Source of the DNA: an uncultured Anaerolineales bacterium
GTDB lineage: Bacteria > Chloroflexota > Anaerolineae > Anaerolineales > UBA11858
DNA length: 64,000 bases
Assembly: GCA_964406305.1 (NCBI GenBank)
Contig: CAYORF010000004.1
Span: 2,237 to 66,236, forward strand
Reading direction: 5' to 3'
This document shows, in pieces, positions 1 to 64,000 of this stretch (positions within the stretch are counted from its first letter, which is position 1; every line of letters begins with the position of its first letter). The notes below the pieces were generated by a model that was given only the letters and a program-made list of their open reading frames with translations, did no database searches and was not told the DNA's origin. The position numbers and the translations under genes are program-made.

Positions 1-1
1 A

Positions 2-784
2 CTGCGCGGACCTGCCCAGTGGAACACCAATGATGAATGCGGATTACTGGTAGATGGATTTGATGACAGCCCCCGAATTTTGATGACCTATAATCCTCGC
101 TATTATGTCGATTTTGTTGAAAAAGCTGGATTTAAATATGCCCGGGACTTGTGGGCGTATCAAATACCGGTGAAAGATTTCATGACTAACATCGGGGAGC
201 GCCTGGAAAGAATCACCACAAAGATCCTGGAGCGTAAAGAAATCACTATTCGTAAGTTGAACATGAAAATATATGACGAAGAAGTCGCCAAGGTTAAGCT
301 GCTTTATAACGAAGCCTGGTCCCAGAATTGGGGATTTGTACCCATGACGGATGGTGAATTTGATCAATTGGCCGATGAGCTACATGACATCCTTGACCCA
401 GACTTGACTTATATCGCTGAAAAAGACGGGAAAACGGTCGGCTTCAGCATTACCCTGCCAGACCTGAACGAACCCCTCCTTAAAGCCTATCCTAAACCCA
501 ATACACCAGAATGGTGGACGATGGTGAAACTGGTTTGGAACTGGAAAGTCCTTAAGAAGGTTTCTTGGGTGCGAGTCTTGGTTCTGGGAGTGATCCCCGA
601 ATATCGCACACTGGGCATCGATGCCCTGTTTTATTTCAAATCTGCCCAGGCAGCTCTCAAAAAAGGCATGAAGATGGCTGAAATGAGCTGGATATTGGAT
701 AATAATGACAAAATGAACCGCCCTATTATTGCCATGGGGGCGGAAGTGTATAAAACGTACCGCTTCTATGAAAAAGCCCTTTAA
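2..784 (+). CDS. YghO-like GNAT-fold protein, 5'-truncated by window edge
   Basis: The frame is open from base 2 (LRGPAQWNTNDECGLLVDGFDDSPRILMTYNP...). It carries family-type motifs GLLVDGF, YNPRYY, NWGFVP, LGVIPEYR and SWILDNN, and ends ...YKTYRFYEKAL. Confidence 0.75.
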   Translation: MRGPAQWNTNDECGLLVDGFDDSPRILMTYNPRYYVDFVEKAGFKYARDLWAYQIPVKDFMTNIGERLERITTKILERKEITIRKLNMKIYDEEVAKVKLLYNEAWSQNWGFVPMTDGEFDQLADELHDILDPDLTYIAEKDGKTVGFSITLPDLNEPLLKAYPKPNTPEWWTMVKLVWNWKVLKKVSWVRVLVLGVIPEYRTLGIDALFYFKSAQAALKKGMKMAEMSWILDNNDKMNRPIIAMGAEVYKTYRFYEKAL

Positions 785-808
785 CCTCACCTAGCGCTGG
801 ATTGCTGC

Positions 809-1276
809 ATGGGCGTACACAAAACCCTTCCAGGTAGCGGTATCACCATCGAATCCGCTACCTGGCGTGACTTAAAAGCCCTGTTTCAGCTGGAAAAGGT
901 TTGTTTCCAGCTGGATGCCTGGCCGCTGCTGGATATTCTGGGAGTCCTAACTATCCCCCAGGTCATCCGTTTTAAGGCTGTAGATCAAGGAGAACTGATT
1001 GGTTTCATCGCTGTGGATCTCAGGCGATCCCAGAATACGGCCTGGATCGCCACCCTGGCTGTCCTCCCTGCTTATAGAAAATCTGGCATCGGCTCTGCCC
1101 TGATCCGGATCAGTGAGGAAGAAGCAAACCTGCCCAAAATTCGCTTAAGCGTTCGCCAATCCAATCAGCCGGCCATCCAGCTTTATCAAAAACACGGTTA
1201 CCAGCAAATTGAAGTCTGGAAGAAATACTACAAAGGGGGAGATAATGCCCTTGTTTTTGAGAAGGTGATTAATTAA
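809..1276 (+). CDS. GNAT N-acetyltransferase (RimI-like)
   Basis: Acetyl-CoA binding motif LAVLPAYRKSGIGSAL; NQPAIQLYQKHGY; YYKGGDNALV. Confidence 0.85.
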   Translation: MGVHKTLPGSGITIESATWRDLKALFQLEKVCFQLDAWPLLDILGVLTIPQVIRFKAVDQGELIGFIAVDLRRSQNTAWIATLAVLPAYRKSGIGSALIRISEEEANLPKIRLSVRQSNQPAIQLYQKHGYQQIEVWKKYYKGGDNALVFEKVIN

Positions 1277-1381
1277 CCATTCAGAAGCAAGATTTTCAAT
1301 CAAAATATCCTATGAAATCAATGTTACTTGTTTGAACGTTACACCTTCCAACTTTCAACGATTGTTCTATAATATGTCTCT

Positions 1382-2524
1382 ATGTCATCTCTCACAAATC
1401 ACTTACTAGCGCCTGAATTTATAAATAAGCAGCCAGTTTTTGAAGAACTTATGGGGCGTCTGCAAAACGAAAAGGCATTGGCAATCGATACCGAAGCCAA
1501 CAGCTTGTTCGCGTACCAAGAACAAGTTTGCCTGATCCAGATCTCAACGAACACGACAGACTATATAGTCGATCCTCTCCCCCTGGATGACCTAGCCTCC
1601 CTGGGCATGATCTTCAAGAATCCCGGAATTGAAAAAGTTTTTCATGCTTCTGAATACGATATTTTGATCATGCAAGATGAGTTCGATTTTGAATTTAATA
1701 ATTTGTTTGATACCATGCTGGCAGCCCAGATCCTGGGCAGGGAAAAATTGGGCCTGGACACCCTCTTAGAGGAGATCGTTGGTATCAAGGTAAATAAAAA
1801 ACATCAACGAGCGAATTGGGGAAAACGGCCACTGCCCAATGATATGCTCCAGTACGCCCAAATGGATACCCATTATTTGATCAAGATCCGTCAGGCTTTG
1901 GCTGCGGAACTAAAAGATAAAGGTTTCACTTCTATCGCCGCAGAGGATTTTCAACGAGCTTGCCAAGTACACCGCCAACCAAAAGAAGAGAATATCGCTT
2001 CTTGCTGGCGGATAAACGGAGCCCGGAAGCTGCCCCCTCAGAAAGCCGCGGTGCTCGCCAAGGTTTGTGAATACCGAGAGGATGTTGCAAAAAAAAGGAA
2101 TCTGCCTGTTTTTAAGGTGCTCAGCGCCAAAACATTGCTCCTCCTGGCCGAAGAATCACCCACGTCAGTGAATCAGCTTCAAAGACTAAATCTTCCTGGC
2201 GGAAAAGCATTACAACGTCACGCTAAAGGACTGGTAGTTGCCATCCAGGAAGGTTTGGTATCTAAGCCTGAACTTCCACCCCGGAGAGAGCGGTTGGATG
2301 ACTCTTATTTGGCCCGGGAAAAGGCTCTCCGTGATTGGCGCAAGATCAAAGCTCGAAAGATGAATGTAAATTCCGCTGTTGTACTTCCACGGGAAATCAT
2401 GTACAGCCTTATCTCGCAAAACCCAAAAACCCGCGCCGAAGTGGCCAACGTGCTCAAAGATGTTCCCTGGAGATTGGAAAGATTTGGCGATGACATTCTG
2501 TCTATATTATTGAAGGTTGGCTAG
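1382..2524 (+). CDS. rnd: Ribonuclease D (DEDDy exonuclease plus HRDC domains)
   Basis: AIDTEANS, CLIQIS, KVFHASEYD, FDTMLAAQ, NWGKRPL..LQYAQMDT; two C-terminal HRDC-like segments. Confidence 0.9.
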   Translation: MSSLTNHLLAPEFINKQPVFEELMGRLQNEKALAIDTEANSLFAYQEQVCLIQISTNTTDYIVDPLPLDDLASLGMIFKNPGIEKVFHASEYDILIMQDEFDFEFNNLFDTMLAAQILGREKLGLDTLLEEIVGIKVNKKHQRANWGKRPLPNDMLQYAQMDTHYLIKIRQALAAELKDKGFTSIAAEDFQRACQVHRQPKEENIASCWRINGARKLPPQKAAVLAKVCEYREDVAKKRNLPVFKVLSAKTLLLLAEESPTSVNQLQRLNLPGGKALQRHAKGLVVAIQEGLVSKPELPPRRERLDDSYLAREKALRDWRKIKARKMNVNSAVVLPREIMYSLISQNPKTRAEVANVLKDVPWRLERFGDDILSILLKVG

Positions 2525-2537
2525 ATAGGAGAAAATT

Positions 2538-3935
2538 GTGAATCTCACATTCCACGGAGCGGCCAGGACAGTAACAGGTTCAATGCATCTGCTGGAAATT
2601 GGCCAGAAAAAAATCCTGCTGGACTGCGGTCTGTACCAGGGCAGGAGGAAAGAAAGTTTTTTGCGGAACCGCTCCTTTCCATTTCCTCCTGAGGAAATAG
2701 ACGCTGTAATTCTCTCCCATGCCCATATTGATCACAGCGGCAATTTACCCAACCTTGTCAAACAGGGTTACCGGGGACCAATCTATGCTACAAGTGCAAC
2801 CGCCCACCTGGACAATATCATGCTGCTTGATTCTGGTTATATTCATGAAAAAGATGCCGAATATCTCAATAAGCGGCTGGAAAGACAAGGCAAACCCCTT
2901 ATAGAACCTCTCTACACAAAAGAGGATGCCGCCCGGGTTGCACCTTTATTCCATAGCGTGGATTATGAGGAAATTTTTGAGCCCGTTCCCGGAATAAAGG
3001 CTCATCTGGTGGATGCCGGACATATCCTGGGATCAGCTTCTGTAGTCCTTGATATTGTGGACGGCGAAAACTCTAAGCGGTTATGGTTTTCAGGAGATAT
3101 TGGCAGGCCCGGATTGCTGCTTATCCAGGACCCTGTCCTGCCCCAAGATACTGATTACTTGATCATGGAATCAACTTATGGGGATACAAAAAAGAGGGGA
3201 TCGGAAGCTGCTTTTCTTGAATTAAAAGAAGTGGTCCAAAAGACCATTCAGCGCAAGGGCAGGGTGATCATTCCCGCATTTGCTGTCGGTAGAACCCAGG
3301 AGCTGGTGTTTGGATTGCATAAAATGATGGAAAATGGAGATATTCCAGAGATACCTATCTTTGTGGATAGCCCATTGGCTATTCGCGTCTCGCAAGTTTT
3401 CAGGGAACATCCTGAGTGCTTTGATGAAGAGACCAGACAGTTCATCGCTGATGATAAACACCAAGCCGCTTTGGGGTTTGATCGGTTGAAATATACGTTG
3501 TCAGTGGAGGAGTCAAAGGCCATCAACTTTACCGATCCGCCTTATGTTGTTATCTCTGCTTCCGGTATGGCTGAAACAGGACGTATTCTCCACCACCTAA
3601 AAAACCACATCGAAGATTCCCGCAATACCATTCTGATCGTCTCATGGCAGGCTCCCCATACCCTGGGGCGGCGCCTGGCCGACCAAGAAAAAGAAATCAA
3701 GATCTTCGGAAAGAAGTATCTTCGGCGTGCTGAAGTGGTCACTATCAACGGATTCTCTGCCCATGCCGGCCAAGACGGGCTGCTAGCCTACGCCAACGCA
3801 ACTAAGGATACGCTCAAGAAAGTTTTTTTGGTTCACGGTGAACCGCGCGGCGCTGAACCATTGATGGAAAAATTGCGCGAACGGGGAATCTCCGAAGTAT
3901 ATTATCCAGAGTCTGGCGCTGTTTTTGAATTATAA
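2538..3935 (+). CDS. MBL-fold beta-CASP RNA-processing metallo-hydrolase
   Basis: GAARTVTGS, LLDCG, SHAHIDHSG, AGHILGSA, FSGDIG, MESTYG, PAFAVGRTQE, GFSAHA, LVHGE. Confidence 0.9.
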   Translation: MNLTFHGAARTVTGSMHLLEIGQKKILLDCGLYQGRRKESFLRNRSFPFPPEEIDAVILSHAHIDHSGNLPNLVKQGYRGPIYATSATAHLDNIMLLDSGYIHEKDAEYLNKRLERQGKPLIEPLYTKEDAARVAPLFHSVDYEEIFEPVPGIKAHLVDAGHILGSASVVLDIVDGENSKRLWFSGDIGRPGLLLIQDPVLPQDTDYLIMESTYGDTKKRGSEAAFLELKEVVQKTIQRKGRVIIPAFAVGRTQELVFGLHKMMENGDIPEIPIFVDSPLAIRVSQVFREHPECFDEETRQFIADDKHQAALGFDRLKYTLSVEESKAINFTDPPYVVISASGMAETGRILHHLKNHIEDSRNTILIVSWQAPHTLGRRLADQEKEIKIFGKKYLRRAEVVTINGFSAHAGQDGLLAYANATKDTLKKVFLVHGEPRGAEPLMEKLRERGISEVYYPESGAVFEL

Positions 3936-3938
3936 GGG

Positions 3939-4790
3939 TTAGTTAAGGGGGGTTCCCTGTTTTAAGACCAGGTTGCCGACAGGAATATCGAGCAGGTCAC
4001 TCAGAACGGGGCATTTGGTTCGCAGCAGGAAAAACACTTTGTCTCCCTGTTCGTCCATGGTTTCATAATTTGCCTGTCCTTTGGAGAGAACCAAGGGCGA
4101 TTCCAAAAAAAGCTTCTGGAAATCCGGTGTGGATTGGGATAGGACAGTTCCGGGAGCCCATGACCCTGTTTCCACCACTTCGGCTACCTGATCTATCCCG
4201 GCCGCCACTGCATACTCAAGGGTTGCATCATTGAGAACCGGTCCACTTTTGACAACATATTTTACAGGTATATCCAGGGTCTCGATAAAGACCCTATCAA
4301 AGATCGTTTCACCTACATTATCTGCAAGATATAACAGGTGCGGGGCGCCATTCAATTCCTTCCGGAAAGCTTCCAGCCCTCCACCTTGGAGTTCCTGGCT
4401 GACCGTCTTCTCCACTTCTTCCCACAGATCATAATCGACGGCATGAACGATATCGATTATATTGCCAGCGGCGCTGACCTTCAGTCCCCGCTCCAGGCGA
4501 TCCTGCCCTTTTAAGATCAATTCCCGCAGGTCATCCTGGTAGTTGAGAGCATGTTGATGGCTGGCATCTTTTTCATCTTTATAAAGGTCGATCACTCCCA
4601 GGGAATCTCTGATCACCCGGTTTGTTTCGCCAGCGATTTCAGAAGGACTGAGTTTGGCGTCCATCTGGGCTAGTTTTCTTATCACTTTTTGAATAGTTTG
4701 GATTTGAATAGACTCGTCGTCTTCATTCAATAAGACAGCGTTGACAGTCTGCCTGACAATGCAATCATAACATTTTGGATAGGTTTTCAT
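3939..4790 (-). CDS. DUF89/ARMT1-like damage-control phosphatase
   Basis: N-terminal CYDC, AAGNIID, LADNVGETIFD, PVLND, SKGQANYETM, KC near the C-terminus. Confidence 0.85.
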   Translation of the reverse strand: MKTYPKCYDCIVRQTVNAVLLNEDDESIQIQTIQKVIRKLAQMDAKLSPSEIAGETNRVIRDSLGVIDLYKDEKDASHQHALNYQDDLRELILKGQDRLERGLKVSAAGNIIDIVHAVDYDLWEEVEKTVSQELQGGGLEAFRKELNGAPHLLYLADNVGETIFDRVFIETLDIPVKYVVKSGPVLNDATLEYAVAAGIDQVAEVVETGSWAPGTVLSQSTPDFQKLFLESPLVLSKGQANYETMDEQGDKVFFLLRTKCPVLSDLLDIPVGNLVLKQGTPLN

Positions 4791-4797
4791 GATTAAT

Positions 4798-6525
4798 TTA
4801 CCCCCTGTTCACTTCCGGAACAGCTTCCTGCACGTATTTCCGGATCTCCTGATCACCCTTCAGGTTTATCGCAGTCTCCGCGACTTGGCGAGCGTGTTCC
4901 ATCGATATGGAACGGATAAGCCTTTTGGCAAAAGGAACGGCGGGAGGGTTCATACTGAACTCGTCCAACCCTAAACCTAACAGGATCGGGATTGCCAATA
5001 ATTCACCTGCCATTTCCCCGCATAATCCTACCCATTTGCCCTTGGCATGAGCAGCGTCGATTACCATTTTAATCAACCTGAAAACTGCGGGTTGGAACCC
5101 GGAAGCCATGGGAGCTACCTGAGCATTGGTGCGATCTGCTGCAAGGGTATATTGACCGAGGTCATTTGTGCCGATTGAGAAGAAATCAACCACTTCTGCC
5201 AGCTGATCCGCCAGGATCGCTGCAGATGGGATCTCGATCATGATCCCGATTTCCATTTCTTCTGCAACATCATGGCCTTCATCTCTCAGTTCCTGTTTAC
5301 ACTCCTCCAGAACTTCCCGGACTTGCACTACATCCTCAACAGTAGCCACCATAGGGAACATTAATTTCAGATTATTCCCATAACCTGCTCTCAGCGCTGC
5401 TCTCAGTTGAGGTTTAAATATGTCCGGTCGAGATAAACACAGTCGTATAGCCCTTACTCCGAGGAAAGGATTGGCTTCTGGCGGCAAATCAATATATGGA
5501 ATATCTTTATCTCCGCCCACATCGAGTGACCTTAATATGACAGGACGATCGCCAAAGGCGTCTCCGATTGTTTTATAACTTTCGTATTGTTCTTCCTCGG
5601 TAGGGAGACTGGATCGTTCAAGATAAAGAAACTCAGAACGGAGCAAACCAACTCCTTCAGCGCCTGAGAGCAATGCGGGTTGAACATCATCTACGCTACC
5701 AATATTGGCAACTACTTCCACCTGATGTCCATCGGTAGTAATCGCTGGTTGATGACTGATCGCTTCCGCATCCGCTTGAGCTATAAGGAATTTTTCCTGG
5801 CGGTTCCTGAATTGTTTAAGAGATTTTTTATCCGCATCGATGATGATCTCACCAGCATCGCCATCAACAACGAGTTTGTCACCGGTTTTGATCTTCCTCA
5901 ATGGTTCGCCGGCACCCACCACTGCCGGGATCCCTAATCCTCTAGCCAGAATGGCTGTATGGGAAGTTGAACCTCCAACTTCAGTACAGAAACCCAGAAC
6001 ATAATCCTTGTTTAGTAAGACAGTATCCGAGGGTGTCAGGTCCTGGGCTGTGATGATCGAAGGAATCTTTAATCCATCTGCTGGAGAATCCTTCAACCCA
6101 AGCAAATTCCTCAGGAGACGGGAAGATACATCTCGAATATCCAGTGCTCGGGCGCTGAGATATTCGTCATCAATTGCTTCCAATTGTAAGGCGAAAGATT
6201 CTGCGGTTTCATACAGGGCGGTTTCAACGTTGATCAGTTCTGAATTTACTCGTGACTTAACCGTGTTGATCAGCTCCGGATCTTGAAGCATTAATTTCTG
6301 GGCCCCGAATATTCCTGCCTCTTCTTCCCCACATTCCTCCTGGGCTTTTAAATATGCTACATCCAGTTGCTTAGTGGTCTCTTCCTGGGCTTGAACGAAT
6401 CGTTTCCATTCTTCTTCTGGATCTTGAATATTACAAGATTCTATTACAATCTCGGCCCTGGTAAAAACAAACGCAGGGCCAATCGCAATACCATAAGAAG
6501 CTGGAATTCCAGAAATCGACTTCAT
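4798..6525 (-). CDS. ptsI: Phosphoenolpyruvate-protein phosphotransferase (PTS enzyme I)
   Basis: GGSTSHTAILAR (phospho-His), EGVGLLRSEF, DVGGDK, EANPFLGVRAIR, FFSIGTNDL, GLCGEMAG. Start moved to the ATG at 6525, directly after the HPr stop. Confidence 0.95.
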   Translation of the reverse strand: MKSISGIPASYGIAIGPAFVFTRAEIVIESCNIQDPEEEWKRFVQAQEETTKQLDVAYLKAQEECGEEEAGIFGAQKLMLQDPELINTVKSRVNSELINVETALYETAESFALQLEAIDDEYLSARALDIRDVSSRLLRNLLGLKDSPADGLKIPSIITAQDLTPSDTVLLNKDYVLGFCTEVGGSTSHTAILARGLGIPAVVGAGEPLRKIKTGDKLVVDGDAGEIIIDADKKSLKQFRNRQEKFLIAQADAEAISHQPAITTDGHQVEVVANIGSVDDVQPALLSGAEGVGLLRSEFLYLERSSLPTEEEQYESYKTIGDAFGDRPVILRSLDVGGDKDIPYIDLPPEANPFLGVRAIRLCLSRPDIFKPQLRAALRAGYGNNLKLMFPMVATVEDVVQVREVLEECKQELRDEGHDVAEEMEIGIMIEIPSAAILADQLAEVVDFFSIGTNDLGQYTLAADRTNAQVAPMASGFQPAVFRLIKMVIDAAHAKGKWVGLCGEMAGELLAIPILLGLGLDEFSMNPPAVPFAKRLIRSISMEHARQVAETAINLKGDQEIRKYVQEAVPEVNRG

Positions 6526-6526
6526 A

Positions 6527-6793
6527 TCAGTGTTCACCAAAGTTATCAAGCACTAGCTCTTCAAGAGCTTTTAGCGCTTCATCTGCATCTTCACCCTCTG
6601 CTTTTACTACGATCTCCGCGTCTTTATGGGCGCCAAGTGTTAACACAGCCAGGATGCTTTTAGCATTTGCTATTGTTTCTCCATGAGTGACTTCAATATC
6701 ACTGGAAAACTTAGCAGCGGTTTGAACAAAGGCCGACGCTGGGCGGGCGTGAAGGCCAACCTCATGGGTTATAGTTAATTTGATTTCCGGCAT
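6527..6793 (-). CDS. ptsH: Phosphocarrier protein HPr
   Basis: GLHARPA (His15) and NAKSILAVLTLG (Ser46 motif). Confidence 0.95.
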   Translation of the reverse strand: MPEIKLTITHEVGLHARPASAFVQTAAKFSSDIEVTHGETIANAKSILAVLTLGAHKDAEIVVKAEGEDADEALKALEELVLDNFGEH

Positions 6794-6805
6794 ATTATCT
6801 CCTAG

Positions 6806-8119
6806 TTAATAGTTCATTAGGATTGGATTCTCAAAAGTTGTTTTCAGGTCCGCGATGAAACGGGCCGCAACGGCGCCGTCTATAATACGATGGTCGGCCG
6901 ATAATGTAAAGCGCATAATGGGCCTTACCGCAATGGTCCCTTCATCCAAGGCAATAACTTCCTGGGTTGTAGCACCAATGGCCAGGATCCCTGCTTCGGG
7001 TGGATTGATAATCGCATTGAACTGTTCCACACCAAAAGGACCCAGGTTGGTGATCGTAAAGGTACCACCCCTGACATCTGCGCCTACGAGTGTTTCTTCT
7101 TTGGCACGTTTCACAAGATCGGTGGTTTCAAGGGCTATTTTACTGATCCCTTTCTGGTTGGCATTCTTCACTACCGGCACGATCAGCCCTTCTTCGAGGG
7201 CGACAGCTACGCCAATATTGATGTCCCGGTGCAGGATGATGGAATCCTCGACCAGGGAGCTGTTGATCATAGGGTGGTCTGCGATCACCATGGCAACAAG
7301 CTTGACTAACATCGCGGTAACAGAAATCTTTTCATCACCTCGCTCTAAAGCCAGATCATTATAATCCTTCCGGGCTTTGACAAAGTTTGTCATATCAACC
7401 CGGGCTGTAAACTGGATGTGCGGTATGGATTGATAGCTGGCAGTCAGTCTTTCAGCAATAGTGCGCCGCATACCTATGAGAGGTATGCTTTCCCCGCTTT
7501 GAACAGGGCTGGCAGCCGGGAGGCTGATACCGGGTCGGAAACTTTCCACGTCACTGGCCTGGATCCTTCCCCCAGGACCACTTCCTTGGACAAGGCTCAA
7601 ATTCACGCCACTAATACGGGCAATTCTCCGGGCAGCTGGTGTGGCAATTACCTGACCTCCACCAACCGCGGCCGGTGGGGTGATGGCGGATTGAACATCA
7701 TCCTTAGTAACTTTTCCTCCTGTACCAGACGGAACCACTTTGGATAGATCTACACCATGAACCTCTGCCATTTTTTTGGCTACTGGTGTGGCCGGAACAT
7801 CTCCTGCCGGTGCTGCGGTCGCCTGCTTGACCTCAGCTTCAGGTACAGGGGTCACCGCTTTCGCAACTGGTACTTCCTCGCCCTCCTCGAGAATATATGC
7901 AATCACAGTACCGATCGGGATCACATCACCAGGATAGGCTGAGATACCATTCAGGATACCCGTTCCGGGCGCTTCCACATCCATGGCAATCTTATCTGTT
8001 TCAATAACCAGAATTGTTTCGCCTTCTTTTACTTGTTGCCCATCAGTTTTAGTCCATTCTACGACTGTTCCAGTTTCCTGGTCCATGTCCACTTTGGGCA
8101 TGATCATTTCAATGGCCAT
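6806..8119 (-). CDS. 2-oxoacid/acetoin dehydrogenase E2 (dihydrolipoamide acyltransferase)
   Basis: One lipoyl domain (ETDKIAMDV), two peripheral-subunit-binding repeats (ATPVAKKMA..., ATPAARRIA...), catalytic DHRIIDGA. Confidence 0.92.
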   Translation of the reverse strand: MAIEMIMPKVDMDQETGTVVEWTKTDGQQVKEGETILVIETDKIAMDVEAPGTGILNGISAYPGDVIPIGTVIAYILEEGEEVPVAKAVTPVPEAEVKQATAAPAGDVPATPVAKKMAEVHGVDLSKVVPSGTGGKVTKDDVQSAITPPAAVGGGQVIATPAARRIARISGVNLSLVQGSGPGGRIQASDVESFRPGISLPAASPVQSGESIPLIGMRRTIAERLTASYQSIPHIQFTARVDMTNFVKARKDYNDLALERGDEKISVTAMLVKLVAMVIADHPMINSSLVEDSIILHRDINIGVAVALEEGLIVPVVKNANQKGISKIALETTDLVKRAKEETLVGADVRGGTFTITNLGPFGVEQFNAIINPPEAGILAIGATTQEVIALDEGTIAVRPIMRFTLSADHRIIDGAVAARFIADLKTTFENPILMNY

Positions 8120-8120
8120 A

Positions 8121-9107
8121 TTACACCTTTAAGGTTGCCAGTTCCCTGGCTTTCTCAACAATATCCGCAATTTGCGGAACTGCTGCTTGTTCCAGATCAC
8201 GGTTATATGGAATCGGGACTTCCTTGCCCGCCAGGCGGATAATAGGTGCTTCAAGGTATCCAAACGCTTCGCTTTCCGCTATCACGCCAGCCAGTTCGCC
8301 ACCAAAACCTCCGGTTTTGACTGCTTCATGAACAATCAATACTTTGCCGGTCTTTTTTACTGAACCGACTATGGTCTCGGTGTCCAACGGGCGCAGGGTC
8401 CGGGGATCAACTATTTCGATATCAATCCCTTCTTTAGCCAGCTCTTCAGCCGCGGCAAGGGATTTCTGGACCATGATACCAGTGGCAATGATCGTCAGGT
8501 CTTTGCCTGCCCGCTTGATATCGGCTTTTCCAAGAGGAATCTCGTACAGCTCTTCAGGCACTTCGCCCTTGGTCTTATAGAGCAATTTGTGCTCAATAAA
8601 AACGACCGGGTTATCATCCCTGATCGATGAAACCAGCAAGCCTTTGACATCATACGGGGATGTTGGCATGACAACTTTTAATCCTGGCACATGCACAAAC
8701 CAGTTTTCAAAACTCTGGGAGTGATGTTCTGCTGCACCCGTTCCGGAACCCGCTGCGGTTCGTAAAACCATCGGTACAGTAGATTGTCCACCGAACATAA
8801 ATCTCAGTTTGGCTGCCTGGTTAACTAGCTGTTCAGAAGCCAGGGTTGTAAAATCCATAAACATGATCTCTGCGATCGGCCGCATGCCAATTAAAGCAGC
8901 TCCGACAGCAGCACCAGTTAATCCCAATTCAGTGATGGGTGTATCGAGAATGCGATCATGTCCGAATTTTTCGAGCATACCATAGGTAACCTGGAAGGCT
9001 CCCCCGTATTCTCCAATGTCCTCTCCAATAAGAAATACCCGGGAATCTCGTTCCATTTCCTGGGTCATTGCTTCACGTACAGCTTCTAAGTAAGTAATCT
9101 CTCTCAT
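8121..9107 (-). CDS. TPP-dependent dehydrogenase E1 beta subunit (AcoB/PdhB-like)
   Basis: [45 protein letters not shown]. Confidence 0.92.
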
Positions 9108-10069
9108 GGTGCGTAAACCCCTTCTTCCAAAGTTTCAACTCTCGGATCTGGACTTGCTTCTGCAAAGACCCGGGCGGCTTCGATATCGGCATATCCATGC
9201 TCTTTGATCTTCTCGATTTCTTTTTCTGAGAGGATTTTTTCACTGACACAGTATTTCCCAAACTTGAGAATGGGGTCTTTCTTTTTCCATTCTTCGATTT
9301 CTTCCTTTGTTCGGTAGCGATTCCGGTCACTCTTCGAGTGACCCCGCCAGCGATAGGTATCATTCACTATCAGGGACGGTCCCCCGCCTTCGCGGGCTAA
9401 TTTGACTGCCTCTTCGACAGCGGATTGAACCTCAAGAAGATCATTTCCATCTGTTGAACAACTTCCGGCCATGCCATAGATCTCTCCATGGGCAGCGATC
9501 TTCTTGCTGGTTGTCCAATCACTTGCAGAAAACGACATTGCATACTGATTATTTTCACAAATAAAAACCACCGGAACCTGGTAAAGCACCGCCAGGATCA
9601 TTGATTCGTGGAAAGCGCCTGTGGAAGCTGCCCCGTCTCCAAAAAAGGCCAACAGGACTTGATTCTCACCCTTCATCTTCAAACCGATCCCAATTCCAAC
9701 TGCCATCGGGATGCCTCCCCCAACCACACCGTTAGCACCGAGGTTCCCTCCAGCTATATCGGCAATATGCATCGAACCGCCTCTTCCGCGGCAGTATCCA
9801 TTTTCTTTACCATAAAATTCGGCCATCATTAAATTTAAATCAGCGCCCTTAGCGATACACAGACCATGTCCGCGGTGGTGACCAATAATAAAATCTGTTG
9901 ATTCCAGCGTACTGATGGAGCCAACTGCGGATGCTTCCTGTCCAATAGATAGGTGCATCGTTCCGTGAATCTTGCCCGCCATATAACTTTTTTCTGCCTG
10001 TTCTTCAAAAGCGCGTATTTGATACATTTGCAGCAAATACTGTTCTGCATTTTCCTTCGCTAATTTCAT
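9104..10069 (-). CDS. TPP-dependent dehydrogenase E1 alpha subunit (AcoA/PdhA-like)
   Basis: [23 protein letters not shown] motif GDGA...[15 protein letters not shown]. Confidence 0.92.
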
Positions 10070-10075
10070 GCCTTT

Positions 10076-10741
10076 TTACCTCCCCAACTTTATTGAATTT
10101 ATTTTTTCTCGGAATTTTCGAGCTGTGGCTGCGGGATCGGATGATTCCCTGATAGCCCTTCCAATAATGAAAACTGTAATATCCAATCCTTCAAAGAAGG
10201 AAATCATATCCAGCCTAATTCCACCCGCTACAGATATCTTAAAACCCATACCGATCAAATGCTGGATAGTTTCCCAATCATTTTTAACCCAGGATCGGGA
10301 TAGGTTTCCTTCATCCCAACCGCGGTGGTAAACCATGCGCTCTACTCCAATCTCCCGCCATTCCTGGGCCCGGGCAATGATATCCCGGATGCCGGTCAGC
10401 TCGATAAACATTTCTTTCCCGGGTCGGGAATTGGCTTCCTCCAGGGCAAGTTTGATGGTATCCAGTGGGGCAGCGCCCAGCACAGTCATCCAATCCGCGC
10501 CGGCGTCAAAAGCCATTTTTGCCTCACCTCTACCGACATCGGGGGATTTGATATCTGCCAGGATCAACTTATCAGGGCATAGTTCCCGGACAATCTTAAC
10601 AGATAACATACCCGCAGACTTGGATAGCGGTGTACCAATTTCTATAATATCAACTTCTTCTCGGACGATCTGAACCATAGCCAAGGCCGGAGCGAGATCA
10701 AAATAGTCCAAAGCCAGTTGAATTAACGGTTGTTTTGTCAT
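10076..10741 (-). CDS. UlaD/SgbH or hexulose-6-phosphate synthase family (OMPDC suprafamily) enzyme
   Basis: QLALD, IEIGT, LADIKSPD, IELTG, YHRGWD, VAGG, IGRAI. Start refined to the ATG at 10741 (GGAG RBS). Confidence 0.85.
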   Translation of the reverse strand: MTKQPLIQLALDYFDLAPALAMVQIVREEVDIIEIGTPLSKSAGMLSVKIVRELCPDKLILADIKSPDVGRGEAKMAFDAGADWMTVLGAAPLDTIKLALEEANSRPGKEMFIELTGIRDIIARAQEWREIGVERMVYHRGWDEGNLSRSWVKNDWETIQHLIGMGFKISVAGGIRLDMISFFEGLDITVFIIGRAIRESSDPAATARKFREKINSIKLGR

Positions 10742-10748
10742 TAAATTA

Positions 10749-11636
10749 TCATTCTCCTTGCCCAATTGTTGTACAGTGTCTGGCCCAACCTTCTTTCATT
10801 TTCTCCCGGATATATACGCCGGCATTTTTAACGATCTCTAAAGCATCAGGAAATTCTTCGGTCCAGAGCTCCAATACTACAGGTGCCTGGAATCCAATCT
10901 GGGCTAATTTTTCAAAAGCCTCCACAAAGGGAACTTTTCCTTCGCCTGGAGAAACATAACGCAGCTGCCCAGGCAGGGTGTCTTTAACATGTAGAGCTGC
11001 GATATGGCCTTTGACATAATCCAGCTGGGAGACAACATCCACTCCGGCATAGATCAGATTGCCAAGGTCGGTATAGGTCTGGAACCAGGGGGAATCAAAA
11101 TAATCAACATATTGCATCACCTGGGGCATGGTGTTAATTTGAATATCCCAGTTTTCCAGGGCTAACATCACCCCAGCTCCACTGGCCCATTCAAAACCTT
11201 TGCCCAGGTTCTCCAGGAATCTGTCCTTGGTGAATTGGTCCACTTCTTCGTAATAATCTTCTGCGCCGCCCAGCAGGATTGTTCTAGCGTTGAGATCCAC
11301 AGCCAGGTCAACCGTTCTTTTAAAGAGGTCAAGTGCCCTCTCTCTAGTTGGGGCTGATTTGCTTCCGAGGGGGAAGCGCCTGTGTCCGCTCAGACTTAAG
11401 GATTGAATCTTCACTCCTGTTTTATCAACAAGGTCTCTGATATTCTTTCTCTCTGCGGGGGTCCAATCCAGGCGGGCCTGGCGTTCGTCTGTATCGTCAA
11501 TGGATACTTCCAGGAAATCAAACCCTGTCTTCCTGGTCAAATTTAATCTCTCTTCCCAGGCAAGATTCTTAGGCAGAGCCTTTTCATACAGGCCTACCTT
11601 GATCGCATCAAGATTACTGGTCCAGGTTGTTCTCAT
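10749..11636 (-). CDS. ulaE: L-ribulose-5-phosphate 3-epimerase family (UlaE/SgbU-like)
   Basis: GLYEKALP, FLEVSIDDTDERQARLDW, LSGHRRFPLGS, LALEN, DLGNL, LHVKDT, VSPGEGKVPF. Confidence 0.85.
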   Translation of the reverse strand: MRTTWTSNLDAIKVGLYEKALPKNLAWEERLNLTRKTGFDFLEVSIDDTDERQARLDWTPAERKNIRDLVDKTGVKIQSLSLSGHRRFPLGSKSAPTRERALDLFKRTVDLAVDLNARTILLGGAEDYYEEVDQFTKDRFLENLGKGFEWASGAGVMLALENWDIQINTMPQVMQYVDYFDSPWFQTYTDLGNLIYAGVDVVSQLDYVKGHIAALHVKDTLPGQLRYVSPGEGKVPFVEAFEKLAQIGFQAPVVLELWTEEFPDALEIVKNAGVYIREKMKEGWARHCTTIGQGE

Positions 11637-11646
11637 ATCACACCCT

Positions 11647-11681
11647 AATCACATATGTGATTTGTTTTCTCACATATGTGA
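11647..11681. promoter_or_regulatory. Tandem palindromic operator, copy 1
   Basis: TCACATATGTGA at 11649-11660 (within the perfect 16-bp palindrome AATCACATATGTGATT) and again at 11670-11681; starts are 21 bp apart. Confidence 0.85.
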
Positions 11682-11683
11682 TT

Positions 11684-11712
11684 ATTATAAGAGGAGAGAA
11701 TCCTTTTGTCAA
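11684..11712 (-). promoter_or_regulatory. Sigma70 promoter of the ulaE-like operon
   Basis: TTGACA (11712-11707), 17-bp spacer, TATAAT (11689-11684) on the minus strand; perfect consensus. Confidence 0.85.
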
Positions 11713-11779
11713 GCGGTAGCGGTAGGGGGTCAGGGTTTATTCTGTCTTATATCTGGGGTGAATCGTTCCTTAAAATAAG

Positions 11780-11811
11780 AATCCCGGGGAGTATGCTCTC
11801 CAGCCGGGATT
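11780..11811 (-). terminator. Putative intrinsic terminator after the hypothetical gene
   Basis: AATCCCGG...CCGGGATT hairpin followed by CTTATTTT on the minus strand. Confidence 0.55.
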
Positions 11812-11844
11812 GATTCGGTAAATATTAAAGGTTTTGGGCAGGTT

Positions 11845-12342
11845 CTATTCCTTCTTTTTTTTATCCTTTGCGGCCTGCTTTTCCTTGCGTTGATCCATTT
11901 CGCGCTGGAGCATTTCTCGGTTGCTGGGCATCATGCGCTGGATCTTGGCGCCCTGTAGGGCTTTAAGCGCTTTATCTGCCAGATCTTTTTCATTAAATAA
12001 TAGCTGTAAATTTTCAATTGTCTTTCTTTTAGGGCTCAGTGCCCCAATCCTGGCAATGTAAGGGAAAGGCGAAACTTCAATGGCCTTGTCCCAGGGAATG
12101 CCAATGATCTTTCGGATCTTCTTGTTGGATTTCTTTCTGTTCAGGTCATCGGACAGATGGGCTGATTTAGCCATTTCAACAATAAGGAATCTATAAATGC
12201 GAAGGAGATTATTCCAACAAAGGAACATGAACAACCCATACACCAGAATAATCGAATTGATGATCAGTTCATTTGCTTGATAAAAATATAAAATCGCTCG
12301 TCCAGCATCCCCCATTAGTGCTTCTAAAAATGGTCCTACCAT
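11845..12342 (-). CDS. Hypothetical membrane-anchored protein, Lys-rich C-terminus (165 aa)
   Basis: AGGAGGAG RBS before the ATG at 12342; one hydrophobic segment (LIINSIILVYGLFMFLCW). No family recognised. Confidence 0.7.
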   Translation of the reverse strand: MVGPFLEALMGDAGRAILYFYQANELIINSIILVYGLFMFLCWNNLLRIYRFLIVEMAKSAHLSDDLNRKKSNKKIRKIIGIPWDKAIEVSPFPYIARIGALSPKRKTIENLQLLFNEKDLADKALKALQGAKIQRMMPSNREMLQREMDQRKEKQAAKDKKKKE

Positions 12343-12361
12343 GCGAAATCTCCTCCTGATA

Positions 12362-12406
12362 TAAAAAAAGAAAGGGGTGTGCAATATCTATAATATTACA
12401 CACCCC
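12362..12406 (-). terminator. Intrinsic terminator after PTS IIC
   Basis: GGGGTGTGTAATAT/ATATTGCACACCCC stem followed by TTTCTTTTTTT on the minus strand. Confidence 0.8.
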
Positions 12407-12435
12407 GATTCTGTCAATCAAGTGTTACTAAAAGA

Positions 12436-13830
12436 TTACTCGCCTTTTGCGCCAGCAAGTTTGTCCCAGGCAGTTTCGTTCTTCTTGTATAAGTAGAAAA
12501 GCACGCCGGTGAGGACGGCAAATAGACCAATGCCGATCCAGCCAGTGTATTTACCAAGGAGCATGAAAACCAGCGGTGACCACACAAATCCGTCTGCAAT
12601 GCTGGAGATCATAACAGCATTACCGGGGATTGCAAATCCAGCGCCACCAGCAACCTCGGTGATAACCGGGGCCAATGCGTTGGCGAAGTAGAAACCGAAG
12701 ATCAAAAGGATGGTTCCCACAAAGACCATGCGGACAACGTTGCCCTTGGCCATAGGAGCGATCTGGGAGCACAGGAAAGGCAGTACAGCTAGGTCAGCAA
12801 AGAGCAGCATGCGGTTGCCAGGCAAGATGATGGACAGCAGAATGGCGATGGGGACCAACAGCAAGCCGGTGGAAATCGCGGAAGGATGTCCAACCAGAAC
12901 TGCGGAGTCCAGACCAATGTAAACTTCGCGGCCGGAAGCTCGTTTGGCCATGAAGGTGCGGGCGGCTTCGGAGACCGGGATCAAACCTTCCATAAGGATG
13001 CGGACCATGCGGGGCAGCAAAACCATCACTGCGGCCAGGTTTACACCCAGAAGAATTATTTTTCCAAGGGTCGGCACAAAGGCACCGGCAAATTCACCAG
13101 TGTAAGCGATCAGACCAAGCACCACACCGATAACCAGACCCATAACCATCGGATCACCAAAGGTGGAGCCGAGAGCTTTTTCGATTCCATCGGGGTCCGC
13201 GTCAACTTTGTTAAGGCCGGGGATCTTGTCGAACAGCCAGTTGAAAGGAAGCGCCAGGGGAACCATAGGAGCAGTCATACCATGAGGAATGGAGATGCCA
13301 GGCAGGTCATAGAATTCCTGAATACCTTTGGCAGTCCAGTCGCCCAGGAAGAGCATAAAAGCGGCTGCAACAGCAGCTGCGGCCATACCCATAATCACGT
13401 TTCCGGAAACGGCAGCTACCAGGGAACCGATCAGGGCATAGTGCCAGAAGTTCCACAGGTCAACATTGAGGGTCTTGGTGACGCCCGTGAATAACAGGGC
13501 GAAGTTTACAACCAAACCGATGGGAATGACCCACAGGCCGACGTCGGTAGCAAAGGCTACCGCGGCAGCGGCAGGCCAACCCACGTCAACGATGTCGCGG
13601 GAAATACCAGCATTGGTGACCATAGCTTGGGATACCTCAGCGAGGGCGCCCCACATCAGGCCAATAACGAGGTTAATACCGATGAAAGCCACACCGATGG
13701 TCACTGCAGCGCGGAAGGCCCGTCCAACTTTTGCGCCAAGGATCACGGCGAAAAGGAAGATGAACACTGGCAGCAATACCGTGGAGCCCAGGGTATCAAC
13801 AACAGATTTTAATACGGTTGCGAAATCCAT
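12436..13830 (-). CDS. gatC: PTS IIC component, galactitol (GatC) family
   Basis: Polytopic membrane protein with DVGWP, LNVDLWNFWH, LLPRMV..LMEGLIPVSE, IGLDSAVLVG, PGNRMLLFADLA. Substrate not established. Confidence 0.9.
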   Translation of the reverse strand: MDFATVLKSVVDTLGSTVLLPVFIFLFAVILGAKVGRAFRAAVTIGVAFIGINLVIGLMWGALAEVSQAMVTNAGISRDIVDVGWPAAAAVAFATDVGLWVIPIGLVVNFALLFTGVTKTLNVDLWNFWHYALIGSLVAAVSGNVIMGMAAAAVAAAFMLFLGDWTAKGIQEFYDLPGISIPHGMTAPMVPLALPFNWLFDKIPGLNKVDADPDGIEKALGSTFGDPMVMGLVIGVVLGLIAYTGEFAGAFVPTLGKIILLGVNLAAVMVLLPRMVRILMEGLIPVSEAARTFMAKRASGREVYIGLDSAVLVGHPSAISTGLLLVPIAILLSIILPGNRMLLFADLAVLPFLCSQIAPMAKGNVVRMVFVGTILLIFGFYFANALAPVITEVAGGAGFAIPGNAVMISSIADGFVWSPLVFMLLGKYTGWIGIGLFAVLTGVLFYLYKKNETAWDKLAGAKGE

Positions 13831-14152
13831 AACTTTTCCTCCATATAATACTTGGGTTTCCTACTTAATAAGGAACTATTGCTCGATCCTGCAACTGGTA
13901 TGAGAGCTATCACCTCCTCAGTCTTGATGAGAACATCCTGTTTTATTTTATAAATTTTGTTACTTGGCAAGAATCCTGCCTCTGAATTTTGCAGCCAGCG
14001 GCTGGATCTCTTGCTATTGTCCAGGAAAATCTCAGACTATTTGGATATTAGGTCCTATCACACAAATTCTTCCAGAGAAAGATGTCTCTCGCTGGAATCT
14101 GTCAGGGCATTATTGTAGTGCCAGTAAAAACACCAAAAGAAGAATTTAGTTA

Positions 14153-14437
14153 CTAATCTTTCAAGATATCAAGGATCTCTTTCACAACATCATCAATACC
14201 TAATCCCGTTAAAAAGGCCAACCCTTTCACTACAGGGATACCGGGGTCAAAACGCATGGTCGAGGTAGTGACAATCAAATCAGCTCCTTGTTTAAGGAGC
14301 TCGGGGATCTCCTGGCCTTTGCACTGCTTGGTAATCACAGCAACTCCTGCCGCTTTACAAGCCTCTTCAATTGCCTTGGCTGCCACTGTAGAGGTAGCTA
14401 TCCCGGTTCCACATGAAACGATTACTGTTTTTGCCAT
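14153..14437 (-). CDS. PTS IIB component, Gat/Lac family
   Basis: VSCGTGIATST phospho-Cys loop; GLAFLTG. Confidence 0.9.
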   Translation of the reverse strand: MAKTVIVSCGTGIATSTVAAKAIEEACKAAGVAVITKQCKGQEIPELLKQGADLIVTTSTMRFDPGIPVVKGLAFLTGLGIDDVVKEILDILKD

Positions 14438-14463
14438 TCTTTCATCCCTTTTCTAATAAACTT

Positions 14464-14925
14464 TTACGACAGAGCAGAAAATACTTCTTCTGTTGTTTTT
14501 GCATTGACCAACTTCCTGATAGTGTCAGGATTTTGGAGAACAGCCGCCACGCTTTGCAGCATCTCAATTTGTGATTTTGGTGTATCTAAAGCCAACATAA
14601 TCACTAGTCTGCAGGGTACTACTTCATCGCTATCAACCATATTATAAAACACAACATCTTCTTTAAATGTTGCTAAGCCCAGAGCTGATTGATTTACATA
14701 TTCAATATCCACGTGTGGTATAGCCGCATTATACTCTCCCCCCAACGGTAAACCGGTCGGCATATTAGCCTCTCGCTCAAGGGCTGCCTCAATAAAATTG
14801 TCTTTCACATAACCCAGGTCACGTAGTTTTCCCCCCAGGGCGCGAATCACTTCTTCCGAGCTAGTAGTCTCTAATCCTAGCAACACAGCTCTTTCATTCA
14901 AAAATTCTTTTATGTTCATTTTCAA
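14464..14925 (-). CDS. PTS IIA component (PTS_EIIA_2, GatA-like)
   Basis: REANMPTGL, AIPHVD (phospho-His), VVFYNM. Confidence 0.9.
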   Translation of the reverse strand: MKMNIKEFLNERAVLLGLETTSSEEVIRALGGKLRDLGYVKDNFIEAALEREANMPTGLPLGGEYNAAIPHVDIEYVNQSALGLATFKEDVVFYNMVDSDEVVPCRLVIMLALDTPKSQIEMLQSVAAVLQNPDTIRKLVNAKTTEEVFSALS

Positions 14926-14959
14926 CCCAATAAGTCCCTAGATCAATACAACTTACCTA

Positions 14960-14992
14960 TTACATATGTGAGCCCGTTGTTCACATATGTGA
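14960..14992. promoter_or_regulatory. Tandem palindromic operator, copy 2
   Basis: TTACATATGTGA at 14960-14971 and TCACATATGTGA at 14981-14992; same 21-bp spacing as copy 1. Confidence 0.85.
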
Positions 14993-14993
14993 T

Positions 14994-15022
14994 ATAATAA
15001 TAGTCAGCAATTCTTTTATCAA
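14994..15022 (-). promoter_or_regulatory. Sigma70 promoter of the PTS IIA-IIB-IIC operon
   Basis: TTGATA (15022-15017), 17-bp spacer, TATTAT (14999-14994) on the minus strand. An extended -10 (TGATATAAT, 14990-14998) on the plus strand may drive the regulator. Confidence 0.65.
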
Positions 15023-15075
15023 TGGACGAATATAACTAAAATTATTTGATTAGCTTGATAGATAGGTGACCATTT

Positions 15076-16044
15076 ATGGCCAATAATACCGAGCGGGATG
15101 AGATTCTGGCTTTTGTGGCAGAAAAATATTATCTTGAAGACCACAAACAAACCGATATTGCGGAAATGATCGGACTCACCCGCTCTGCAATCTCCCGCAT
15201 GTTAACAGAAGCACGCGAAAAAGGGATAGTCGAGATCGTTGTCCACTATCCATTCCAGTACAACCAGGAGTTGGAGAATAAACTAAATAGAAATTTCGGA
15301 CTTAAGCATGTTGCGGTTGTTGAGTTCAGCAGACAACCGAACTATGACGATCTCAGAAAGCAGCTTGGAATTGCAGCCTCCAAGTTATTGTCCAATATCA
15401 TTGAACCCGGATACCAAATAGGTATCGCCTGGGGAACCACGGTCCAGGCCACAATCGAAGCTTTTGAATCCAGTCCTATTCCAGACACGAAAGTTGTCCA
15501 GTTGGTTGGTGTTTTAGGCTCAACCCGTCACGCTTACAGCGCTCAAACCCTGGTAGAAAGACTGGCCCACAAGATCAGCGCTGAAGGTAAGTACCTTTAC
15601 TCTCCATTTATTGTTGAAAGTGAAGAAACAGCTTCCTCTCTATTAAAAGACCCGTCTGTGATGCAGGCCATCTCCAATGCTAAAGAATGTGATATCGCAT
15701 TGATGGGTATTGGTACAACCAAACCAAAATACTGCAGTCTTTATAAAGGAGATCACATCAGCCTCGCTGAGTTGGAAAAGATCCAATCAGCCAACGCGGT
15801 AGGTGATGTGTGCGCCCTCTATTTTGAGCTTAATGGGGCCTTGGCCCAGGTAGATTTTCATCAGCGGAGAATTGGCACATCGGTTGAAGCTTTGCGTGCG
15901 ATTGATATCCGCCTTGGCGTAGCCGGAGATATTAATAAGTCCGAGGCTATCTTGGGAGCGATCCGGGGCGGGTTTATCAATTCGTTGGTCACGGACAACC
16001 TAACAGCTCTCCGGATCCTGGAACTGGATCAGGACCAACAATAA
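15076..16044 (+). CDS. SorC/DeoR-family sugar-binding transcriptional regulator
   Basis: N-terminal HTH (YYLEDHKQTDIAEMIGLTRSAISRMLTEAREKGIVEI) plus sugar-binding domain (IGIAWGTT, LMGIG, AVGDVC, LVTD). Confidence 0.92.
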   Translation: MANNTERDEILAFVAEKYYLEDHKQTDIAEMIGLTRSAISRMLTEAREKGIVEIVVHYPFQYNQELENKLNRNFGLKHVAVVEFSRQPNYDDLRKQLGIAASKLLSNIIEPGYQIGIAWGTTVQATIEAFESSPIPDTKVVQLVGVLGSTRHAYSAQTLVERLAHKISAEGKYLYSPFIVESEETASSLLKDPSVMQAISNAKECDIALMGIGTTKPKYCSLYKGDHISLAELEKIQSANAVGDVCALYFELNGALAQVDFHQRRIGTSVEALRAIDIRLGVAGDINKSEAILGAIRGGFINSLVTDNLTALRILELDQDQQ

Positions 16045-16067
16045 AACGGCAAACTGACAGGAATTCT

Positions 16068-16883
16068 ATGAAACTACAAAAATTTACGACCATCCTTCTG
16101 GATGGTGATGGCGTGCTGTGGAAATCAAATCAACCCATACCGGGGATAAAGCCTTTTTTTGATCTACTAAATGACCTTGGTGTCCGCTGGGCTCTCCTGA
16201 CTAACAACAATACCCGCACCGCTCAGGATTATATAGATAAATTGGAAAATTTTGGGATCCCGGCAAGTCCTTCCTCTGTTTTTACCAGTTCTACAGTGAC
16301 CGCTGATTATTTACTGGAGAAATACGGCAAAGATGCCGTCCTCCATGTGGTTGGAATGGATGGATTAACCCGAACCTTAAAAGATGCTGGTTTCCAATTC
16401 ACCACAGGGGAAGAGATACCCGAGAATAACGTAACAGCCGTGGTAGCAGGTATGGACCGGGAGATCAATCTCCAGAAAATCACTATTGCCATGAGGTTGA
16501 TCATGGGTGGCGCAGACTTCATAGCTACCAATACGGATGGTTCCTTCCCCACTCCGGATGGTATCAACCCTGGAACCGGGACCGTGATTGGCGCACTGCA
16601 GTTCGCCTCTGGAACAGAACCTTATGTCGTTGGGAAACCACAACCAGCCATCTTCCAAACAGCCTTGAAGGTGCTTGGATCGAAGATCGAAAATACACTT
16701 ATGGTAGGTGATCGGTTAAATACGGACATCCTTGGAGCCAACAAGGTGGGAATTCAAACCGCAGCAGTGCTAACGGGCGTGACATCCAGGGACGAAATTA
16801 ACCAGAGTGAAATTAAACCTGATTTCATCTTTGAGGACATCAGCAGCCTGCACCTGGCTCTTGAAGAGGTCTATGGATCATGA
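16068..16883 (+). CDS. HAD-IIA hydrolase (NagD-like)
   Basis: LDGDGVLW, LTNN, ATNTD, VGKPQ, MVGDRLNTDI. Confidence 0.9.
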   Translation: MKLQKFTTILLDGDGVLWKSNQPIPGIKPFFDLLNDLGVRWALLTNNNTRTAQDYIDKLENFGIPASPSSVFTSSTVTADYLLEKYGKDAVLHVVGMDGLTRTLKDAGFQFTTGEEIPENNVTAVVAGMDREINLQKITIAMRLIMGGADFIATNTDGSFPTPDGINPGTGTVIGALQFASGTEPYVVGKPQPAIFQTALKVLGSKIENTLMVGDRLNTDILGANKVGIQTAAVLTGVTSRDEINQSEIKPDFIFEDISSLHLALEEVYGS

Positions 16884-17701
16884 AGCCATTAATCTTGTTG
16901 ACTAATGATGATGGGATACATTCGCCAGGATTGGCGGCAGCCGCCCAGGCGCTTGATCCTCTGGGAGAACTGCTGATAGTCGCACCTGTCGAACAGCAAA
17001 CATCCATGTCCAGAAGCAGATCCCAACAATACGGCGTGGATGGAACAATTGAAAAAACCACCGTTCATTATGGGGATCAAAGCTGGGCAGGATACGGCGT
17101 TAAAGCAACACCAGCCCTTGCGGTCGTCCACGCAGTCGGAGAAATTGCAGATCGAGAGATATCATTGGCGATATCAGGTATTAATTATGGTGAAAATGTC
17201 GGAACCTGCGTAACTGTTTCGGGAACCATTGGAGCCGCTCTCGAGGCGGCAGAAAAGGGGATTCCAGCTCTGGCAGTCTCACAAGAAATCACCGGCATTG
17301 ACTACCATACATACAGCAAAGAAGTTGATTTTTCAACAGCGATATATTTCACTCGGAATATCGCACAAGTGATGTTAAACAATGAATTGCCGCTCGATGC
17401 TGATGTTCTTAAATTAGAAATCCCTCTTGGCGCTACAACAGATACTGAAATGGTGATCACCAGGCAAGATCGCCTGGTCTACTATCAATCAACACCGATA
17501 AAACGGGAAAAGCTGTTAGGAACAAAAGCTGCTGTATCTCATCTGCCAAGCAAGGGAAAATTTTCAAGAAAAGACACCGATGCTTACGCCCTGGCAGAAG
17601 GATTAGTATCCATTACGCCGCTCAGCCTGGATCTGACATCGCGTAACTGCCTGGATAAAATTGCTGGGGTCTTTGATTCAAAATTATTAGACGAGGAATA
17701 A
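16880..17701 (+). CDS. surE: SurE-family 5'/3'-nucleotidase
   Basis: LLTNDDGIHSPG, SGINYGENVG, SGTIGAALEA, SITPL. Confidence 0.9.
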   Translation: MKPLILLTNDDGIHSPGLAAAAQALDPLGELLIVAPVEQQTSMSRSRSQQYGVDGTIEKTTVHYGDQSWAGYGVKATPALAVVHAVGEIADREISLAISGINYGENVGTCVTVSGTIGAALEAAEKGIPALAVSQEITGIDYHTYSKEVDFSTAIYFTRNIAQVMLNNELPLDADVLKLEIPLGATTDTEMVITRQDRLVYYQSTPIKREKLLGTKAAVSHLPSKGKFSRKDTDAYALAEGLVSITPLSLDLTSRNCLDKIAGVFDSKLLDEE

Positions 17702-17706
17702 AAATA

Positions 17707-18132
17707 ATGACAGGAACGATCCACAAATTTACAGGAGATTGGGAAAAGTCCTTCCAATGGGAAGGCACCAGGACTAGGCTTTATAAAAAAGAACCCGATA
17801 ATCGTGTTTCAGAAACCTGGATGATCGGCAAAAAAGAAGGTGCGGAAAACTTTGCGTTTCGGTATTATCAAATCGAGGCAGGCGGTCATTCTAACAAAGA
17901 ACAGCATCCCTATGATCATGGGATCTTGGTCCTTCAAGGTTCCGGCAAAGTGCTTTTAGGAGAAGAAATTCACAATATATCCAGGGGAGACATCATTCAC
18001 ATCCCCCCCGATGCGCTGCACCAGATTTCCAATTCCAGGCAAGAGCCACTGGGGTTCTTATGCGTTATCCCTGCCCGACGACAAAAAGAAGGTGGTATCG
18101 TTTGGGCTGAAGAAGGCATTCATTTTGACTAG
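17707..18132 (+). CDS. Cupin domain protein
   Basis: QHPYDHGILVLQGSG and IHIPPDALHQ cupin motifs. Confidence 0.85.
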   Translation: MTGTIHKFTGDWEKSFQWEGTRTRLYKKEPDNRVSETWMIGKKEGAENFAFRYYQIEAGGHSNKEQHPYDHGILVLQGSGKVLLGEEIHNISRGDIIHIPPDALHQISNSRQEPLGFLCVIPARRQKEGGIVWAEEGIHFD

Positions 18133-18162
18133 AACAGAATCATATAATTATTGGAGGTTGTT

Positions 18163-19155
18163 ATGACAGAACGTATGAAATGGGGTGTTCTGGGAACAGG
18201 CAAGATCACCTCGCGGTTTGCCCAAGCATTAAACAACATACCAGAACACGCTGAGCTCCTCGCAGTTGGATCAAGGAATCAGGAGACTGCTGACGCTTTT
18301 GGCGACAAATTCAAAATCCCCAGGCGTTATACAAGTTATGAGGATGTAGCCAAGGATCCTGATATCGATATCATATATATCGGCACGCCTGGTGTTTTCC
18401 ATCTGAGAGACGCCAGCCTGGCGCTTAATCACGGCAAACATGTACTATGTGAAAAAGCATTTACAATCAATGCCAAAGAAGCCCAGGAAATGGTTGATCT
18501 GGCCCGCGCAAAGAACTTATTTCTAATGGAAGCCATGTGGACCCGGTTCTTCCCGATCCACGTGAGAATCCGGGAATTGCTGGCAGAAAAAGTTCTTGGA
18601 AAGGTAAACGGGGTAACCATTAACTTTCTCGCAACAGCTCCCTTTGATCTAGAAAATCGCTTCTTTGACATTAACCTGGGCGCCAGTGTTTTGCTTGATA
18701 CTGCTGCTTATGGTGTATCCTGGTCCTCCAGCCTTTTCGGTGAACCAGAAGCTGTCACCGGCCTGGCGACAATTGGGGAAAGCGGCGCAGATTACCAGGT
18801 TGCCCTGGCGCTGAGATATAAAGAGGGTCAGCTGGCCAGTTTGCTATCCTCCCAAGTCTCCTATGATGACAAAGATGCCGTCCTGTTTGGCGAAAAGGGT
18901 AAAATCGTGGTCCATTCGCCTTGGTATAAACCAGTAGCCATGACCTTACACACCCAGGACAAAGAGCCTGAGTTGATCTCTATGCCTCTGGATGGCTACA
19001 ACGGCTATGAATACGAAGCCATGGAAGTGATGAATTGCATTAAGGCCGGTAAAACCGAGTCCGAGATCATGCCGCTAGATGAAACCCTCAGCATCATGAA
19101 GACCCTCGATACTTTCCGGGAACAATGGGGACATAAATTCCCCTTTGAGGATTAA
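18163..19155 (+). CDS. Gfo/Idh/MocA-family oxidoreductase
   Basis: WGVLGTGKI, GKHVLCEKAF, LMEAMWTRFFP. Start refined to the ATG at 18163 (GGAGG RBS). Confidence 0.9.
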   Translation: MTERMKWGVLGTGKITSRFAQALNNIPEHAELLAVGSRNQETADAFGDKFKIPRRYTSYEDVAKDPDIDIIYIGTPGVFHLRDASLALNHGKHVLCEKAFTINAKEAQEMVDLARAKNLFLMEAMWTRFFPIHVRIRELLAEKVLGKVNGVTINFLATAPFDLENRFFDINLGASVLLDTAAYGVSWSSSLFGEPEAVTGLATIGESGADYQVALALRYKEGQLASLLSSQVSYDDKDAVLFGEKGKIVVHSPWYKPVAMTLHTQDKEPELISMPLDGYNGYEYEAMEVMNCIKAGKTESEIMPLDETLSIMKTLDTFREQWGHKFPFED

Positions 19156-19183
19156 GTCAATCCTGAAATACAAAAGGTGAGCT

Positions 19184-20578
19184 ATGAGTAAATTTGATGT
19201 GATCGTAATTGGAGCGGGTCCAGCAGGATATGTATCAGCCATTCGAGCGGCTCAGCTTGGAAAACAGGTAGCTGTAATTGAAAAGGAATACCTGGGTGGG
19301 GTTTGTTTGAACGTTGGCTGTATCCCTTCCAAGAGTCTGCTAAAAAATGCTGACCTGGCATTTACGCTTACCAACCAGGCAAAAGATTTTGGAATCTCTT
19401 TTGATAACCTGAAATTGGATTATGCGGCTGCAGTGAAACGAAGCCGCCGGGTTTCAAAACGACTGATAAAGGGTGTTGAATTCTTACTGAAGAAGAATAA
19501 GATCACCCTTTATACTGGAAACGCGGAATTTGCCTCCCCTGATACTATTAATGTGATTGGAGCAGATGGAGAAGTGAAAATTACCGCGCCGAATATCATC
19601 ATAGCCACCGGCGCCCGGCCATTTATCATTCCCGGGATAGAAGTGGATGGCAAACAAGTGGTGACCTACAAGGAAGCCATCCTCCAAGAAAACCTGCCGA
19701 AGTCCGCTGTGATAGTGGGCGCTGGCGCAATTGGGATGGAATTTGCCACCATCTGGAACAGCTACGGCGTTCCTGTTACTGTCGTAGAAATGATGGACCG
19801 GATCACACCCAACGAAGACCCGGAAGTCAGCGACACACTAGAAAAAGCCATCAACAAACATGGCATTAAAACCCTCACAAAGACCAAAGTCACCAAGGTT
19901 GAAAAACTAAAAACCAAGTTGAATGTGACTGTTGAGGGTCCTGAGGGAAAAGAGAAGATCTCCACTGACCAGGTCCTTCTGGCAGCCAGTTTTGTTCCCA
20001 ATACTGACAGCCTGGGGCTGGAAAAAACCGGTGTCAATCTGGATAAGCACGGGTTCGTCGAAATTGACGACCGGATGGCGACCAATGTTCCTGGGATCTG
20101 GGCTATAGGTGACGTCACCGGAAAGCTAATGCTGGCTCACGCCGGTATGGCTATGGGTATAGTTTGCGCAGAAGTCATTGCTGGAGGATCTCCGGAAAAA
20201 CTAAACTTCCAGAACATGCCCAAAGCGACCTACTGCCATCCCCAGGTTGCATCCTTCGGGCTCACCGAAGAAGCTGCCAAAGCCGCTGGCTACGATGTTG
20301 CAGTTGGAAAATTTAACTTCCAGGCCAATGGAAAAGCCCTGGGGTTGAATGATTACGCAGGCTGGGTCAAGATTGTCACCGATAAAAAATTCGGGGAGAT
20401 CCTGGGGGCTCATATGATCGGCCCAGAAGTGACCGAGCTACTTCCAGAACTGACCCTGGCTCAGGCTAACGAGCTCACATCAGTTGAGATCGGGCATAAT
20501 ATCCACGCTCATCCAACATTAAGCGAGGTGCTGCACGAAGCCGCTAAAGACGTGACCGGAGAGGCTATTCACGCATAA
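19184..20578 (+). CDS. lpdA: Dihydrolipoyl dehydrogenase (E3)
   Basis: GAGPAGY, GGVCLNVGCIPSK redox disulfide, AIGDV, HAHPTLSE. Confidence 0.95.
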   Translation: MSKFDVIVIGAGPAGYVSAIRAAQLGKQVAVIEKEYLGGVCLNVGCIPSKSLLKNADLAFTLTNQAKDFGISFDNLKLDYAAAVKRSRRVSKRLIKGVEFLLKKNKITLYTGNAEFASPDTINVIGADGEVKITAPNIIIATGARPFIIPGIEVDGKQVVTYKEAILQENLPKSAVIVGAGAIGMEFATIWNSYGVPVTVVEMMDRITPNEDPEVSDTLEKAINKHGIKTLTKTKVTKVEKLKTKLNVTVEGPEGKEKISTDQVLLAASFVPNTDSLGLEKTGVNLDKHGFVEIDDRMATNVPGIWAIGDVTGKLMLAHAGMAMGIVCAEVIAGGSPEKLNFQNMPKATYCHPQVASFGLTEEAAKAAGYDVAVGKFNFQANGKALGLNDYAGWVKIVTDKKFGEILGAHMIGPEVTELLPELTLAQANELTSVEIGHNIHAHPTLSEVLHEAAKDVTGEAIHA

Positions 20579-20599
20579 TGAACAATCCAGCCAATAACG

Positions 20600-20633
20600 A
20601 AACACCTGCCAATAAAACTGGCAGGTGTTTTTG
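20600..20633 (+). terminator. Intrinsic terminator, probably bidirectional
   Basis: AAACACCTGCCA-ATAAAAC-TGGCAGGTGTTT followed by TT, between convergent genes. Confidence 0.8.
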
Positions 20634-20682
20634 ATTCATTCTTGTAACCCTTGACTATATCTGCTCTTTAATTTATCACGAT

Positions 20683-21855
20683 CTATGGCATATCTACCCA
20701 GCGTTCTTCCTGAGCAGAACGGAAGCTCGCATCCAGTACTTGTTGAGTGTTTACTCCATCCAGAATAGTTGGACAAGGTTGTTGTATACCCAAAGCTGCT
20801 CGGGTAACCTGGTACTGGGAATTGGCATGGGTATCCAGGAAATTTACGAGACTCCTTCCTCCCGGGACCTTGTTCCCCGGATATTCATGCAATGTCTGGA
20901 TCTGTTTAAACCCATGGTCCCCGCCGAGAGGCTGGCGAGCATCTCTCGCGTCATAAACATAAAGCCACCCAGAGTCCATGAAATTAAATTTCAGGGCTCC
21001 TTTTGTGCCATGGATTTCAAAATTGAGATCGTCCGTTGTACCGGCTGCTATCCGGGAAGCCTCAATCACTCCAATTCCTCCTGCTACCAATTCCACCAAA
21101 AGATGGGCGTGATCGTCCACAAGGACCCGCTCCCTGGTCTTTTGATCAATTCCAGTTGGCCTCTGGTCGATAAAGGTTTTGGTTTGAGCCATGACCCGCT
21201 TAAAGGGTCCTGCCAGGTAGAGCATCAAATCTATGATGTGCGCTCCAAGGTCTACCAGGGCGCCACCTCCCGAATGTTCCTGCGTCAAACGCCAGGACAT
21301 GGGTTTTTCCGAATCGAGATAGCTGGAATGATAGTACTGGGCCCGGAAGTTCATAACTTCTCCAAGGAAGCCGGAATCAATCAATTCCTTAGCCTTCATT
21401 ACTGCCGGGATAAAGCGGAAATTGAAAACAATCTGGATCACTCGATCTGATGAATTGGATAACTTTAACATCTGCCGGGCTTGGTCTATATTCAACGCAA
21501 GAGGTTTTTCTATATAAATATGTTTACCTGCAGCCAGGGCTTTCTGAAAGATCTCAAAATGTGTGTCATTCGGGGTACAAATATCGATCAGGTCGATCTC
21601 TGGATCTTCCAGTAGTGTATGATAATCCGTCGTCCCATAGGAAAACCCTCCCTGATCTACTGCTGCATCAGCGGATTCCTGGGAACGGGCTGCCGCTCCC
21701 CGTAAGTGAATTTTTTTGGGTAGGTCTGGATAATACAGATTGAGATTCCGCCAATTCACTGTATGAAATTTACCAATGCCCCCATATCCTATCAATCCAA
21801 TAGAAAAGACGTCCTTGTTATGCTCAATAACAGTGGATGATTTTTCCTTTACCAT
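20683..21855 (-). CDS. Gfo/Idh/MocA-family oxidoreductase
   Basis: IGLIGYGGIG, DICTPN, KHIYIEKPLA, GGGALVDLGAH. Confidence 0.9.
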   Translation of the reverse strand: MVKEKSSTVIEHNKDVFSIGLIGYGGIGKFHTVNWRNLNLYYPDLPKKIHLRGAAARSQESADAAVDQGGFSYGTTDYHTLLEDPEIDLIDICTPNDTHFEIFQKALAAGKHIYIEKPLALNIDQARQMLKLSNSSDRVIQIVFNFRFIPAVMKAKELIDSGFLGEVMNFRAQYYHSSYLDSEKPMSWRLTQEHSGGGALVDLGAHIIDLMLYLAGPFKRVMAQTKTFIDQRPTGIDQKTRERVLVDDHAHLLVELVAGGIGVIEASRIAAGTTDDLNFEIHGTKGALKFNFMDSGWLYVYDARDARQPLGGDHGFKQIQTLHEYPGNKVPGGRSLVNFLDTHANSQYQVTRAALGIQQPCPTILDGVNTQQVLDASFRSAQEERWVDMP

Positions 21856-21945
21856 GTGGGTTTTCCTGTGAATAGATTAATTCGTGATTCTAGAAATACT
21901 CTAAGGCTGATTCTAACACTCAGGATGATTGGTTTTACCCAGGTC

Positions 21946-24078
21946 TTAATTTCCAGACCAGCTTAAACTGATCCTCCCCCGCTCCAGGTCCACTTGCTGG
22001 ATAGTTACCTTGATAATATCTCCCAGGTTCAAGTCCACCCCAGCCGGTATCTTCGATCTATGTAGCAGCCCAGCGTTTTTTACTCCCAGGTCAATAAATG
22101 CACCAAACTCAACTACATTCTGCACAGTTCCCTGCAGCTCCATACCTTCAACCAGGTCTTCCACGGTCAATACATCCTTGCGCAGAAATGGTTTTGGCAG
22201 ATCTTGTCTTGGATCGCGCCCAGGCTGAACCAGCTGCTTAAAAATATCCGCCAGGGTTGGAACCCCGACCTTCAATACCGTTGCCAGGTCCTCGGCAGTC
22301 TTCTTTTCACTCAGTCGGACCAATGCGCTCTGTTTTGACTTAGAATCGTCATTCAGGTCGATGCCGGCTTGATGAATGACCTGCTCGGCCGCAGAATAAC
22401 TTTCTGGATGAATTGCCGTTTTGTCCAGGGGATTATCTCCTTCCCTGATACGCAGAAATCCAGCTGCCTGCTGATAAGTCTTTTCGCCCATGCCGGGAAC
22501 ATCCTGTACTTTTTCGCGGTTCTTAAAATGACCAGTTTTATCTCGGTAGGCCACAATCCGTTCAGCTAATCCCGGGCCAATGCCCGAAATAAATGATAAA
22601 AGAGCTGGAGAGGCGGTGTTAATTTCCACACCAACCTGATTTACCACGCTTTCAACAACTTGTTTCAATTTCTCTTTTAGCTTTGACTGGTTGACATCAT
22701 GCTGATACATGCCTACCCCTAAAGATTGGGGGTCGATCTTAACCAGCTCGGCCAGCGGATCCTGAACACGGCGGGCGATTGACACAGCCCCTCTGAAGGT
22801 GACATCCATATCCGGCAGCTCTCGTCCGGCTAGTTTGCTGGCGCTGTATACACTTGCTCCGGCTTCACTGGTAATCAGGTAATTCACACCAGCCAGATCC
22901 TTAATAACATCCGCCACAAATAATTCGGTCTCCCGCGATGCTGTCCCGTTTCCGATAACGATCAGTGACACTTTCCATTTCTCAATGTTCTTGAGCAAGT
23001 ATTCTCGGGCCTGTTCCAACTGTTTTCGGGGAGGAACTGGAAAGATCGTCCCGGTGACCAGGGCCTTCCCGGTTGGGTCTACAATTGCCACCTTGCATCC
23101 TGTCCGGTAGCCTGGATCCAGACCCATAACAGTATATCCAGCGAGCGGGGGCTGCAGCAATAGCGCCCGCAGATTCTTGGAAAAGATCTGCAGCGCCCGA
23201 TCTTCTGCTTTTTCAGTCAGGGTGCGACGGACATCTCGAAATATGGCCGGAAGCAATAATCTTGAAGCAGCGTCAGCTATACTCTTGTTGAGTTCTCCAG
23301 AAAGAAGAGATTCCGGATCCAGTGGATACTGGGTCCGGATCAACGGTTCCCATAACTTTTCGGGAAGAGTGAGCTTCACCGCCAGGATGCCTTGTTCTTC
23401 CGCGCGGTTAATAGCCATGGTCTGATGGGGGCGAATGCGATTAGATTGGATCTTAAACTCGTAATAGTCCTGATAGACCTGCCTTTGATCTTCCCCTCTC
23501 TTTTTCTTAGCGGTCGATAACAGGCTATTTTGGATGGCTTTTTTACGGAGCTGCTGGCGGATCTGCGGATGATCGCTGATAACTTCAGCAGCGATATCCC
23601 GGGCACCCTGCCAGGCATCTTCCACTGTTAAGACTTGATCATTAATATAAGGGGTGGCCAATTCTTCCAGAGATTCTTGTCTTTTTTCCTGCCCCAGGAT
23701 CAACTCCGCCAGCGGTTCCAATCCCTTTTCTCTGGCACTACTCGCTCGTGTTTTTCTCTTGGGCTTATAGGGTTGATAAAGGTCCTCCAGATCTGCCTTG
23801 GAGTTGGTTGAAATGATTTCCTTTTCTAGGTCTGGAGTCAGCTTTCCTTGGTTTTGAATGCTTTTCAGGATTGTTACCCGGCGTTCATCCAACCCCCGTA
23901 GTCGGGTGAGCTCTTCAGAAATATTCCGAAGCTGTTCCTCATCCAGTCCACCGGTGGCTTCTTTCCGATATCTGGCGATAAAGGGGATGGTGTTGCCATC
24001 GTCCAGCAGCGAGACAACGGATTTCACGCCAGACAGCGGGACATTCAGAGAATCGGCTATATACTTTTGGTTAGACAT
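21946..24078 (-). CDS. tex: Tex-family RNA-binding transcriptional accessory protein
   Basis: GNTIPFIARYRKEATG, GLDPGYRTGCK, EAGASVYSAS, DPLAELVKIDP, C-terminal S1 domain. Confidence 0.92.
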   Translation of the reverse strand: MSNQKYIADSLNVPLSGVKSVVSLLDDGNTIPFIARYRKEATGGLDEEQLRNISEELTRLRGLDERRVTILKSIQNQGKLTPDLEKEIISTNSKADLEDLYQPYKPKRKTRASSAREKGLEPLAELILGQEKRQESLEELATPYINDQVLTVEDAWQGARDIAAEVISDHPQIRQQLRKKAIQNSLLSTAKKKRGEDQRQVYQDYYEFKIQSNRIRPHQTMAINRAEEQGILAVKLTLPEKLWEPLIRTQYPLDPESLLSGELNKSIADAASRLLLPAIFRDVRRTLTEKAEDRALQIFSKNLRALLLQPPLAGYTVMGLDPGYRTGCKVAIVDPTGKALVTGTIFPVPPRKQLEQAREYLLKNIEKWKVSLIVIGNGTASRETELFVADVIKDLAGVNYLITSEAGASVYSASKLAGRELPDMDVTFRGAVSIARRVQDPLAELVKIDPQSLGVGMYQHDVNQSKLKEKLKQVVESVVNQVGVEINTASPALLSFISGIGPGLAERIVAYRDKTGHFKNREKVQDVPGMGEKTYQQAAGFLRIREGDNPLDKTAIHPESYSAAEQVIHQAGIDLNDDSKSKQSALVRLSEKKTAEDLATVLKVGVPTLADIFKQLVQPGRDPRQDLPKPFLRKDVLTVEDLVEGMELQGTVQNVVEFGAFIDLGVKNAGLLHRSKIPAGVDLNLGDIIKVTIQQVDLERGRISLSWSGN

Positions 24079-24121
24079 ATCTGTTCGAGCTCAACGAATA
24101 AGGCAGCTTGAAGGTATTTCA

Positions 24122-24976
24122 TCACTCCGTATAACCACATATTGCCACTGCTCGCGGTCCAGTATGCACTCCCAATACCGGGGATACGATGCTGATGATG
24201 ATTTCAGCTGGATTAATTTCGGATTTGATCTTCTCTGTAAGAGTGTTGGCTTCTTCCAGGGCAGCATTATGCAAAACTGCAATCCTGAGTGGTTTTTCTC
24301 TGTCTACCTGGTCAAAAAAATCCACAAACAAATCGTTCAGCGCTTTCTTCCTGGTCCGGGAGCGCCTCCCCCCTGCTACTTCGCCGCTTTTATGATCAAC
24401 GGAGATCTGTGGTTTCAAATTCAGCAAATTACCGATAAAGTGACTTGCTCCGCCGATGCGTCCTCCTTTGTGCAGGTATTCTAAAGTATCCAGGGTAATG
24501 ATATACACCATTGTGCTGCGTGCTTGATCTGCTGAGTCGATCATGGCCTGGAGATCACCACCGCTTTCCCGCGCTCTGGCGGCAGCCAACACTTGCCAGC
24601 CCAGGCTCATAGAATTGGCTTTTGAATCCACTACTTTGACGGGAAGATCCACCATTGCCGCTGCAGCTTTGGCGGACTCATGGGTTCCGCTCATGGCACT
24701 GCTGATGGTAATGATCAGGATTTCCTCCGCCCCATCATTTTTGGCGGCCTCATAGGCCAGTACCATTTGCTGCGGAGTAGGTTGTGATGTGGTTGGAAGG
24801 CTTGGATCTGTTTCCAGCCGCTTGTAAAAATCTTTCGCGGTCAAGTTAACCCCATCCTGGAACTGCTCTTCTCCCCAGATAATTGTCAGGGGAACAACCT
24901 TGATATCATATTTATCCAGGAACTCCTGGGGGATATCACAGGTACTGTCTGTTAACAGGGCAATTCTGTGGGTCAT
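24122..24976 (-). CDS. DegV-family fatty-acid-binding protein
   Basis: LTDSTCD, PTTSQP, SSAMSGT, LHKGGRI, LGVHTGP. Confidence 0.92.
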   Translation of the reverse strand: MTHRIALLTDSTCDIPQEFLDKYDIKVVPLTIIWGEEQFQDGVNLTAKDFYKRLETDPSLPTTSQPTPQQMVLAYEAAKNDGAEEILIITISSAMSGTHESAKAAAAMVDLPVKVVDSKANSMSLGWQVLAAARARESGGDLQAMIDSADQARSTMVYIITLDTLEYLHKGGRIGGASHFIGNLLNLKPQISVDHKSGEVAGGRRSRTRKKALNDLFVDFFDQVDREKPLRIAVLHNAALEEANTLTEKIKSEINPAEIIISIVSPVLGVHTGPRAVAICGYTE

Positions 24977-25668
24977 TTGATCTCCTTGTTTTGATCCTTG
25001 TACTGGCAGGTTTCTCTCATGGTGCAGTAATCACAAATGCATTCTCCAGAACATATATTTGGTCCAATGCCTATCATCATTGAAAGCGATTTACGGGGAA
25101 CCATTAGATAATGAGGTGATAACGAAACGCTGATCTGATCTTGGTCAACCAAATCAAAAATAGTTGTTTGTCCTTCCTCAACATCCCAGCCGATCATGCC
25201 AGGGCTAAGAGGGATAGTGGTTTGCAGCCCATCGGCAGCAGCCTTTGTTTCGATCTTCCTGCAGACCGCATTGGCTAGCGATTCCACTGCGGCCGCTCCA
25301 ACGCCATCAACTGCCAAAGCCAACACAATATCATCATCTATGACCTCAGAAGTATAATCGTCGATCTTAGTCCCAACGGTGCATACAACCACAGAAATAC
25401 GTGTTGCACCGAGCAGGTGTCCAATAACCAGTGGGCCAGTTATCCCATATCCGCCTTCCAATTCAATGCTGTTATGCTGGAAACTGGCAACCTGAAATTC
25501 CTTTACAAACACCTCCGGCTCGAGCAAACCCGTAACGGAATCCAGGGCTTTCTCTGCAATGTCAACAAGGAGAGGGTTGCGAGACCGGATTACATCCGGG
25601 TCAGCGCCCTGCCCGCGCAGGACACTATCCACAGTTAGGTTTAGATCATCAATCTGCCACTTATTCAT
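24973..25668 (-). CDS. Stand-alone methionine synthase activation-domain-like protein
   Basis: VVCTVG, LAVDGVGAAAVE, PLSPGMIGW, PRKSLSMMIG, C-terminal CDYCTMRETC. Confidence 0.75.
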   Translation of the reverse strand: MNKWQIDDLNLTVDSVLRGQGADPDVIRSRNPLLVDIAEKALDSVTGLLEPEVFVKEFQVASFQHNSIELEGGYGITGPLVIGHLLGATRISVVVCTVGTKIDDYTSEVIDDDIVLALAVDGVGAAAVESLANAVCRKIETKAAADGLQTTIPLSPGMIGWDVEEGQTTIFDLVDQDQISVSLSPHYLMVPRKSLSMMIGIGPNICSGECICDYCTMRETCQYKDQNKEIK

Positions 25669-25680
25669 AAAAGATCAGGA

Positions 25681-25998
25681 TTATTCAGACTTATGCTCTC
25701 GGTAATATCCGATGTAGAGGGAATCGTAATAATCCTTTCCCAGCAGTAAATCAGATGCCCGGATAACCGAGGTAAGTTTCATAGGATCTGTGATAGCACA
25801 GGTTGCGCCGGCACCCATTGCTAAAGCCAGGAACACCTAGTTAATGGTATGTCGGTCAGGAAGCCCAAAGGAAACGTTGCTGGCGCCCAGGTTGATATTC
25901 ACTCCAAATTCTTCCATAACGCGCCGGATTGTTTCAAGGGGCACTACACCAGCTTCGCTGGCTGCTCCCAAGGAGAAATAAAGCCAGGATTGATTCAT
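25681..25998 (-). pseudogene. C-terminal remnant of a pterin-binding (methyl-THF:corrinoid methyltransferase-type) domain
   Basis: Manual translation: ...LETIRRVMEEFGVNINLGASNVSFGLPDRHTIN*VFLALAMGAGATCAITDP...; internal TAG at 25839-25837; N-terminal part absent. Confidence 0.8.
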
Positions 25999-26024
25999 TC
26001 AATTTTATATTTAAGCTAGTTAGA

Positions 26025-26663
26025 TTAGGTCAGTTTCATTACCACCATGCCCAGAATATCGGCAGCCTTATCGGCCTGATCCGCCATATTGGATACATGC
26101 CGGTAAACCTCACGCCGGCGAAGCATGACCATTAAGGGTTCAAAATCTTTGGCTTTGACAAATAGGTCTCCGATGGCAACTCGATAGAGATGTTCCACCT
26201 CGTTTTCGATCTTTTTTGCCCGGCGGGCGTGTTCACCTGCTACGCGGGGGTTCGTGGAGATAGTATGGAAGGCCATTTCCAGTTCTTCGGTCGCTTCCCG
26301 GGTCAAAGTTACCATCTTCACTAAATAATCATCTGCTTCAGTTCCCAACAGCTGCATTTCCTCAACTGTCGAATAACAATAATCCAGAATATCATCAATA
26401 TACAAGGAAATCATAAAAATATCTTCCCGGTCGAGGGGCGTGATAAAAGTATTATGCAGCTCATCGATCAATATCCGGCGCACTTCATCAGCTTCAATCT
26501 CTTTGACCCGCATCTGGTCGATGGCTTTTTCTTTTAGCCCGGTTTTTCCCAGCCATTTTTCTAAAAGTTTCAAACCCTCAACGGTGATCTGGGTCTGCTC
26601 GATTAACATCCCAACAAACTTATCTACTTTTTTCCCGCGTTTAAACACACCTGAGATACCCAT
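26025..26663 (-). CDS. DUF47 (PhoU-like) phosphate transport regulator
   Basis: EIEADEVRR, FITPLDREDI, IENEVEHLY; directly downstream of Pit. Start refined to the ATG at 26663. Confidence 0.88.
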   Translation of the reverse strand: MGISGVFKRGKKVDKFVGMLIEQTQITVEGLKLLEKWLGKTGLKEKAIDQMRVKEIEADEVRRILIDELHNTFITPLDREDIFMISLYIDDILDYCYSTVEEMQLLGTEADDYLVKMVTLTREATEELEMAFHTISTNPRVAGEHARRAKKIENEVEHLYRVAIGDLFVKAKDFEPLMVMLRRREVYRHVSNMADQADKAADILGMVVMKLT

Positions 26664-26696
26664 ATCCTTCCTCCAATCCAAAACTTGATCACCCGT

Positions 26697-27686
26697 TTAG
26701 GGAATTAGATAATCAATCAAAAAGTACAATAATGCTGCAATTCCTGCCGATGCCGGAACAGTTAAGAACCAGGCCACCAGGATATCACCCATCACTCCCC
26801 AGCGAACCTGGGATCTGCGCTGCGCAGCTCCAACTCCAAGAATGGAGGAGCTGACCACGTGGGTTGTGCTGACAGGGCCGCCGAATAACGAAGCTGTCAG
26901 GATGACCACCATGGATGAAAGTTGAGATGCAAAACTGTGGATGGGTCTGATCCTGTAGAATTTTCCACCCAGGGTATGAATGATCCTCCAACCTCCGGAT
27001 GCTGTACCAATACCTATCGCGGTCGCACTTGACAAGATCACCCACCAGGGAACGGCAAATGATTCTTGATATCCCAGAACAACCAGGCCCAAAGTAATAA
27101 TGCCCATTGTTTTCTGAGCATCATTTGTTCCGTGGCTCAAAGCAAGCGTGAAAGCTGTTGGTATCTGAGCGTACTTAAAAAACAGGTTAGCTTTTGGTGT
27201 AGCATTACGTACGGCCCACATGCTGATCCGCATCACAAGTTGTCCGAGGACATAGCCCAATACAGGAGATAAAAACAAAGCTATGGCTACCAATCCCAGC
27301 CCTTCTATTTTTAGAGATTGAAACCCTGTCTCTACTATTACCGCGCCCACTATGCCGCCAATCAAGGCATGGGATGAGCTGGAAGGAATTCCGAAAAACC
27401 AGGTGAGAAGATTCCAGATACTGGCGCTTAGTAAGGCCGCTAAAACGACGGCGATAGTTATTGAATCTGGTGACGCCACATCCTGTCCGATTGTTTTTGC
27501 GACTGCGACACCAAAAACAAATGGTCCGATGAAATTTGCCGCCGTGGCCATGATCAGCGCAGCTGTGGGGGTCATTGCCCGGGAGGAGATCATGGTTGCC
27601 ACAACATTGGCGCTATCTTGAAATCCATTCAGAAAATCGTAAATCAAGGCCAGGGCGATTAGAGTGATAATTAATATTTGGTCCAT
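26697..27686 (-). CDS. Inorganic phosphate transporter, Pit family
   Basis: NGFQDSAN, GIPSSSSHALIG, HGTNDAQK, PVSTTH. Confidence 0.92.
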   Translation of the reverse strand: MDQILIITLIALALIYDFLNGFQDSANVVATMISSRAMTPTAALIMATAANFIGPFVFGVAVAKTIGQDVASPDSITIAVVLAALLSASIWNLLTWFFGIPSSSSHALIGGIVGAVIVETGFQSLKIEGLGLVAIALFLSPVLGYVLGQLVMRISMWAVRNATPKANLFFKYAQIPTAFTLALSHGTNDAQKTMGIITLGLVVLGYQESFAVPWWVILSSATAIGIGTASGGWRIIHTLGGKFYRIRPIHSFASQLSSMVVILTASLFGGPVSTTHVVSSSILGVGAAQRRSQVRWGVMGDILVAWFLTVPASAGIAALLYFLIDYLIP

Positions 27687-27889
27687 AATTATTTTTTTTA
27701 GAAGGAAGGCCTGGATGGTATTATGCTTACCTGGCCTTTAGTTTCTTTAATATATACCTTTTTTCAGGGTAAGGCATTATAACCATTAACGATAAACTCT
27801 GACAAGGTTTGTTTAATTCAACCAGATCTAATGGTTTGGGTTATTTACGAGAGGGAGAAAATAAACGAAATCAATTTCCCATTATCAGA

Positions 27890-28996
27890 TCAGACGGGAA
27901 AAGAGATGCTGAACTCACTGCCTTGGCCTGCTCCTGCACTTTGGGCTGAAATTTCGCCGCCTTGCGCGTTTACAAGAGCCTGGGTGATCGCCAGTCCTAA
28001 ACCTGATCCACCTGTACTGCGATTCCGATCTGGATCCACTCTGTAGAAACGATCAAAAATATAGGGCAGATGCTCGGCGTCTATTCCGGTGCCATTATCT
28101 TTCACAGATAATGTAGCCAATCCATCATCTTCAGACAACAGGATCTGAACTGTTCCGCCTTTGAGTGTATGGCTAAGAGCATTATTAAGCAAATTGGTCA
28201 AACACTGGGTAAGACGGGCACAATCCCCCTGCACCGGTATGATTGTATCGGGTAATTCAGTAACCAGGGAGATTTCCTGGTCATCAAAGAGGGGCTGATA
28301 AATACCCGCGGTATCTTGAATAATCTCGATCAAATCTTGGTTGGTAAGATTAATAGAATACTCTTTGGCTTCCAGTAGAGCTAGATCGTGCAAATCATTC
28401 ACCAGCCGGGAAAGTTGGCGGGTTTGATCATAGAGACGGGCGACTTCAACTTTATCGAGTTCATAAACATCATCCAGAATCGCTCTCAAGTTTCCCTGGA
28501 TAACCGTTAGGGGTGTCCGTAGTTCATGAGCGATATCAGCTAACATGTTATTCCGTAAACTATCGGCTTCTTCCAGCGCGGCGGCCATGGTATTAAAGGC
28601 CACAGCTACCTCTCTGATTTCGCTAGTACCTTTCACTTCGATGCGCTGAGTGAGGTCCTGGGATCCAACTGCCCGGGCTGCCTTGACAAGATTATTCAAA
28701 GGGGCAGCCAATCCCCGACTGCTTATCACTCCAACCATTATGCCCACCATGGATATAGAAAATAGGATCCTGACTAAACCAATAACAAGTTCACTTTGCC
28801 CATAGCGGTTTATCCTGGTCAGAAATGATAGCTGCGGATCATCTGGAACGGTTTCAAATACCCCGCCATCCGGTTGGACCAGGTTGATATTTTCTGCCTG
28901 GATTGTTAGGTAGATCCCGGTCGGGATTACGATCAGAAAGATCATGATCGCCACATACGTGAGACTGATCCTCACCCAGAGCTGATTCAATTTCAT
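27890..28996 (-). CDS. HAMP sensor histidine kinase (BaeS-like)
   Basis: Two TM segments, HAMP, AHELRTPLT, NLLNNA, DNGTGI, GGSGLGLAI. Confidence 0.92.
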   Translation of the reverse strand: MKLNQLWVRISLTYVAIMIFLIVIPTGIYLTIQAENINLVQPDGGVFETVPDDPQLSFLTRINRYGQSELVIGLVRILFSISMVGIMVGVISSRGLAAPLNNLVKAARAVGSQDLTQRIEVKGTSEIREVAVAFNTMAAALEEADSLRNNMLADIAHELRTPLTVIQGNLRAILDDVYELDKVEVARLYDQTRQLSRLVNDLHDLALLEAKEYSINLTNQDLIEIIQDTAGIYQPLFDDQEISLVTELPDTIIPVQGDCARLTQCLTNLLNNALSHTLKGGTVQILLSEDDGLATLSVKDNGTGIDAEHLPYIFDRFYRVDPDRNRSTGGSGLGLAITQALVNAQGGEISAQSAGAGQGSEFSISFPV

Positions 28997-29694
28997 CGGT
29001 CTCTCATCCGGTAGCCAATACCATGAACTGTTTGGATGAAGGATCCCTGATCAGTATTTTCATCAATCTTCCGACGTAAGTTTTTGATATGGGAATCCAA
29101 TGTTCGACCAGCACTTGCCGAACCGTACCCCAATGCTTTTTCTGCCAGTTCGTCACGGGTAATCACAAATCCAGGGTTTTCCATTAATACTTTTAATAAT
29201 TCGAACTCTGAAGGAGTTAGATTGATCATCTCCTTATTACGAGAAAGTTCCCTCTTACCGATATCTAAGACCAGCTGCCCAACCTGCAAACGCTGCGGTA
29301 CCTGGGATTCCTGCTGAAGCTGTGTGCGCCGCAGCAAAGCCCGGACCCGGGCGACTACTTCACGAGGATTAAAGGGTTTGGTGATGTAATCATCGGCGCC
29401 GATTTCCAATCCCACGATCTTGTCATTATCTTCCACCCTGGCAGTAAGCATGATTATTGGAGTGGCTGCTATATTAGAATCTGACCTTACCATGCGAGCC
29501 ACATCCCAACCATCGCGATCCGGAAGCATTAAATCCAAGATCAAGAGTTGAGGTTTTTCTGACCGCAATACTCTCAGCGCTGACTCGCCATCATACGCCG
29601 TCAGGACTTGATATCCCGCTTTTTCCAGGTAAGAACGCACCAGGCGGACTATATCCCTATCATCATCTACAACAAGAATTCTATCCATGGTCAT
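28993..29694 (-). CDS. OmpR-family response regulator
   Basis: LVVDDD, LDLMLP, GADDYITKPF, winged helix with VHGIGY. Confidence 0.92.
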   Translation of the reverse strand: MTMDRILVVDDDRDIVRLVRSYLEKAGYQVLTAYDGESALRVLRSEKPQLLILDLMLPDRDGWDVARMVRSDSNIAATPIIMLTARVEDNDKIVGLEIGADDYITKPFNPREVVARVRALLRRTQLQQESQVPQRLQVGQLVLDIGKRELSRNKEMINLTPSEFELLKVLMENPGFVITRDELAEKALGYGSASAGRTLDSHIKNLRRKIDENTDQGSFIQTVHGIGYRMRDR

Positions 29695-29738
29695 AAATCA
29701 TCAGGCTGATTGTGTTTCTAAAAGATAAGCCACAGTCA

Positions 29739-30965
29739 TTATTCGCTCCGCAGGGCTTCAATGGGTTCCAGCTGGGATGCTCTGTTAGCTGGGTAAATCC
29801 CAAAGAACAGACCAACAGCTGCAGAGAATAGGGTTGCAAGGAGGACAGAGTTAAGGGTAATGGCGGGGTTCAAAAGGAAGTCACTGGCTGCGGCGATCCT
29901 ACCGATCCCCAGGGATAATAACCACCCCAGGATAATACCTATAATGCCGCCTATCACACTTAATAAGGAAGATTCGATCAGGAATTGAGTCAGGATATCC
30001 TTTTTCTTGGCACCCACGGCTTTTCTCAAGCCAATTTCCTTGGTCCTTTCAGTGACCGATACCAGCATGATGTTCATAATTCCAATGCCACCAACAAGCA
30101 AACTGATCCCAGCAACGCCCCCTAGGAAGATCGTAAACACACCTGTAATCGTTGAGGCAAAATCAAGGAAAAGTTCCTGAGTAAGGATCGAGAAATCATT
30201 CTCGCCTAAATTGATATTATGTCGGTCACGCAAAATGTTCGTCACTTCTTCTTCGGCCATTTTCACAGAATCGGCATCAATCGCTGAAACATAGATCGTA
30301 TCAACCTGGTTTTTTACACTCCGTGACATTAACCTTGTTTGAGCCGTTGTCAAGGGAATCAAAATTTGATCGTCCGGGCTGGGGCCAAATCCTGAACCGC
30401 CCTCTTTTTTCAGAATACCCACCACGCGGAAGGGCTGTCCGGCAACTCTGACCGTCTCTCCTATTAACCCGTCAGACCTCCCAAACAGATCTTCAGCCAC
30501 GTTCGTTCCCAAGATTGCAGCCGAAGCCAATCCAGAGATTTGAGAAGAAGAAAAGAATTCTCCTTCAGAAAGTTCAACTGTCTGAACATTGCTGTACCCT
30601 TCGTTCACACCGACAAATATAGCGTTAATCACATTGCCAGCATTGGTCAATTCTGCCTGGCCCTGTATCACTGGAGCTGACGCTGCGACCGATGGTGCAA
30701 AAATCGGATCTGCGATCGCTTCTGCATCCCGAATGGTCAGCGGTTCTGGGTTAGTGACGTCATCATAATTGGTCCTCACAAAAAGAAGGTTGGTGCCAAT
30801 ACCTTCGATTTCTCCCACAATGGCCTGTTCTGTTCCATTGCCTATTGCTAGCATGGCGATCACTGCGCCGACACCAATAATGATGCCCAGCATAGTTAAA
30901 GCTGTACGGACTTTATTTGAGGTGAGGCTCTCGAGAGCCTCCAACATGGAAGATCCTATATTCAT
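29739..30965 (-). CDS. MacB/FtsX-family ABC permease
   Basis: RTALTMLGIIIGV, GGIGIMNIML, ERTKEIGLRKAVGA, PIEALR. Start refined to the ATG at 30965. Confidence 0.92.
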   Translation of the reverse strand: MNIGSSMLEALESLTSNKVRTALTMLGIIIGVGAVIAMLAIGNGTEQAIVGEIEGIGTNLLFVRTNYDDVTNPEPLTIRDAEAIADPIFAPSVAASAPVIQGQAELTNAGNVINAIFVGVNEGYSNVQTVELSEGEFFSSSQISGLASAAILGTNVAEDLFGRSDGLIGETVRVAGQPFRVVGILKKEGGSGFGPSPDDQILIPLTTAQTRLMSRSVKNQVDTIYVSAIDADSVKMAEEEVTNILRDRHNINLGENDFSILTQELFLDFASTITGVFTIFLGGVAGISLLVGGIGIMNIMLVSVTERTKEIGLRKAVGAKKKDILTQFLIESSLLSVIGGIIGIILGWLLSLGIGRIAAASDFLLNPAITLNSVLLATLFSAAVGLFFGIYPANRASQLEPIEALRSE

Positions 30966-30970
30966 ATCAA

Positions 30971-31648
30971 TTACTCCGCTATACAACCATCCCGGATAGA
31001 TATTATCCGGTCAGTCAGTTCAGCTATCTCAGGATCGTGGGTGACGATGATCAAAGTGGTTCCCCGATCTTTATTTAAATTCTTTAACAAGGTCATGATC
31101 TCTTCCCCGGAAGTTGAGTCCAGGTTCCCCGTGGGCTCGTCTGCCATGATGATCGCCGGGTTATTTACCAATGCCCGCGCTATTGCCACTCGCTGCATCT
31201 GTCCACCAGACAACTCATTGGGGCGGTGATGAACTCGATCTCCCAAGCCTACAGCCTCTAAAGCTTCCCGGGCAACCTGTTTTCGATTGCGTCCATTCAA
31301 TACTGCGTAGCGCATGGGCAGCTCAACATTAGCTAGAGCTGTTGCTCTTGGCAGCAAATTAAAACTCTGGAAGACAAAACCAACCCCACGGTTGCGAATC
31401 TCTGCCAATTGATCATCATTTAACGTTGCCACGCTCTCTCCGTTCAGGTGGTAGTCACCTGATGTCGGTCGATCCAGGCATCCCAGAATATTCATCAGGG
31501 TGGATTTTCCTGAACCAGAGGGGCCCATGATGGATAATATTTCTCCCCGGGCTATATTAACTGAAAGGCCTCTTAAAGCATGCACTTCAATCTCGCCCAT
31601 CTGGTATACCTTTGTGATATCTTTTGCTTCAACTACCCATTCTGTCAT
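30971..31648 (-). CDS. ABC ATP-binding protein (MacB/LolD type)
   Basis: GPSGSGKS, LSGGQMQR, ADEPTGNLD. Start refined to the ATG at 31648. Confidence 0.93.
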   Translation of the reverse strand: MTEWVVEAKDITKVYQMGEIEVHALRGLSVNIARGEILSIMGPSGSGKSTLMNILGCLDRPTSGDYHLNGESVATLNDDQLAEIRNRGVGFVFQSFNLLPRATALANVELPMRYAVLNGRNRKQVAREALEAVGLGDRVHHRPNELSGGQMQRVAIARALVNNPAIIMADEPTGNLDSTSGEEIMTLLKNLNKDRGTTLIIVTHDPEIAELTDRIISIRDGCIAE

Positions 31649-31675
31649 GAATAACTCCAATAAACTTTTCCAATT

Positions 31676-33109
31676 CTATCTAAATGCTGAAGGAGGTCCC
31701 CCGCCTGGATCCATTTCGTCGAATATACTCACACTGGGCGGATTGAGGACCAAATAATCCCCTTCCTTGATTTCACCTTCCAGCAGCTCCGCAAACTCGT
31801 CAGACGACGCACCCAGGACAACTGGAACTCTTTCTAGATTCTCCATATTGGCTTGTTCTCCTGTTATCGAAACGTACACAACTTGCTCTCCATTCACCCA
31901 GCGCACAGCGCGGGTGGGAATGATCAGGACGTCCTCTACCTGGCGTACAACTATCTGCACCCCCGCAGTTAAACCCGGACGGACTTCTTCATCAGCGTCC
32001 ACTAGTTTGATAGTTACCTCAAAGGACACCAACCCCTGCTGCAGGTTACCAACGGGCGAGACGTCAACAACTTCTCCCGTGTATTCATTGCCCAGGATAG
32101 CATCAAAAGACAAAGTGACTGGTTGACCAACATTGATCTGGATGATATCCACTTCAGAAATGGCGACATCTACCAACAGGGTGTCCAAATTATCAATCCG
32201 GAAAGCAAGGCTGTTAGGAGCAATCAGATCTCCAGGAAGCATTTCTAACACTGTTATCACACCATCAAACGGGGATGTGATAAAGGCAGCGTCCAGGGAT
32301 GCCTGGGCTGCCGAAATGCGGGCTTCCGCCATCGTGATATCATCCGGGTCCGGGCCATCTTTAACTCTAGCGTACTGCCGTTCCGCAGTACCTAGCTGTC
32401 CAATTGCAACAGCAACTTTGGCGTCCAGGATCCCCATCTCAATTTCATCAGCACCTACTTGAAGCCAGTTAACATACCATCGAGCAGTCTGGTATTGATT
32501 TATTGCATCTGTAAGGTTAATCTGGGCATACGCTTTATTAACCTTTCCTTGAGCGTTATTGTATCTTTTCTGTTTATTTTCTAATTGTTTCTCAGCAATT
32601 ACTAGTTTTGCTTTAGCGGATTTTAATTCTTCAGGGCTATAGCGGTTCCCCGGCTGATTCAACAACCAGCGGTATTCAGCATCATCCACTGCATCCCTGA
32701 CATTAGCAAGTACTAATTGGGCGTTGGCTGATACTTCCGCCGCATTTTCGTAAAGATCCTCCAGGGCTCTGGTTGCTGTAACCAACTCTTGCTGGGACAT
32801 ATAATAATTCTGTGGGAGGGATTCTTCAGTTAACTCGGCCAGAACCTGATCCGCCTTCACTTTATCCCCCAGTCTGACCATTACTTCAGACACTATTCCT
32901 GCCGTTTCCCAGTAGAGTAATGCACTCTGGTCAGCACGTACTTCGCCAGTTTCATCAACCACCGCGCTGAGTTCTCCATAATTCACCTGGAAAGTTTGTA
33001 AGTCGCTACTACTGGCCTGGCTCTTTTGCCTGGCGCTGACAACACCATATGTCGCTCCTGCCAAGATCAATGCGCCAACAATAATTAATATAATGGTTCT
33101 CTTTTTCAT
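31676..33109 (-). CDS. Efflux periplasmic adaptor subunit (HlyD/MacA type)
   Basis: N-terminal TM, lipoyl-like halves (GIVSEV, SPFDGVIT) and a long coiled coil. Confidence 0.88.
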   Translation of the reverse strand: MKKRTIILIIVGALILAGATYGVVSARQKSQASSSDLQTFQVNYGELSAVVDETGEVRADQSALLYWETAGIVSEVMVRLGDKVKADQVLAELTEESLPQNYYMSQQELVTATRALEDLYENAAEVSANAQLVLANVRDAVDDAEYRWLLNQPGNRYSPEELKSAKAKLVIAEKQLENKQKRYNNAQGKVNKAYAQINLTDAINQYQTARWYVNWLQVGADEIEMGILDAKVAVAIGQLGTAERQYARVKDGPDPDDITMAEARISAAQASLDAAFITSPFDGVITVLEMLPGDLIAPNSLAFRIDNLDTLLVDVAISEVDIIQINVGQPVTLSFDAILGNEYTGEVVDVSPVGNLQQGLVSFEVTIKLVDADEEVRPGLTAGVQIVVRQVEDVLIIPTRAVRWVNGEQVVYVSITGEQANMENLERVPVVLGASSDEFAELLEGEIKEGDYLVLNPPSVSIFDEMDPGGGPPSAFR

Positions 33110-33210
33110 TAGTATCTCCCTTCTTCAAACGCCACTGATTTCTTAATCCCAGGGCATACCCTGTAAGATATACGTACAATAATTAAATCCTTCATCATTT
33201 TAGCTTAAGA

Positions 33211-33229
33211 ATCTGGAGATTATCTGGAG
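33211..33229. promoter_or_regulatory. 11-bp-period direct repeat, candidate OmpR-family box
   Basis: ATCTGGAG at 33211-33218 and 33222-33229, upstream of the adaptor-ABC-two-component operon. Confidence 0.45.
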
Positions 33230-33321
33230 GCGGTGTGTGAATTATGGGGAAATCTCCTTGAGGAAGTTAGAAAACAACAATTCTGTAAAGTAAACTACCT
33301 GATATTTTGCAGCATGATAAC

Positions 33322-33352
33322 AAAAAAGCCCCTGCTGAGCAGGAGCTTTTTT
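33322..33352 (-). terminator. Intrinsic terminator after the flavoprotein oxidoreductase
   Basis: AAAAAAGC-C-CCTGC/GCAGG-A-GCTTTTTT hairpin with flanking A/T runs. Confidence 0.7.
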
Positions 33353-33371
33353 TGGTTATTGAAGGATAAGC

Positions 33372-34727
33372 TTACCCTTTTCTGCGCATTGTTTTCAATG
33401 CCATTTCTGCCGCCTTGATCAATGGATAAGCAGTTGGCGGAGCAGTTAGCAAGGGATGTGTTCCTATTTGCATGGTAAGCAGGGAAGACACTGTCATATG
33501 GTTCTGAATCGCCAGGCCAATCACATTCACGATCTCACCAGCAGAATGAGAACCAAAGACAGATCCACCCAAGATCAGGCCGGAATCTTTGGCAACCACC
33601 AGCTTGACAATCTGTTTATGAGTACCAGGCAGCTTGCCTGGGTGATGATCCACACCTTCAAAGCTGGCTGTGATAATATCAAAACCTTCTGCCCGGGCAG
33701 TATCTTCTGTGATTCCGGCTACTCCAAAACTGTGGTCTCCCAGAGCTGTAGCGAAAATGGAAATCGTACCTAAAAAGGTTCTGATGGTTTCTAATCCAAA
33801 CAGGTTCATCCCTGTAACCCTAGCTTCAGCGCAAGCAGTGGATGCCAGCATGGCACCAATGGGTCGATTGGTAATGAAGTCTCGTTTCTCAGAGCAATCC
33901 CCAACAGCAAAAATGTCAGGGGTGCTTGTCCGTAAATACTGGTCAACCTTGATAAAACCTAATTCGTTGGTTTCAATTCCAGCATTTACCGCCAGATCAA
34001 CGTTAGGCCGGTATCCCATGGAGAGGATGACGGCATCGGCTTCCAGCTCTTTTCCGTCCTGAAGCTTGACTGATTTAACAGCTCCGTTACCGCATAATTC
34101 CTTAACACCAGAACCAGACTCAACTTTAACGCCGCGTTCAATCAGGATCTCTTCTGCCTTGGAAGCCATCTCTTCATCAAATACTGCGCCAAGAATGTGG
34201 GGCAAGATCTCGACAACGGTAACTCCCTTGCCTTGTTTGTTCAGTTCGTCGGAAATTTCCACACCAATGAAACCGCCGCCGATCACAACAACTTTCTTTT
34301 TGTCTTGTAGATTCTCTGTTAGGCCGTCCAGATATTCCTTGTCTTTTGGAATGACATAAACGTTCTCAAGGTCCTTTCCTTTCAGCCAACCGGGTTTAAC
34401 CGGGCTTGAGCCAATGGCGAGCACAAGCTTATCGTAGGAAACCTTCTCTCCATCTGCTAATAAGGCAGTTTTTGCTTCAGTATCAATTTCCACAACTTCG
34501 CCTACAACCAGATCAACTCCTGCTTTTTCCAGGCCGGCATCGGAAATTACGTTCTGAGCACTGCTCTCGAGTGAGCCAAAAATGTAGGGGATCCCACAGG
34601 GGACAACTACAGCTTTTTCTTTCCGGATCACTAGAAAATCTTTCTCAGGGTAATAACCTTTGCCTGTAAGCGCAGCAACAAGACCAGCCGCGCTTCCCCC
34701 TATTACTAATACATCTGTTTTTTTCAT
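33372..34727 (-). CDS. NADH oxidase / CoA-disulfide reductase family flavoprotein
   Basis: GGSAAG, PCGIPY redox Cys, GGGFIGVE, FAVGDC, HPLLT. Start refined to the ATG at 34727 (AAGGAG RBS). Confidence 0.88.
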   Translation of the reverse strand: MKKTDVLVIGGSAAGLVAALTGKGYYPEKDFLVIRKEKAVVVPCGIPYIFGSLESSAQNVISDAGLEKAGVDLVVGEVVEIDTEAKTALLADGEKVSYDKLVLAIGSSPVKPGWLKGKDLENVYVIPKDKEYLDGLTENLQDKKKVVVIGGGFIGVEISDELNKQGKGVTVVEILPHILGAVFDEEMASKAEEILIERGVKVESGSGVKELCGNGAVKSVKLQDGKELEADAVILSMGYRPNVDLAVNAGIETNELGFIKVDQYLRTSTPDIFAVGDCSEKRDFITNRPIGAMLASTACAEARVTGMNLFGLETIRTFLGTISIFATALGDHSFGVAGITEDTARAEGFDIITASFEGVDHHPGKLPGTHKQIVKLVVAKDSGLILGGSVFGSHSAGEIVNVIGLAIQNHMTVSSLLTMQIGTHPLLTAPPTAYPLIKAAEMALKTMRRKG

Positions 34728-34798
34728 ACAAATCTCCTTAAAGTTCAACTTACAATGGTAAAAGTTTGCCTACTTGGAGGGAAGAGTTCCCACCAAGT

Positions 34799-34816
34799 TC
34801 GTGCATATTTTCACAC
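34799..34816. promoter_or_regulatory. Rex-like box (3 mismatches)
   Basis: TCGTGCA-TATT-TTCACAC versus consensus TTGTGAA-N4-TTCACAA; lies just downstream of a minus-strand TTGACA (34835-34830). Confidence 0.4.
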
Positions 34817-34995
34817 ACTTAATATTGTTTGTCAACTTTATGTTACAACAAGCTTGTTTCGCCTTTTCTTGATCATGGATAATACTTAGCGGAGACCAGG
34901 GTTGTTTTTATGCTTTTGAGTATTCTATTGAAGAGCTTAGGGCAGCCGTTTATTTACTTGTCTGGATCCAATTGGTATAATGCCATCTTAGTTGA

Positions 34996-35083
34996 GGAGG
35001 GGTGCCAGAGTGGCCGATTGGGGCGGTCTCGAAAATCGTTGTGGCCTTATGGGTCACCGTGGGTTCGAATCCCACCCCCTCCG
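34996..35083 (+). tRNA. tRNA-Ser(CGA)
   Basis: GGAGGGG/CCCCTCC acceptor stem, anticodon loop CT-CGA-AA, long variable arm, GGTTCGAATCC; CCA not encoded. Confidence 0.95.
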
Positions 35084-35111
35084 CTTCAACCCCCGTTGCT
35101 CTCTGAGGGAT

Positions 35112-35148
35112 AAAAAAACCTGACGGATCGAAATCGTCAGGTTTTTTC
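35112..35148. terminator. Bidirectional intrinsic terminator
   Basis: AAAAAACCTGACG...CGTCAGGTTTTTT. Confidence 0.85.
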
Positions 35149-35170
35149 TTTTGCAAGTGACCGGATAAAT

Positions 35171-36289
35171 TCAGGAAGGTTTAACGCCAGCACTTCTCAT
35201 CCGTAAGATAAATCCCATAGCCAAGAACCCTACACCTATCAAGAGAATAATAAAAGACTGCCAGGTGAGCGGGTTGAAAATTGGACCCATTACCCTGACG
35301 CTAGCATCAATTAATTCATGATACAACAAAGAGGTCTGGGGAATTCCTTCTGGTATACGTTCTGCCAGCCACCCCCGCCACAGTGGTCGATATAAGATTG
35401 CTGTGATCAGCGAGATCAATCCACCACCGATCAGGGGAATACCAAACCACTGACCCAAACCTTCCATTGACCGAACTCCAATAAACAGGATCAACAATAA
35501 TAAGCCCAGGGGTAAAAGTAGCACGGTATCAAGCTGCCAGCGAATGTTCCGGATATTCCATTTTAATGTGTATACTCCCCCTATCTGCTCCCGCTGCTTC
35601 AGCAATGCCTGAGTGGCATTATATTCAGGAGGCATTGCTTCAACCACCATTTTCAAGACATCGTTATAAACTCCGATCTGTTCTGTATGGGGGAAGGTGG
35701 ACAATTTACACAGCTCTTTGACCATCTGTCCCCGCGGCAGGGGTTCGCCAGGAATGGTTTGCATTTCTTCCATTTGCAGATCCGTACAATCTGGTAGCGA
35801 ATCGTAAAAAGCCACTACAGCTGCCTCGCCTTCCGGTCCAGACATTCTGTCTTTCAGTGGTTTCATTTTCCAACTAATGAAAGGCAGCTGGTCATCCGTG
35901 TCCAACCAGTTATAAAAACCATTTACTGTGACCTCAATCCAGGACTGTATCAAATCGTCTGCCAGGAGAGCTGTTTTTAAGTTTTTCCAGTTCTGTTCTT
36001 CCATCGAGTAGATCAAATTATAAAGGTTAAGTTGTCTCCCACCAGGAGTTTCTGTATCTTCAATTTTGGTAGAGATATCCTCCGCCTGTCGGTTGGTCAT
36101 GATCTCCAGGGCTGCTGGAATAAGTTCTGAATCCAATACCACCCCGGTTGTTATCTCGTTTACTTGCTCCTGGTTAAAGAGCACATTGCCAACATTGCTG
36201 GCCATCAGCGCTAACGGAAGCACGATCATTAGCGCGCCAGCCAGGATAAAAGCGATGAATTTTAATATGGCACTAAAAAGAGTTTTCAT
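35171..36289 (-). CDS. Hypothetical membrane protein
   Basis: N-terminal TM, large soluble domain, three C-terminal hydrophobic segments. Confidence 0.75.
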   Translation of the reverse strand: MKTLFSAILKFIAFILAGALMIVLPLALMASNVGNVLFNQEQVNEITTGVVLDSELIPAALEIMTNRQAEDISTKIEDTETPGGRQLNLYNLIYSMEEQNWKNLKTALLADDLIQSWIEVTVNGFYNWLDTDDQLPFISWKMKPLKDRMSGPEGEAAVVAFYDSLPDCTDLQMEEMQTIPGEPLPRGQMVKELCKLSTFPHTEQIGVYNDVLKMVVEAMPPEYNATQALLKQREQIGGVYTLKWNIRNIRWQLDTVLLLPLGLLLLILFIGVRSMEGLGQWFGIPLIGGGLISLITAILYRPLWRGWLAERIPEGIPQTSLLYHELIDASVRVMGPIFNPLTWQSFIILLIGVGFLAMGFILRMRSAGVKPS

Positions 36290-36969
36290 CAGTTATCCCT
36301 CATGAGGTCATCCCAGGGAAATTCCAGTAACGATGCCAGGACAAGGTCTGGCTCCCCACCATCATTATCAAACGGAAGCTGGATGGTGAGTTGATTGGGC
36401 ACTGCTATACAAAACAATTCTGCTCTTTTGGCCGCCAGTACACCATTGGGAGAATCTTCCAAAACAAGCACTTTCTCTCGCGCAAGTCCCGTCTTCTTCA
36501 GGCCTAAATTATAAAGAGCCGGGTTGGGTTTTGCTATCTCAACTTCATCTGCACAACTTGTATGATCAAAATACTCCATAAACCCGAGTCGCTTAAGATG
36601 AGAGTGGACCCAGTCCTGATCAGAGCTGGAGACAATTCCCAACATAAGCCCAAGTTCCTTGGCTTTGTTTATCAGATCTTCCACTCCAGGCAGTGGCCTC
36701 TTCTGATGGACTAATTTTAATTCTTCTTGTTTGACTTCTTGAAGGATCTCTTTCCTTTTACTCTCTTCTGGGAACTCATTTAGAAACACCTCGATCGGAC
36801 CTAGATGGTCTGTGGATTTCCCAAGGATCTCCGCCCAATCCATCAGAAGCAGTTCCTGGCCATATTCCTTGAACTTTTCTTTCCATGCCTGAAAGATTGG
36901 GGTCTCTGTATCCAGGATCAAGCCATCAAAATCAAATAAGATTCCTTGCAGTGGTGTTTGTAACATCAT
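36289..36969 (-). CDS. HAD-IA phosphatase
   Basis: FDFDGLILDTE, VSSS, KPNPALY, LEDSPNG. Confidence 0.9.
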   Translation of the reverse strand: MMLQTPLQGILFDFDGLILDTETPIFQAWKEKFKEYGQELLLMDWAEILGKSTDHLGPIEVFLNEFPEESKRKEILQEVKQEELKLVHQKRPLPGVEDLINKAKELGLMLGIVSSSDQDWVHSHLKRLGFMEYFDHTSCADEVEIAKPNPALYNLGLKKTGLAREKVLVLEDSPNGVLAAKRAELFCIAVPNQLTIQLPFDNDGGEPDLVLASLLEFPWDDLMRDN

Positions 36970-37059
36970 AATCGTGATTATACAGGATATCCCGAGTTCG
37001 CTAACCTTACAGTAGTATAATTAAGCAGTTCTTCGAATTTTTATTACTGGATCAACAAC

Positions 37060-37338
37060 ATGGTGAAACAACTCCAGCTGATCATCCGTTTATTGAAGGA
37101 TAAAAGGGTTCATCCCCTGATCAAAGTGCTGCCCTTTTTATCCTTGTTATATCTGGTCTATCCCGATTTTGTGCCCGGTCCTTTTGACGACGCAGTCGTC
37201 ATCGGGTTATTTATGCAGTTCTTTGTTAGCCTTGTTCCCGACGAACTTATTGATGAACACCGACATGAGCAGGAGGTCGAGGAACTCAACTCTGACGGAG
37301 AAGACTCTGTCATCGAAGGAGAGTTCTGGGAAGAATAA
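37060..37338 (+). CDS. DUF1232/YkvA-like small membrane protein
   Basis: LLYLVYPDFVPGPFDDAVV followed by an acidic tail. Confidence 0.7.
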   Translation: MVKQLQLIIRLLKDKRVHPLIKVLPFLSLLYLVYPDFVPGPFDDAVVIGLFMQFFVSLVPDELIDEHRHEQEVEELNSDGEDSVIEGEFWEE

Positions 37339-37348
37339 ACACCTGCTT

Positions 37349-37388
37349 AAAAAAAGAAACTCCCCAACCGGGGAGTTTTTTGTTTTGC
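37349..37388. terminator. Bidirectional intrinsic terminator
   Basis: AAACTCCCC-AACC-GGGGAGTTT with A/T runs on both sides, between convergent genes. Confidence 0.85.
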
Positions 37389-37396
37389 AGTTAAGG

Positions 37397-37756
37397 TTAG
37401 AAATAATCCTCTTCGTCATCCCCGTCGTCAAATTTAATCTCAAATTCAACATCTTCACGGGCTTGCCTGACCCACAATTGGATCATATCCCCATCCTCTG
37501 TTTCTTCCGGGCGGGCAGCAATGATGGTGATTTCGTCGATGAGTCCTGTCTCTGTGCGATATTCCAGCACAATAGATTCGTTCTTTTGCCAAGCATTAGT
37601 GCAGCGATCTACAAGTGAATAGCCGTCAAAGGCCCTCAGCTCCGTATAATAAGTATCATACTGGCTTGGGCTTTCAGCTACTCCCTGGATCCACAATCCA
37701 TTAACTTCGCGAAATTCAGGTGTTGGTCCTTCTATAATAGTAATTTTTTCTGCCAT
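37397..37756 (-). CDS. Hypothetical protein, acidic C-terminus
   Basis: GGAG RBS and ATG; protein-like composition (KITIIEGPTPEF...); no family recognised. Confidence 0.75.
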   Translation of the reverse strand: MAEKITIIEGPTPEFREVNGLWIQGVAESPSQYDTYYTELRAFDGYSLVDRCTNAWQKNESIVLEYRTETGLIDEITIIAARPEETEDGDMIQLWVRQAREDVEFEIKFDDGDDEEDYF

Positions 37757-37981
37757 GCAGCTCCTGGATCACACCGATCCGTGCCTCCACTTAGGGCTAT
37801 CTTACCATAATTTTCTGTCCGGTAAACCACCAACCTTCTTACGAATTTTTCAGTCCAAATATCGGCAAAGAAATGCCTTTTCTGCTTCTGAAGTATAATA
37901 ATTTAGTCTGCCTTAAGTGTTCATCCTGTTTTCTCTCAACCGGGAAGGCCGGAACTTATTGATTTTTTCATAGATCATAAT

Positions 37982-39412
37982 ATGGCGCCCTTTCAGATTC
38001 TGACATTTTCTCCAAAAACCTCCTTTTTGAGGAAAATCCAAGACTTGCTATCTTCCAGTCCTGGTTTCCAACTAAAAAATATTCCCTCCCTCCCAGGAGA
38101 TATCCCGTCCGATATTGGGAAAGAAGACTGGATCGGTATAGTGGATCTGGACCACCAGTCCAAACCCCCGGATGTAATAGTTAATATCATTCAGGATCAT
38201 TATCCAGAAAATCAGTTCCTACTGCTATCAAAAGAACTCTCTCCTCTGCCTTCCTCTTCAACATCAGACTTATATCTGATCGATATTGATGCTCTTTCCA
38301 GTTCCCTGTTCCTTCCTTTCCTAACAGCATTAGCAGAAAAATCTGCTTTGATCAGCGCCAAACTGCAGGTTGAAACGGATCTCAACAAACGCTTGAGTGA
38401 GCTACTGCTAATCAGAAAAGCCAGCCTTCACTTAACAATGAATTTATCTCTTGATTCTGTGCTGGAATCTATTCTAGAGAGTGCCCTGGAATTAGTATCC
38501 GCGGATGACACCCACGTATTTTTGTATGAACATGGCATGTTGTCTTTTGCTGCAGCTCGATTTGATGGACACCAGCAGGGAAGGCCATTCATGAATCCCC
38601 GTTCTCATGGCATGACATACCAGGTCGCCAGAGAAGGTACAAAGATAGTTGCAGACAACACTATGACTAACCCAATATTCGAGGACCGCCGCTGGGAAGG
38701 ATCAATTATCGGTCTTCCTTTGAAAACAGGTAATACCGTACAGGGAGTGATGAACGTAGCTTTGAAGAGACCTCATGTTTTTACAGAAAACGAGATCCAA
38801 GCCCTGGAATTTTTAGCCGATCAGGCGTCGATAGCAATACAAAATGCCAAACTTTATGAGCAGGCCCAGCAAGAGATAACCGACCGCAAAAAGGCCGAAG
38901 AAGCAATCAAGCATATGGCCCACCATGATGCGCTGACCGGACTTCCCAATCGCCGCTTATTCAATGAAAGGATCTCCCTGGAAATCTCCCGCGCTCAAAG
39001 GAATAATCAAAAAATAGGCGTAATATTATTCGATTTGGACCATTTGAAAAAAGTAAATGATTCCTTTGGTCATTCTGTGGGAGATCTGCTTCTCCAGGCC
39101 GTAGCCCAGAGATTGTTGGGATTGCTTCGAAAAAGTGATACAGTGGCCCGAATGGGTGGAGATGAATTTTTATTGATACTTCCTGAGATGAAGCAGTCCA
39201 AAGATGCTGTTTTAACAGCCGAACGGATACTGAGCGCATTAAGTACTCCTTTCCTGCTAGAAGGTAATCAAATCAATATAACTACCAGCATTGGTATAGT
39301 ATTCTTCCCCGATGATGGGACAGAAGTTGATGACTTAATAAAAAAAGCAGATATAGCCATGTATAAAGCCAAGGAAAAAGGCGGCAATATCTACCACTTT
39401 TATACTGATTAA
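37982..39412 (+). CDS. GAF + GGDEF diguanylate cyclase
   Basis: GAF segment, HDALTGLPNR, DLDHLKKVND..GH..GD, intact RKSD I-site and GGDEF. Confidence 0.9.
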   Translation: MAPFQILTFSPKTSFLRKIQDLLSSSPGFQLKNIPSLPGDIPSDIGKEDWIGIVDLDHQSKPPDVIVNIIQDHYPENQFLLLSKELSPLPSSSTSDLYLIDIDALSSSLFLPFLTALAEKSALISAKLQVETDLNKRLSELLLIRKASLHLTMNLSLDSVLESILESALELVSADDTHVFLYEHGMLSFAAARFDGHQQGRPFMNPRSHGMTYQVAREGTKIVADNTMTNPIFEDRRWEGSIIGLPLKTGNTVQGVMNVALKRPHVFTENEIQALEFLADQASIAIQNAKLYEQAQQEITDRKKAEEAIKHMAHHDALTGLPNRRLFNERISLEISRAQRNNQKIGVILFDLDHLKKVNDSFGHSVGDLLLQAVAQRLLGLLRKSDTVARMGGDEFLLILPEMKQSKDAVLTAERILSALSTPFLLEGNQINITTSIGIVFFPDDGTEVDDLIKKADIAMYKAKEKGGNIYHFYTD

Positions 39413-39427
39413 AACAACTCTCACTCT

Positions 39428-39775
39428 ATGTATCAACTTCTAATACTCATCCCTCTCACCGTTAACATCAATGCATTTGATGAAGGCTGGCCTGATTTCT
39501 TGAAAGCAGCCGAGCTTATGGACGGCTTGATCCGGGAATCTGTCTCCCGGATTGACCGCGGGATTTACGGACAAAATAATATCCGTAGAATATACTGTTT
39601 TCTATTTCATGATAAATCCTCTCTTGAAAAAGCTCTCATTTCGCCTCCGGGAGAGAAAGCCGGGAAAATCATTCACGAAATAACAGGGGGAGAGGTCATA
39701 CTTCTCAGTGGAACTTTCCATGAGGATACTCTGGATCGGATTCAATCATGGGAAGATACGGTCGATAAATCATGA
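39428..39775 (+). CDS. Hypothetical protein, possibly EthD-like alpha-beta barrel
   Basis: 115 aa with alternating strand/helix pattern; overlaps the next start (ATGA). Family call is tentative. Confidence 0.5.
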   Translation: MYQLLILIPLTVNINAFDEGWPDFLKAAELMDGLIRESVSRIDRGIYGQNNIRRIYCFLFHDKSSLEKALISPPGEKAGKIIHEITGGEVILLSGTFHEDTLDRIQSWEDTVDKS

Positions 39776-40497
39776 AAAGATCTTCTACTGGATCGATATT
39801 GAAATGGTTTCTGATTCCCCTCATTTTAATAATCATTACTTCCCTTATATATGTTTTTTTTCAATTTGGGAATATATCCTCATCCAGAAACAGACAGGTT
39901 ATCACTTGGATCAGAAATCCCCAATCTCACCCTGAGTGGAAAATGTCATCCAAAACTCGCTGCCAGGAATCCTCTCCATTTTTATTTCCGACAGATGGTT
40001 ATATCGGATATTTATGGGACGATTCTTTCCGACCTGGACATCGACATCAAGGCATTGATATTTTCACTGATCTAAAATCCGGAGAATCTCCTATTTATGC
40101 AGCATACGATGGATACCTAACCAGATTATCCGATTGGAAATCCTCCCTGATCTTACGCATTCCCGAGGATCCTCTTTCACCCCGGCGCCAGATCTGGATC
40201 TATTACACTCATATGGCTGATTCAAAAGGCAACTCCTATATCGTTTCTGATTACTCGCCTGGAACGATTGAGGTTTTTGTTAAAGAAGGCACACTTCTAG
40301 GTTACCAGGGTAATTATTCTGGAACTCCCGGAAATCCAACAGGGATACATCTTCATTTCTCAATAGTGAAGGATGATGGACTAGGCAGCTTTTTGAATGA
40401 GTTGAAGATTCAAAACACACTGGACCCATCACCTTATTTTGATTTGCCATTAAACGGGAAAGAGAATACTGATGAAATTCCCGTATGCCCCCACTAA
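39772..40497 (+). CDS. M23-family metallopeptidase with N-terminal TM
   Basis: HQGID (HxxxD), YTHM, HLHF (HxH). Confidence 0.85.
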   Translation: MKRSSTGSILKWFLIPLILIIITSLIYVFFQFGNISSSRNRQVITWIRNPQSHPEWKMSSKTRCQESSPFLFPTDGYIGYLWDDSFRPGHRHQGIDIFTDLKSGESPIYAAYDGYLTRLSDWKSSLILRIPEDPLSPRRQIWIYYTHMADSKGNSYIVSDYSPGTIEVFVKEGTLLGYQGNYSGTPGNPTGIHLHFSIVKDDGLGSFLNELKIQNTLDPSPYFDLPLNGKENTDEIPVCPH

Positions 40498-40530
40498 AAA
40501 TACATACCTAATTCCAGGGAGGGATAGATC

Positions 40531-41307
40531 ATGTCTGAAAAAGAATTTGTAGTGATCAAAATTATAGGGAAGGTAGGTTTGGTTAAACTCAACAGACCTG
40601 AATCATATAATGCGCTCAATCTGCAACTCTTATCCGAGTTAATGGAATCCCTAAAAGAATTGGATGAGAGGGATGATATTGGCGTAATAGTTATCACTGG
40701 CGATGAAAAATCATTTGCTGCCGGCGCAGACATATCCTCCATGGCAAAAGCTACAAAGGATGAAATTAGAAAAAGCAAATTCATTCCAACTTTTTCACTG
40801 ATAAGAGAAATCAAAAAACCTATCGTTGCCGCTGTTTCAGGATACTGTTTGGGAGGAGGATTGGAATTGGCCATGTCCTGCGATATAATCATCTCTTCCA
40901 CAAAATCAAAATTCGGTCAACCTGAAATCAACCTGGGTATTATTCCAGGAGCTGGAGGAACGCAGCGATTAACAAGAGCAGTTGGAAAAGTTATCGCAAT
41001 GGAAATGATCTTGAATAATCGGACACTAAAGGCTGAAGAGGCACTTTCGTTGGGATTGATCAATGCCGTGTATCCGGTAGAAGATTATCTGGAAGAAGGC
41101 CTTTCCCTGGCACAGGAAATTGCATCCAGGGCTCCATTGGCAATACAAGCTGCCAAACGAGCTATTAATCAAGTTGATGAATTAGCTTTAACAGATGGAT
41201 TGAATGAAGAAAGAGATCTGTTCTTTAATCTTTTTTCAACCCAGGACCAAAAAGAAGGAATGAGTGCTTTTCTTGAAAAAAGAAAACCGGGCTGGATAGG
41301 AAGTTGA
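40531..41307 (+). CDS. Enoyl-CoA hydratase/isomerase
   Basis: LNRPESYNAL, FAAGADI, GGGLELA, FGQPEINLGIIPGAGGTQRL. Confidence 0.93.
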   Translation: MSEKEFVVIKIIGKVGLVKLNRPESYNALNLQLLSELMESLKELDERDDIGVIVITGDEKSFAAGADISSMAKATKDEIRKSKFIPTFSLIREIKKPIVAAVSGYCLGGGLELAMSCDIIISSTKSKFGQPEINLGIIPGAGGTQRLTRAVGKVIAMEMILNNRTLKAEEALSLGLINAVYPVEDYLEEGLSLAQEIASRAPLAIQAAKRAINQVDELALTDGLNEERDLFFNLFSTQDQKEGMSAFLEKRKPGWIGS

Positions 41308-41319
41308 CTTTGCCCATAT

Positions 41320-41680
41320 CTATTATCCCCAATATGTATTAATAGTTATTTGTAGTAATCGTAGTAGGGCCTGTGGATATGTGGAAAATGTATTTTGAGA
41401 GTAATAATTGGTTTTAAGAACCGAATATATGGAGGATAACAAAAGGGCACTACCCAAATAGGGGGTCAAACTACCTTATAAGTGATTGGCATATTACCAA
41501 CAGGCAGGTGGGGATACTTTTGAATAGATTAGAGGTTTAATGGAAAATAATCAAAAAATCCAGAAAATTTGGAAAAGGTGTTTATAAGAGGCCTTTTTTT
41601 CCGCGAATAATTAGGTAAAAAGGGGGTAGTTATCCCCAAAAGGGACTAGTTATCCACATAAAGAGTGCACTTATCCACAG
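41320..41680. other. Putative chromosomal replication origin (oriC)
   Basis: DnaA boxes at 41323-41331, 41372-41380, 41380-41388, 41630-41638, 41650-41658 and 41671-41679 (the last two are perfect TTATCCACA). The minus strand reads TTTTCCACA-TATCCACA-GGCCC-TACTACGATTACTAC followed by an AT-rich stretch. Confidence 0.85.
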
Positions 41681-41711
41681 ATAATGAGCCCAAGTTAACA
41701 GATTATTAAGA

Positions 41712-41741
41712 TAAAAAAACCTTCAAAAAGAAGGTTTTTTT
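41712..41741 (-). terminator. Intrinsic terminator after glgC
   Basis: AAAAAAACCTTC-AAAAA-GAAGGTTTTTTT. Confidence 0.8.
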
Positions 41742-41767
41742 GTTGAAATTAAGGGTTTAAACGAGGT

Positions 41768-43024
41768 TTAATCAGGGGAAATAACAGTTCCATCGGGGAT
41801 GATCTTACTTTTGGGGATTACGACAATACCATCTCTGATGAACCAGATTTTTGTATCTTTTTCAGTTCCTGGAGGAAAAGGCTTGATAATTACATTTGAT
41901 CCAATCCTGGCGTTTTTATCAATGATTGCCCCATCGATATACGAATTCTTTCCAATCCCGATAGGGACTGGAAATTTGGGATCGGAATTTTCCTCGTAAT
42001 AATCGGCTCCCATGATAATGGTGTTTTTGATAACAGCTCCATCCTGGATCTGACTTCTTAATCCTATTACAGAATGAGATATCTCTGCGTTACCGATAGT
42101 ACATCCATCCGACAGGGAGACTCCTTTCATTTCTGCGCCACCAACAATAGACCCAGGGAGAAAGCGGGCGTGGGTATAGATAGGACGGTCGATATCATAG
42201 AAATTAAAGGGAGGAGAAGGTTTTGTCAGGTCGAGATTAGCATTATAAAAAGAGCGGATCGTTCCGATATCTTCCCAGTAACCCTCAAAATCATAACCAA
42301 CAACCTTATGGGTATGTATGGCATGAGGGATGACTTCCTTTCCAAAATCATCTACAACCAATTCTTTAAGAAGTTCGTCCAGGACAGATGTTTTAAATAA
42401 ATAGATTCCCATCGATCCTAATAGAGGCCGATCCGGGTCATCTCTGCTGACGAAGGATTTTTGAACAGCCGGGTCTTTAGTCTTCTCAACAAAATCGGTG
42501 ACAAGCTGATCTTCTCCCCTTTTGAGAATACCCAGGCGGGGAGCTTCTTCCATAGCCACTGGCTGCAGGGCAATTGATATATCACCATCGTTTTCCCACA
42601 TATGTCGAGCCATTTCCCCGTAATCCATCCGGTAAAGATGGTCTCCTGCCAGGATCAAGGTATACTCAGCGCCTGTGCTGTGGATCTCAAACATCTGCTG
42701 CCGGACGGCATCTGCTGTTCCCTGGTACCAGGTATCGTTGATATTGGTTTGCTCCGCGGCCCAGATCTGGACCCAGCCTCGATGAAAAGGATCGAAGTTA
42801 TAGGTCCTGGTGATATGGCGGTGAAGGGAGACGGAATTGAACTGGGTTAGGAGAGCGATCCGGTCGATATTGGAGTTGATGCAGTTGCTAATGGGAATGT
42901 CGATCAGGCGATACTTTCCCCCAATCGGGACGGCCGGCTTTGCGCGCACTTTCGTAAGTGGAAAAAGGCGGGTTCCCTGTCCTCCCCCCATGATCACGGC
43001 CAGGATATTTTTCGTTGATGGCAC
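41768..43024 (-). CDS. glgC: Glucose-1-phosphate adenylyltransferase
   Basis: GGGQGTRLFPLT..RAKPAV, YQGTADAV, LAGDHLY, FVEK, DFGKEVIP, YWEDIGT. Confidence 0.95.
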   Translation of the reverse strand: MPSTKNILAVIMGGGQGTRLFPLTKVRAKPAVPIGGKYRLIDIPISNCINSNIDRIALLTQFNSVSLHRHITRTYNFDPFHRGWVQIWAAEQTNINDTWYQGTADAVRQQMFEIHSTGAEYTLILAGDHLYRMDYGEMARHMWENDGDISIALQPVAMEEAPRLGILKRGEDQLVTDFVEKTKDPAVQKSFVSRDDPDRPLLGSMGIYLFKTSVLDELLKELVVDDFGKEVIPHAIHTHKVVGYDFEGYWEDIGTIRSFYNANLDLTKPSPPFNFYDIDRPIYTHARFLPGSIVGGAEMKGVSLSDGCTIGNAEISHSVIGLRSQIQDGAVIKNTIIMGADYYEENSDPKFPVPIGIGKNSYIDGAIIDKNARIGSNVIIKPFPPGTEKDTKIWFIRDGIVVIPKSKIIPDGTVISPD

Positions 43025-43152
43025 GCTGGTCTCCTTCTTGTTGACTGGTCTGTATAGATTATAACCTTTCTACGAGGGATAAAAGGACATAGGAAGAATT
43101 TTCTAACAGGTATAATTTCAAGTATCTGACAGAGACTAAAGGACTTGAATTT

Positions 43153-44112
43153 ATGAAAAATAACAAAAGAAGGTTGGGAAAATCAGATTTGACCCTGTCC
43201 AGAATTGGTTTAGGAGCCTGGGCAATCGGCGGCGAATGGGAGTGGGGCTGGGGCAGCCAGGATGATCAAAAATCGATCAAAACCATCCACAAAGCCCTAG
43301 AGGCGAGAATCAACTGGATCGACACAGCCGCTATTTATGGCTTGGGCCGCTCCGAAAGAGTTGTCGGCGAGGCACTAAAACAAACTTCCTACAAACCATA
43401 CATTTTTACCAAGTGTGGACTTGTCTGGGACGAAAACAGGAAAGTGGGGAACGCATTACATAGAGAGTCGGTACTAAATGAAATTGAAGCCAGTTTGAAG
43501 AGGCTGGATGTTGAAACGATCGATCTTTACCAAATACATTGGCCAAACCCTGACGGGGATATTGAAGAAGCTTATGAGGTTATGGCGGAGATCCAGAAAA
43601 CAGGCAAAATTCGCTACCTGGGTGTTTCTAACTTCTCTGTAGAGCAAATGCAGCGAGTTGGAAAAATAGCTGAGATTACCTCACTCCAGCCACCCTATTC
43701 CCTACTATTTCCAGAAGTGGAACAGGAAATCTTGCCCTACTGCCTGGAACAGGAAATTGGTGTGATCAATTATTCACCCATGGCCTCGGGACTATTGTCC
43801 GGTAAGATGGACCGGGAAAGGATCAAGAACTTACCGGACGATGATTGGCGGAAGAGGAACGACAACTATAAGGAACCTCGCCTGACGCGCAATTTGGCAT
43901 TGGTAGAGATACTAATAGAAATTGGAAAACGGCATGGCTCAACTGCCGGGGAAGCAGCAATAGCCTGGACTTTATTGAACCCCGCAGTAACTAGCGCGAT
44001 TGTAGGGATGAGGAGCCCGGACCAAGTGGACGGCGTGATCCATGCCGGCGAGATCACCCTTACTGAACAAGATATTCAGGAGATAGAAACATTTCTATCA
44101 AAAGAGAAATAA
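43153..44112 (+). CDS. Aldo/keto reductase
   Basis: GLGAWAIG, WIDTAAIYG, IDLYQIHWP, GVSNF, YSPMASGLL. Confidence 0.93.
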   Translation: MKNNKRRLGKSDLTLSRIGLGAWAIGGEWEWGWGSQDDQKSIKTIHKALEARINWIDTAAIYGLGRSERVVGEALKQTSYKPYIFTKCGLVWDENRKVGNALHRESVLNEIEASLKRLDVETIDLYQIHWPNPDGDIEEAYEVMAEIQKTGKIRYLGVSNFSVEQMQRVGKIAEITSLQPPYSLLFPEVEQEILPYCLEQEIGVINYSPMASGLLSGKMDRERIKNLPDDDWRKRNDNYKEPRLTRNLALVEILIEIGKRHGSTAGEAAIAWTLLNPAVTSAIVGMRSPDQVDGVIHAGEITLTEQDIQEIETFLSKEK

Positions 44113-44134
44113 TCGGTTCAAATTGAAGAAGAAC

Positions 44135-44172
44135 AAAAAAACCGATCCTTATAATTGGGATCGGTTTTTTTT
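44135..44172. terminator. Bidirectional intrinsic terminator
   Basis: AAAAAAACCGATCC...GGATCGGTTTTTTT between the aldo/keto reductase and the tRNA. Confidence 0.85.
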
Positions 44173-44177
44173 ATCTG

Positions 44178-44260
44178 TGCCGAAGGTGGGAATCGAACCC
44201 ACAATCCTCAAGGGAACGCGAGTTTGAGTCGCGCGCGTCTGCCAGTTCCGCCACTCCGGC
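44178..44260 (-). tRNA. tRNA-Leu(CAA)
   Basis: GCCGGAG/CTTCGGC acceptor stem, GGCGGAACTGGCAGACGC D-arm, anticodon loop CT-CAA-AC, variable arm, GGTTCGATTCC. Confidence 0.95.
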
Positions 44261-44456
44261 TTGTCGTGAATTAGTATACCAAAAGAATAACTAAGGTCAA
44301 GACGACAAGAAAATCCGTAGGGAAGCACTATACAATCTCCATGTCACTAAACTGGAAAAACTTACTGAGGAAACCCCCTTGCCCGCTGCTGAAAATCAGG
44401 TAGAATAGAGTCTGATACAATGATACACTTTACGCTAACAGCACTGGAGAGAAGAG

Positions 44457-44855
44457 ATGGAAATTGAAATCGAATTTCAAAGTGGCGTCCCTCTCTACGA
44501 ACAAATCGCCCACCAGGTACTGGAGCTGATCGAAGCAGGCGCATTGAATCCAGGAGATCAACTACCGACTACCCGGGAACTGGCTGTCAAACTTAATATT
44601 AATTTCAATACGGTGGCCCGGGCATACCGGATGCTGGACCAGGGAGAAATTATTTCCACCCAGCACGGGAGAGGAACTTTTATCCTGGAGCAAAAAGATA
44701 ACAAAGGTTTCAGAAAGCAAAAGGCAGAGAATATCGAGGATCTGACCAAGTTTTATATCAGGAAAGCCACCTACCTAGGGTTTAATCCCGAGGAAATCAG
44801 GACCTGTTTTGAGAGCATGGTAGAGAGAAATGACGATAAAAACACCAAAGACTAA
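44457..44855 (+). CDS. GntR-family regulator, YtrA subfamily
   Basis: PLYEQI, LPTTRELA..L.INFNTVARAY, RGTFI; short C-terminal domain. Confidence 0.9.
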   Translation: MEIEIEFQSGVPLYEQIAHQVLELIEAGALNPGDQLPTTRELAVKLNINFNTVARAYRMLDQGEIISTQHGRGTFILEQKDNKGFRKQKAENIEDLTKFYIRKATYLGFNPEEIRTCFESMVERNDDKNTKD

Positions 44856-44862
44856 GGGAGGA

Positions 44863-44878
44863 TGTTTCACGTGAAACA
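44863..44878. other. parS centromere-like site
   Basis: Perfect palindrome TGTTTCACGTGAAACA, matching the bacterial parS consensus; intergenic. Confidence 0.9.
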
Positions 44879-44887
44879 TATAAATTT

Positions 44888-45754
44888 ATGACCACTATTG
44901 GATTAATTCTAAGAATAATAAACGCAGGATTAATGATCGGGATTCCGATAACTGCCGCGCTCCTGATTTACAAACGAGGAAAAAGTGGATTTCGGCCGAT
45001 CTGGATTGGGGCGGCGGTTTTCATTCTGTCCCAGGTTGGACATATTCCTTTTAACCAGTTCTTGATGGTTCCGGGATTGAAGGCTCTGGGGGTGGATGTC
45101 GCTGCTCAGGGAGGAGTTTCGCTCTGGGTACTGGGCGCCGCCGCTGGATTGTCTGCCGGTGTTTTTGAGGAGATTGCTCGATATTTAGCCTTGAAATTCT
45201 GGTTGAAAAAGGACGCCCATACTCTGCTTCCTCTAAAATACGGGATCGGCCATGGGGGAGTTGAGGCCTTGTTGGTTGGCGGTTTGGCTCTGATTGCGTT
45301 GGTCCAGGTTTTGGTCCTGAGAGGAGAGGGAGCGATAGCTGCGCTTGACTCTGAAACGGTCGCTTTAGTTCACTCCCAGCTTGAAGCATATTGGGCTGTA
45401 CCCTGGTATCAATCCCTTCTGGGTGCCTGGGAGAGAATCTCGGCTATGATGTTTCATGTTGGGGCATCGATCCTGGTGTATAAAACTGTTCGCAGCAAAA
45501 AATTAATTTACTTGATAGTTGCTGTTTTGGGGCATATGTTGTTGGATGCTTTTGCTGTTATTGCCGTTCAACAGTTGGATTTGGTCTTGATGGAAGCTTT
45601 GATTTTTGTCTTTTCTGCTGGATGGCTTTACTGGGCCTGGAGGATCCGGGAAATTGATCCAGAAGAAGGTTTGGAATTGCCTGTGCTAGATCAAGTGCAA
45701 TTATCAGCCGCTCAAGTTACAACAGAACAAATAGAAGAGAGTCGATATGATTAA
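44888..45754 (+). CDS. YhfC-family intramembrane (glutamic-type) protease
   Basis: AGVFEEIARY, YGIGHGGVE, WERISAMMFH; multiple TM segments. Confidence 0.85.
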   Translation: MTTIGLILRIINAGLMIGIPITAALLIYKRGKSGFRPIWIGAAVFILSQVGHIPFNQFLMVPGLKALGVDVAAQGGVSLWVLGAAAGLSAGVFEEIARYLALKFWLKKDAHTLLPLKYGIGHGGVEALLVGGLALIALVQVLVLRGEGAIAALDSETVALVHSQLEAYWAVPWYQSLLGAWERISAMMFHVGASILVYKTVRSKKLIYLIVAVLGHMLLDAFAVIAVQQLDLVLMEALIFVFSAGWLYWAWRIREIDPEEGLELPVLDQVQLSAAQVTTEQIEESRYD

Positions 45755-46697
45755 TAATGGTCCAATTATTGTCACAGAAAAGCTAACCAAAAGTTTTGGT
45801 GAGATTGTAGCTGTAAATCAATTAACACTATCAGTTAAGCGGGGAGAGGTTTTTGGATTATTGGGGCCCAACGGGGCTGGGAAAACTACCACGGTCAGAA
45901 TGTTGGCTGCATTGCTAATTCCTTCTGGTGGGACGGCCCACGTGGCGGGTTTTCAGATTGGAGAAGATGACCAGGATATTCGACGCAAGATTGGACTTTT
46001 ACCGGAATCTCCGGGTTTATATGATTCCCTTTCGGCGGAACAGAACCTGGCATTTTTTGGTTCTATGTATGGAGTTGAGAATATCGCCGAACAAATACAA
46101 AAGTACCTAGAGTTGCTGGGTTTGTGGAATAGGCGTTATGAGCCGGTGGGAACTTTTTCAAAAGGTATGCGCCAAAAATTAGCCATTGCCCGGGCCTTGA
46201 TTCATGAACCGGATGTTCTCTTCCTGGATGAACCCACCAGTGGCTTGGACCCCCAGGCTTCTCGTTTAGTGAGAGAGTTCATCGAGGAATTGAAGGGGGA
46301 AGGGCGCACGATCATTCTAACCACCCATAATCTGGTGGAAGCTGACCGTTTATGTGATCGGGTGGCTGTAATCTCAGGTCATCTCTTGGCCTTAGACGCT
46401 CCAGGAGAATTAAGAAGGAAGATTTTTGGCAGAAAAGTGGTCTTTCATTTACAGGAAGCCAACCAGGCGTTGGTCGGAGCCTTGGAAAAATTCCCGTTTG
46501 TAAGCGATGTGCAGGCGGTGGATAATAAGATCCTAGCAGCAGTGGAAAACCCTGAAGAGCAGAATCCTCAACTGATCCGAGCCCTTGTAGATGGGGGGGC
46601 GGAACTGCAGTTTGTGGGCGAGCTCAAGCGACGCCTGGAAGATGTTTACCTGGAATTGATGGGAGCTAATAAGGACAATAATCATGGACAGAATTAA
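45747..46697 (+). CDS. ABC transporter ATP-binding protein
   Basis: GPNGAGKTT, FSKGMRQK, FLDEPTSGLD. Confidence 0.93.
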   Translation: MINNGPIIVTEKLTKSFGEIVAVNQLTLSVKRGEVFGLLGPNGAGKTTTVRMLAALLIPSGGTAHVAGFQIGEDDQDIRRKIGLLPESPGLYDSLSAEQNLAFFGSMYGVENIAEQIQKYLELLGLWNRRYEPVGTFSKGMRQKLAIARALIHEPDVLFLDEPTSGLDPQASRLVREFIEELKGEGRTIILTTHNLVEADRLCDRVAVISGHLLALDAPGELRRKIFGRKVVFHLQEANQALVGALEKFPFVSDVQAVDNKILAAVENPEEQNPQLIRALVDGGAELQFVGELKRRLEDVYLELMGANKDNNHGQN

Positions 46698-47475
46698 AGC
46701 GATAATCATTAAGGAATGGCGGGAAGTATTCAAGAATAAATTTGTGCTTTTTACAGTATCTTTTCTTCCGCTTATGATCACGGCATTGCCGCTAGTTATC
46801 CTTTATTTTGCTGGATCTTCAGACGGTTTTGCGGGCATATCTACGGCAGATCTTCCTTCTCAGTTTGAACCATTATGTGGGGAGTTGGGCGGTAGCGATT
46901 GTATGCTGTATTACATTGTGACCCAATTCATACTGTTGTTTATGATGGTGCCGGTAATTGTTCCGATGACCATAGCCTCCTACAGCATTGTGGGTGAAAA
47001 AACCACTCGGACACTTGAACCTTTATTGGCGACCCCGGTAACTACGATCGAGATCCTGGTTGGTAAGGGTTTGGCGGGAGTGATCCCTGCGGTGTTGACG
47101 ACCTGGATAGGGTACCTGATCTATGCGGCCGGGGCTTATCTGATGGTTTCAAATTCGGCGGTGGTAAGCAAGTTGTTCGACCCGCTGTGGATGATCGCCA
47201 TTTTCCTAGTAGGCCCACTTCTGTCCCTTATGGGAGTCAGTATCTCTGTGATGATTTCTTCCCGAGTAAATGACCCACGAGTGGCTGAACAGATCTCAGG
47301 AATCTTCGTGCTTCCTGTGGTAGGCTTATTTATTGGACAGTTGACCGGGATGATCCTGGTCAATGAAACGTTCATTCTTTGGATGGCAGCAGCGCTACTT
47401 GTGCTGGACATTATCCTGTTTTATTTCGCAGTCCAGGTCTTTCAAAGAGAAACTATCCTTTCGCGTTGGAAATAG
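46684..47475 (+). CDS. ABC-2-type permease
   Basis: KEWRE, SIVGEKTTRTLEPLLATP; six TM segments. Confidence 0.9.
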   Translation: MDRIKAIIIKEWREVFKNKFVLFTVSFLPLMITALPLVILYFAGSSDGFAGISTADLPSQFEPLCGELGGSDCMLYYIVTQFILLFMMVPVIVPMTIASYSIVGEKTTRTLEPLLATPVTTIEILVGKGLAGVIPAVLTTWIGYLIYAAGAYLMVSNSAVVSKLFDPLWMIAIFLVGPLLSLMGVSISVMISSRVNDPRVAEQISGIFVLPVVGLFIGQLTGMILVNETFILWMAAALLVLDIILFYFAVQVFQRETILSRWK

Positions 47476-47479
47476 AAAT

Positions 47480-48226
47480 ATGAAAATGAATAAATGGTTG
47501 AAAATATTGTTGGTCATGGCAGTCCTTCTAATTCCCGTAACGGCCTTCGCTGCTCAGGACGGAACACGATTGCAGTTGGGCTTGATAAGGAATTTTGGAT
47601 ATGGTGGATTAGGAAAGATCCAGGGAAATTTCACGTTAATGATCTCAAATCCCCCGGCTGAATTAAGCGAAGTGCGATTTTATATCGATGGGGAATTGTT
47701 GGAATCAGTGGAAACTGAACCTTTCAATTTTAAGTTCCATACCAGCGCTTTTGACGATGGCGAACGGGAGATGTCTGCCGAAGGAACACTTGCTGATGGC
47801 ACGATCCTGGAATCCAACCATATATCCAAGGTGTTCCTGTCTTCAGATCAGGCCTGGGGTGAAACCCAAAACCTTATTGGTCCAATTCTCATCGGAACAG
47901 CAGTGCTGACCTTGCTTGGTGTTGGTGTGCCCCTGCTGGCGAGCAAGAATAAAAATTTCATCCTAGGGAAATATGGTCCGGCGGGAGGAGTTGTTTGTCC
48001 GCGCTGTGAGCTGCCATTCTCCCGATCTGCTCTTTCTCCCAACTTGATTGTTGGAAAAATGGTTCGATGTCCCCATTGTGGGAAAGTCAGTATATTGCCC
48101 CGTGCGTCAAGTGTCAGTTTGCAGGAGGCTGAATCCCGTTATACCCGGAAAGACGAGCCCGGGACGATCCATCCCGGAAAAGGGGATCTGCAAAAACAGC
48201 TCGAAGATTCCAGGTTTGAGGATTGA
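47480..48226 (+). CDS. Membrane protein: signal peptide, Ig-like domain, TM, zinc ribbon
   Basis: Signal peptide ending AFA; VRFYIDG..PFNFKF Ig-like strands; TM; CPRC and CPHC. Start refined to the ATG at 47480. Confidence 0.75.
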   Translation: MKMNKWLKILLVMAVLLIPVTAFAAQDGTRLQLGLIRNFGYGGLGKIQGNFTLMISNPPAELSEVRFYIDGELLESVETEPFNFKFHTSAFDDGEREMSAEGTLADGTILESNHISKVFLSSDQAWGETQNLIGPILIGTAVLTLLGVGVPLLASKNKNFILGKYGPAGGVVCPRCELPFSRSALSPNLIVGKMVRCPHCGKVSILPRASSVSLQEAESRYTRKDEPGTIHPGKGDLQKQLEDSRFED

Positions 48227-48315
48227 GTCTTCCGGCTTTCTAAACTATTAGGTAAAAAGGGCTCGCTTGGACTATAATTAATCCGTTGTATTATATACGA
48301 GCCCTGAAACCTCCC

Positions 48316-49578
48316 ATGTTTAATTCTCTAACAGCTTCTATCACAGAACCGGATGTCCGTAAAAAGATCCAGAAGATCGCCCAGTTAGTGGACATTAGTG
48401 CCATTCTAAATTCCACTTTAAAGCCGGAACTGCTGCTTCAGAATATCCTGGAGTCTGCCGCTGATTTGCTGGATTGTTGTGTTATTTCCATCTTGCTATA
48501 TGATGAAAGAGAAAAAGAACTCAGGTTTGCGGCAACCTCCAGTGTGAATATTGACCAGTTGGAACAGATCCCCGTTCCTTTGGATAATAGCCTGGCCGGA
48601 ACAATCTATACTGAAAACCGGCACCTGGTAATTAACAATACCAAAGATGATCCTCGACATTATGATGAAGTGGGCGACGAGGTCGGTCTGCAAGTTGATT
48701 CCTTATTAGGCGTTCCGATGCGTATCAAGGACAGGGTGACTGGCGTGATCGAAGCGTTAAATAAAGAAGAAGGCGACTTTACGGATTTTGATGTGTCGCT
48801 GCTGCTGGTTGTGGCTTCTCAGGCCGCAATCTCCATGCACAACGCCCAATTGATCCAGGCGCTGCAAAAAGCTAATATTGAGTTGAGCCAGGCCGATAAA
48901 TTAAAACGGGACTTAATGGCTGTTGCTTCTCATGAATTGCGCACGCCACTGGGAAATATTTTGGGATATGCCACTCTTTTATATGAAGATGCCATTGAAG
49001 AGAACAAGCCACTGGCCAGCTCGATCCTGAAAGCTTCTTCAAAACTGCGAGCAGTATTGGATGATATCGCCAATATGAATCTGCTTTACACCGGTGAAGC
49101 AGATCTGGACTTTGCTGACAGCACACTGCAACAGGTCATTGAATATGCCAAGGAAGAGGTTAATGCGACTGTCAATAGAGAGGACAACACTGTGGTGTAT
49201 GAACTTCCGGATGAGCCGATCCCTCTCAAGATCGATCTGCCCAAGATGAGTGTGGTTTTTGTTAATTTAATACTTAATGCCATTCGCTTTACACCGGTTG
49301 ACGGGGAAATTATTCTCCGTGTTTCGGACCGCAATGATGAAGTAATGGTCTCAATCGTTGATACTGGTAGGGGGATTGCGAAGGAAAGTCTGGAAAAGAT
49401 CTTCGAAGTTTTTTACCAGGAAGATGACCATATGACTCGGCGATATGGTGGATTGGGTCTGGGTCTTTCAATTGCGCGGGAATTAGTAAACCTGCACGGG
49501 GGAAGGATCTGGGCTGAAAGTGAAGGGCTTGGTAAAGGGGCCACGTTACAGGTTGTGCTGCCTAAACCAACTGCTTAA
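48316..49578 (+). CDS. GAF-domain sensor histidine kinase
   Basis: GAF segment, SHELRTPL, NLILNA, DTGRGI, GGLGLGLSI. Confidence 0.9.
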   Translation: MFNSLTASITEPDVRKKIQKIAQLVDISAILNSTLKPELLLQNILESAADLLDCCVISILLYDEREKELRFAATSSVNIDQLEQIPVPLDNSLAGTIYTENRHLVINNTKDDPRHYDEVGDEVGLQVDSLLGVPMRIKDRVTGVIEALNKEEGDFTDFDVSLLLVVASQAAISMHNAQLIQALQKANIELSQADKLKRDLMAVASHELRTPLGNILGYATLLYEDAIEENKPLASSILKASSKLRAVLDDIANMNLLYTGEADLDFADSTLQQVIEYAKEEVNATVNREDNTVVYELPDEPIPLKIDLPKMSVVFVNLILNAIRFTPVDGEIILRVSDRNDEVMVSIVDTGRGIAKESLEKIFEVFYQEDDHMTRRYGGLGLGLSIARELVNLHGGRIWAESEGLGKGATLQVVLPKPTA

Positions 49579-49591
49579 TTTCTGATAAGTC

Positions 49592-50590
49592 TTAACCGCT
49601 TGATGCGGAGTCTCCCATAACTAAAGATTCACATAGTTCCAGGAAGCTATCAAATGCCGCCAGCCGAACGAGGTAATCCTTCCCGGCGAATCCCAATGTT
49701 GTTAACGCTTTTATCCAGGGTAGCTGTAAATCAGTCCGGTCTGGTAAGGTTGAGATGATCTTGGTCCAGGTCACAATCAGCGGCCATAAAGCGTCAGCTG
49801 CCTTAGAATTTTTAACGGTATCGACCAAGGCATTTTTAAAATAGATCTCCCGTTCCACGAGTAAGGGGGGAGAAGATGATTCCGCCTTCAGAATAGCAAC
49901 AGATTTTTCCCAAGCATCGATCCATCCTACCATTGTTTCTTCTGATAAAGTGATTCCTCCAAGTAAATGCTGAAAGGCTATGTTCAACCCCGGGGCGTCA
50001 ACAGCAGCGGCTCGATCAGCGAAGGATAATCCCAGGCGGCGGGTAGCTAGCGGAGGTCCGGATATTATAGCCACTGCGTTTATCGCTGCTTCTAGGGCGG
50101 ATAAAAAGGCAGGAATTTCAGCGATTATTTGCAGGGGTGGTGAGATCTGGCGATCCATCCAGAACTGGCGCGCAGTTTCAAGAAGGGGTTTACTTCTGCC
50201 TTGTATGTTTTCCGGAAAATCGAAGTTACTCCGAACACCGGCTTGCGTATAGTCTAATAAGTGGCGGGGGTCGTGGAGAGGGACGGCATCCCTTAAGGTC
50301 GGGCCTAACCAGGGATCCAGGCGCAGCTCTCGCGGTGTCCGGTAGATCAATTCATCGTGGTGCTCAATATCAAAATGTATCTCGGGGGTGATCCTGATGA
50401 TTTGATGTTCATTCAGTGGAGGGGCGTTGTGGATGAAAACTAGATCGATATCCCCTGCTCCGCCGATCAATGGAGATCCGTAAAGTAAGGAGCCACGCAA
50501 ATAGGCCGCCAGTATAGAACGGTTATTTTTGGTTTCTTTATCGACCAGAATCTGGGCGTGTTTACGAAGTATTTCAGGCGTGAAACGCAT
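49592..50590 (-). CDS. Hypothetical protein with a Pol-beta-type nucleotidyltransferase motif
   Basis: AAYLRGS...GDIDLVFI resembles the hG[GS]x9-13DhD motif. Confidence 0.6.
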   Translation of the reverse strand: MRFTPEILRKHAQILVDKETKNNRSILAAYLRGSLLYGSPLIGGAGDIDLVFIHNAPPLNEHQIIRITPEIHFDIEHHDELIYRTPRELRLDPWLGPTLRDAVPLHDPRHLLDYTQAGVRSNFDFPENIQGRSKPLLETARQFWMDRQISPPLQIIAEIPAFLSALEAAINAVAIISGPPLATRRLGLSFADRAAAVDAPGLNIAFQHLLGGITLSEETMVGWIDAWEKSVAILKAESSSPPLLVEREIYFKNALVDTVKNSKAADALWPLIVTWTKIISTLPDRTDLQLPWIKALTTLGFAGKDYLVRLAAFDSFLELCESLVMGDSASSG

Positions 50591-50613
50591 TCAACAGCTA
50601 TCCTTCCCTGGAC

Positions 50614-51249
50614 TCAGGCTTTATGAAAAAACTGAGTCTGGTATGGACCAACTTTGAGGGTTTGGCGGATCCGGTTTTCAACCCAGTCCAAATCGCCTTC
50701 GTTAGCGACATAATTGAGCTGGTTGGTATTGATCCTTAACACTGGCGCGCCGCTTTGTTCTCCGCTGTAAAATTCGTCGTAGGCATTATTTAGGCTTTCA
50801 ATATAACCCTGGTCCATATTCCTTTCATATACCCTGTCCCGGTGGGCTATCCGCTGCATCAAAATACTGGTTTCGGCTTGCAGATATACGATCAGATCGG
50901 GCAAAGTCAATTTTTCAGCTAGAGCGTTATGCACACTGAAGTACGTATCTAATTCGTCTCCATCCAGATTTAAGCGGGCGAAGAGAGCATCTTTTTCAAA
51001 GGTGTAGTCTGCGATCAGATTATTGTCCGACTTCAACGCCTTGGGAACTTCCTGCTGCTGATGGTATCGGCTCAGTAAGAAGAAGATCTGGGTTTGAAAG
51101 GCGTACGCGTCCCGATCGGAATAAAAATCAGCCAGGAAAGGATTCTCTTCGAATACCTCAAGCAGCAAATCAGCCTGGAAACGGGACGATAATAATCGAG
51201 ATAAAGTGGTTTTTCCAACACCAATCGCGCCTTCAATTGCTATATACAT
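50614..51249 (-). CDS. Deoxynucleoside kinase (dCK/dGK family)
   Basis: IEGAIGVGKTT, ENPFL..FY, QIFFLLSR, RIAHRDRVYE. Confidence 0.92.
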   Translation of the reverse strand: MYIAIEGAIGVGKTTLSRLLSSRFQADLLLEVFEENPFLADFYSDRDAYAFQTQIFFLLSRYHQQQEVPKALKSDNNLIADYTFEKDALFARLNLDGDELDTYFSVHNALAEKLTLPDLIVYLQAETSILMQRIAHRDRVYERNMDQGYIESLNNAYDEFYSGEQSGAPVLRINTNQLNYVANEGDLDWVENRIRQTLKVGPYQTQFFHKA

Positions 51250-51420
51250 ATGGCCGGTTAAATCCTTTGATCACACCTGAAATTTTGGGGAAGTTGCATA
51301 TCGAAAAATCTGATATTAGCAGCCAAATCATGTAAACGCAACCACTTATTGACAAAGGCTTAATATTAACGCTACACTGCATAATAAGACCTATCAATTA
51401 TATCGTATAAGGAGGGAAAT

Positions 51421-51765
51421 ATGGTGGGCCTGAACCGTGTTCAGCTAATTGGTCATCTAGGAAGGGATCCCGAACTGAAAGACACTCCCAATGGAAAAAA
51501 AGTCTGTACTTTCAGTGTGGCAGTCAACCGCCGCAAAAGGGATAAGGAAGGAGAATCACAACAGGTAGCCGATTGGTTTAATATCGAAACCTGGGAAAGA
51601 CTGGCAGAGATTTGCAGTGAGTATCTCCATAAAGGGAGTCTGGTTTTTCTGGAGGGACGACTTCAAATTGACTCATATGAGGAAAACGGCAGTACCCGGT
51701 ATTTCACAAAGGTAGTCACATCCCAGATGCAAATGCTGGAACCTAAAAACGCTGGGCCAAACTAA
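51421..51765 (+). CDS. ssb: Single-stranded DNA-binding protein, short form without acidic tail
   Basis: LNRVQLIGHLGRDPE, FSVAVNR, LEGRLQ; ends LEPKNAGPN. Confidence 0.92.
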   Translation: MVGLNRVQLIGHLGRDPELKDTPNGKKVCTFSVAVNRRKRDKEGESQQVADWFNIETWERLAEICSEYLHKGSLVFLEGRLQIDSYEENGSTRYFTKVVTSQMQMLEPKNAGPN

Positions 51766-51798
51766 TTTCATAAATCCATATAAAATTAGAAGAACAAT

Positions 51799-51832
51799 AC
51801 ACCCGGGGCAAGGCCTGCCCGGGTGTTTTTTC
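51799..51832 (+). terminator. Intrinsic terminator after ssb
   Basis: ACACCCGGG...CCCGGGTGT followed by TTTTT. Confidence 0.8.
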
Positions 51833-51936
51833 TGAAAGGCCATGAATGAGCGGATTTTCAGAGTGAGCGGTTATAATTTCCTTATCTACCAGGTCTATGC
51901 AATATCAAGTAAGAATTTAAAAAAGGAAACTGACCT

Positions 51937-54900
51937 ATGATTTCCCCCCAGAAGAAAAAAACCATCCTTATCATTGCGGGAATGATCCTTTTGATGGGGT
52001 TGATCAGTTTGTCCTGCAATCTCCCTGCGGGTTTAGAAGAAAAGTTTTTCGGCTCAGGGAGGACAACAGAGCCCACGCCAATACCGACTAATACACCGCA
52101 ACCTTTGCCGCCAACGATCGTTGAATCAGATCCTCCTATGGGGTCAACCATTCCTCTCCAGGGAGATATCATTCTTTATTTTAATCAACCCATGGACCAG
52201 GATTCTGTCGTTAGTGCCTTGTCATATGATCCTAGAATAGAAACCACGTATTCTTGGCTTGATCCAGCGACCTTGAATATCCAGCTAGATCAGAAACTGG
52301 AACCCAATACAAAACTGGTACTTAATCTCGATACTACTGCCAAGGCAGTCAATGAATTGACCCTGCCTATGATTGCCAATCTGGATTATTACACACCTGA
52401 CTGGCTCAAATCAGTCACGCTTCTGCCATCTCCAGGTGGGATAGAGATCGACCCTGAATCTGCCATTGTGGTCGCTTTTAACCAGCCAGTTGTACCACTG
52501 GGAGATTTCCAACGCGATGAACCCACAGCCCTGACCCTCAGTCCATCTGTGCCCGGGATAGGAAATTGGATCAATACCAGCACCTATCAATTTTCTCCCG
52601 ATCCGGGCCTTGCTGGAGGCACAACCTATCAGATATCACTTTCGAGAGATTTAGCCAGCCTGGCTGGTGCGGCACTAGATCCAGAAAGCACTCAAACCTG
52701 GTCGTTTTCCACTGCTTATCCACAAATGTTATCCTGGGAACCCTTCCACGGAGAAAATGGAGTCCCGCTGGATGCGGAGATCCAAATGGGATTTAATCAG
52801 GCAATGGATCCTGATAGCGTTGTTGATAATTTCTCTCTGATTGACGGCGACGGCCATCAGATAACAGGGGAGATGGAATGGGATGAGGAGATGCGAGATT
52901 TTGTATTTATCCCCGACCAGATTTTTTCACGAGCTACTTCATATGCCGGTATCCTCCCGGGAGAAGTGCTATCTGCAGGGGGCACCCCACTGCAGTTGGA
53001 TACAACTTTTGATTTCCAGACCACCGGTGAATTCCAGTATCTAGGAACCCCCGGGGGGCAGAACTACACAACCTCGATTTATGAAGGGGTAACTTTATAT
53101 TTCAACAACACGGTGGATTTTGACACCGTAGACGATAACATCAAGATCATTCCTGAAGTTACTAATTTAAGGCCTTCAAACGGGGAATCAGGGAATGTGC
53201 TAAACTTGTATGGGGACTTCGAACCGCTCACTAACTACAGACTAATCGTTAGGGAATCCCTGGCGGATGAATGGGGCAGTATATTGGGCAATGTCCGGGC
53301 GGTCAACTTTAATACCGAGCCGCTGCCGCCTAACTTGACAATTACCCAGGGCAACAACATCCTTTTCCTAACAGGAACAGAAAATGCGATCCCGGCCCAG
53401 GGCACAAATCTACACCAGGTGTCTGTCAACGTGGGCACTCTGCCATTAGATATACTCCCAGACTTGTTCGGCTATGGTCTTTATGACACCCTGGAAGATT
53501 ATTACCCGACCGATGCTCAGCTTTGGATCCACCAAGTCAGAGTAGCCGGGGATGATAAATATACGGTCAACCTTCCGTTAAACCAATCAGGGAATGCCCT
53601 GGCACCAGGTTTATACCGTTATCAGGTCTATTCTCAGGACTTGCCTTATAACCCGTCTCCTTATTTGCTCGCGGTTAGCAACATTCACTTAACAATGAAA
53701 ACCAGCCCGGAAAATCTCTTGATCTGGGCAGTTGATCTGCGGTCTGGAGAAGTTGTGCCAGATGCCGAAGTTAAGGTCTACAATTCCGGTGGAGAAGTCT
53801 TTTTCTCAGGAAAAACTGATCAGGATGGTGTCTTCCAGGCAGATTTCTTACATGCCTTTGATCTTTATAATAATGTTTTTTATGCCATCACGGGTGAAGC
53901 CGGCCAGGATGATTTTGGCATCACGGCCAGTAATTGGGGTTTTGGATCAGAACCCTATGAATTTGGGTTGAGATCTGATTATGGTGCGCCAAAACCACAG
54001 ACCTATATTTATACAGATCGACCTATTTACCAGCCAGGTCAGACTGTGTATTATCGGTTGATCCATCGCAATCGTGATGGCGCTGGGTATGTTCTACCAG
54101 AAGAGCAATCCATTCCCTTGACGATCCACCTGCATGGTAAAGAGGAAAATACTATCAATCTGCCTTTATCTGAATATGGTACTGCCCAGGGAGAGATCCA
54201 GCTTTCATCACAAGCGGAACCGGGATACTATCGGTTAGAGACGGAAACAGGAATGGTGTATTTCCAGGTTGCGAATTATAGGAAACCAGAGATCGAACTG
54301 GAACTTAATATGGACCAGGAAGAAACCCTGGTGGGTGAAGAATTCCAGGCAGAATTGGACGCGCGATATTATTTTGACGCACCGGCCAGTGATGTCCGGT
54401 TGGGCTGGACTTTGAGAGCGGAGCCAACTAGCTTTAGAATTCCTGGCTACCAGGTTGGAGTGTTAGGAAGCAACTGGTTTGTTTATCCAGGCACGTATTA
54501 TTCTTCTATCTGGGGAACCCGGATAGATTCTGGAGAAGATCAGACCAACGCCAATGGTGAATGGACTATTCAGCAAATTCTGACCAATATCGATATCTAT
54601 GATCGAGAAGTCACACTGCCGGCAAATTATTCCCTTGAAGTAACTGCCCAGGACGAAACCGGATTCCAGGTTACTAACAGATCGGAGATACTGGTTCACC
54701 CCAGCGATTTTTATATCGGAATCAAACCCTCTGCCTGGGTAACCGTTACAGAACAGGCGGTGGATTTTGAGATTCTGGCTGTGGATTGGGAGAAAGAACC
54801 AGATGGGATCAAAGCGCTGTCAGCTGAATTTTATAAAGTTGTCTGGCAGTATGAAATTGGTGAGATCGGGGAAATAGACTATGTCCGCGAAAAAGAATTG

Positions 54901-57801
54901 GTTGCTGAACAAAGTTTCAGCACAAACCAGGGCGGGGAGGCCGAATTAACTTTTTCCCCACCGGAACCAGGCACTTATCAACTGGACATTTTTGGTGACG
55001 GAGCTCGGACAGAAGCGACACTTTGGGTTGGAGGTGCAGGCGTAACTGTCTGGCCGACTCAGACCAATCAGAAGATAACCCTGATAGCCGACCAGGACAT
55101 CTACCAACCAGGTGACGAAGCGACAATCTTCATCCCTAATCCCTTCCCAGATGGCGCCCAGGCGCTGGTGACTGTCGAACGCCATAAAGTGATCTCATAT
55201 GAAACCTTTTCGATCACTTCTTCTGGTCAGGAAGTTACAATCCCCCTGAGTGATGCAGATGCGCCAAATGTTTACCTTGCGGTTACATTGATTGGCCAGA
55301 ACTCTGATGGACAAAGTAGCTTCCGGCAGGGCTATATCAACCTGCTGGTGGACCCAGTTAATCAGATGCTCCAGGTAGAAGTGGTTGGTGAACCAGAGCG
55401 GCTTGGCCCAGGAGAGGAAGTTCAGTTTACTCTTCGGGTTACAGATCCGGAAGGGGAACCAATGGAAGGGGAATTCTCTTTGGCAGTGGTTGATAAAGCT
55501 GTCCTAGCACTAACAGAACCCAATTCCCCCCAGATCGGCGAGGCTTTTTATGGCATTCAACCCATCGCGGTCCGAATGGGCCTCCCTTTGGGAATGCATG
55601 CAGGTAGATTGGTTTGGGTACCTGGAGGTATGGGGGGTGGCGATGGCGGCGCTGAGTATTCTGTTCGGGATCAGTTTGAAGATACAGGATACTGGCAGGC
55701 GAATATAGTTACCGATGAAGATGGTCTGGCACAGGTAGCATTTAACTTGCCGGACAATCTTACAACCTGGCAGGCTGACGCTCGGGGTATTACAAAACAA
55801 ACACAGGTTGGGGAAGCTACAACAGAAGTTGTAACAACGAAAGATCTATTGATTCGCCCTGTGACCCCGCGCTTCCTGGTGGCAGGAGATCACCTGGCTT
55901 TGGCCGCAGTAATTCACAATAACACGACAATAGAACTAACGACTGATGTGTCCCTCCAGGGAGCAGGCATACAATTGGATAACCTGGATTTTTCAACCCA
56001 GACAGTGGAAATTCCCGCTGAAGGAAGGGTTCGAGTTGAATGGTGGGGTACCGTGGAAAATGTAGATGAAGTTGATTTGGTATTTGTTGCTGATGCAGGA
56101 GACTACCAGGATGCAGTGAAACCCTACCAGGGACCGCTGCCTGTTCTGCGTTATATCACTCCCTACAGCTATGCCACATCTGGTGTAATGGATCAGGCTG
56201 GTCAGAAACTGGAGATAGTCTCTCTGCCTAGAAGTTATGATCCAACTGATGGATATCTTGATATTGAGATGTCACCATCTTTGGCTGCAGCTGTCCTCAA
56301 AGCGCTGGACGCGCTGGAAGAGGATCAGCACTACTCTACAATAGCACAAATGTTCCACTTCTTACCCAATGCCATTACTTACCAGGCTTTGCAGGAATTG
56401 GGAGTGGATTACCCGCATTTGGATAGCCGTTTGGAAATATTGATCCCTGAGACCCTTGATGTATTGGATGCAGCACAAAACGATGATGGGGGTTGGGGCT
56501 GGTGGAAGGGCGGAGCAAGTGACCCCGAGATCAGTTCCTATATTCTTTTTGGTTTGATCAAATCCCAGGAAGCAGGTGTGTTTGTAGAAGACCTGATGAT
56601 TCAACAAGCTCGAGGTTACCTGCTGGCAACCTTGCCAGCCTTGGATATGTTATCTGAACCGTGGCAATATAACCTGCTCGCACTGAGATATTTTTCATTG
56701 ACTGAAGCTGGGACAGATGTCAGTTCAGGGATGCAAGCCCTGGTTTCACTAAGCAGCCAACTTGATCCTGGCAGTCAGGCGCTGTTGGCGATGGCCCTGG
56801 AGAAATGGCAGCCTGGAAACGATTCAACCCGATCCTTGTTATCTAATCTGGCCGGAACCGGGATACGGACAGCCACCGGAATCCATTGGGAAAATGGCGA
56901 GAACCGCTTGTCCTGGATGAACAACACAACAACTACAACAGCAATAGTTACCTATGCCATGGCACGAGTGGAAGAGTCGCCTGAGATACTTCCGAAAGCA
57001 GTCCGCTACCTGGTATCAACGCAGACTCAGGAGGGTGATTGGTGGTCAACTTATGAAACAGGTTGGTCTGTTCTGGCACTGAATGAGGTTCTGAGAAAAA
57101 GCGGCGAATTGGTCAGTGAATATGAATTTTCAAGTACGGTAAATGGTAGAGAGATGATCAGTGGACAGGCAGAAGGATCAAGTCAATTGGAAGCTGCTTT
57201 TGCTTCAATACCAGTAGAGGATCTGTATTCCGAAGAACCCAACGCCCTGGTAATCAATCGCTCTGAAGGCAGTGGGATCTTGTATTACAGGTCCCATTTA
57301 CAGGTTTTCCGACCAGCAGAGGACGTGCAGCCATATGGGCACGGCCTGAGCATTTCCAGGGTTTATGCTGATCTGTTTGGTCCGGAAGGAGTTAATTTTA
57401 CACAGAAGGGTGAAGTCGGTCAACTTATCCAGGTTCAGCTGACGTTGGTTTTGGAAAATGATTCCTATTACTTGATGGTTGAAGATCAGATTCCGGCCGG
57501 GGCCGAGATTCTGGATACCAGGCTAAATACCTCCCGCCAGGATCTGGAGGAGTATCAGGCAGCTGAGCCGTTCAAAAACGGTTGGGGTTGGTGGTATTTT
57601 AATAGGCCTCTTGTGTTAGATGATCGTGTTACCTGGGCGGCAAATTTCTTACCGGCTGGTACATATCAATTAACCTACACAATTTCTTTAGCACATCCTG
57701 GTGAATACCAAGTATTGCCGGCCCGGGCCTGGCAGGTTTACTTCCCTGAAGTCCATGCTATCAGCGCGGGAGAGAAATTCGTAGTGAAAGCTGGTCAATA
57801 A
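51937..57801 (+). CDS. Alpha-2-macroglobulin-family lipoprotein with N-terminal Ig-like (Big_5) repeats
   Basis: Lipobox LSLSC-like (ISLSC); repeated FNQPM/FNQAM Ig units; YTDRPIYQPG, YRKPE, LPDNLTTW, QNDDGGWGWW, VEDQIPAGAE, AWQVYFPE. Confidence 0.9.
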   Translation: MISPQKKKTILIIAGMILLMGLISLSCNLPAGLEEKFFGSGRTTEPTPIPTNTPQPLPPTIVESDPPMGSTIPLQGDIILYFNQPMDQDSVVSALSYDPRIETTYSWLDPATLNIQLDQKLEPNTKLVLNLDTTAKAVNELTLPMIANLDYYTPDWLKSVTLLPSPGGIEIDPESAIVVAFNQPVVPLGDFQRDEPTALTLSPSVPGIGNWINTSTYQFSPDPGLAGGTTYQISLSRDLASLAGAALDPESTQTWSFSTAYPQMLSWEPFHGENGVPLDAEIQMGFNQAMDPDSVVDNFSLIDGDGHQITGEMEWDEEMRDFVFIPDQIFSRATSYAGILPGEVLSAGGTPLQLDTTFDFQTTGEFQYLGTPGGQNYTTSIYEGVTLYFNNTVDFDTVDDNIKIIPEVTNLRPSNGESGNVLNLYGDFEPLTNYRLIVRESLADEWGSILGNVRAVNFNTEPLPPNLTITQGNNILFLTGTENAIPAQGTNLHQVSVNVGTLPLDILPDLFGYGLYDTLEDYYPTDAQLWIHQVRVAGDDKYTVNLPLNQSGNALAPGLYRYQVYSQDLPYNPSPYLLAVSNIHLTMKTSPENLLIWAVDLRSGEVVPDAEVKVYNSGGEVFFSGKTDQDGVFQADFLHAFDLYNNVFYAITGEAGQDDFGITASNWGFGSEPYEFGLRSDYGAPKPQTYIYTDRPIYQPGQTVYYRLIHRNRDGAGYVLPEEQSIPLTIHLHGKEENTINLPLSEYGTAQGEIQLSSQAEPGYYRLETETGMVYFQVANYRKPEIELELNMDQEETLVGEEFQAELDARYYFDAPASDVRLGWTLRAEPTSFRIPGYQVGVLGSNWFVYPGTYYSSIWGTRIDSGEDQTNANGEWTIQQILTNIDIYDREVTLPANYSLEVTAQDETGFQVTNRSEILVHPSDFYIGIKPSAWVTVTEQAVDFEILAVDWEKEPDGIKALSAEFYKVVWQYEIGEIGEIDYVREKELVAEQSFSTNQGGEAELTFSPPEPGTYQLDIFGDGARTEATLWVGGAGVTVWPTQTNQKITLIADQDIYQPGDEATIFIPNPFPDGAQALVTVERHKVISYETFSITSSGQEVTIPLSDADAPNVYLAVTLIGQNSDGQSSFRQGYINLLVDPVNQMLQVEVVGEPERLGPGEEVQFTLRVTDPEGEPMEGEFSLAVVDKAVLALTEPNSPQIGEAFYGIQPIAVRMGLPLGMHAGRLVWVPGGMGGGDGGAEYSVRDQFEDTGYWQANIVTDEDGLAQVAFNLPDNLTTWQADARGITKQTQVGEATTEVVTTKDLLIRPVTPRFLVAGDHLALAAVIHNNTTIELTTDVSLQGAGIQLDNLDFSTQTVEIPAEGRVRVEWWGTVENVDEVDLVFVADAGDYQDAVKPYQGPLPVLRYITPYSYATSGVMDQAGQKLEIVSLPRSYDPTDGYLDIEMSPSLAAAVLKALDALEEDQHYSTIAQMFHFLPNAITYQALQELGVDYPHLDSRLEILIPETLDVLDAAQNDDGGWGWWKGGASDPEISSYILFGLIKSQEAGVFVEDLMIQQARGYLLATLPALDMLSEPWQYNLLALRYFSLTEAGTDVSSGMQALVSLSSQLDPGSQALLAMALEKWQPGNDSTRSLLSNLAGTGIRTATGIHWENGENRLSWMNNTTTTTAIVTYAMARVEESPEILPKAVRYLVSTQTQEGDWWSTYETGWSVLALNEVLRKSGELVSEYEFSSTVNGREMISGQAEGSSQLEAAFASIPVEDLYSEEPNALVINRSEGSGILYYRSHLQVFRPAEDVQPYGHGLSISRVYADLFGPEGVNFTQKGEVGQLIQVQLTLVLENDSYYLMVEDQIPAGAEILDTRLNTSRQDLEEYQAAEPFKNGWGWWYFNRPLVLDDRVTWAANFLPAGTYQLTYTISLAHPGEYQVLPARAWQVYFPEVHAISAGEKFVVKAGQ

Positions 57802-57854
57802 TGATGTAACTTTTATTCGGTGGGATACTTTTATATTACAGAAATCCCCGAACA

Positions 57855-58058
57855 TTAAAAGCCGAATTGAAACCAGTTGGTATTAAAGATCACCTGGCAG
57901 GTGAGGGCGACAAAGACGATCAATAGGATAAACCCGCAGCCGCAACCGGTGCAGGATGCACCCTTTCCAAAACCAAATGTATCTTGAAGCCAATCGAATA
58001 AAACGTCCAGCATCAAAAGTTTAAATAAACCAGTAAGACAGCCTTGCTGCTTGTTCAC
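57855..58058 (-). CDS. Small Cys/Gly-rich membrane protein (67 aa)
   Basis: AAGGAG RBS; FGFGKGASCTGCGCG followed by a TM segment. Confidence 0.65.
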   Translation of the reverse strand: MNKQQGCLTGLFKLLMLDVLFDWLQDTFGFGKGASCTGCGCGFILLIVFVALTCQVIFNTNWFQFGF

Positions 58059-58163
58059 AATGTACTCCTTTTGTGTTCTTCATTGGTATATACGATACCT
58101 GGGAGCATAAGTTGCAGAGGGCATTAGAGGTTATTGTAACAATAATGATCTCAGGACAAGGCT

Positions 58164-58563
58164 ATGGAAATGGATCAACCTGCTCGAAGTTTTGCTCCAA
58201 TGATAACCCTTTATCTGGTCTTGTCTTTTTTCTCGATCCCGCATTTGATCGATGATTTTCTCTTTGATATCCTGGCAGAATTTGGTATCTCTGTGCATTT
58301 GACCCAATTCCTGGCTGGGTTTTATCCTCATCTACCTCGGGATTTTGATTCCGCTGGCTCGGGGCAAAAGAGGAGGAGTGATCGGAGCGATGGGCATGGG
58401 AATCTTCTTGGCCCTGGCTGGGATCCTGAAACATATCCCGCTGATCATCAAACCAGGACCTTACTGGAGCGGCTGGTTCTCGGAAGTTTTGATCTTTGGG
58501 ATGATCCTGTTCGGGATTGGATTAGCGGTAGCTGGATTCTCGGCATTGAAAAAAAGTAAATAG
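58164..58563 (+). pseudogene. Small membrane protein split by a frameshift (or sequencing error)
   Basis: Removing one T from TTTT (58320-58323) joins ...QFLAGF to ILIYLGILIPLARGKRGG...LKKSK into one hydrophobic ORF. Confidence 0.6.
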
Positions 58564-58599
58564 AAAATCAAAATCCATTAAATAAACAGAGGTATTGGT

Positions 58600-60297
58600 A
58601 TGAAAAAAAGCATAATCTTTATTTCCCTGATCTGTGTGATCGTATTGGTTGGAATTGGGTTTACATCCTCAATTGCGCAAGCAGCCCCGCCCAAGCAAGG
58701 GGGTGATTCAAATCCGCCTGACAGACCGGTGAAATTGATCTTCATTCACCATTCCACCGGAGAAAACTGGTTAACTAATGGATACGGAAATCTAGGCGAG
58801 TCCCTGGCTGATAATAACTATTATGTCAGTGATACCAATTACGGCTGGGGACCTCACGGCATTGGAGATCGGACCGATATCCCTGATTGGGAAGAGTGGT
58901 TCAGCAGCGAGAACACTGCTACCTATATGGAAGCGCTTTTCAACGAAGGGAATCAGCACGCTGAATACTCTCGGAATTCGTCAGATCCCGGAGGAGAGAA
59001 CGAGATCATCATGTTCAAATCCTGTTTCCCGAACTCGGACCTGGAAGGCAATCCTGACGATCCCCCAACGGCTGACGGTTGGCTATCGGTAGGCCATGCC
59101 AAATATGTCTACAATGATATTTTGAGTTACTTCGGGCAGCACCCCGAAAAACTATTTGTGGTCATTACCGCCCCACCCCTCAGCGACCGAGGCAATGCGG
59201 CCAATGCCAGAGCGTTTAATCTTTGGCTCTTGAACGATTGGCTGGATGAGAATGATTATCCCTATCATAACGTTGCTGTTTTTGATTTCTATAATGTGTT
59301 AACTGGCAAAGACGGGCACCATACCTTTGAAAACGGGGGTGAAGTCCACCAGGTTGCCAACAAAGACACCTTGGCCTATCCCTCCGGAGACGATCATCCT
59401 TCAAAAAAAGGCAGTCAAAAAGCAACTGATGAATTTATTCCACTTCTGAATTATTTCTACAATCGCTGGCAGGCTGAAAACCCAACTACTCTGCCGCCAA
59501 TAGGCGAGGATTCCTCAGGGGATACTTCACAAGCAGATGAATACACACAACGCCCCGATTATCCAGAGCTATCCGGAGTGATCGATAATTTTGAGGGTGC
59601 TGCGCCGGCCGGAACCAATGGCTGGGAAGTTTTCTGGGACGAGAGCACCAAGTCTGAACTTTCCTGTGGAGTGGAAGAAGGAACAGGAGCAAGCGGCAAC
59701 GCCTTGCGTCTCGATTATCATATTTCGGATTTCAGCTGGGGAACCTGTGGATTGTTTTTTGACCAAGCCGAGGATTGGAGCGGGTCCGCGGGGCTGGCAT
59801 TTACTGTCCTGGTTGGGCAAGCAGGGCAAACATTACACGTGGATCTTTATGTGGAGGGTCCTGAAAGTCAAGAATCCTATATTTCTGAGCTTGATCTGGA
59901 ACCCAGGATGGAGGAAGAATGGGTCCGGATTGGCATTCCCTGGGATTATTTCCATCGAGTGGACTGGGAAGCAAATGCGGGCGCACCGTTGAGAAAACCT
60001 GTCCAAGTGTCTGGCGTGGCGTTCGGATTCAGCACCGAGGACGAGGAAATTGAGGGTGTGATCTGGATTGACGACCTGGGCTGGATGATCCCAAGAGAAG
60101 ACATAAACGAGGAAATAGAAACCTCGCCAGAACAGGTCAATGAAGAATCATATACTGACGAAACATACAGCGAAGAATCGAGAGGTTTTAATTTTCCCTG
60201 TATTGGTTCGCTGGCTATGCCTGTAGGGCTGGTCGGTATGGCTTTGTTTCAAAGGAAGAGAGTCAAGAAAAATTATTCAGAAGAGCATTCATATTAA
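58600..60297 (+). CDS. Secreted SGNH-like + CBM11-like protein with C-terminal membrane anchor
   Basis: Signal peptide; IHHSTG and GDDHP (DxxH); second domain IDNFEG..DWSG..WIDDL; C-terminal PCIGS, TM, then RKRVKK. Confidence 0.65.
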   Translation: MKKSIIFISLICVIVLVGIGFTSSIAQAAPPKQGGDSNPPDRPVKLIFIHHSTGENWLTNGYGNLGESLADNNYYVSDTNYGWGPHGIGDRTDIPDWEEWFSSENTATYMEALFNEGNQHAEYSRNSSDPGGENEIIMFKSCFPNSDLEGNPDDPPTADGWLSVGHAKYVYNDILSYFGQHPEKLFVVITAPPLSDRGNAANARAFNLWLLNDWLDENDYPYHNVAVFDFYNVLTGKDGHHTFENGGEVHQVANKDTLAYPSGDDHPSKKGSQKATDEFIPLLNYFYNRWQAENPTTLPPIGEDSSGDTSQADEYTQRPDYPELSGVIDNFEGAAPAGTNGWEVFWDESTKSELSCGVEEGTGASGNALRLDYHISDFSWGTCGLFFDQAEDWSGSAGLAFTVLVGQAGQTLHVDLYVEGPESQESYISELDLEPRMEEEWVRIGIPWDYFHRVDWEANAGAPLRKPVQVSGVAFGFSTEDEEIEGVIWIDDLGWMIPREDINEEIETSPEQVNEESYTDETYSEESRGFNFPCIGSLAMPVGLVGMALFQRKRVKKNYSEEHSY

Positions 60298-60302
60298 ATA
60301 TA

Positions 60303-60333
60303 AAAGCTGCGGCCCCAAGCGGATCGCAGCTTT
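60303..60333. terminator. Bidirectional intrinsic terminator
   Basis: AAAGCTGCGG...TCGCAGCTTT between convergent genes. Confidence 0.65.
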
Positions 60334-60338
60334 ATTTA

Positions 60339-61367
60339 TTATGAGGAAGCCACTACGGCCCCTGCTTCCGGTTCAGGGGGATTAAAACGCTCACGTTTCC
60401 CTAACCAGAGGTGGAGCCCATAGAAACATGCCACTGATATCGCGCAGATTTCGGCACCCACGAATCCAAACATGCCAAAGCCGATCATGTAGAAGAAGAC
60501 TCCCACTGCCATCATGATGAAGGCAGGATATTTCTTGATGATCCGAGTGGTTGTGAACTGGAGAAGGATCACAGTGATCGCGCTGGCTGTTAACAGAAAA
60601 CCAAAACCCTGGGGGTGAATGCCGTGATTATCCCGCAAATAGACTGAAAGGCTGTTGTACAGCTGCTGGTAGACCAGGCCCATTAACATCGCCGCGAATA
60701 GAAATGCCAAGTAAGCATAATCTTTGAATACGATGCGGTAAACAGCAAAAGTCTTCAGGATACTCTCAGAATCCCCGCTGGTCTCTGGCTTGGTTTCCGG
60801 GATATACATAAAGACTATAACTGCGACAATACAACTGACCACAGCATCCAGGACAAAAAAAGCAAAGAAACTTTTGTCGGCGATAAATCCACCGATGGTC
60901 GGGCCAATGATCCAGGCCATATTTCCAACTACGCGCAGTATCCCAAAACCTTCCTGCCGTTTCTCCTCTGGCAACAAGTCTGCCACCATAGCCTGGTGTG
61001 CGGGGTCGGCAATATTGGAAAATAATCCGATTACCACGGCCACAGGAATCAACAATGAAAACTCATTGACCAGGCCTAAGGAAAGGGTGCTGACCGCGCT
61101 GAAGACCAGTCCAAACAGGATCAGAGATTTGCGGCCGAATTTATCGGTCAGCGCTCCACCTATCGCGGAACCGATCAGACCAAATGCAGAAAATGTACCC
61201 AGGACTAATCCGGCCTAGGTCATGCCAACACCAAATTTCTGGGTTATATAGAGGGTGAAAAATGGGAATAAGAGAGTTCCACCAATCCTGTCGATGAAAG
61301 AAGTGGCGACGACAACCCAAAATTTCTTTGGAAAATCATGATAAATCTTCTGCAATCGATTGAACAT
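60339..61367 (-). pseudogene. MFS transporter pseudogene
   Basis: The ATG at 61367 gives MFNRLQKIY...FGVGMT*AGLVLG...LTDKFGRK, with an internal TAG near 61215-61217. At 343 codons it is short for a 12-TM MFS, suggesting an internal deletion after GFVG. Confidence 0.8.
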
Positions 61368-61489
61368 GGAGGCTCCATTTTCTAGAACGATACGCGATTA
61401 TAATATGGTAATCCAAGGGAAATATCATCCAAATGGATGGTTCTTTAACCCCCTAGACGACCTATTAAGATTTTCCCTTTAAGTTTTAG

Positions 61490-62686
61490 TTATACTGCTT
61501 GGGCGGATTTAGATTTTTCTGTCGGATCTTTTAATTTGGTTTGAACAAAGAGGAAACCTAGGAACATGATCAATGAACCTACCAGATAAGGTAGGGTGAT
61601 CCGGATGTCAAATAGGAATCCCGCCAGCAAGGGACCTATGAAACGCCCCAAGCTCATAAACGAGCTATTCAGGCCCAGAGCCAAGCCCTGATCGACCTCG
61701 GTTTCCTTGGACACCAGGGATGAGATCGAAGGACGTAACATGGCATTAGTAAAGGCAAATAACCCGATGGTTAGTAACAGGGTCGTGAAATCATATGCGG
61801 TCAGGATTAGTAAAAAGGTCACAGTTATGCCCAGAAGAGAGGCTTTGATTACGGTTCGTTCACCAAAACGCTTGGTAGCAGGGCCGGTAAGGACTATCTG
61901 AACTCCCGCGACCACGGTGCCGACAACAACCATCACTGAGCCAACTTCTTTTGGTCCAAAACCAAATCTTTCCAGGGCAAAGAGACCCAAGATGCCTTCC
62001 ATATTACTTAATCCGAAGCTGACCAGGAAGCTTAATAAAAAGAACATTCCCATCGGCCCCTTCAACCCTTGCCACATACCAGCATAGCGGGAGGAGATAT
62101 CCAGCTTTACACCTTTGGCCCGCTTTTCTACCGGTAGTGATTCAGGGAGAATTAGTACTATCAACAAGCCGGCTACCAGGGAGAGAGCCCCAGCGACAAA
62201 AAATGGAGTCGACAGGGATTTTGCACCTAGCCAGCCCCCGATGCCAGGTCCAAGTACCATACCCGTACCCATGGCCGCGCCAATCACACCCATCCCGCCA
62301 CCGCGATTCTCTTTTGAAGTACTGTCACCGATAAAAGCTAGCGCTGTCGGAAGGGTCGCTGCTGAGAAAATCCCCGACAGCGCCCGGGCGACAAATAACA
62401 TCCACAACTGGGTGGAAAGTCCAAACATTAACAGGGCCAGGGCATTGCCAAGTGCGCCAACAATCAAGATCGGTTTGCGCCCCACGTTATCTGAGATCGA
62501 ACCCCAGATAGGGGAAAATACCAGCTGAAATAAAGCATGAAGCGAGATCAGAGCTCCCAGGGCTTTTCCGCTGGCGCCGAAATCATCTACCAGGAAAGCT
62601 TCCAGCGGGATTAATACACCAAAACCCAGCAGAATAACCGCCAGGGAAAAGTATAAAAGGATCAAATTGCGTCGTTGTGGGTTCAT
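61490..62686 (-). CDS. MFS transporter (DHA1/TetA-like)
   Basis: GSISDNVGRK, ARALSG, GPGIGG, GPLLAG; 12 TM segments. Confidence 0.9.
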   Translation of the reverse strand: MNPQRRNLILLYFSLAVILLGFGVLIPLEAFLVDDFGASGKALGALISLHALFQLVFSPIWGSISDNVGRKPILIVGALGNALALLMFGLSTQLWMLFVARALSGIFSAATLPTALAFIGDSTSKENRGGGMGVIGAAMGTGMVLGPGIGGWLGAKSLSTPFFVAGALSLVAGLLIVLILPESLPVEKRAKGVKLDISSRYAGMWQGLKGPMGMFFLLSFLVSFGLSNMEGILGLFALERFGFGPKEVGSVMVVVGTVVAGVQIVLTGPATKRFGERTVIKASLLGITVTFLLILTAYDFTTLLLTIGLFAFTNAMLRPSISSLVSKETEVDQGLALGLNSSFMSLGRFIGPLLAGFLFDIRITLPYLVGSLIMFLGFLFVQTKLKDPTEKSKSAQAV

Positions 62687-62930
62687 CGTTACCTTTAATT
62701 TTTGAATTGGCAGGAATACCTAGTATATCGCAGATTTACTTCGGGAAAAAACTTCAGGAACTGATAATATTATCCAGCTCCTGACATCGTCTTAGATCGA
62801 TGATTTTATTATACATAAGGAAACACTGTGTAGCTGCTTTGGTTTTGGATATTCTCTGGGTGCTCACAGTTCCTCGGCGGTGTTATTATTAAATCAGAAC
62901 GGGCATTTGAGATTCTGTGGGAGTTTTATT

Positions 62931-63797
62931 ATGAAACTTCAGCGTTTTAATAACCCTGGGGGATTCCAGGATAAGGTCCAGGATTTTCTAGTAGAAGATG
63001 AAGTGGAAAATAATTTACCCCTGGGCATAATCAATAGCCTGATCGCCGGAGAGTATCGTGATCGGGAACCGTACATGGCCTATGTTGAAGAGAGAGGGAG
63101 GCCAATCATTGTTATCTTGTGCACTCCACCCCTTCAAACAATATTTTCATACACAGATTTTCTCCCCGCAGACGAAATCTTGGAACTTTTTCTTAAAGAC
63201 CTGATAGATTTTCTGGGGGGTGATTTCGTGGGTATTTCAGCTAATAAGAAGCTGGCTGCAAGGCTAAAAGGAATCTGGGAAGGAATAGCTGGGAGAAAAG
63301 CTGAACAGCATATGTCCATGCGCATCTACAAACTGGAAGAAGTGATTCCTACCCCGAATATCGCCGGTTTTATCCGACCAGTTGAAAAAAGAGATCGAAG
63401 GATGATGATGGATTGGCTTGACGGATTTTACCGAGAAGCAGTTCAGGAATCCCCAGACCCAGCCAGGGTTCGAAGACAGGTTGATTTGTACATGAGAGAA
63501 GATTCGAAATTAAGGGGATTAATGATCTGGGAAAAGCGCGGAATCCCAGTTTCAATGGCTGGCTATGCCGGCCCAATCCCCAACAGCATCCGGGTAGGTG
63601 CTGTGTTTACACCGCCCGATCAGCGAAAAAGAGGATATGCCAGTGCTGTCACTGCGGGATTGAGCCAGCATTTGCTAGATATGGGATATCAGTTCTGTTT
63701 TTTATTCACTGATCTACTTAACCCGACTTCCAATCATATTTACCAGCAAATTGGCTATAAACCAGTATGTGATGTCGATCGCTATACTTTTAAATAA
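62931..63797 (+). CDS. GNAT-family N-acetyltransferase
   Basis: VGAVFTPPDQRKRGYA, LFTDLLNPTSNHIYQQIGY. Start refined to the ATG at 62931. Confidence 0.88.
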   Translation: MKLQRFNNPGGFQDKVQDFLVEDEVENNLPLGIINSLIAGEYRDREPYMAYVEERGRPIIVILCTPPLQTIFSYTDFLPADEILELFLKDLIDFLGGDFVGISANKKLAARLKGIWEGIAGRKAEQHMSMRIYKLEEVIPTPNIAGFIRPVEKRDRRMMMDWLDGFYREAVQESPDPARVRRQVDLYMREDSKLRGLMIWEKRGIPVSMAGYAGPIPNSIRVGAVFTPPDQRKRGYASAVTAGLSQHLLDMGYQFCFLFTDLLNPTSNHIYQQIGYKPVCDVDRYTFK

Positions 63798-63835
63798 ACC
63801 ATAATCTGATTATTGAATTACAAGGAAGATAGATA

Positions 63836-64000
63836 ATGAAAACAATTGGCTTGATAGGCGGCATGAGTTGGGAATCCTCCATTGAATATTACCGGATCAT
63901 CAACCAGGAGGTTCGAGAAGCCTTGGGAGGAGTGCATTCCGCCAAAAGCGTGATGGTTTCGTTGGATTTTGGGGAAATTGAAGAGCTGCAAATGAAAGGA
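63836..64000 (+). CDS. Aspartate/glutamate racemase family (YgeA/RacX-like), 3'-truncated
   Basis: Manual translation: MKTIGLIGGMSWESSIEYYRIINQEVREALGGVHSAK... Confidence 0.9.
   Translation, partial: MKTIGLIGGMSWESSIEYYRIINQEVREALGGVHSAKSVMVSLDFGEIEELQMKG

Follow-up and report, generated by a model that had tools for sequence, protein, structure and literature searches.

The locus belongs to an Anaerolineales bacterium and lies within the window, the whole 64-kb stretch of DNA that was analysed. The observation made in an earlier note on this DNA was confirmed, all 18 genes being found there as described. Matches to Pfam and NCBIfam profiles, supplemented by PDB matches, give the following map.

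3939..4790, minus strand: DUF89/ARMT1-like metal-dependent phosphatase, final gene of the ulaE-E1 operon (PF01937, 168 bits)
4798..6549, minus strand: PTS enzyme I, EI (ptsI; TIGR01417, 629 bits, cutoff 342)
6527..6793, minus strand: HPr phosphocarrier (PF00381, 103 bits; TIGR01003, 96 bits)
6806..8119, minus strand: E2 dihydrolipoyl acyltransferase (PF00364, PF02817 twice, PF00198)
8121..9107, minus strand: E1 beta subunit (PF02779, PF02780; NF006667, a subfamily model, 412 bits, cutoff 321)
9104..10069, minus strand: E1 alpha subunit, TPP-binding, GHS[KR]SD clade (PF00676, 255 bits)
10076..10765, minus strand: UlaD-like OMPDC-suprafamily enzyme, between KGPDC and HPS (below the cutoffs of both)
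10749..11636, minus strand: UlaE-like pentulose-5-P 3-epimerase-family TIM barrel (NF009689, 283 bits, cutoff 200; PDB 3CQH, UlaE, 226 bits)
11845..12384, minus strand: orf179, conserved predicted membrane protein (no family match)
12436..13830, minus strand: PTS EIIC of the Gat family, GatC (PF03611, 272 bits; TIGR00827, 427 bits, below the cutoff of 542)
14153..14437, minus strand: PTS EIIB, GatB (PF02302; NF007643, 71 bits, below the cutoff of 95)
14464..14925, minus strand: PTS EIIA, type 2, GatA (PF00359, 108 bits)
15076..16044, plus strand: SorC/DeoR(Bs)/LsrR-family regulator (PF04198, 220 bits)
16068..16883, plus strand: HAD-IIA sugar-phosphate phosphatase (PF13344, PF13242; TIGR01460, 148 bits, cutoff 100)
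16880..17701, plus strand: SurE-family phosphatase (TIGR00087, 149 bits, cutoff 135)
17707..18132, plus strand: cupin of the 1-methylthio-xylulose-5-P (MTXu-5-P) methylsulfurylase family (top PDB matches 3IBM, 3KGZ and 3JZV, Rru_A2000)
18151..19155, plus strand: Gfo/Idh/MocA NAD(P) oxidoreductase (PF01408, PF22725)
19184..20578, plus strand: E3 dihydrolipoyl dehydrogenase (TIGR01350, 561 bits, cutoff 409)

E2 consists of a lipoyl domain, two E3-binding stretches and a catalytic domain, and the probable start of the UlaD-like gene is the ATG at 10741. The top PDB match of the Gfo/Idh/MocA protein is dimeric dihydrodiol dehydrogenase (168 bits). The product of orf179, which has no match in Pfam or NCBIfam, is always encoded 3' of gatC, with homologues in the same place in loci L004 and L007, in L084 and in many metagenome loci. 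The DUF89 gene also follows EI in L007, L084, L088, L093, L096, L098 and L103, and the minimal loci L002 and L006 still have the HAD-IIA gene beside SorC. No class II aldolase/epimerase (UlaF-like), transketolase, PanB or BMC shell gene was found in the 64-kb window, in agreement with the earlier statement that no UlaF-type epimerase, aldolase or transketolase lies in the cluster; PHI, DRL, MtnK, MtnA and the RuBisCO-like protein (RLP) were likewise found nowhere in it.

The transcriptional layout given in the earlier note was borne out. From ulaE to the DUF89 gene, neighbouring genes overlap or lie no more than 12 nt apart, E3 is the final gene of the divergent regulator operon, and the Gat PTS and the ulaE-E1 operon have the same operator, with paired copies of TCACATATGTGA at both promoters. 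The window holds four copies of this motif (one with a single mismatch), compared with 0.14 expected by chance. The regulatory elements, all on the minus strand, are as follows.

15022-14994: gatA promoter, divergent from sorC (from sequence)
14981-14992 (exact) and 14960-14971 (one mismatch): operator pair downstream of the gatA promoter (motif search)
12374..12406: terminator-like hairpin after gatC (15-bp stem, then a T-run)
11712-11684: ulaE promoter, TTGACA-17-TATAAT (12/12 sigma-70 match)
11670-11681 and 11649-11660: TCACATATGTGA operator pair just downstream of the ulaE promoter (motif search)

Because of the hairpin and T-run 3' of gatC, gatABC probably forms a transcript of its own, separate from the ulaE-E1 operon. 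SorC is presumed to be the repressor that binds both operator pairs. About 40 related loci, some of them lacking UlaD and UlaE, carry this motif upstream of ulaE, E1 alpha, SorC or UlaD. Judged from the sequence, the whole region is one SorC-controlled regulon, in which GatABC and a dedicated HPr and EI make up a complete PTS, alongside an acetoin-dehydrogenase-type E1 alpha/beta-E2-E3 complex.

Judged by sequence, the complex is not a canonical pyruvate dehydrogenase (PDH), because E1 alpha lies below both PDH equivalog cutoffs (TIGR03182, 336 bits versus a cutoff of 394) and carries clade-specific active-site residues (F61 to T, Y89 to H, G201 to S, M265 to K and P268 to R, human PDHA1 numbering, by alignment). 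E2 likewise scores under every named E2 equivalog cutoff. The loop motif reads GHS[KR]SD[RK][NQ]xYR in the clade of the window, as against GHSMSDPxKYR in canonical PDH loci. Two bulky aromatic side chains are lost, F61 to Thr and a further Phe to Ala, and the channel loop gains basic residues, changes that fit a larger anionic substrate. The clade is found mostly in Chloroflexota; E1 alpha proteins with the GHS[KR]SD motif are not strictly monophyletic, with 26 of 31 in a core clade (neighbour-joining bootstrap 91/200).

Gene neighbourhoods were compared across 80 species-level loci, including 33 clade E1 loci and 33 canonical PDH loci. A SorC homologue adjoins E1 in 16/33 clade loci and PTS genes lie near it in 8-9/33 (HPr in 8, EI in 7), compared with none of the canonical loci in each case, while E3 is adjacent to E1 in none of the clade loci and in 6/33 canonical ones. 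Clade E1 genes were found in the census only in sugar and PTS contexts, which, together with the score and the active-site changes, upholds the earlier view that this E1 is something other than an ordinary PDH. Genes for forming or converting DXP (counted as DRL, methylsulfurylase-type cupin, MtnK, MtnA and RLP) flank 12 clade loci and no canonical locus. They include a full-length homologue of Brucella DRL (328 bits), two MtnK (475 and 511 bits, cutoff 275) and an MtnA (430 bits, cutoff 279); in L025, RLP lies beside a cupin directly upstream of E1, and in L030 a cupin lies 3' of E2, next to MtnK/MtnA. A literature search found no published description of such a locus type.

[quoted passage not shown] E1-bound TPP would attack C2 and the C2-C3 bond would break, the DXP-synthase condensation run backwards; GAP (the aldose phosphate) would leave, and hydroxyethyl-TPP would be oxidized onto lipoyl-E2, yielding acetyl-CoA and NADH. 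The net outcome would resemble that of phosphoketolase, except in being CoA- and NAD-linked. A point against it is that DXP is an essential biosynthetic intermediate, and a complex that degrades it would therefore need tight control. If the reading is true, the splitting of a phosphorylated 1-deoxy-ketose such as DXP by an acetoin-dehydrogenase-type complex is a reaction not yet described.

One such complex may serve different feeder branches among the relatives, namely MtnK-MtnA-RLP-cupin, from methylthioribose or 5-deoxyribose; a sorbitol-type PTS with the DRL homologue, from methylerythritol-type polyols; FGGY kinases; or a Gat-type PTS alone. Also in favour of the reading, L016 and L014 contain only SorC, E1 alpha/beta-E2, GatABC and HPr(-EI), and the PTS product would therefore need direct cleavage into central metabolites. 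The feeder in the window would be GatABC with the UlaD-like, UlaE-like, cupin and Gfo proteins, the UlaD-like enzyme being a putative C1-lyase or decarboxylase that would form an enediolate and has a hydrophobic Trp/Ala pocket. The window cupin is assigned to the Rru_A2000 methylsulfurylase family, with which it shares family motifs, the match being at family level only (62 bits) and the middle His of its HxHxH motif being Tyr; its sequence identity is 38% with the cupin of L030 and 33% with that of L025. Rru_A2000 of R. rubrum produces DXP (PMC4334135, PMC5893883). As chemical precedent, a mutant AceE is able to replace DXS (PMC3424233), and the formation of 1-deoxyketoses by PDH and acetoin dehydrogenase is credited there to Yokota & Sasajima (1986). 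Against DXP as the substrate, RLP, MtnK, MtnA and DRL are missing from the window itself, and there is no reaction known to us by which the UlaD-like and UlaE-like enzymes would give a 1-deoxy-ketose phosphate.

A rather less probable reading is ordinary coupling, in which a divergent PDH is co-transcribed with general PTS proteins and converts PEP-derived pyruvate to acetyl-CoA. GatABC, UlaD, UlaE, Gfo, cupin and phosphatases would then form an accessory Ula/Sgb-like module, which converts an imported hexonate or hexitol to a pentulose-5-P that is routed onward by an epimerase encoded elsewhere. Consistent with this, SorC-HAD-E3 and E1 alpha/beta-E2-HPr-EI form a stable core, while EII and UlaD/UlaE vary (L002, L006, L016, L017); the core is kept with the same regulator and operator without UlaD/UlaE or GatABC (L002, L006, L016), and its form in L002, which has no feeder genes, can also be explained by pyruvate from PEP, a point against DXP. 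E1 beta passes the PDH E1-beta subfamily model of NCBIfam, both catalytic His positions are kept, human PDH E1 alpha is the best solved relative, and the operons of some relatives contain class II aldolase/epimerase genes (at the operon end in L084/L102, where the operon is the same as in the window, and also in L008, L114 and L136). The scores of E1 alpha and E2 below the PDH equivalog cutoffs, the systematic active-site differences from the 33 canonical loci and the absence of SorC, PTS and sugar genes near all 33 of these argue against it, and loci with E1-UlaD, or with E1 beside DRL, RLP-cupin or MtnK/MtnA, that lack HPr and EI (L009, L025, L030, L136, L154) are outside the reach of the PEP-to-pyruvate argument.

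Many relatives, including a near-identical allele, carry microcompartment shell genes and PanB between UlaD and E1. These alleles lay outside the knowledge of the earlier note. Shell genes follow long-form UlaD in 22/22 loci, and PanB (TIGR00222, 283 bits, cutoff 207, with about 20 additional C-terminal residues) is present in all 12 shell loci with enough flank. The gene just upstream of E1 alpha in these alleles is that of PanB, and the presence of this 2-oxoacid enzyme there hints at a 2-oxoacid substrate, in agreement with the PDH reading and against DXP. These alleles suggest an unlikely further model, of which the window would be the shell-less, PanB-less form. Here, the UlaD-like enzyme would be a hexulose-phosphate-synthase-type aldolase trapping or releasing formaldehyde on a ketopentose-5-P, PanB would make or cleave a 4-hydroxy-2-oxoacid via this C1 unit, and E1/E2/E3 would oxidatively decarboxylate pyruvate, 2-oxoisovalerate or 4-hydroxy-2-oxobutanoate. 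In its favour, a bona fide PHI (TIGR03127, 203 bits, cutoff 160) adjoins UlaE/UlaD in L001, in L166 long-form UlaD, PanB and shell genes are accompanied by an enolase-superfamily acid-sugar dehydratase that would yield a 4-hydroxy-2-oxoacid, and neither AldDH nor PTAC genes were found in shell loci. Relative to 1KV8, the UlaD-like enzyme has W in place of R139 and A in place of T169, both invariant in 21 relatives, the T169A change being HPS-like and W139 hydrophobic; however, it retains E112 as in KGPDC, where HPS has Asp, and its HPS score of 171 falls short of the cutoff of 200. In addition, neither PanB nor shell genes are present in the window or in many relatives, with short-form UlaD still directly upstream of E1 in 7/11 short-form loci, L001 has shell genes without PanB, and the cupin, DRL and MtnK/MtnA/RLP associations of the E1 clade are left unexplained.

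Quite improbable is the proposal of the earlier note, that UlaD and UlaE make L-xylulose-5-P or L-ribulose-5-P and that the complex, in place of UlaF and transketolase, splits this 1-hydroxy ketopentose phosphate into glycolyl-CoA and a triose phosphate: the contiguity of ulaE, ulaD and E1 alpha/beta-E2 in one transcript, the lack of a UlaF-like gene in the window and the score of UlaE above the cutoff for an L-ribulose-5-P 3-epimerase subfamily model speak for it, but an L-pentulose would release L-glyceraldehyde-3-P, the cluster handles neither this nor glycolyl-CoA, and UlaD lacks two KGPDC signature residues, so that L-xylulose-5-P formation is uncertain. Its premise that E1 must take the pentulose phosphate for want of UlaF is unsupported, because class II aldolase/epimerase genes are present in relatives and the E1 core is also found where UlaD/UlaE are missing. 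The earlier interpretation as a whole is partly supported, and its underlying observation confirmed: ketose-phosphate cleavage by a TPP/lipoamide complex gains independent support, specifically for the 1-deoxy case among those listed in the note, through the DXP-related loci. The absence of UlaD and UlaE beside E1 in 29/33 clade loci counts against the glycolyl-CoA proposal, and UlaD-E1 adjacency, retained in two different gene orders among relatives, counts for it. In L136, an apparent AraD-like gene and an FGGY kinase, read by eye, lie beside E1-UlaD.

The genes for an E1/E2/E3-type complex lie in two divergent groups in the window, whose host is a member of the Anaerolineales (Chloroflexota); the best 120 relatives of its E1 alpha are 75-97% identical, and those that are named belong to Anaerolineales/Chloroflexota MAGs. 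The genes are arranged as follows:

3939-4790, minus strand: DUF89-family phosphatase
4798-6549, minus strand: EI
6527-6793, minus strand: HPr
6806-8119, minus strand: E2
8121-9107, minus strand: E1 beta
9104-10069, minus strand: E1 alpha
10076-10765, minus strand: UlaD-like protein
10749-11636, minus strand: UlaE-like protein
11845-12384, minus strand: orf179, a predicted membrane protein without a family match
up to 14925, minus strand: GatC, GatB and GatA
15076-16044, plus strand: SorC
between SorC and E3, plus strand: HAD-IIA and SurE phosphatases, a cupin and a Gfo/Idh/MocA protein
19184-20578, plus strand: E3

All the genes named in the earlier note are present, packed from ulaE to DUF89 with gaps of at most 12 nt or with overlaps. 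The shared operator it described is likewise found, as a palindrome, TCACATATGTGA, occurring four times in the 64 kb (one copy with one mismatch) against a chance expectation of 0.14. One pair of copies sits immediately downstream of the perfect TTGACA-17-TATAAT promoter that precedes ulaE, and the other lies downstream of the gatA promoter; SorC would be the repressor binding these operators. Given the strong hairpin and T-run that come after gatC, gatABC probably forms its own transcript under the same control. By sequence, the GatABC genes are members of the Gat family (EIIC-GAT Pfam domain, 272 bits), a membership that gives no substrate assignment, and they score below the galactitol cutoffs (TIGR00827, 427 vs 542; GatB, 71 vs 95; GatA, 73 vs 139). 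The reported absence of a class II aldolase/epimerase and of a transketolase holds for the whole 64-kb window, in which no genes for PanB, shell proteins, PHI, DRL, MtnK, MtnA or the RuBisCO-like protein (RLP) were found either.

Several smaller features accompany the Gat genes. The gatB-gatC spacer (13831-14152) is 322 nt long, untranslated and without an Rfam match; an Rfam scan of the window returned two unrelated tRNAs only, with nothing in this spacer or in the promoter regions. In relatives the spacer ranges from 129 to 335 nt and retains a few conserved patches, including GAGGAGGTGAT...CAGTTGC. The orf179 gene keeps a constant position after gatC in relatives and may therefore encode a PTS accessory protein; because the annotated start codon, a TTG, overlaps the terminator hairpin of gatC, the true start is probably an ATG about 42 nt downstream. 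A URO-D/MtaA-like protein, absent from the window, is often encoded between orf179 and ulaE in related loci (L084:7798-8961, L085, L087, L096, L107, L120 and L008:2127-3281), and L008 also encodes a B12-binding corrinoid protein (7930-8580), a hint that some variants may carry out methyl-thiol or methyl-ether transfer.

The complex belongs to the E1 alpha-beta/E2/E3 superfamily and would work like AcoABCL. The E1 genes encode the domains of the alpha-beta heterotetramer family (PF00676, 255 bits; PF02779, 152 bits; PF02780, 141 bits), with the TPP-binding GDG...NN motif of E1 alpha present in translation as FFGDGAAS...ICENNQYAM. E2 contains a lipoyl domain (PF00364), an E3-binding domain (PF02817, in two stretches) and a catalytic domain (PF00198), with ETDKIAMDVE and SADHRIIDGA in its translation, and scores under every named E2 cutoff. 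E3 exceeds its family cutoff (TIGR01350, 561 bits vs 409) and has the redox-active CxxxxC within GGVCLNVGCIPSK. E1 alpha falls below the canonical PDH equivalog cutoffs (TIGR03182, 336 vs 394; TIGR03181, 235 vs 411), lacks the GHSMSDP loop, and carries T37 and H65 in place of the F61/Y89-type residues.

Comparison of 80 species-level loci, gathered by E1 alpha similarity, separated two forms of the loop that follows the catalytic His: GHSMSDPxKYR in canonical loci, and GHS[KR]SD[RK][NQ]xYR in the window and in every relative at 47% identity or above. Alignment to human PDHA1, together with a clade-contrast analysis, places the characteristic clade residues as Thr at F61, His at Y89, Ala at a second conserved Phe, Ser at G201, Lys at M265 and Arg at P268. 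In human E1p the 259-282 loop is one wall of the substrate channel. The changes of F61 to Thr and of the second Phe to Ala, with the added basic residues, would be as expected for a larger anionic substrate. In a neighbour-joining tree, 26 of the 31 motif-bearing sequences form one clade with moderate support (91/200 bootstraps), and strict monophyly of the KR motif was not recovered.

The genomic context of this clade was compared in a census of neighbours within the locus, covering 33 motif-bearing and 33 canonical loci. [quoted passage not shown] The complete window arrangement recurs in L007 (Leptolinea). In L002, where E1 alpha is 83% identical and the flanking genes are those of the window, the cluster consists only of SorC-HAD-E3 facing E1abE2-HPr-EI, with the operator pair between them. 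Other Chloroflexota loci combine SorC and E1abE2 with GatABC-HPr-EI and nothing more (L016, L014), with GutM, a sorbitol-type PTS and a homolog of DRL (L017, L022), or with an FGGY kinase, RpiB and a GpsA-like dehydrogenase (L012, L018).

Three unrelated families recur beside the clade E1, namely DRL, the RLP-cupin pair and MtnK/MtnA, and their common denominator is DXP. The DRL homolog matches Brucella DRL over its full length (328 bits). In L017 (8970-19314) and L022 it is part of a single operon, SorC-E1abE2-GutM-sorbitol-type PTS-DRL homolog-HPr-EI, which would be compatible with the import of a methylerythritol-type polyol that is then converted via MEP and DXP. L030 (85-12148) has the order SorC-E1ab-E2-cupin-ABC transporter-MtnK-MtnA (MtnK, 475 bits, cutoff 275; MtnA, 430 bits, cutoff 279), MtnK is also encoded in L021 (7533-15973; 511 bits), and L025 (5350-12001) has the order RLP-cupin-DhaK-DhaL-TIM barrel-E1ab, with an RLP-cupin pair of the Rhodospirillum rubrum type. 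This adjacency of methylthioribose genes and clade E1abE2 may reflect an extension of the MTA-isoprenoid shunt into catabolism. Xylulokinase of E. coli belongs to the FGGY family. The FGGY-containing loci share the DXP logic because that enzyme phosphorylates 1-deoxy-xylulose, as cited in PMC3424233. A second Gfo/Idh/MocA oxidoreductase of the window (20683-21855), convergent with E3, scores 258 bits on the levoglucosan dehydrogenase model, below the cutoff of 650, and its homologs (~34% identity) flank a DRL-E1abE2 locus, L009.

The window cupin, whose gene adjoins that of E3, has 3IBM, 3KGZ and 3JZV as its closest solved relatives (62-74 bits), of which 3JZV is Rru_A2000. In the MTA-isoprenoid shunt this protein acts as 1-methylthio-xylulose-5-P methylsulfurylase and yields DXP, from a substrate made by the RLP Rru_A1998 (PMC4334135, PMC5893883). 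The motifs of the window cupin align with those of the Rru_A2000 family (RYFEV, ExHxHxH, HQ, LGFLC), with Tyr in place of the middle His, and it is 38% identical to the cupin of L030 and 33% identical to that of L025.

It is quite possible, if a little short of probable, that the complex cleaves a 1-deoxy-ketose phosphate of the DXP type into acetyl-CoA and glyceraldehyde-3-P (GAP), these being the substrate and products that we infer for it. In structure, DXP (CH3-CO-CHOH-R) is acetoin extended by a phosphorylated tail. On an Aco-type E1, TPP would attack C2 and retro-acyloin cleavage would set GAP free, after which the hydroxyethyl group would pass to lipoyl-E2 and leave as acetyl-CoA, with NADH made by E3. 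The minimal loci L016 and L014 would make sense on this mechanism, because cleavage would turn the PTS product straight into two central metabolites. There are precedents for such chemistry: the formation of 1-deoxyketoses by PDH and acetoin dehydrogenase is cited in PMC3424233 (Yokota & Sasajima 1986), and DXS can be replaced by a mutant AceE (PMC3424233). The suggestion in the earlier note of a ketose-phosphate-cleaving TPP/lipoamide complex is supported in its general direction, for the 1-deoxy case, but not in its argument from UlaD and UlaE.

A PDH coupled with a general PTS is an unlikely account of the same genes. It is consistent with the persistence of an E1abE2-HPr-EI core across relatives, with the passing score of E1 beta on the PDH subfamily model, and with the features shared with alpha2beta2 PDH complexes, which include the Pfam architecture, human PDHA1 as the best solved homolog (197 bits) and both catalytic histidines. 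It is opposed by the sub-cutoff scores of E1 alpha and E2, by the clade-specific changes at the F61, Y89, G201, M265 and P268 positions, by a genomic context wholly unlike that of the 33 canonical PDH loci, and by the occurrence of E1 beside UlaD, DRL, RLP-cupin and MtnK in loci without HPr/EI. The motif and context censuses lower the standing of a housekeeping PDH, which is retained as a rival.

The DXP-type cleavage has partial parallels in several known systems. The acetoin dehydrogenase complex (AcoA/AcoB/AcoC/AcoL; Pelobacter, Bacillus and Clostridium magnum) likewise comprises a heterotetrameric TPP-dependent E1 alpha/beta, a lipoyl E2 and E3, and the proposed chemistry is alike, a retro-acyloin cleavage of CH3-CO-CHOH-R to acetyl-CoA and an aldehyde; the aldehyde would be GAP and not acetaldehyde, since the proposal puts a phosphorylated sugar tail in the place of R. 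A streptococcal-family (Floricoccus) E1 alpha, presumed to be Aco-type, has the GHS[KR]SD loop in common with the clade (L069). By contrast with acetoin dehydrogenase loci, the present locus lacks acoR and acoX, has a SorC regulon with a PTS and sugar-phosphate context, carries extra basic residues in the active-site loop, and encodes an E2 that scores 85 on the AcoC model (cutoff 307). DXP synthase, transketolase, phosphoketolase and apulose-4-P transketolase are likewise TPP enzymes that form or split the C2-C3 linkage of a 2-ketose phosphate, their aldehyde partner being GAP, and the proposed net carbon outcome equals that of phosphoketolase plus phosphotransacetylase; unlike in these enzymes, the C2 unit would be oxidized onto lipoamide and leave as acetyl-CoA, with NADH.

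In the MTA-isoprenoid shunt (R. rubrum, R. palustris; MtnP/MtnA, DeepYkr RLP, and a cupin yielding DXP), DXP proceeds to isoprenoids, whereas in the clade loci, where RLP-cupin, MtnK and MtnA genes lie beside E1 (L025, L030, L021), an E1/E2/E3 complex would act next and make the shunt a catabolic route that yields carbon and energy. The window encodes a candidate member of the cupin family, but no RLP or Mtn genes. The Lsr system (LsrR, LsrG and LsrF, converting phospho-AI-2 to DHAP and acetyl-CoA) resembles the proposal in its SorC-family repressor, its 1-deoxy-pentose phosphate class of substrate, and its acetyl-CoA and triose phosphate products. However, on the LsrR model the window SorC reaches 160 bits, far under the cutoff of 486, LsrK, LsrG, LsrF and LsrACDB are absent from the locus, and the proposed cleavage would be TPP/lipoamide-dependent and not thiolytic. 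A literature search found no description of a DXP-cleaving or other oxidative ketose-phosphate-cleaving complex, or of such a SorC/PTS/E1E2E3 regulon.

The UlaD-like protein was compared with 3-keto-L-gulonate-6-P decarboxylase (KGPDC) and 3-hexulose-6-phosphate synthase (HPS). The proton-relay residues of KGPDC are Glu112, His136, Arg139 and Thr169. The UlaD-like protein keeps E112, H136 and the Mg and Lys/Asp core, and has W at 139 and A at 169, both invariant in 21 relatives. It scores below the KGPDC cutoffs (NF009831, 191.5 vs 294; NF009832, 203 vs 250) and the HPS (HxlA) cutoff (TIGR03128, 171 vs 200), and Ala169 alone matches the Asp/Val/Ala of HPS at 112/139/169, the others being Glu and Trp. 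The HMM cutoffs and signature residues rule out a true KGPDC or a true HPS, and the residues and sub-cutoff scores point to a third kind of enzyme in this subgroup, whose pocket is more hydrophobic around C1. The UlaE-like protein is close to UlaE (226 bits to the E. coli UlaE structure in the PDB); of the L-ribulose-5-P 3-epimerase (UlaE/SgbU) models, it exceeds the cutoff of NF009689 (283 vs 200) but not those of NF009688 (284 vs 317) and TIGR00542 (259 vs 272). No sequence of known reactions leads through these two enzymes, Gfo and the cupin to a 1-deoxy-ketose phosphate; speculative candidate steps are decarboxylation or deformylation of a 2-deoxy-3-keto-hexose-6-P, and epimerization of a 1-substituted pentulose-5-P. 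Speculative substrates considered include 2-deoxy-hexonates, apionate, AI-2/DPD, L-fucitol and sulfoquinovose.

Some relatives contain ‘microcompartment’ alleles of this locus. Roughly one in two UlaD relatives is 354 aa long and carries a C-terminal extension of 135 aa, and in 22/22 metagenome loci with enough flank this long form is followed by genes for BMC-H, a CsoS1D-like BMC-T, an uncharacterized small protein (109-125 aa), BMC-P and BMC-H. Short-form UlaD is followed by shell genes in 0/11 cases and directly by E1a in 7/11. PanB follows the shell genes in 12/12 loci with enough flank, and belongs to its family by score (TIGR00222, 283 bits vs cutoff 207), although its C-terminus is longer by about 20 residues; L001 has shell genes with a true PHI and no PanB. 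Loci of this type include L103:9103-13965, L084:9104-13976, L001:5799-9817 and many metagenome loci among L090-L166. The window has no PF00936 or PF03319 gene, and such genes are present in L001, L004, L084, L103 and others. L103 is near-identical to the window in its flanking genes (E1 beta 99%, HPr 98%, GatC 96%), yet has long-form UlaD, shell genes and PanB; the locus thus exists both with and without shell genes, and the window carries the allele that lacks them.

The two BMC-H proteins, BMC-T, BMC-P and the cargo-like extension of UlaD recall metabolosomes of the PDU, EUT, SPU and BUF types. By contrast with those, the shell-bearing loci contain no AldDH or PTAC genes, and the candidate cargo is the UlaD-like protein with PanB. 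A sugar-phosphate-utilization (SPU) BMC is ruled out by the absence of DeoC and AldDH genes. The text and supplements of the 2021 BMC catalog list no locus type with PF00215, PF02548 or PF00676, and this microcompartment type was not found described in a literature search; a Chloroflexi BMC-T of 206 aa is classed in the catalog as unassigned, its likeness to the present locus type being one of length alone. A formaldehyde/2-oxoacid model for the complex, drawn from these shell-bearing alleles, appears improbable.

Taken together with the DXP-type cleavage, the alleles would fit a wider reading that we regard as doubtful. The GHSKSD-clade E1/E2/E3 would be a natural DXP (1-deoxy-ketose-phosphate) dehydrogenase complex, an oxidative CoA-linked counterpart of DXP synthase and of phosphoketolase, completing the catabolism of SAM-derived 5-thio- and 5-deoxy-pentoses, methylerythritol-type polyols and a PTS substrate in Chloroflexota. 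Sister alleles would enclose the preceding UlaD-like and PanB step in a new AldDH-less microcompartment, probably confining formaldehyde or another small aldehyde.

Conservation of the UlaD-E1 linkage, whose lack in other genomes was set beforehand as refuting the earlier proposal, was found in part. A metagenome scan with the UlaD-like protein as query returned 80 loci, and the linkage is conserved in two gene orders, UlaE-UlaD-...-E1abE2-HPr-EI-DUF89 in Anaerolineales and E1abE2-UlaD-... in a high-GC group (L123, L136, L137, L139, L153-L155); however, it is not universal, since UlaD occurs without E1 within 10 kb in L157, L159, L161 and L166, and the E1 core also occurs without UlaD/E. The window also resembles the L-ascorbate (UlaD-UlaE-UlaF) and 2,3-diketo-L-gulonate (SgbH-SgbU-SgbE) pathways in the adjacency of UlaD and UlaE and in the similarity of its UlaD-like protein to E. 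coli KGPDC (155 bits). It differs from them in lacking UlaF, UlaG and a UlaABC-type transporter, in having a PTS of the Gat family and the R139W and T169A changes in UlaD, and in joining these genes with E1/E2 in one operon. The premise that the lack of UlaF makes E1 take the UlaD/UlaE-derived pentulose phosphate is not supported by the comparison with relatives, which carry class II aldolase/epimerase genes, and direct cleavage of an L-pentulose-5-P to glycolyl-CoA is very unlikely, given that such genes end the operon in L084/L102 and also occur in L008, L114, L136 and L140. In L136, an apparently complete Sgb-like set (FGGY kinase, UlaD, UlaE and an AraD-like protein), recognized by reading the translations by eye, lies beside E1-UlaD.

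If correct, the DXP-type cleavage would represent a new activity in an enzyme family that is among the best studied, and a new NADH-conserving exit from pentose and deoxy-pentose metabolism to acetyl-CoA and GAP. It would show that Anaerolineales of sludge and sediment, abundant and mostly uncultured, use SAM by-products, methyl-branched polyols or related deoxy-sugars as carbon, would offer metabolic engineers a CoA-linked alternative to phosphoketolase, and would caution against automatic "pyruvate dehydrogenase" annotation of this E1 clade. With the linked microcompartment alleles, the metabolosomes would gain a type that has no aldehyde dehydrogenase.

Elsewhere in the window, an exact look-up of the protein encoded at 33372-34748 returned no record. 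A beta-CASP metallo-beta-lactamase RNase gene (2538-3935) converges on DUF89; its product falls well short of the type VII Cas14 cutoff (405 bits vs 800) and reaches 293 bits against aCPSF1. No CRISPR context was seen, and the gene is a conserved neighbor in L002, L084, L088, L093 and L096. A bacterial alpha-2-macroglobulin-like protein of 1954 aa, unrelated to the E1/PTS regulon, is encoded at 51937-57801.

Follow-up and report, generated by a model that had tools for sequence, protein, structure and literature searches.

Can the replication origin of a bacterial chromosome be placed with confidence at a locus that has none of the usual replication genes beside it? The question is raised by a short intergenic region in the 64-kb stretch of DNA analysed here (hereafter the window), at which a sequence-only reading had proposed an origin with a Bacillus-type unwinding module, far from dnaA. 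Adjacency to indicator genes (dnaA, dnaN, rpmH, gidA, hemE and others) is usual for an oriC, not defining (Table S2 of PMC10225481), and at 41308-41767 it is absent within the 64-kb window. Nevertheless, considering the order, spacing and conservation of the elements, the instability of the duplex, and the switches in skew and gene orientation, we regard 41308-41767 as very probably the chromosomal oriC of this uncultured Anaerolineales bacterium, with a canonical unwinding module and away from dnaA. The closest matches to its glgC come from metagenome-assembled Anaerolineales genomes, with identities of up to 97%. Near-identical sequence to the segment 40500-43100 is found in salt-lake, marine and marine-sediment metagenomes, which gives an indication of the habitat of the organism.

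The proposed origin occupies the whole gap between two genes, and its immediate surroundings are the following.

40531 to 41307, plus strand: gene for an enoyl-CoA hydratase, 3' end toward the origin.
41308 to 41767, no strand: proposed oriC, the whole intergenic region of 460 bp, 66% A+T.
41712 to 41736, minus strand: hairpin with a T-run, just 3' of the glgC stop codon, as read from the sequence.
41768 to 43024, minus strand: glgC (glucose-1-phosphate adenylyltransferase), 3' end toward the origin.

The placement between the hydratase gene and glgC was thus correctly given by the sequence-only reading, which had not remarked that the two genes converge on the 460-bp gap. As they do, the region between them needs no promoter. 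Its A+T content of 66% compares with an average of 53% for the 64-kb window. A search of 41308-41767 yielded no meaningful open reading frame and no promoter-like site, and an Rfam scan of the same region gave no family above threshold, the two sub-threshold hits being attributable to chance. An explanation of the gap as an RNA gene or a promoter region was rejected on these grounds. The hairpin at 41712-41736 looks like a terminator, on the basis of its sequence, and would as such insulate the origin against transcription from glgC; a comparable hairpin is seen in the alignment of close relatives, and a consensus scan did not call the one in the window.

The core of the region is formed by a compact set of elements at the hydratase side.

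41372 to 41388, minus strand: tandem DnaA-box pair, a 9-mer, TTTTCCACA (41388-41380), abutted by an 8-mer, TATCCACA (41379-41372).
41368 to 41371, minus strand: GC gap, GGCC on this strand (CCGG when the other strand is read 3' to 5').
41353 to 41367, plus strand: DnaA-trio array, 3'-GAT GAT GCT AAT GAT-5', the minus strand of which reads CTA CTA CGA TTA CTA.
41331 to 41354, no strand: AT-rich element of 88% A+T, the putative unwinding site.

The order of box, box, GC gap, trinucleotides and AT-rich DNA on the minus strand is as it had been described at the outset. The second box can also be read as a 9-mer, (A)TATCCACA at 41380-41372, in which case the A at 41380 is common to both boxes. The repeats had been given as TAC-TAC-GAT-TAC-TAC; the sequence itself is right, but the register is one base out with respect to the published convention, by which it is CTA CTA CGA TTA CTA. 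On the minus strand the AT-rich stretch, 41352-41331, is CAAATAACTATTAATACATATT. Of all 24-mers in the 64-kb window, the overlapping segment 41331-41354 has the lowest stability (only 0.005% are equally unstable), and it lies directly after the trios, where an unwinding element is to be expected; a probable AT-rich unwinding element thus flanks the boxes, as is characteristic of an oriC.

This layout can be compared with the basal unwinding system (BUS; Pelliciari 2021, PMC8287927), which consists of a DnaA box, often in tandem, and three or more trios of the form 3'-NAN-5', separated by a spacer of no more than 16 bp, and which was predicted in 85% of 2070 DoriC origins (PMC8287927). The definition allows two mismatches in a box that is oriented, as 5'-TTATCCACA-3', toward the trios; TTTTCCACA has one, in the orientation used in Table S1 of PMC8287927. 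A tandem box, with at most four mismatches, should follow 0-3 bp downstream of the first, and (A)TATCCACA, with one mismatch, abuts it. The spacer, which separates the better box from the first trio, should not exceed 16 bp (the mode is 10-13) and should end in a short GC-rich gap; here it measures 12 and ends in CCGG. Only the requirement of at least three consecutive 3'-NAN-5' units (consensus GAT) is not matched in full: four of the five units conform to the consensus, the exception being trio 3 (GCT). Since the run GAT GAT GCT AAT GAT is broken at unit 3, the regular expression of the published program for at least three consecutive units is not strictly matched. Five unbroken trios do occur in seven relatives of the same architecture, for example GAT GAT GAT AAT GAT in L008. 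Throughout the clade, conservation extends to trios 1, 2, 4 and 5 and, within trio 3, to an invariant third base. Trio 3 itself (41359-41361 in the window, alignment columns around 527-529) is mostly off consensus, being GCT or TCT in 15 of 24 sequences, and this pattern suggests that the trio positions may have unequal roles in the lineage. For searching genomes, the motif of this origin type can be written as TCCACNTNTCCNCANNCYCTACNA.

The similarity to Bacillus that the sequence-only reading had recognised is borne out by Table S1 of Pelliciari 2021 (PMC8287927), in which the B. subtilis module is listed as AATAGGTGT / TTAGGTGT / CCGG / GAT GAT AAT GAA GAT GAT with a spacer of 12, i.e. a 9-mer, an 8-mer, the gap and the trios. 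In the same notation the module of the window is 3'-AAAAGGTGT / ATAGGTGT / CCGG / GAT GAT GCT AAT GAT-5', also with a spacer of 12. We count 25 identical bases among the first 27. The order, orientation and spacing are those of incC in the B. subtilis oriC (Richardson 2016, 2019; PMC8287927; PMC6669920), including the AT-rich stretch after the trios; TTAGGTGT abuts the first box as (A)TATCCACA does in the window, and the GC gap is identical to that of both B. subtilis and D. radiodurans. The differences concern, in the window, the off-consensus trio 3 and a reversed box past the AT-rich stretch. They also concern the setting. The B. subtilis module is found between dnaA and dnaN, in an origin that is split in two by dnaA, whereas in the window a single 460-bp region separates the hydratase gene from glgC and dnaA is absent from all 64 kb.

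Besides the tandem pair, the region contains further DnaA boxes and two copies of a palindrome.

41323 to 41331, plus strand: TTATCCCCA, a DnaA box in reversed orientation beyond the AT-rich stretch, pointing back at the unwinding element.
41421 to 41465, no strand: two degenerate palindrome copies, CCCCCTATTTGGG (41465-41453) and CCTCCATATATTCGG (41435-41421).
41494 to 41517, no strand: degenerate facing box pair, GTATCCCCA (41509-41517, minus) and TTACCAACA (41494-41502, plus).
41568 to 41587, minus strand: two weak boxes, TTTTCCAAA and TTATAAACA, from the box scan and the alignment.
41630 to 41679, plus strand: array of three boxes in the same direction, 20-21 bp apart, TTATCCCCA (41630), TTATCCACA (41650) and TTATCCACA (41671).

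In total seven boxes with at most one mismatch lie within 357 bp, where 0.09 would be expected (Poisson P about 1e-11). The expectation was derived from dinucleotide shuffles, which gave 16.8 boxes per 64 kb and hence 0.09 per 357 bp; the whole 64 kb has 24. When two mismatches are allowed, 41308-41767 contains 11 boxes against 1.7 expected. A chance origin of the cluster was rejected on the basis of these statistics together with its conservation. The rule of Mackiewicz, in the form in which it is quoted in PMC7561715, asks for at least three boxes with no more than one mismatch and an average spacing below 100 bp; the seven boxes in 357 bp, two of them perfect, are well within this description.

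The three-box array, like the reversed box, had not been mentioned in the sequence-only reading. Two of its three boxes are perfect, and it is located 250-300 bp from the unwinding module, at the glgC side. Its boxes form invariant columns in an alignment of 23 sequences and are also present in distant origins of the same type. Judged by its sequence, the array at 41630-41679 is probably a high-affinity platform for the assembly of DnaA. At the position of the facing pair the relatives have TATCCCCA-N7-TGTGGACAA, and the weak box TTATAAACA aligns with TTATCCACA or TTATACACA. The reversed distal box lies 16 bp past the stop codon of the hydratase gene, and most relatives have GGGGATAA, or a variant of it, in its place.

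The palindrome, the consensus of which in the relatives is CCCCATATATGGGG, contains a CC[AT]6GG core; one to four copies of it are located in the interval from the three-box array to the unwinding module. Its association with the origin is strong: 22 matches lie inside origin regions versus two in the flanks. Moreover, it is specific to origins without dnaA, being absent from all 25 modules that are adjacent to dnaA. Copies were also seen in L008, around 11520-11540, and upstream of the modules in L100, L143, L162 and L163. The palindrome may be the site of a regulator or may form a cruciform.

The conservation of the region is tightly bound to the origin elements. All relatives with a glgC identity of at least 70% have a cluster of DnaA boxes near glgC, just past its stop codon in every case except L010, whereas those with 65% identity or less have no such cluster adjoining glgC. 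The check on synteny that had been called for came out in favour of the origin: in 23 relatives (glgC identity 70-97%) the box pair, an NCCC gap and the CTACTA motif are found about 400 bp past the glgC stop, the distance being 2.5 kb in L010. The latter has an insert of about 2.2 kb between the glgC stop and the origin (11252-13784), the flanking gene order being conserved otherwise. In the alignment of 23 sequences (the window and 22 relatives) the mean column identity is only 50%, yet nearly all of the invariant columns coincide with the three-box array or with boxes and trios of the unwinding module. At the level of sequence these invariant islands constitute a clear phylogenetic footprint.

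The composition of the surrounding DNA changes at the same point. The cumulative GC skew of the 64-kb window has its minimum at about 40.5 kb, with a skew of -0.057 to the left of the site and +0.070 to the right. Coding bases are for 68% on the minus strand at the left and for 75% on the plus strand at the right. Since skew also tracks the gene strand, genes on the same strand were compared. The mean skew of plus-strand genes is 0.013 left and 0.121 right of the site (P = 0.0016), and that of minus-strand genes -0.104 and 0.000 (P = 0.004). A regression assigned an effect of 0.044 to the replication side and of 0.052 to the gene strand, and part of the skew signal therefore follows the latter. 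Within the 64-kb window the local sign change of the skew and the switch in gene orientation coincide with the site, as is characteristic of an oriC. The skew also turns from negative to positive at the module in all 12 relatives that have at least 7 kb on each side, an agreement that is not fully independent as close relatives share gene order. By comparison, 18 more distant relatives without a box cluster beside glgC have no consistent skew flip at glgC. The local skew minimum, the orientation switch, and the conservation of the locus with the same skew switch in relatives together lend support to the origin that had been read from the sequence.

The reading had also stated that dnaA, dnaN, gyrB, gidA and rpmH do not occur within 41 kb to the left and 22 kb to the right, and this was corroborated by Pfam scans and motif searches. 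The scans covered 52 open reading frames of the window (almost every long one that lies outside a larger one) and recovered no dnaA, dnaN, gyrB or true gidA, the hits being metabolic, transport and regulatory proteins. Six-frame searches of the 64-kb window, for which the DnaA motifs GKTHL and DH[TS]T[VI] were used, found no signature of DnaA or of rpmH. In the relatives, too, the flanks of the element, which extend to 10 kb at most, were free of any DnaA signature. Two regulatory genes lie within a few kb of the origin, a GAF-GGDEF diguanylate cyclase at 37982-39412 (plus strand) and, on the other side, a GAF histidine kinase at 48286-49578 (plus strand), with no evidence of a link in either case. 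Further away, 51937-57801 (plus strand) encodes a bacterial alpha-2-macroglobulin-like protein of 1954 aa, with MG, bait-region and Big_5 domains.

The same type of origin is found in other gene contexts. A scan of metagenomes with the module pattern returned 120 loci. Among the first 80 of these, 25 show the classical layout of dnaA followed by the module, with a DnaA signature on the same strand at a distance of 200-610 bp upstream. In 17 others the flanks are sufficient but the signature is missing; two of these (L113 and L161) do have a DnaA Walker-A motif upstream. The full architecture of three phased boxes, at least one CCCCATATATGGGG palindrome, a facing box pair and the module is common to the loci without dnaA, and it appears in unrelated gene contexts (L038, L100, L120, L141, L153, L163 and others). 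Where flanks of 2 kb or more were available on both sides, the skew is lower at the left than at the right in nine of ten loci without dnaA, versus 13 of 15 dnaA-adjacent controls.

In many of these distant lineages (L038, L120, L132, L141, L153, L162, L163 and others) the side of the three boxes abuts the 3' end of a gene for a protein of about 332 aa, which is preceded by a gene for a deoxynucleoside kinase. The window has the same pair of genes at 49592-50590 and 50614-51249 (both minus strand), about 7.9 kb to the right of the origin, so that in the family of the window the block from glgC to the histidine kinase lies between the pair and the origin. In L038, where the pair is found at 18179-19846, the same origin type resides on a contig of 5.45 Mb. 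The protein of about 332 aa has no sequence match in Pfam or the PDB. Its N-terminus carries a GS...DxD motif that is nucleotidyltransferase-like, and the best fold match of its AlphaFold model (pLDDT 73.8) is the nucleotidyltransferase-like structure 3c18, at an E-value of 0.13, which is not significant. All matches in a protein search with this neighbour came from the same clade; none was from a cultured complete genome, and the longest contig among them measured 1.03 Mb. Further long contigs with this type of origin are CAWAGA010000002.1 (5.45 Mb, with the module near 1.8747 Mb), CAWAOV010000006.1 (482 kb) and CAWGOD010000009.1 (331 kb).

Could the locus bind DnaA for another purpose than to start replication? 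Clusters of DnaA boxes outside origins exist, and those of E. coli datA and DARS likewise lie away from dnaA; the region could thus serve as a titration or recycling site of that kind, or as a regulatory region under the control of DnaA, with the origin elsewhere, perhaps beside dnaA. However, datA and DARS are not known to have a trio array, unwinding element or skew switch, and a site of this type would be a box cluster that lacks an unwinding module and lies away from a skew switch. The locus in the window has a trio array, a skew switch and a complete module with the weakest duplex of the window, and it sits exactly at the conserved switch in skew and gene orientation. In addition, convergent genes leave no promoter to regulate, and the loci of the same architecture elsewhere resemble the dnaA-adjacent controls in skew. 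We consider such a role quite unlikely.

The possibility that the region is one of two origins, or a silent former origin with its sequence kept while initiation takes place mainly elsewhere, we hold to be very unlikely. A preprint does report predicted dual origins for some bacteria (bioRxiv 10.1101/2025.08.05.668638), but the boxes and trios of the region are invariant in 22 aligned relatives that span 70-97% glgC identity and persist in far more divergent lineages, which argues for continued selection, and at an origin that had fallen silent no sharp switch in skew would persist. Plasmids, too, include some whose origins make use of DnaA boxes, and the region might in principle belong to an integrated or secondary replicon such as a plasmid or chromid. 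That there is no rep or mobility gene nearby, that no iterons were noticed, that the neighbours are housekeeping and metabolic genes in an order that is stable across many species, and that relative L038 carries the same origin type on a contig of multi-megabase size together make this extremely improbable. All three alternatives are thus disfavoured by the trios, the unwinding element, the conserved skew switch and the housekeeping neighbours.

If the region is taken as oriC, a course of initiation can be outlined by analogy with B. subtilis and with cross-phylum work. DnaA would occupy the strong boxes, i.e. the three phased boxes at 41630-41679, together with the weaker central ones, and the tandem pair at 41372-41388 would position an oligomer of ATP-DnaA. 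This oligomer would extend over the GGCC gap onto the DnaA-trios of the plus strand (41353-41367), upon which the adjacent AT-rich stretch of 22 bp (41331-41352) would be opened and the replicative helicases loaded there, with forks departing in both directions. The reversed distal box and the palindromes may play a part as well.

A wider reading is offered only tentatively, as it may well prove wrong. In a broad group of Anaerolineae-like Chloroflexota the origin would have long been separated from dnaA and have acquired a conserved design of its own, with three phased boxes, one to four CCCCATATATGGGG palindromes, a facing pair, a canonical module and, distal to it, a box in reverse orientation. 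In that case the palindrome would be the site of a lineage-specific origin regulator, the ancestrally abutting 332-aa gene could be functionally tied to the origin, and the existing dnaA-adjacent predictions for the phylum would be misplaced.

The uncoupling of oriC and dnaA has precedents. The oriC of E. coli, between gidA and mioC, is likewise an origin with DnaA boxes that lies apart from dnaA, at a distance of roughly 40 kb. Its R1 box points toward the unwinding element, as in the window. In the E. coli module, however, one proximal box stands alone, the spacer measures 10 bp and the trios are weak and no more than three in number (score 7), unlike in that of the window, and E. coli relies on 13-mer repeats, IHF and a control by GATC/SeqA, none of which is evident in the window; the flanking genes differ too. 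In cyanobacteria oriC lies next to dnaN and not dnaA (DoriC 5.0, PMC3531139). There the uncoupling is likewise lineage-wide and the origin is recognised by conserved neighbours and box clusters, but dnaN is a replication gene, whereas the neighbours in the window are not; in the wider lineage they are the 332-aa gene and the deoxynucleoside kinase gene. Closer by, the Chloroflexi entries in Table S1 of Pelliciari 2021 (PMC8287927) are all weak, with trio scores of 4-10 versus 25 for B. subtilis. The entry for Anaerolinea thermophila UNI-1 (ORI94030346), of the same phylum and order and based on DnaA boxes as well, has a 16-bp spacer and is found at positions 420-460 of the record. In contrast to these weak predictions, the module of the window is canonical and strongly conserved. 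A search of the available literature found no paper on the origins of Anaerolineae.

Unwinding modules of this type are already known to be widespread, and origins distant from dnaA are well known, in E. coli and the cyanobacteria, so that the origin in the window is a further example and its kind is not new; current understanding is not overturned by it. What it adds is modest: a strong module in a phylum with weak entries, a palindrome that is specific to the origin type, and a conserved neighbour that is not a replication gene. It had been anticipated that such an origin would be missed by dnaA-anchored prediction. A link to dnaA does add to the score, but it is not the sole criterion of Ori-Finder and DoriC, which combine skew and box clusters with indicator genes. 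The region nevertheless serves as a reminder that origin calls which lean on dnaA can miss origins in such lineages. For an abundant uncultured order of the Chloroflexota, a phylum for which the published predictions of origins and modules are all weak, it provides a well-supported origin. The motif of box pair and trios, with glgC or the 332-aa gene as neighbour, offers a marker for orienting metagenome-assembled genomes and for estimates of growth rate based on coverage. Over a stretch as short as 64 kb the gradient in coverage to be expected amounts to about 1%. Finally, that the Bacillus-type module has been retained with so few base changes in a distant phylum speaks for its being ancestral.
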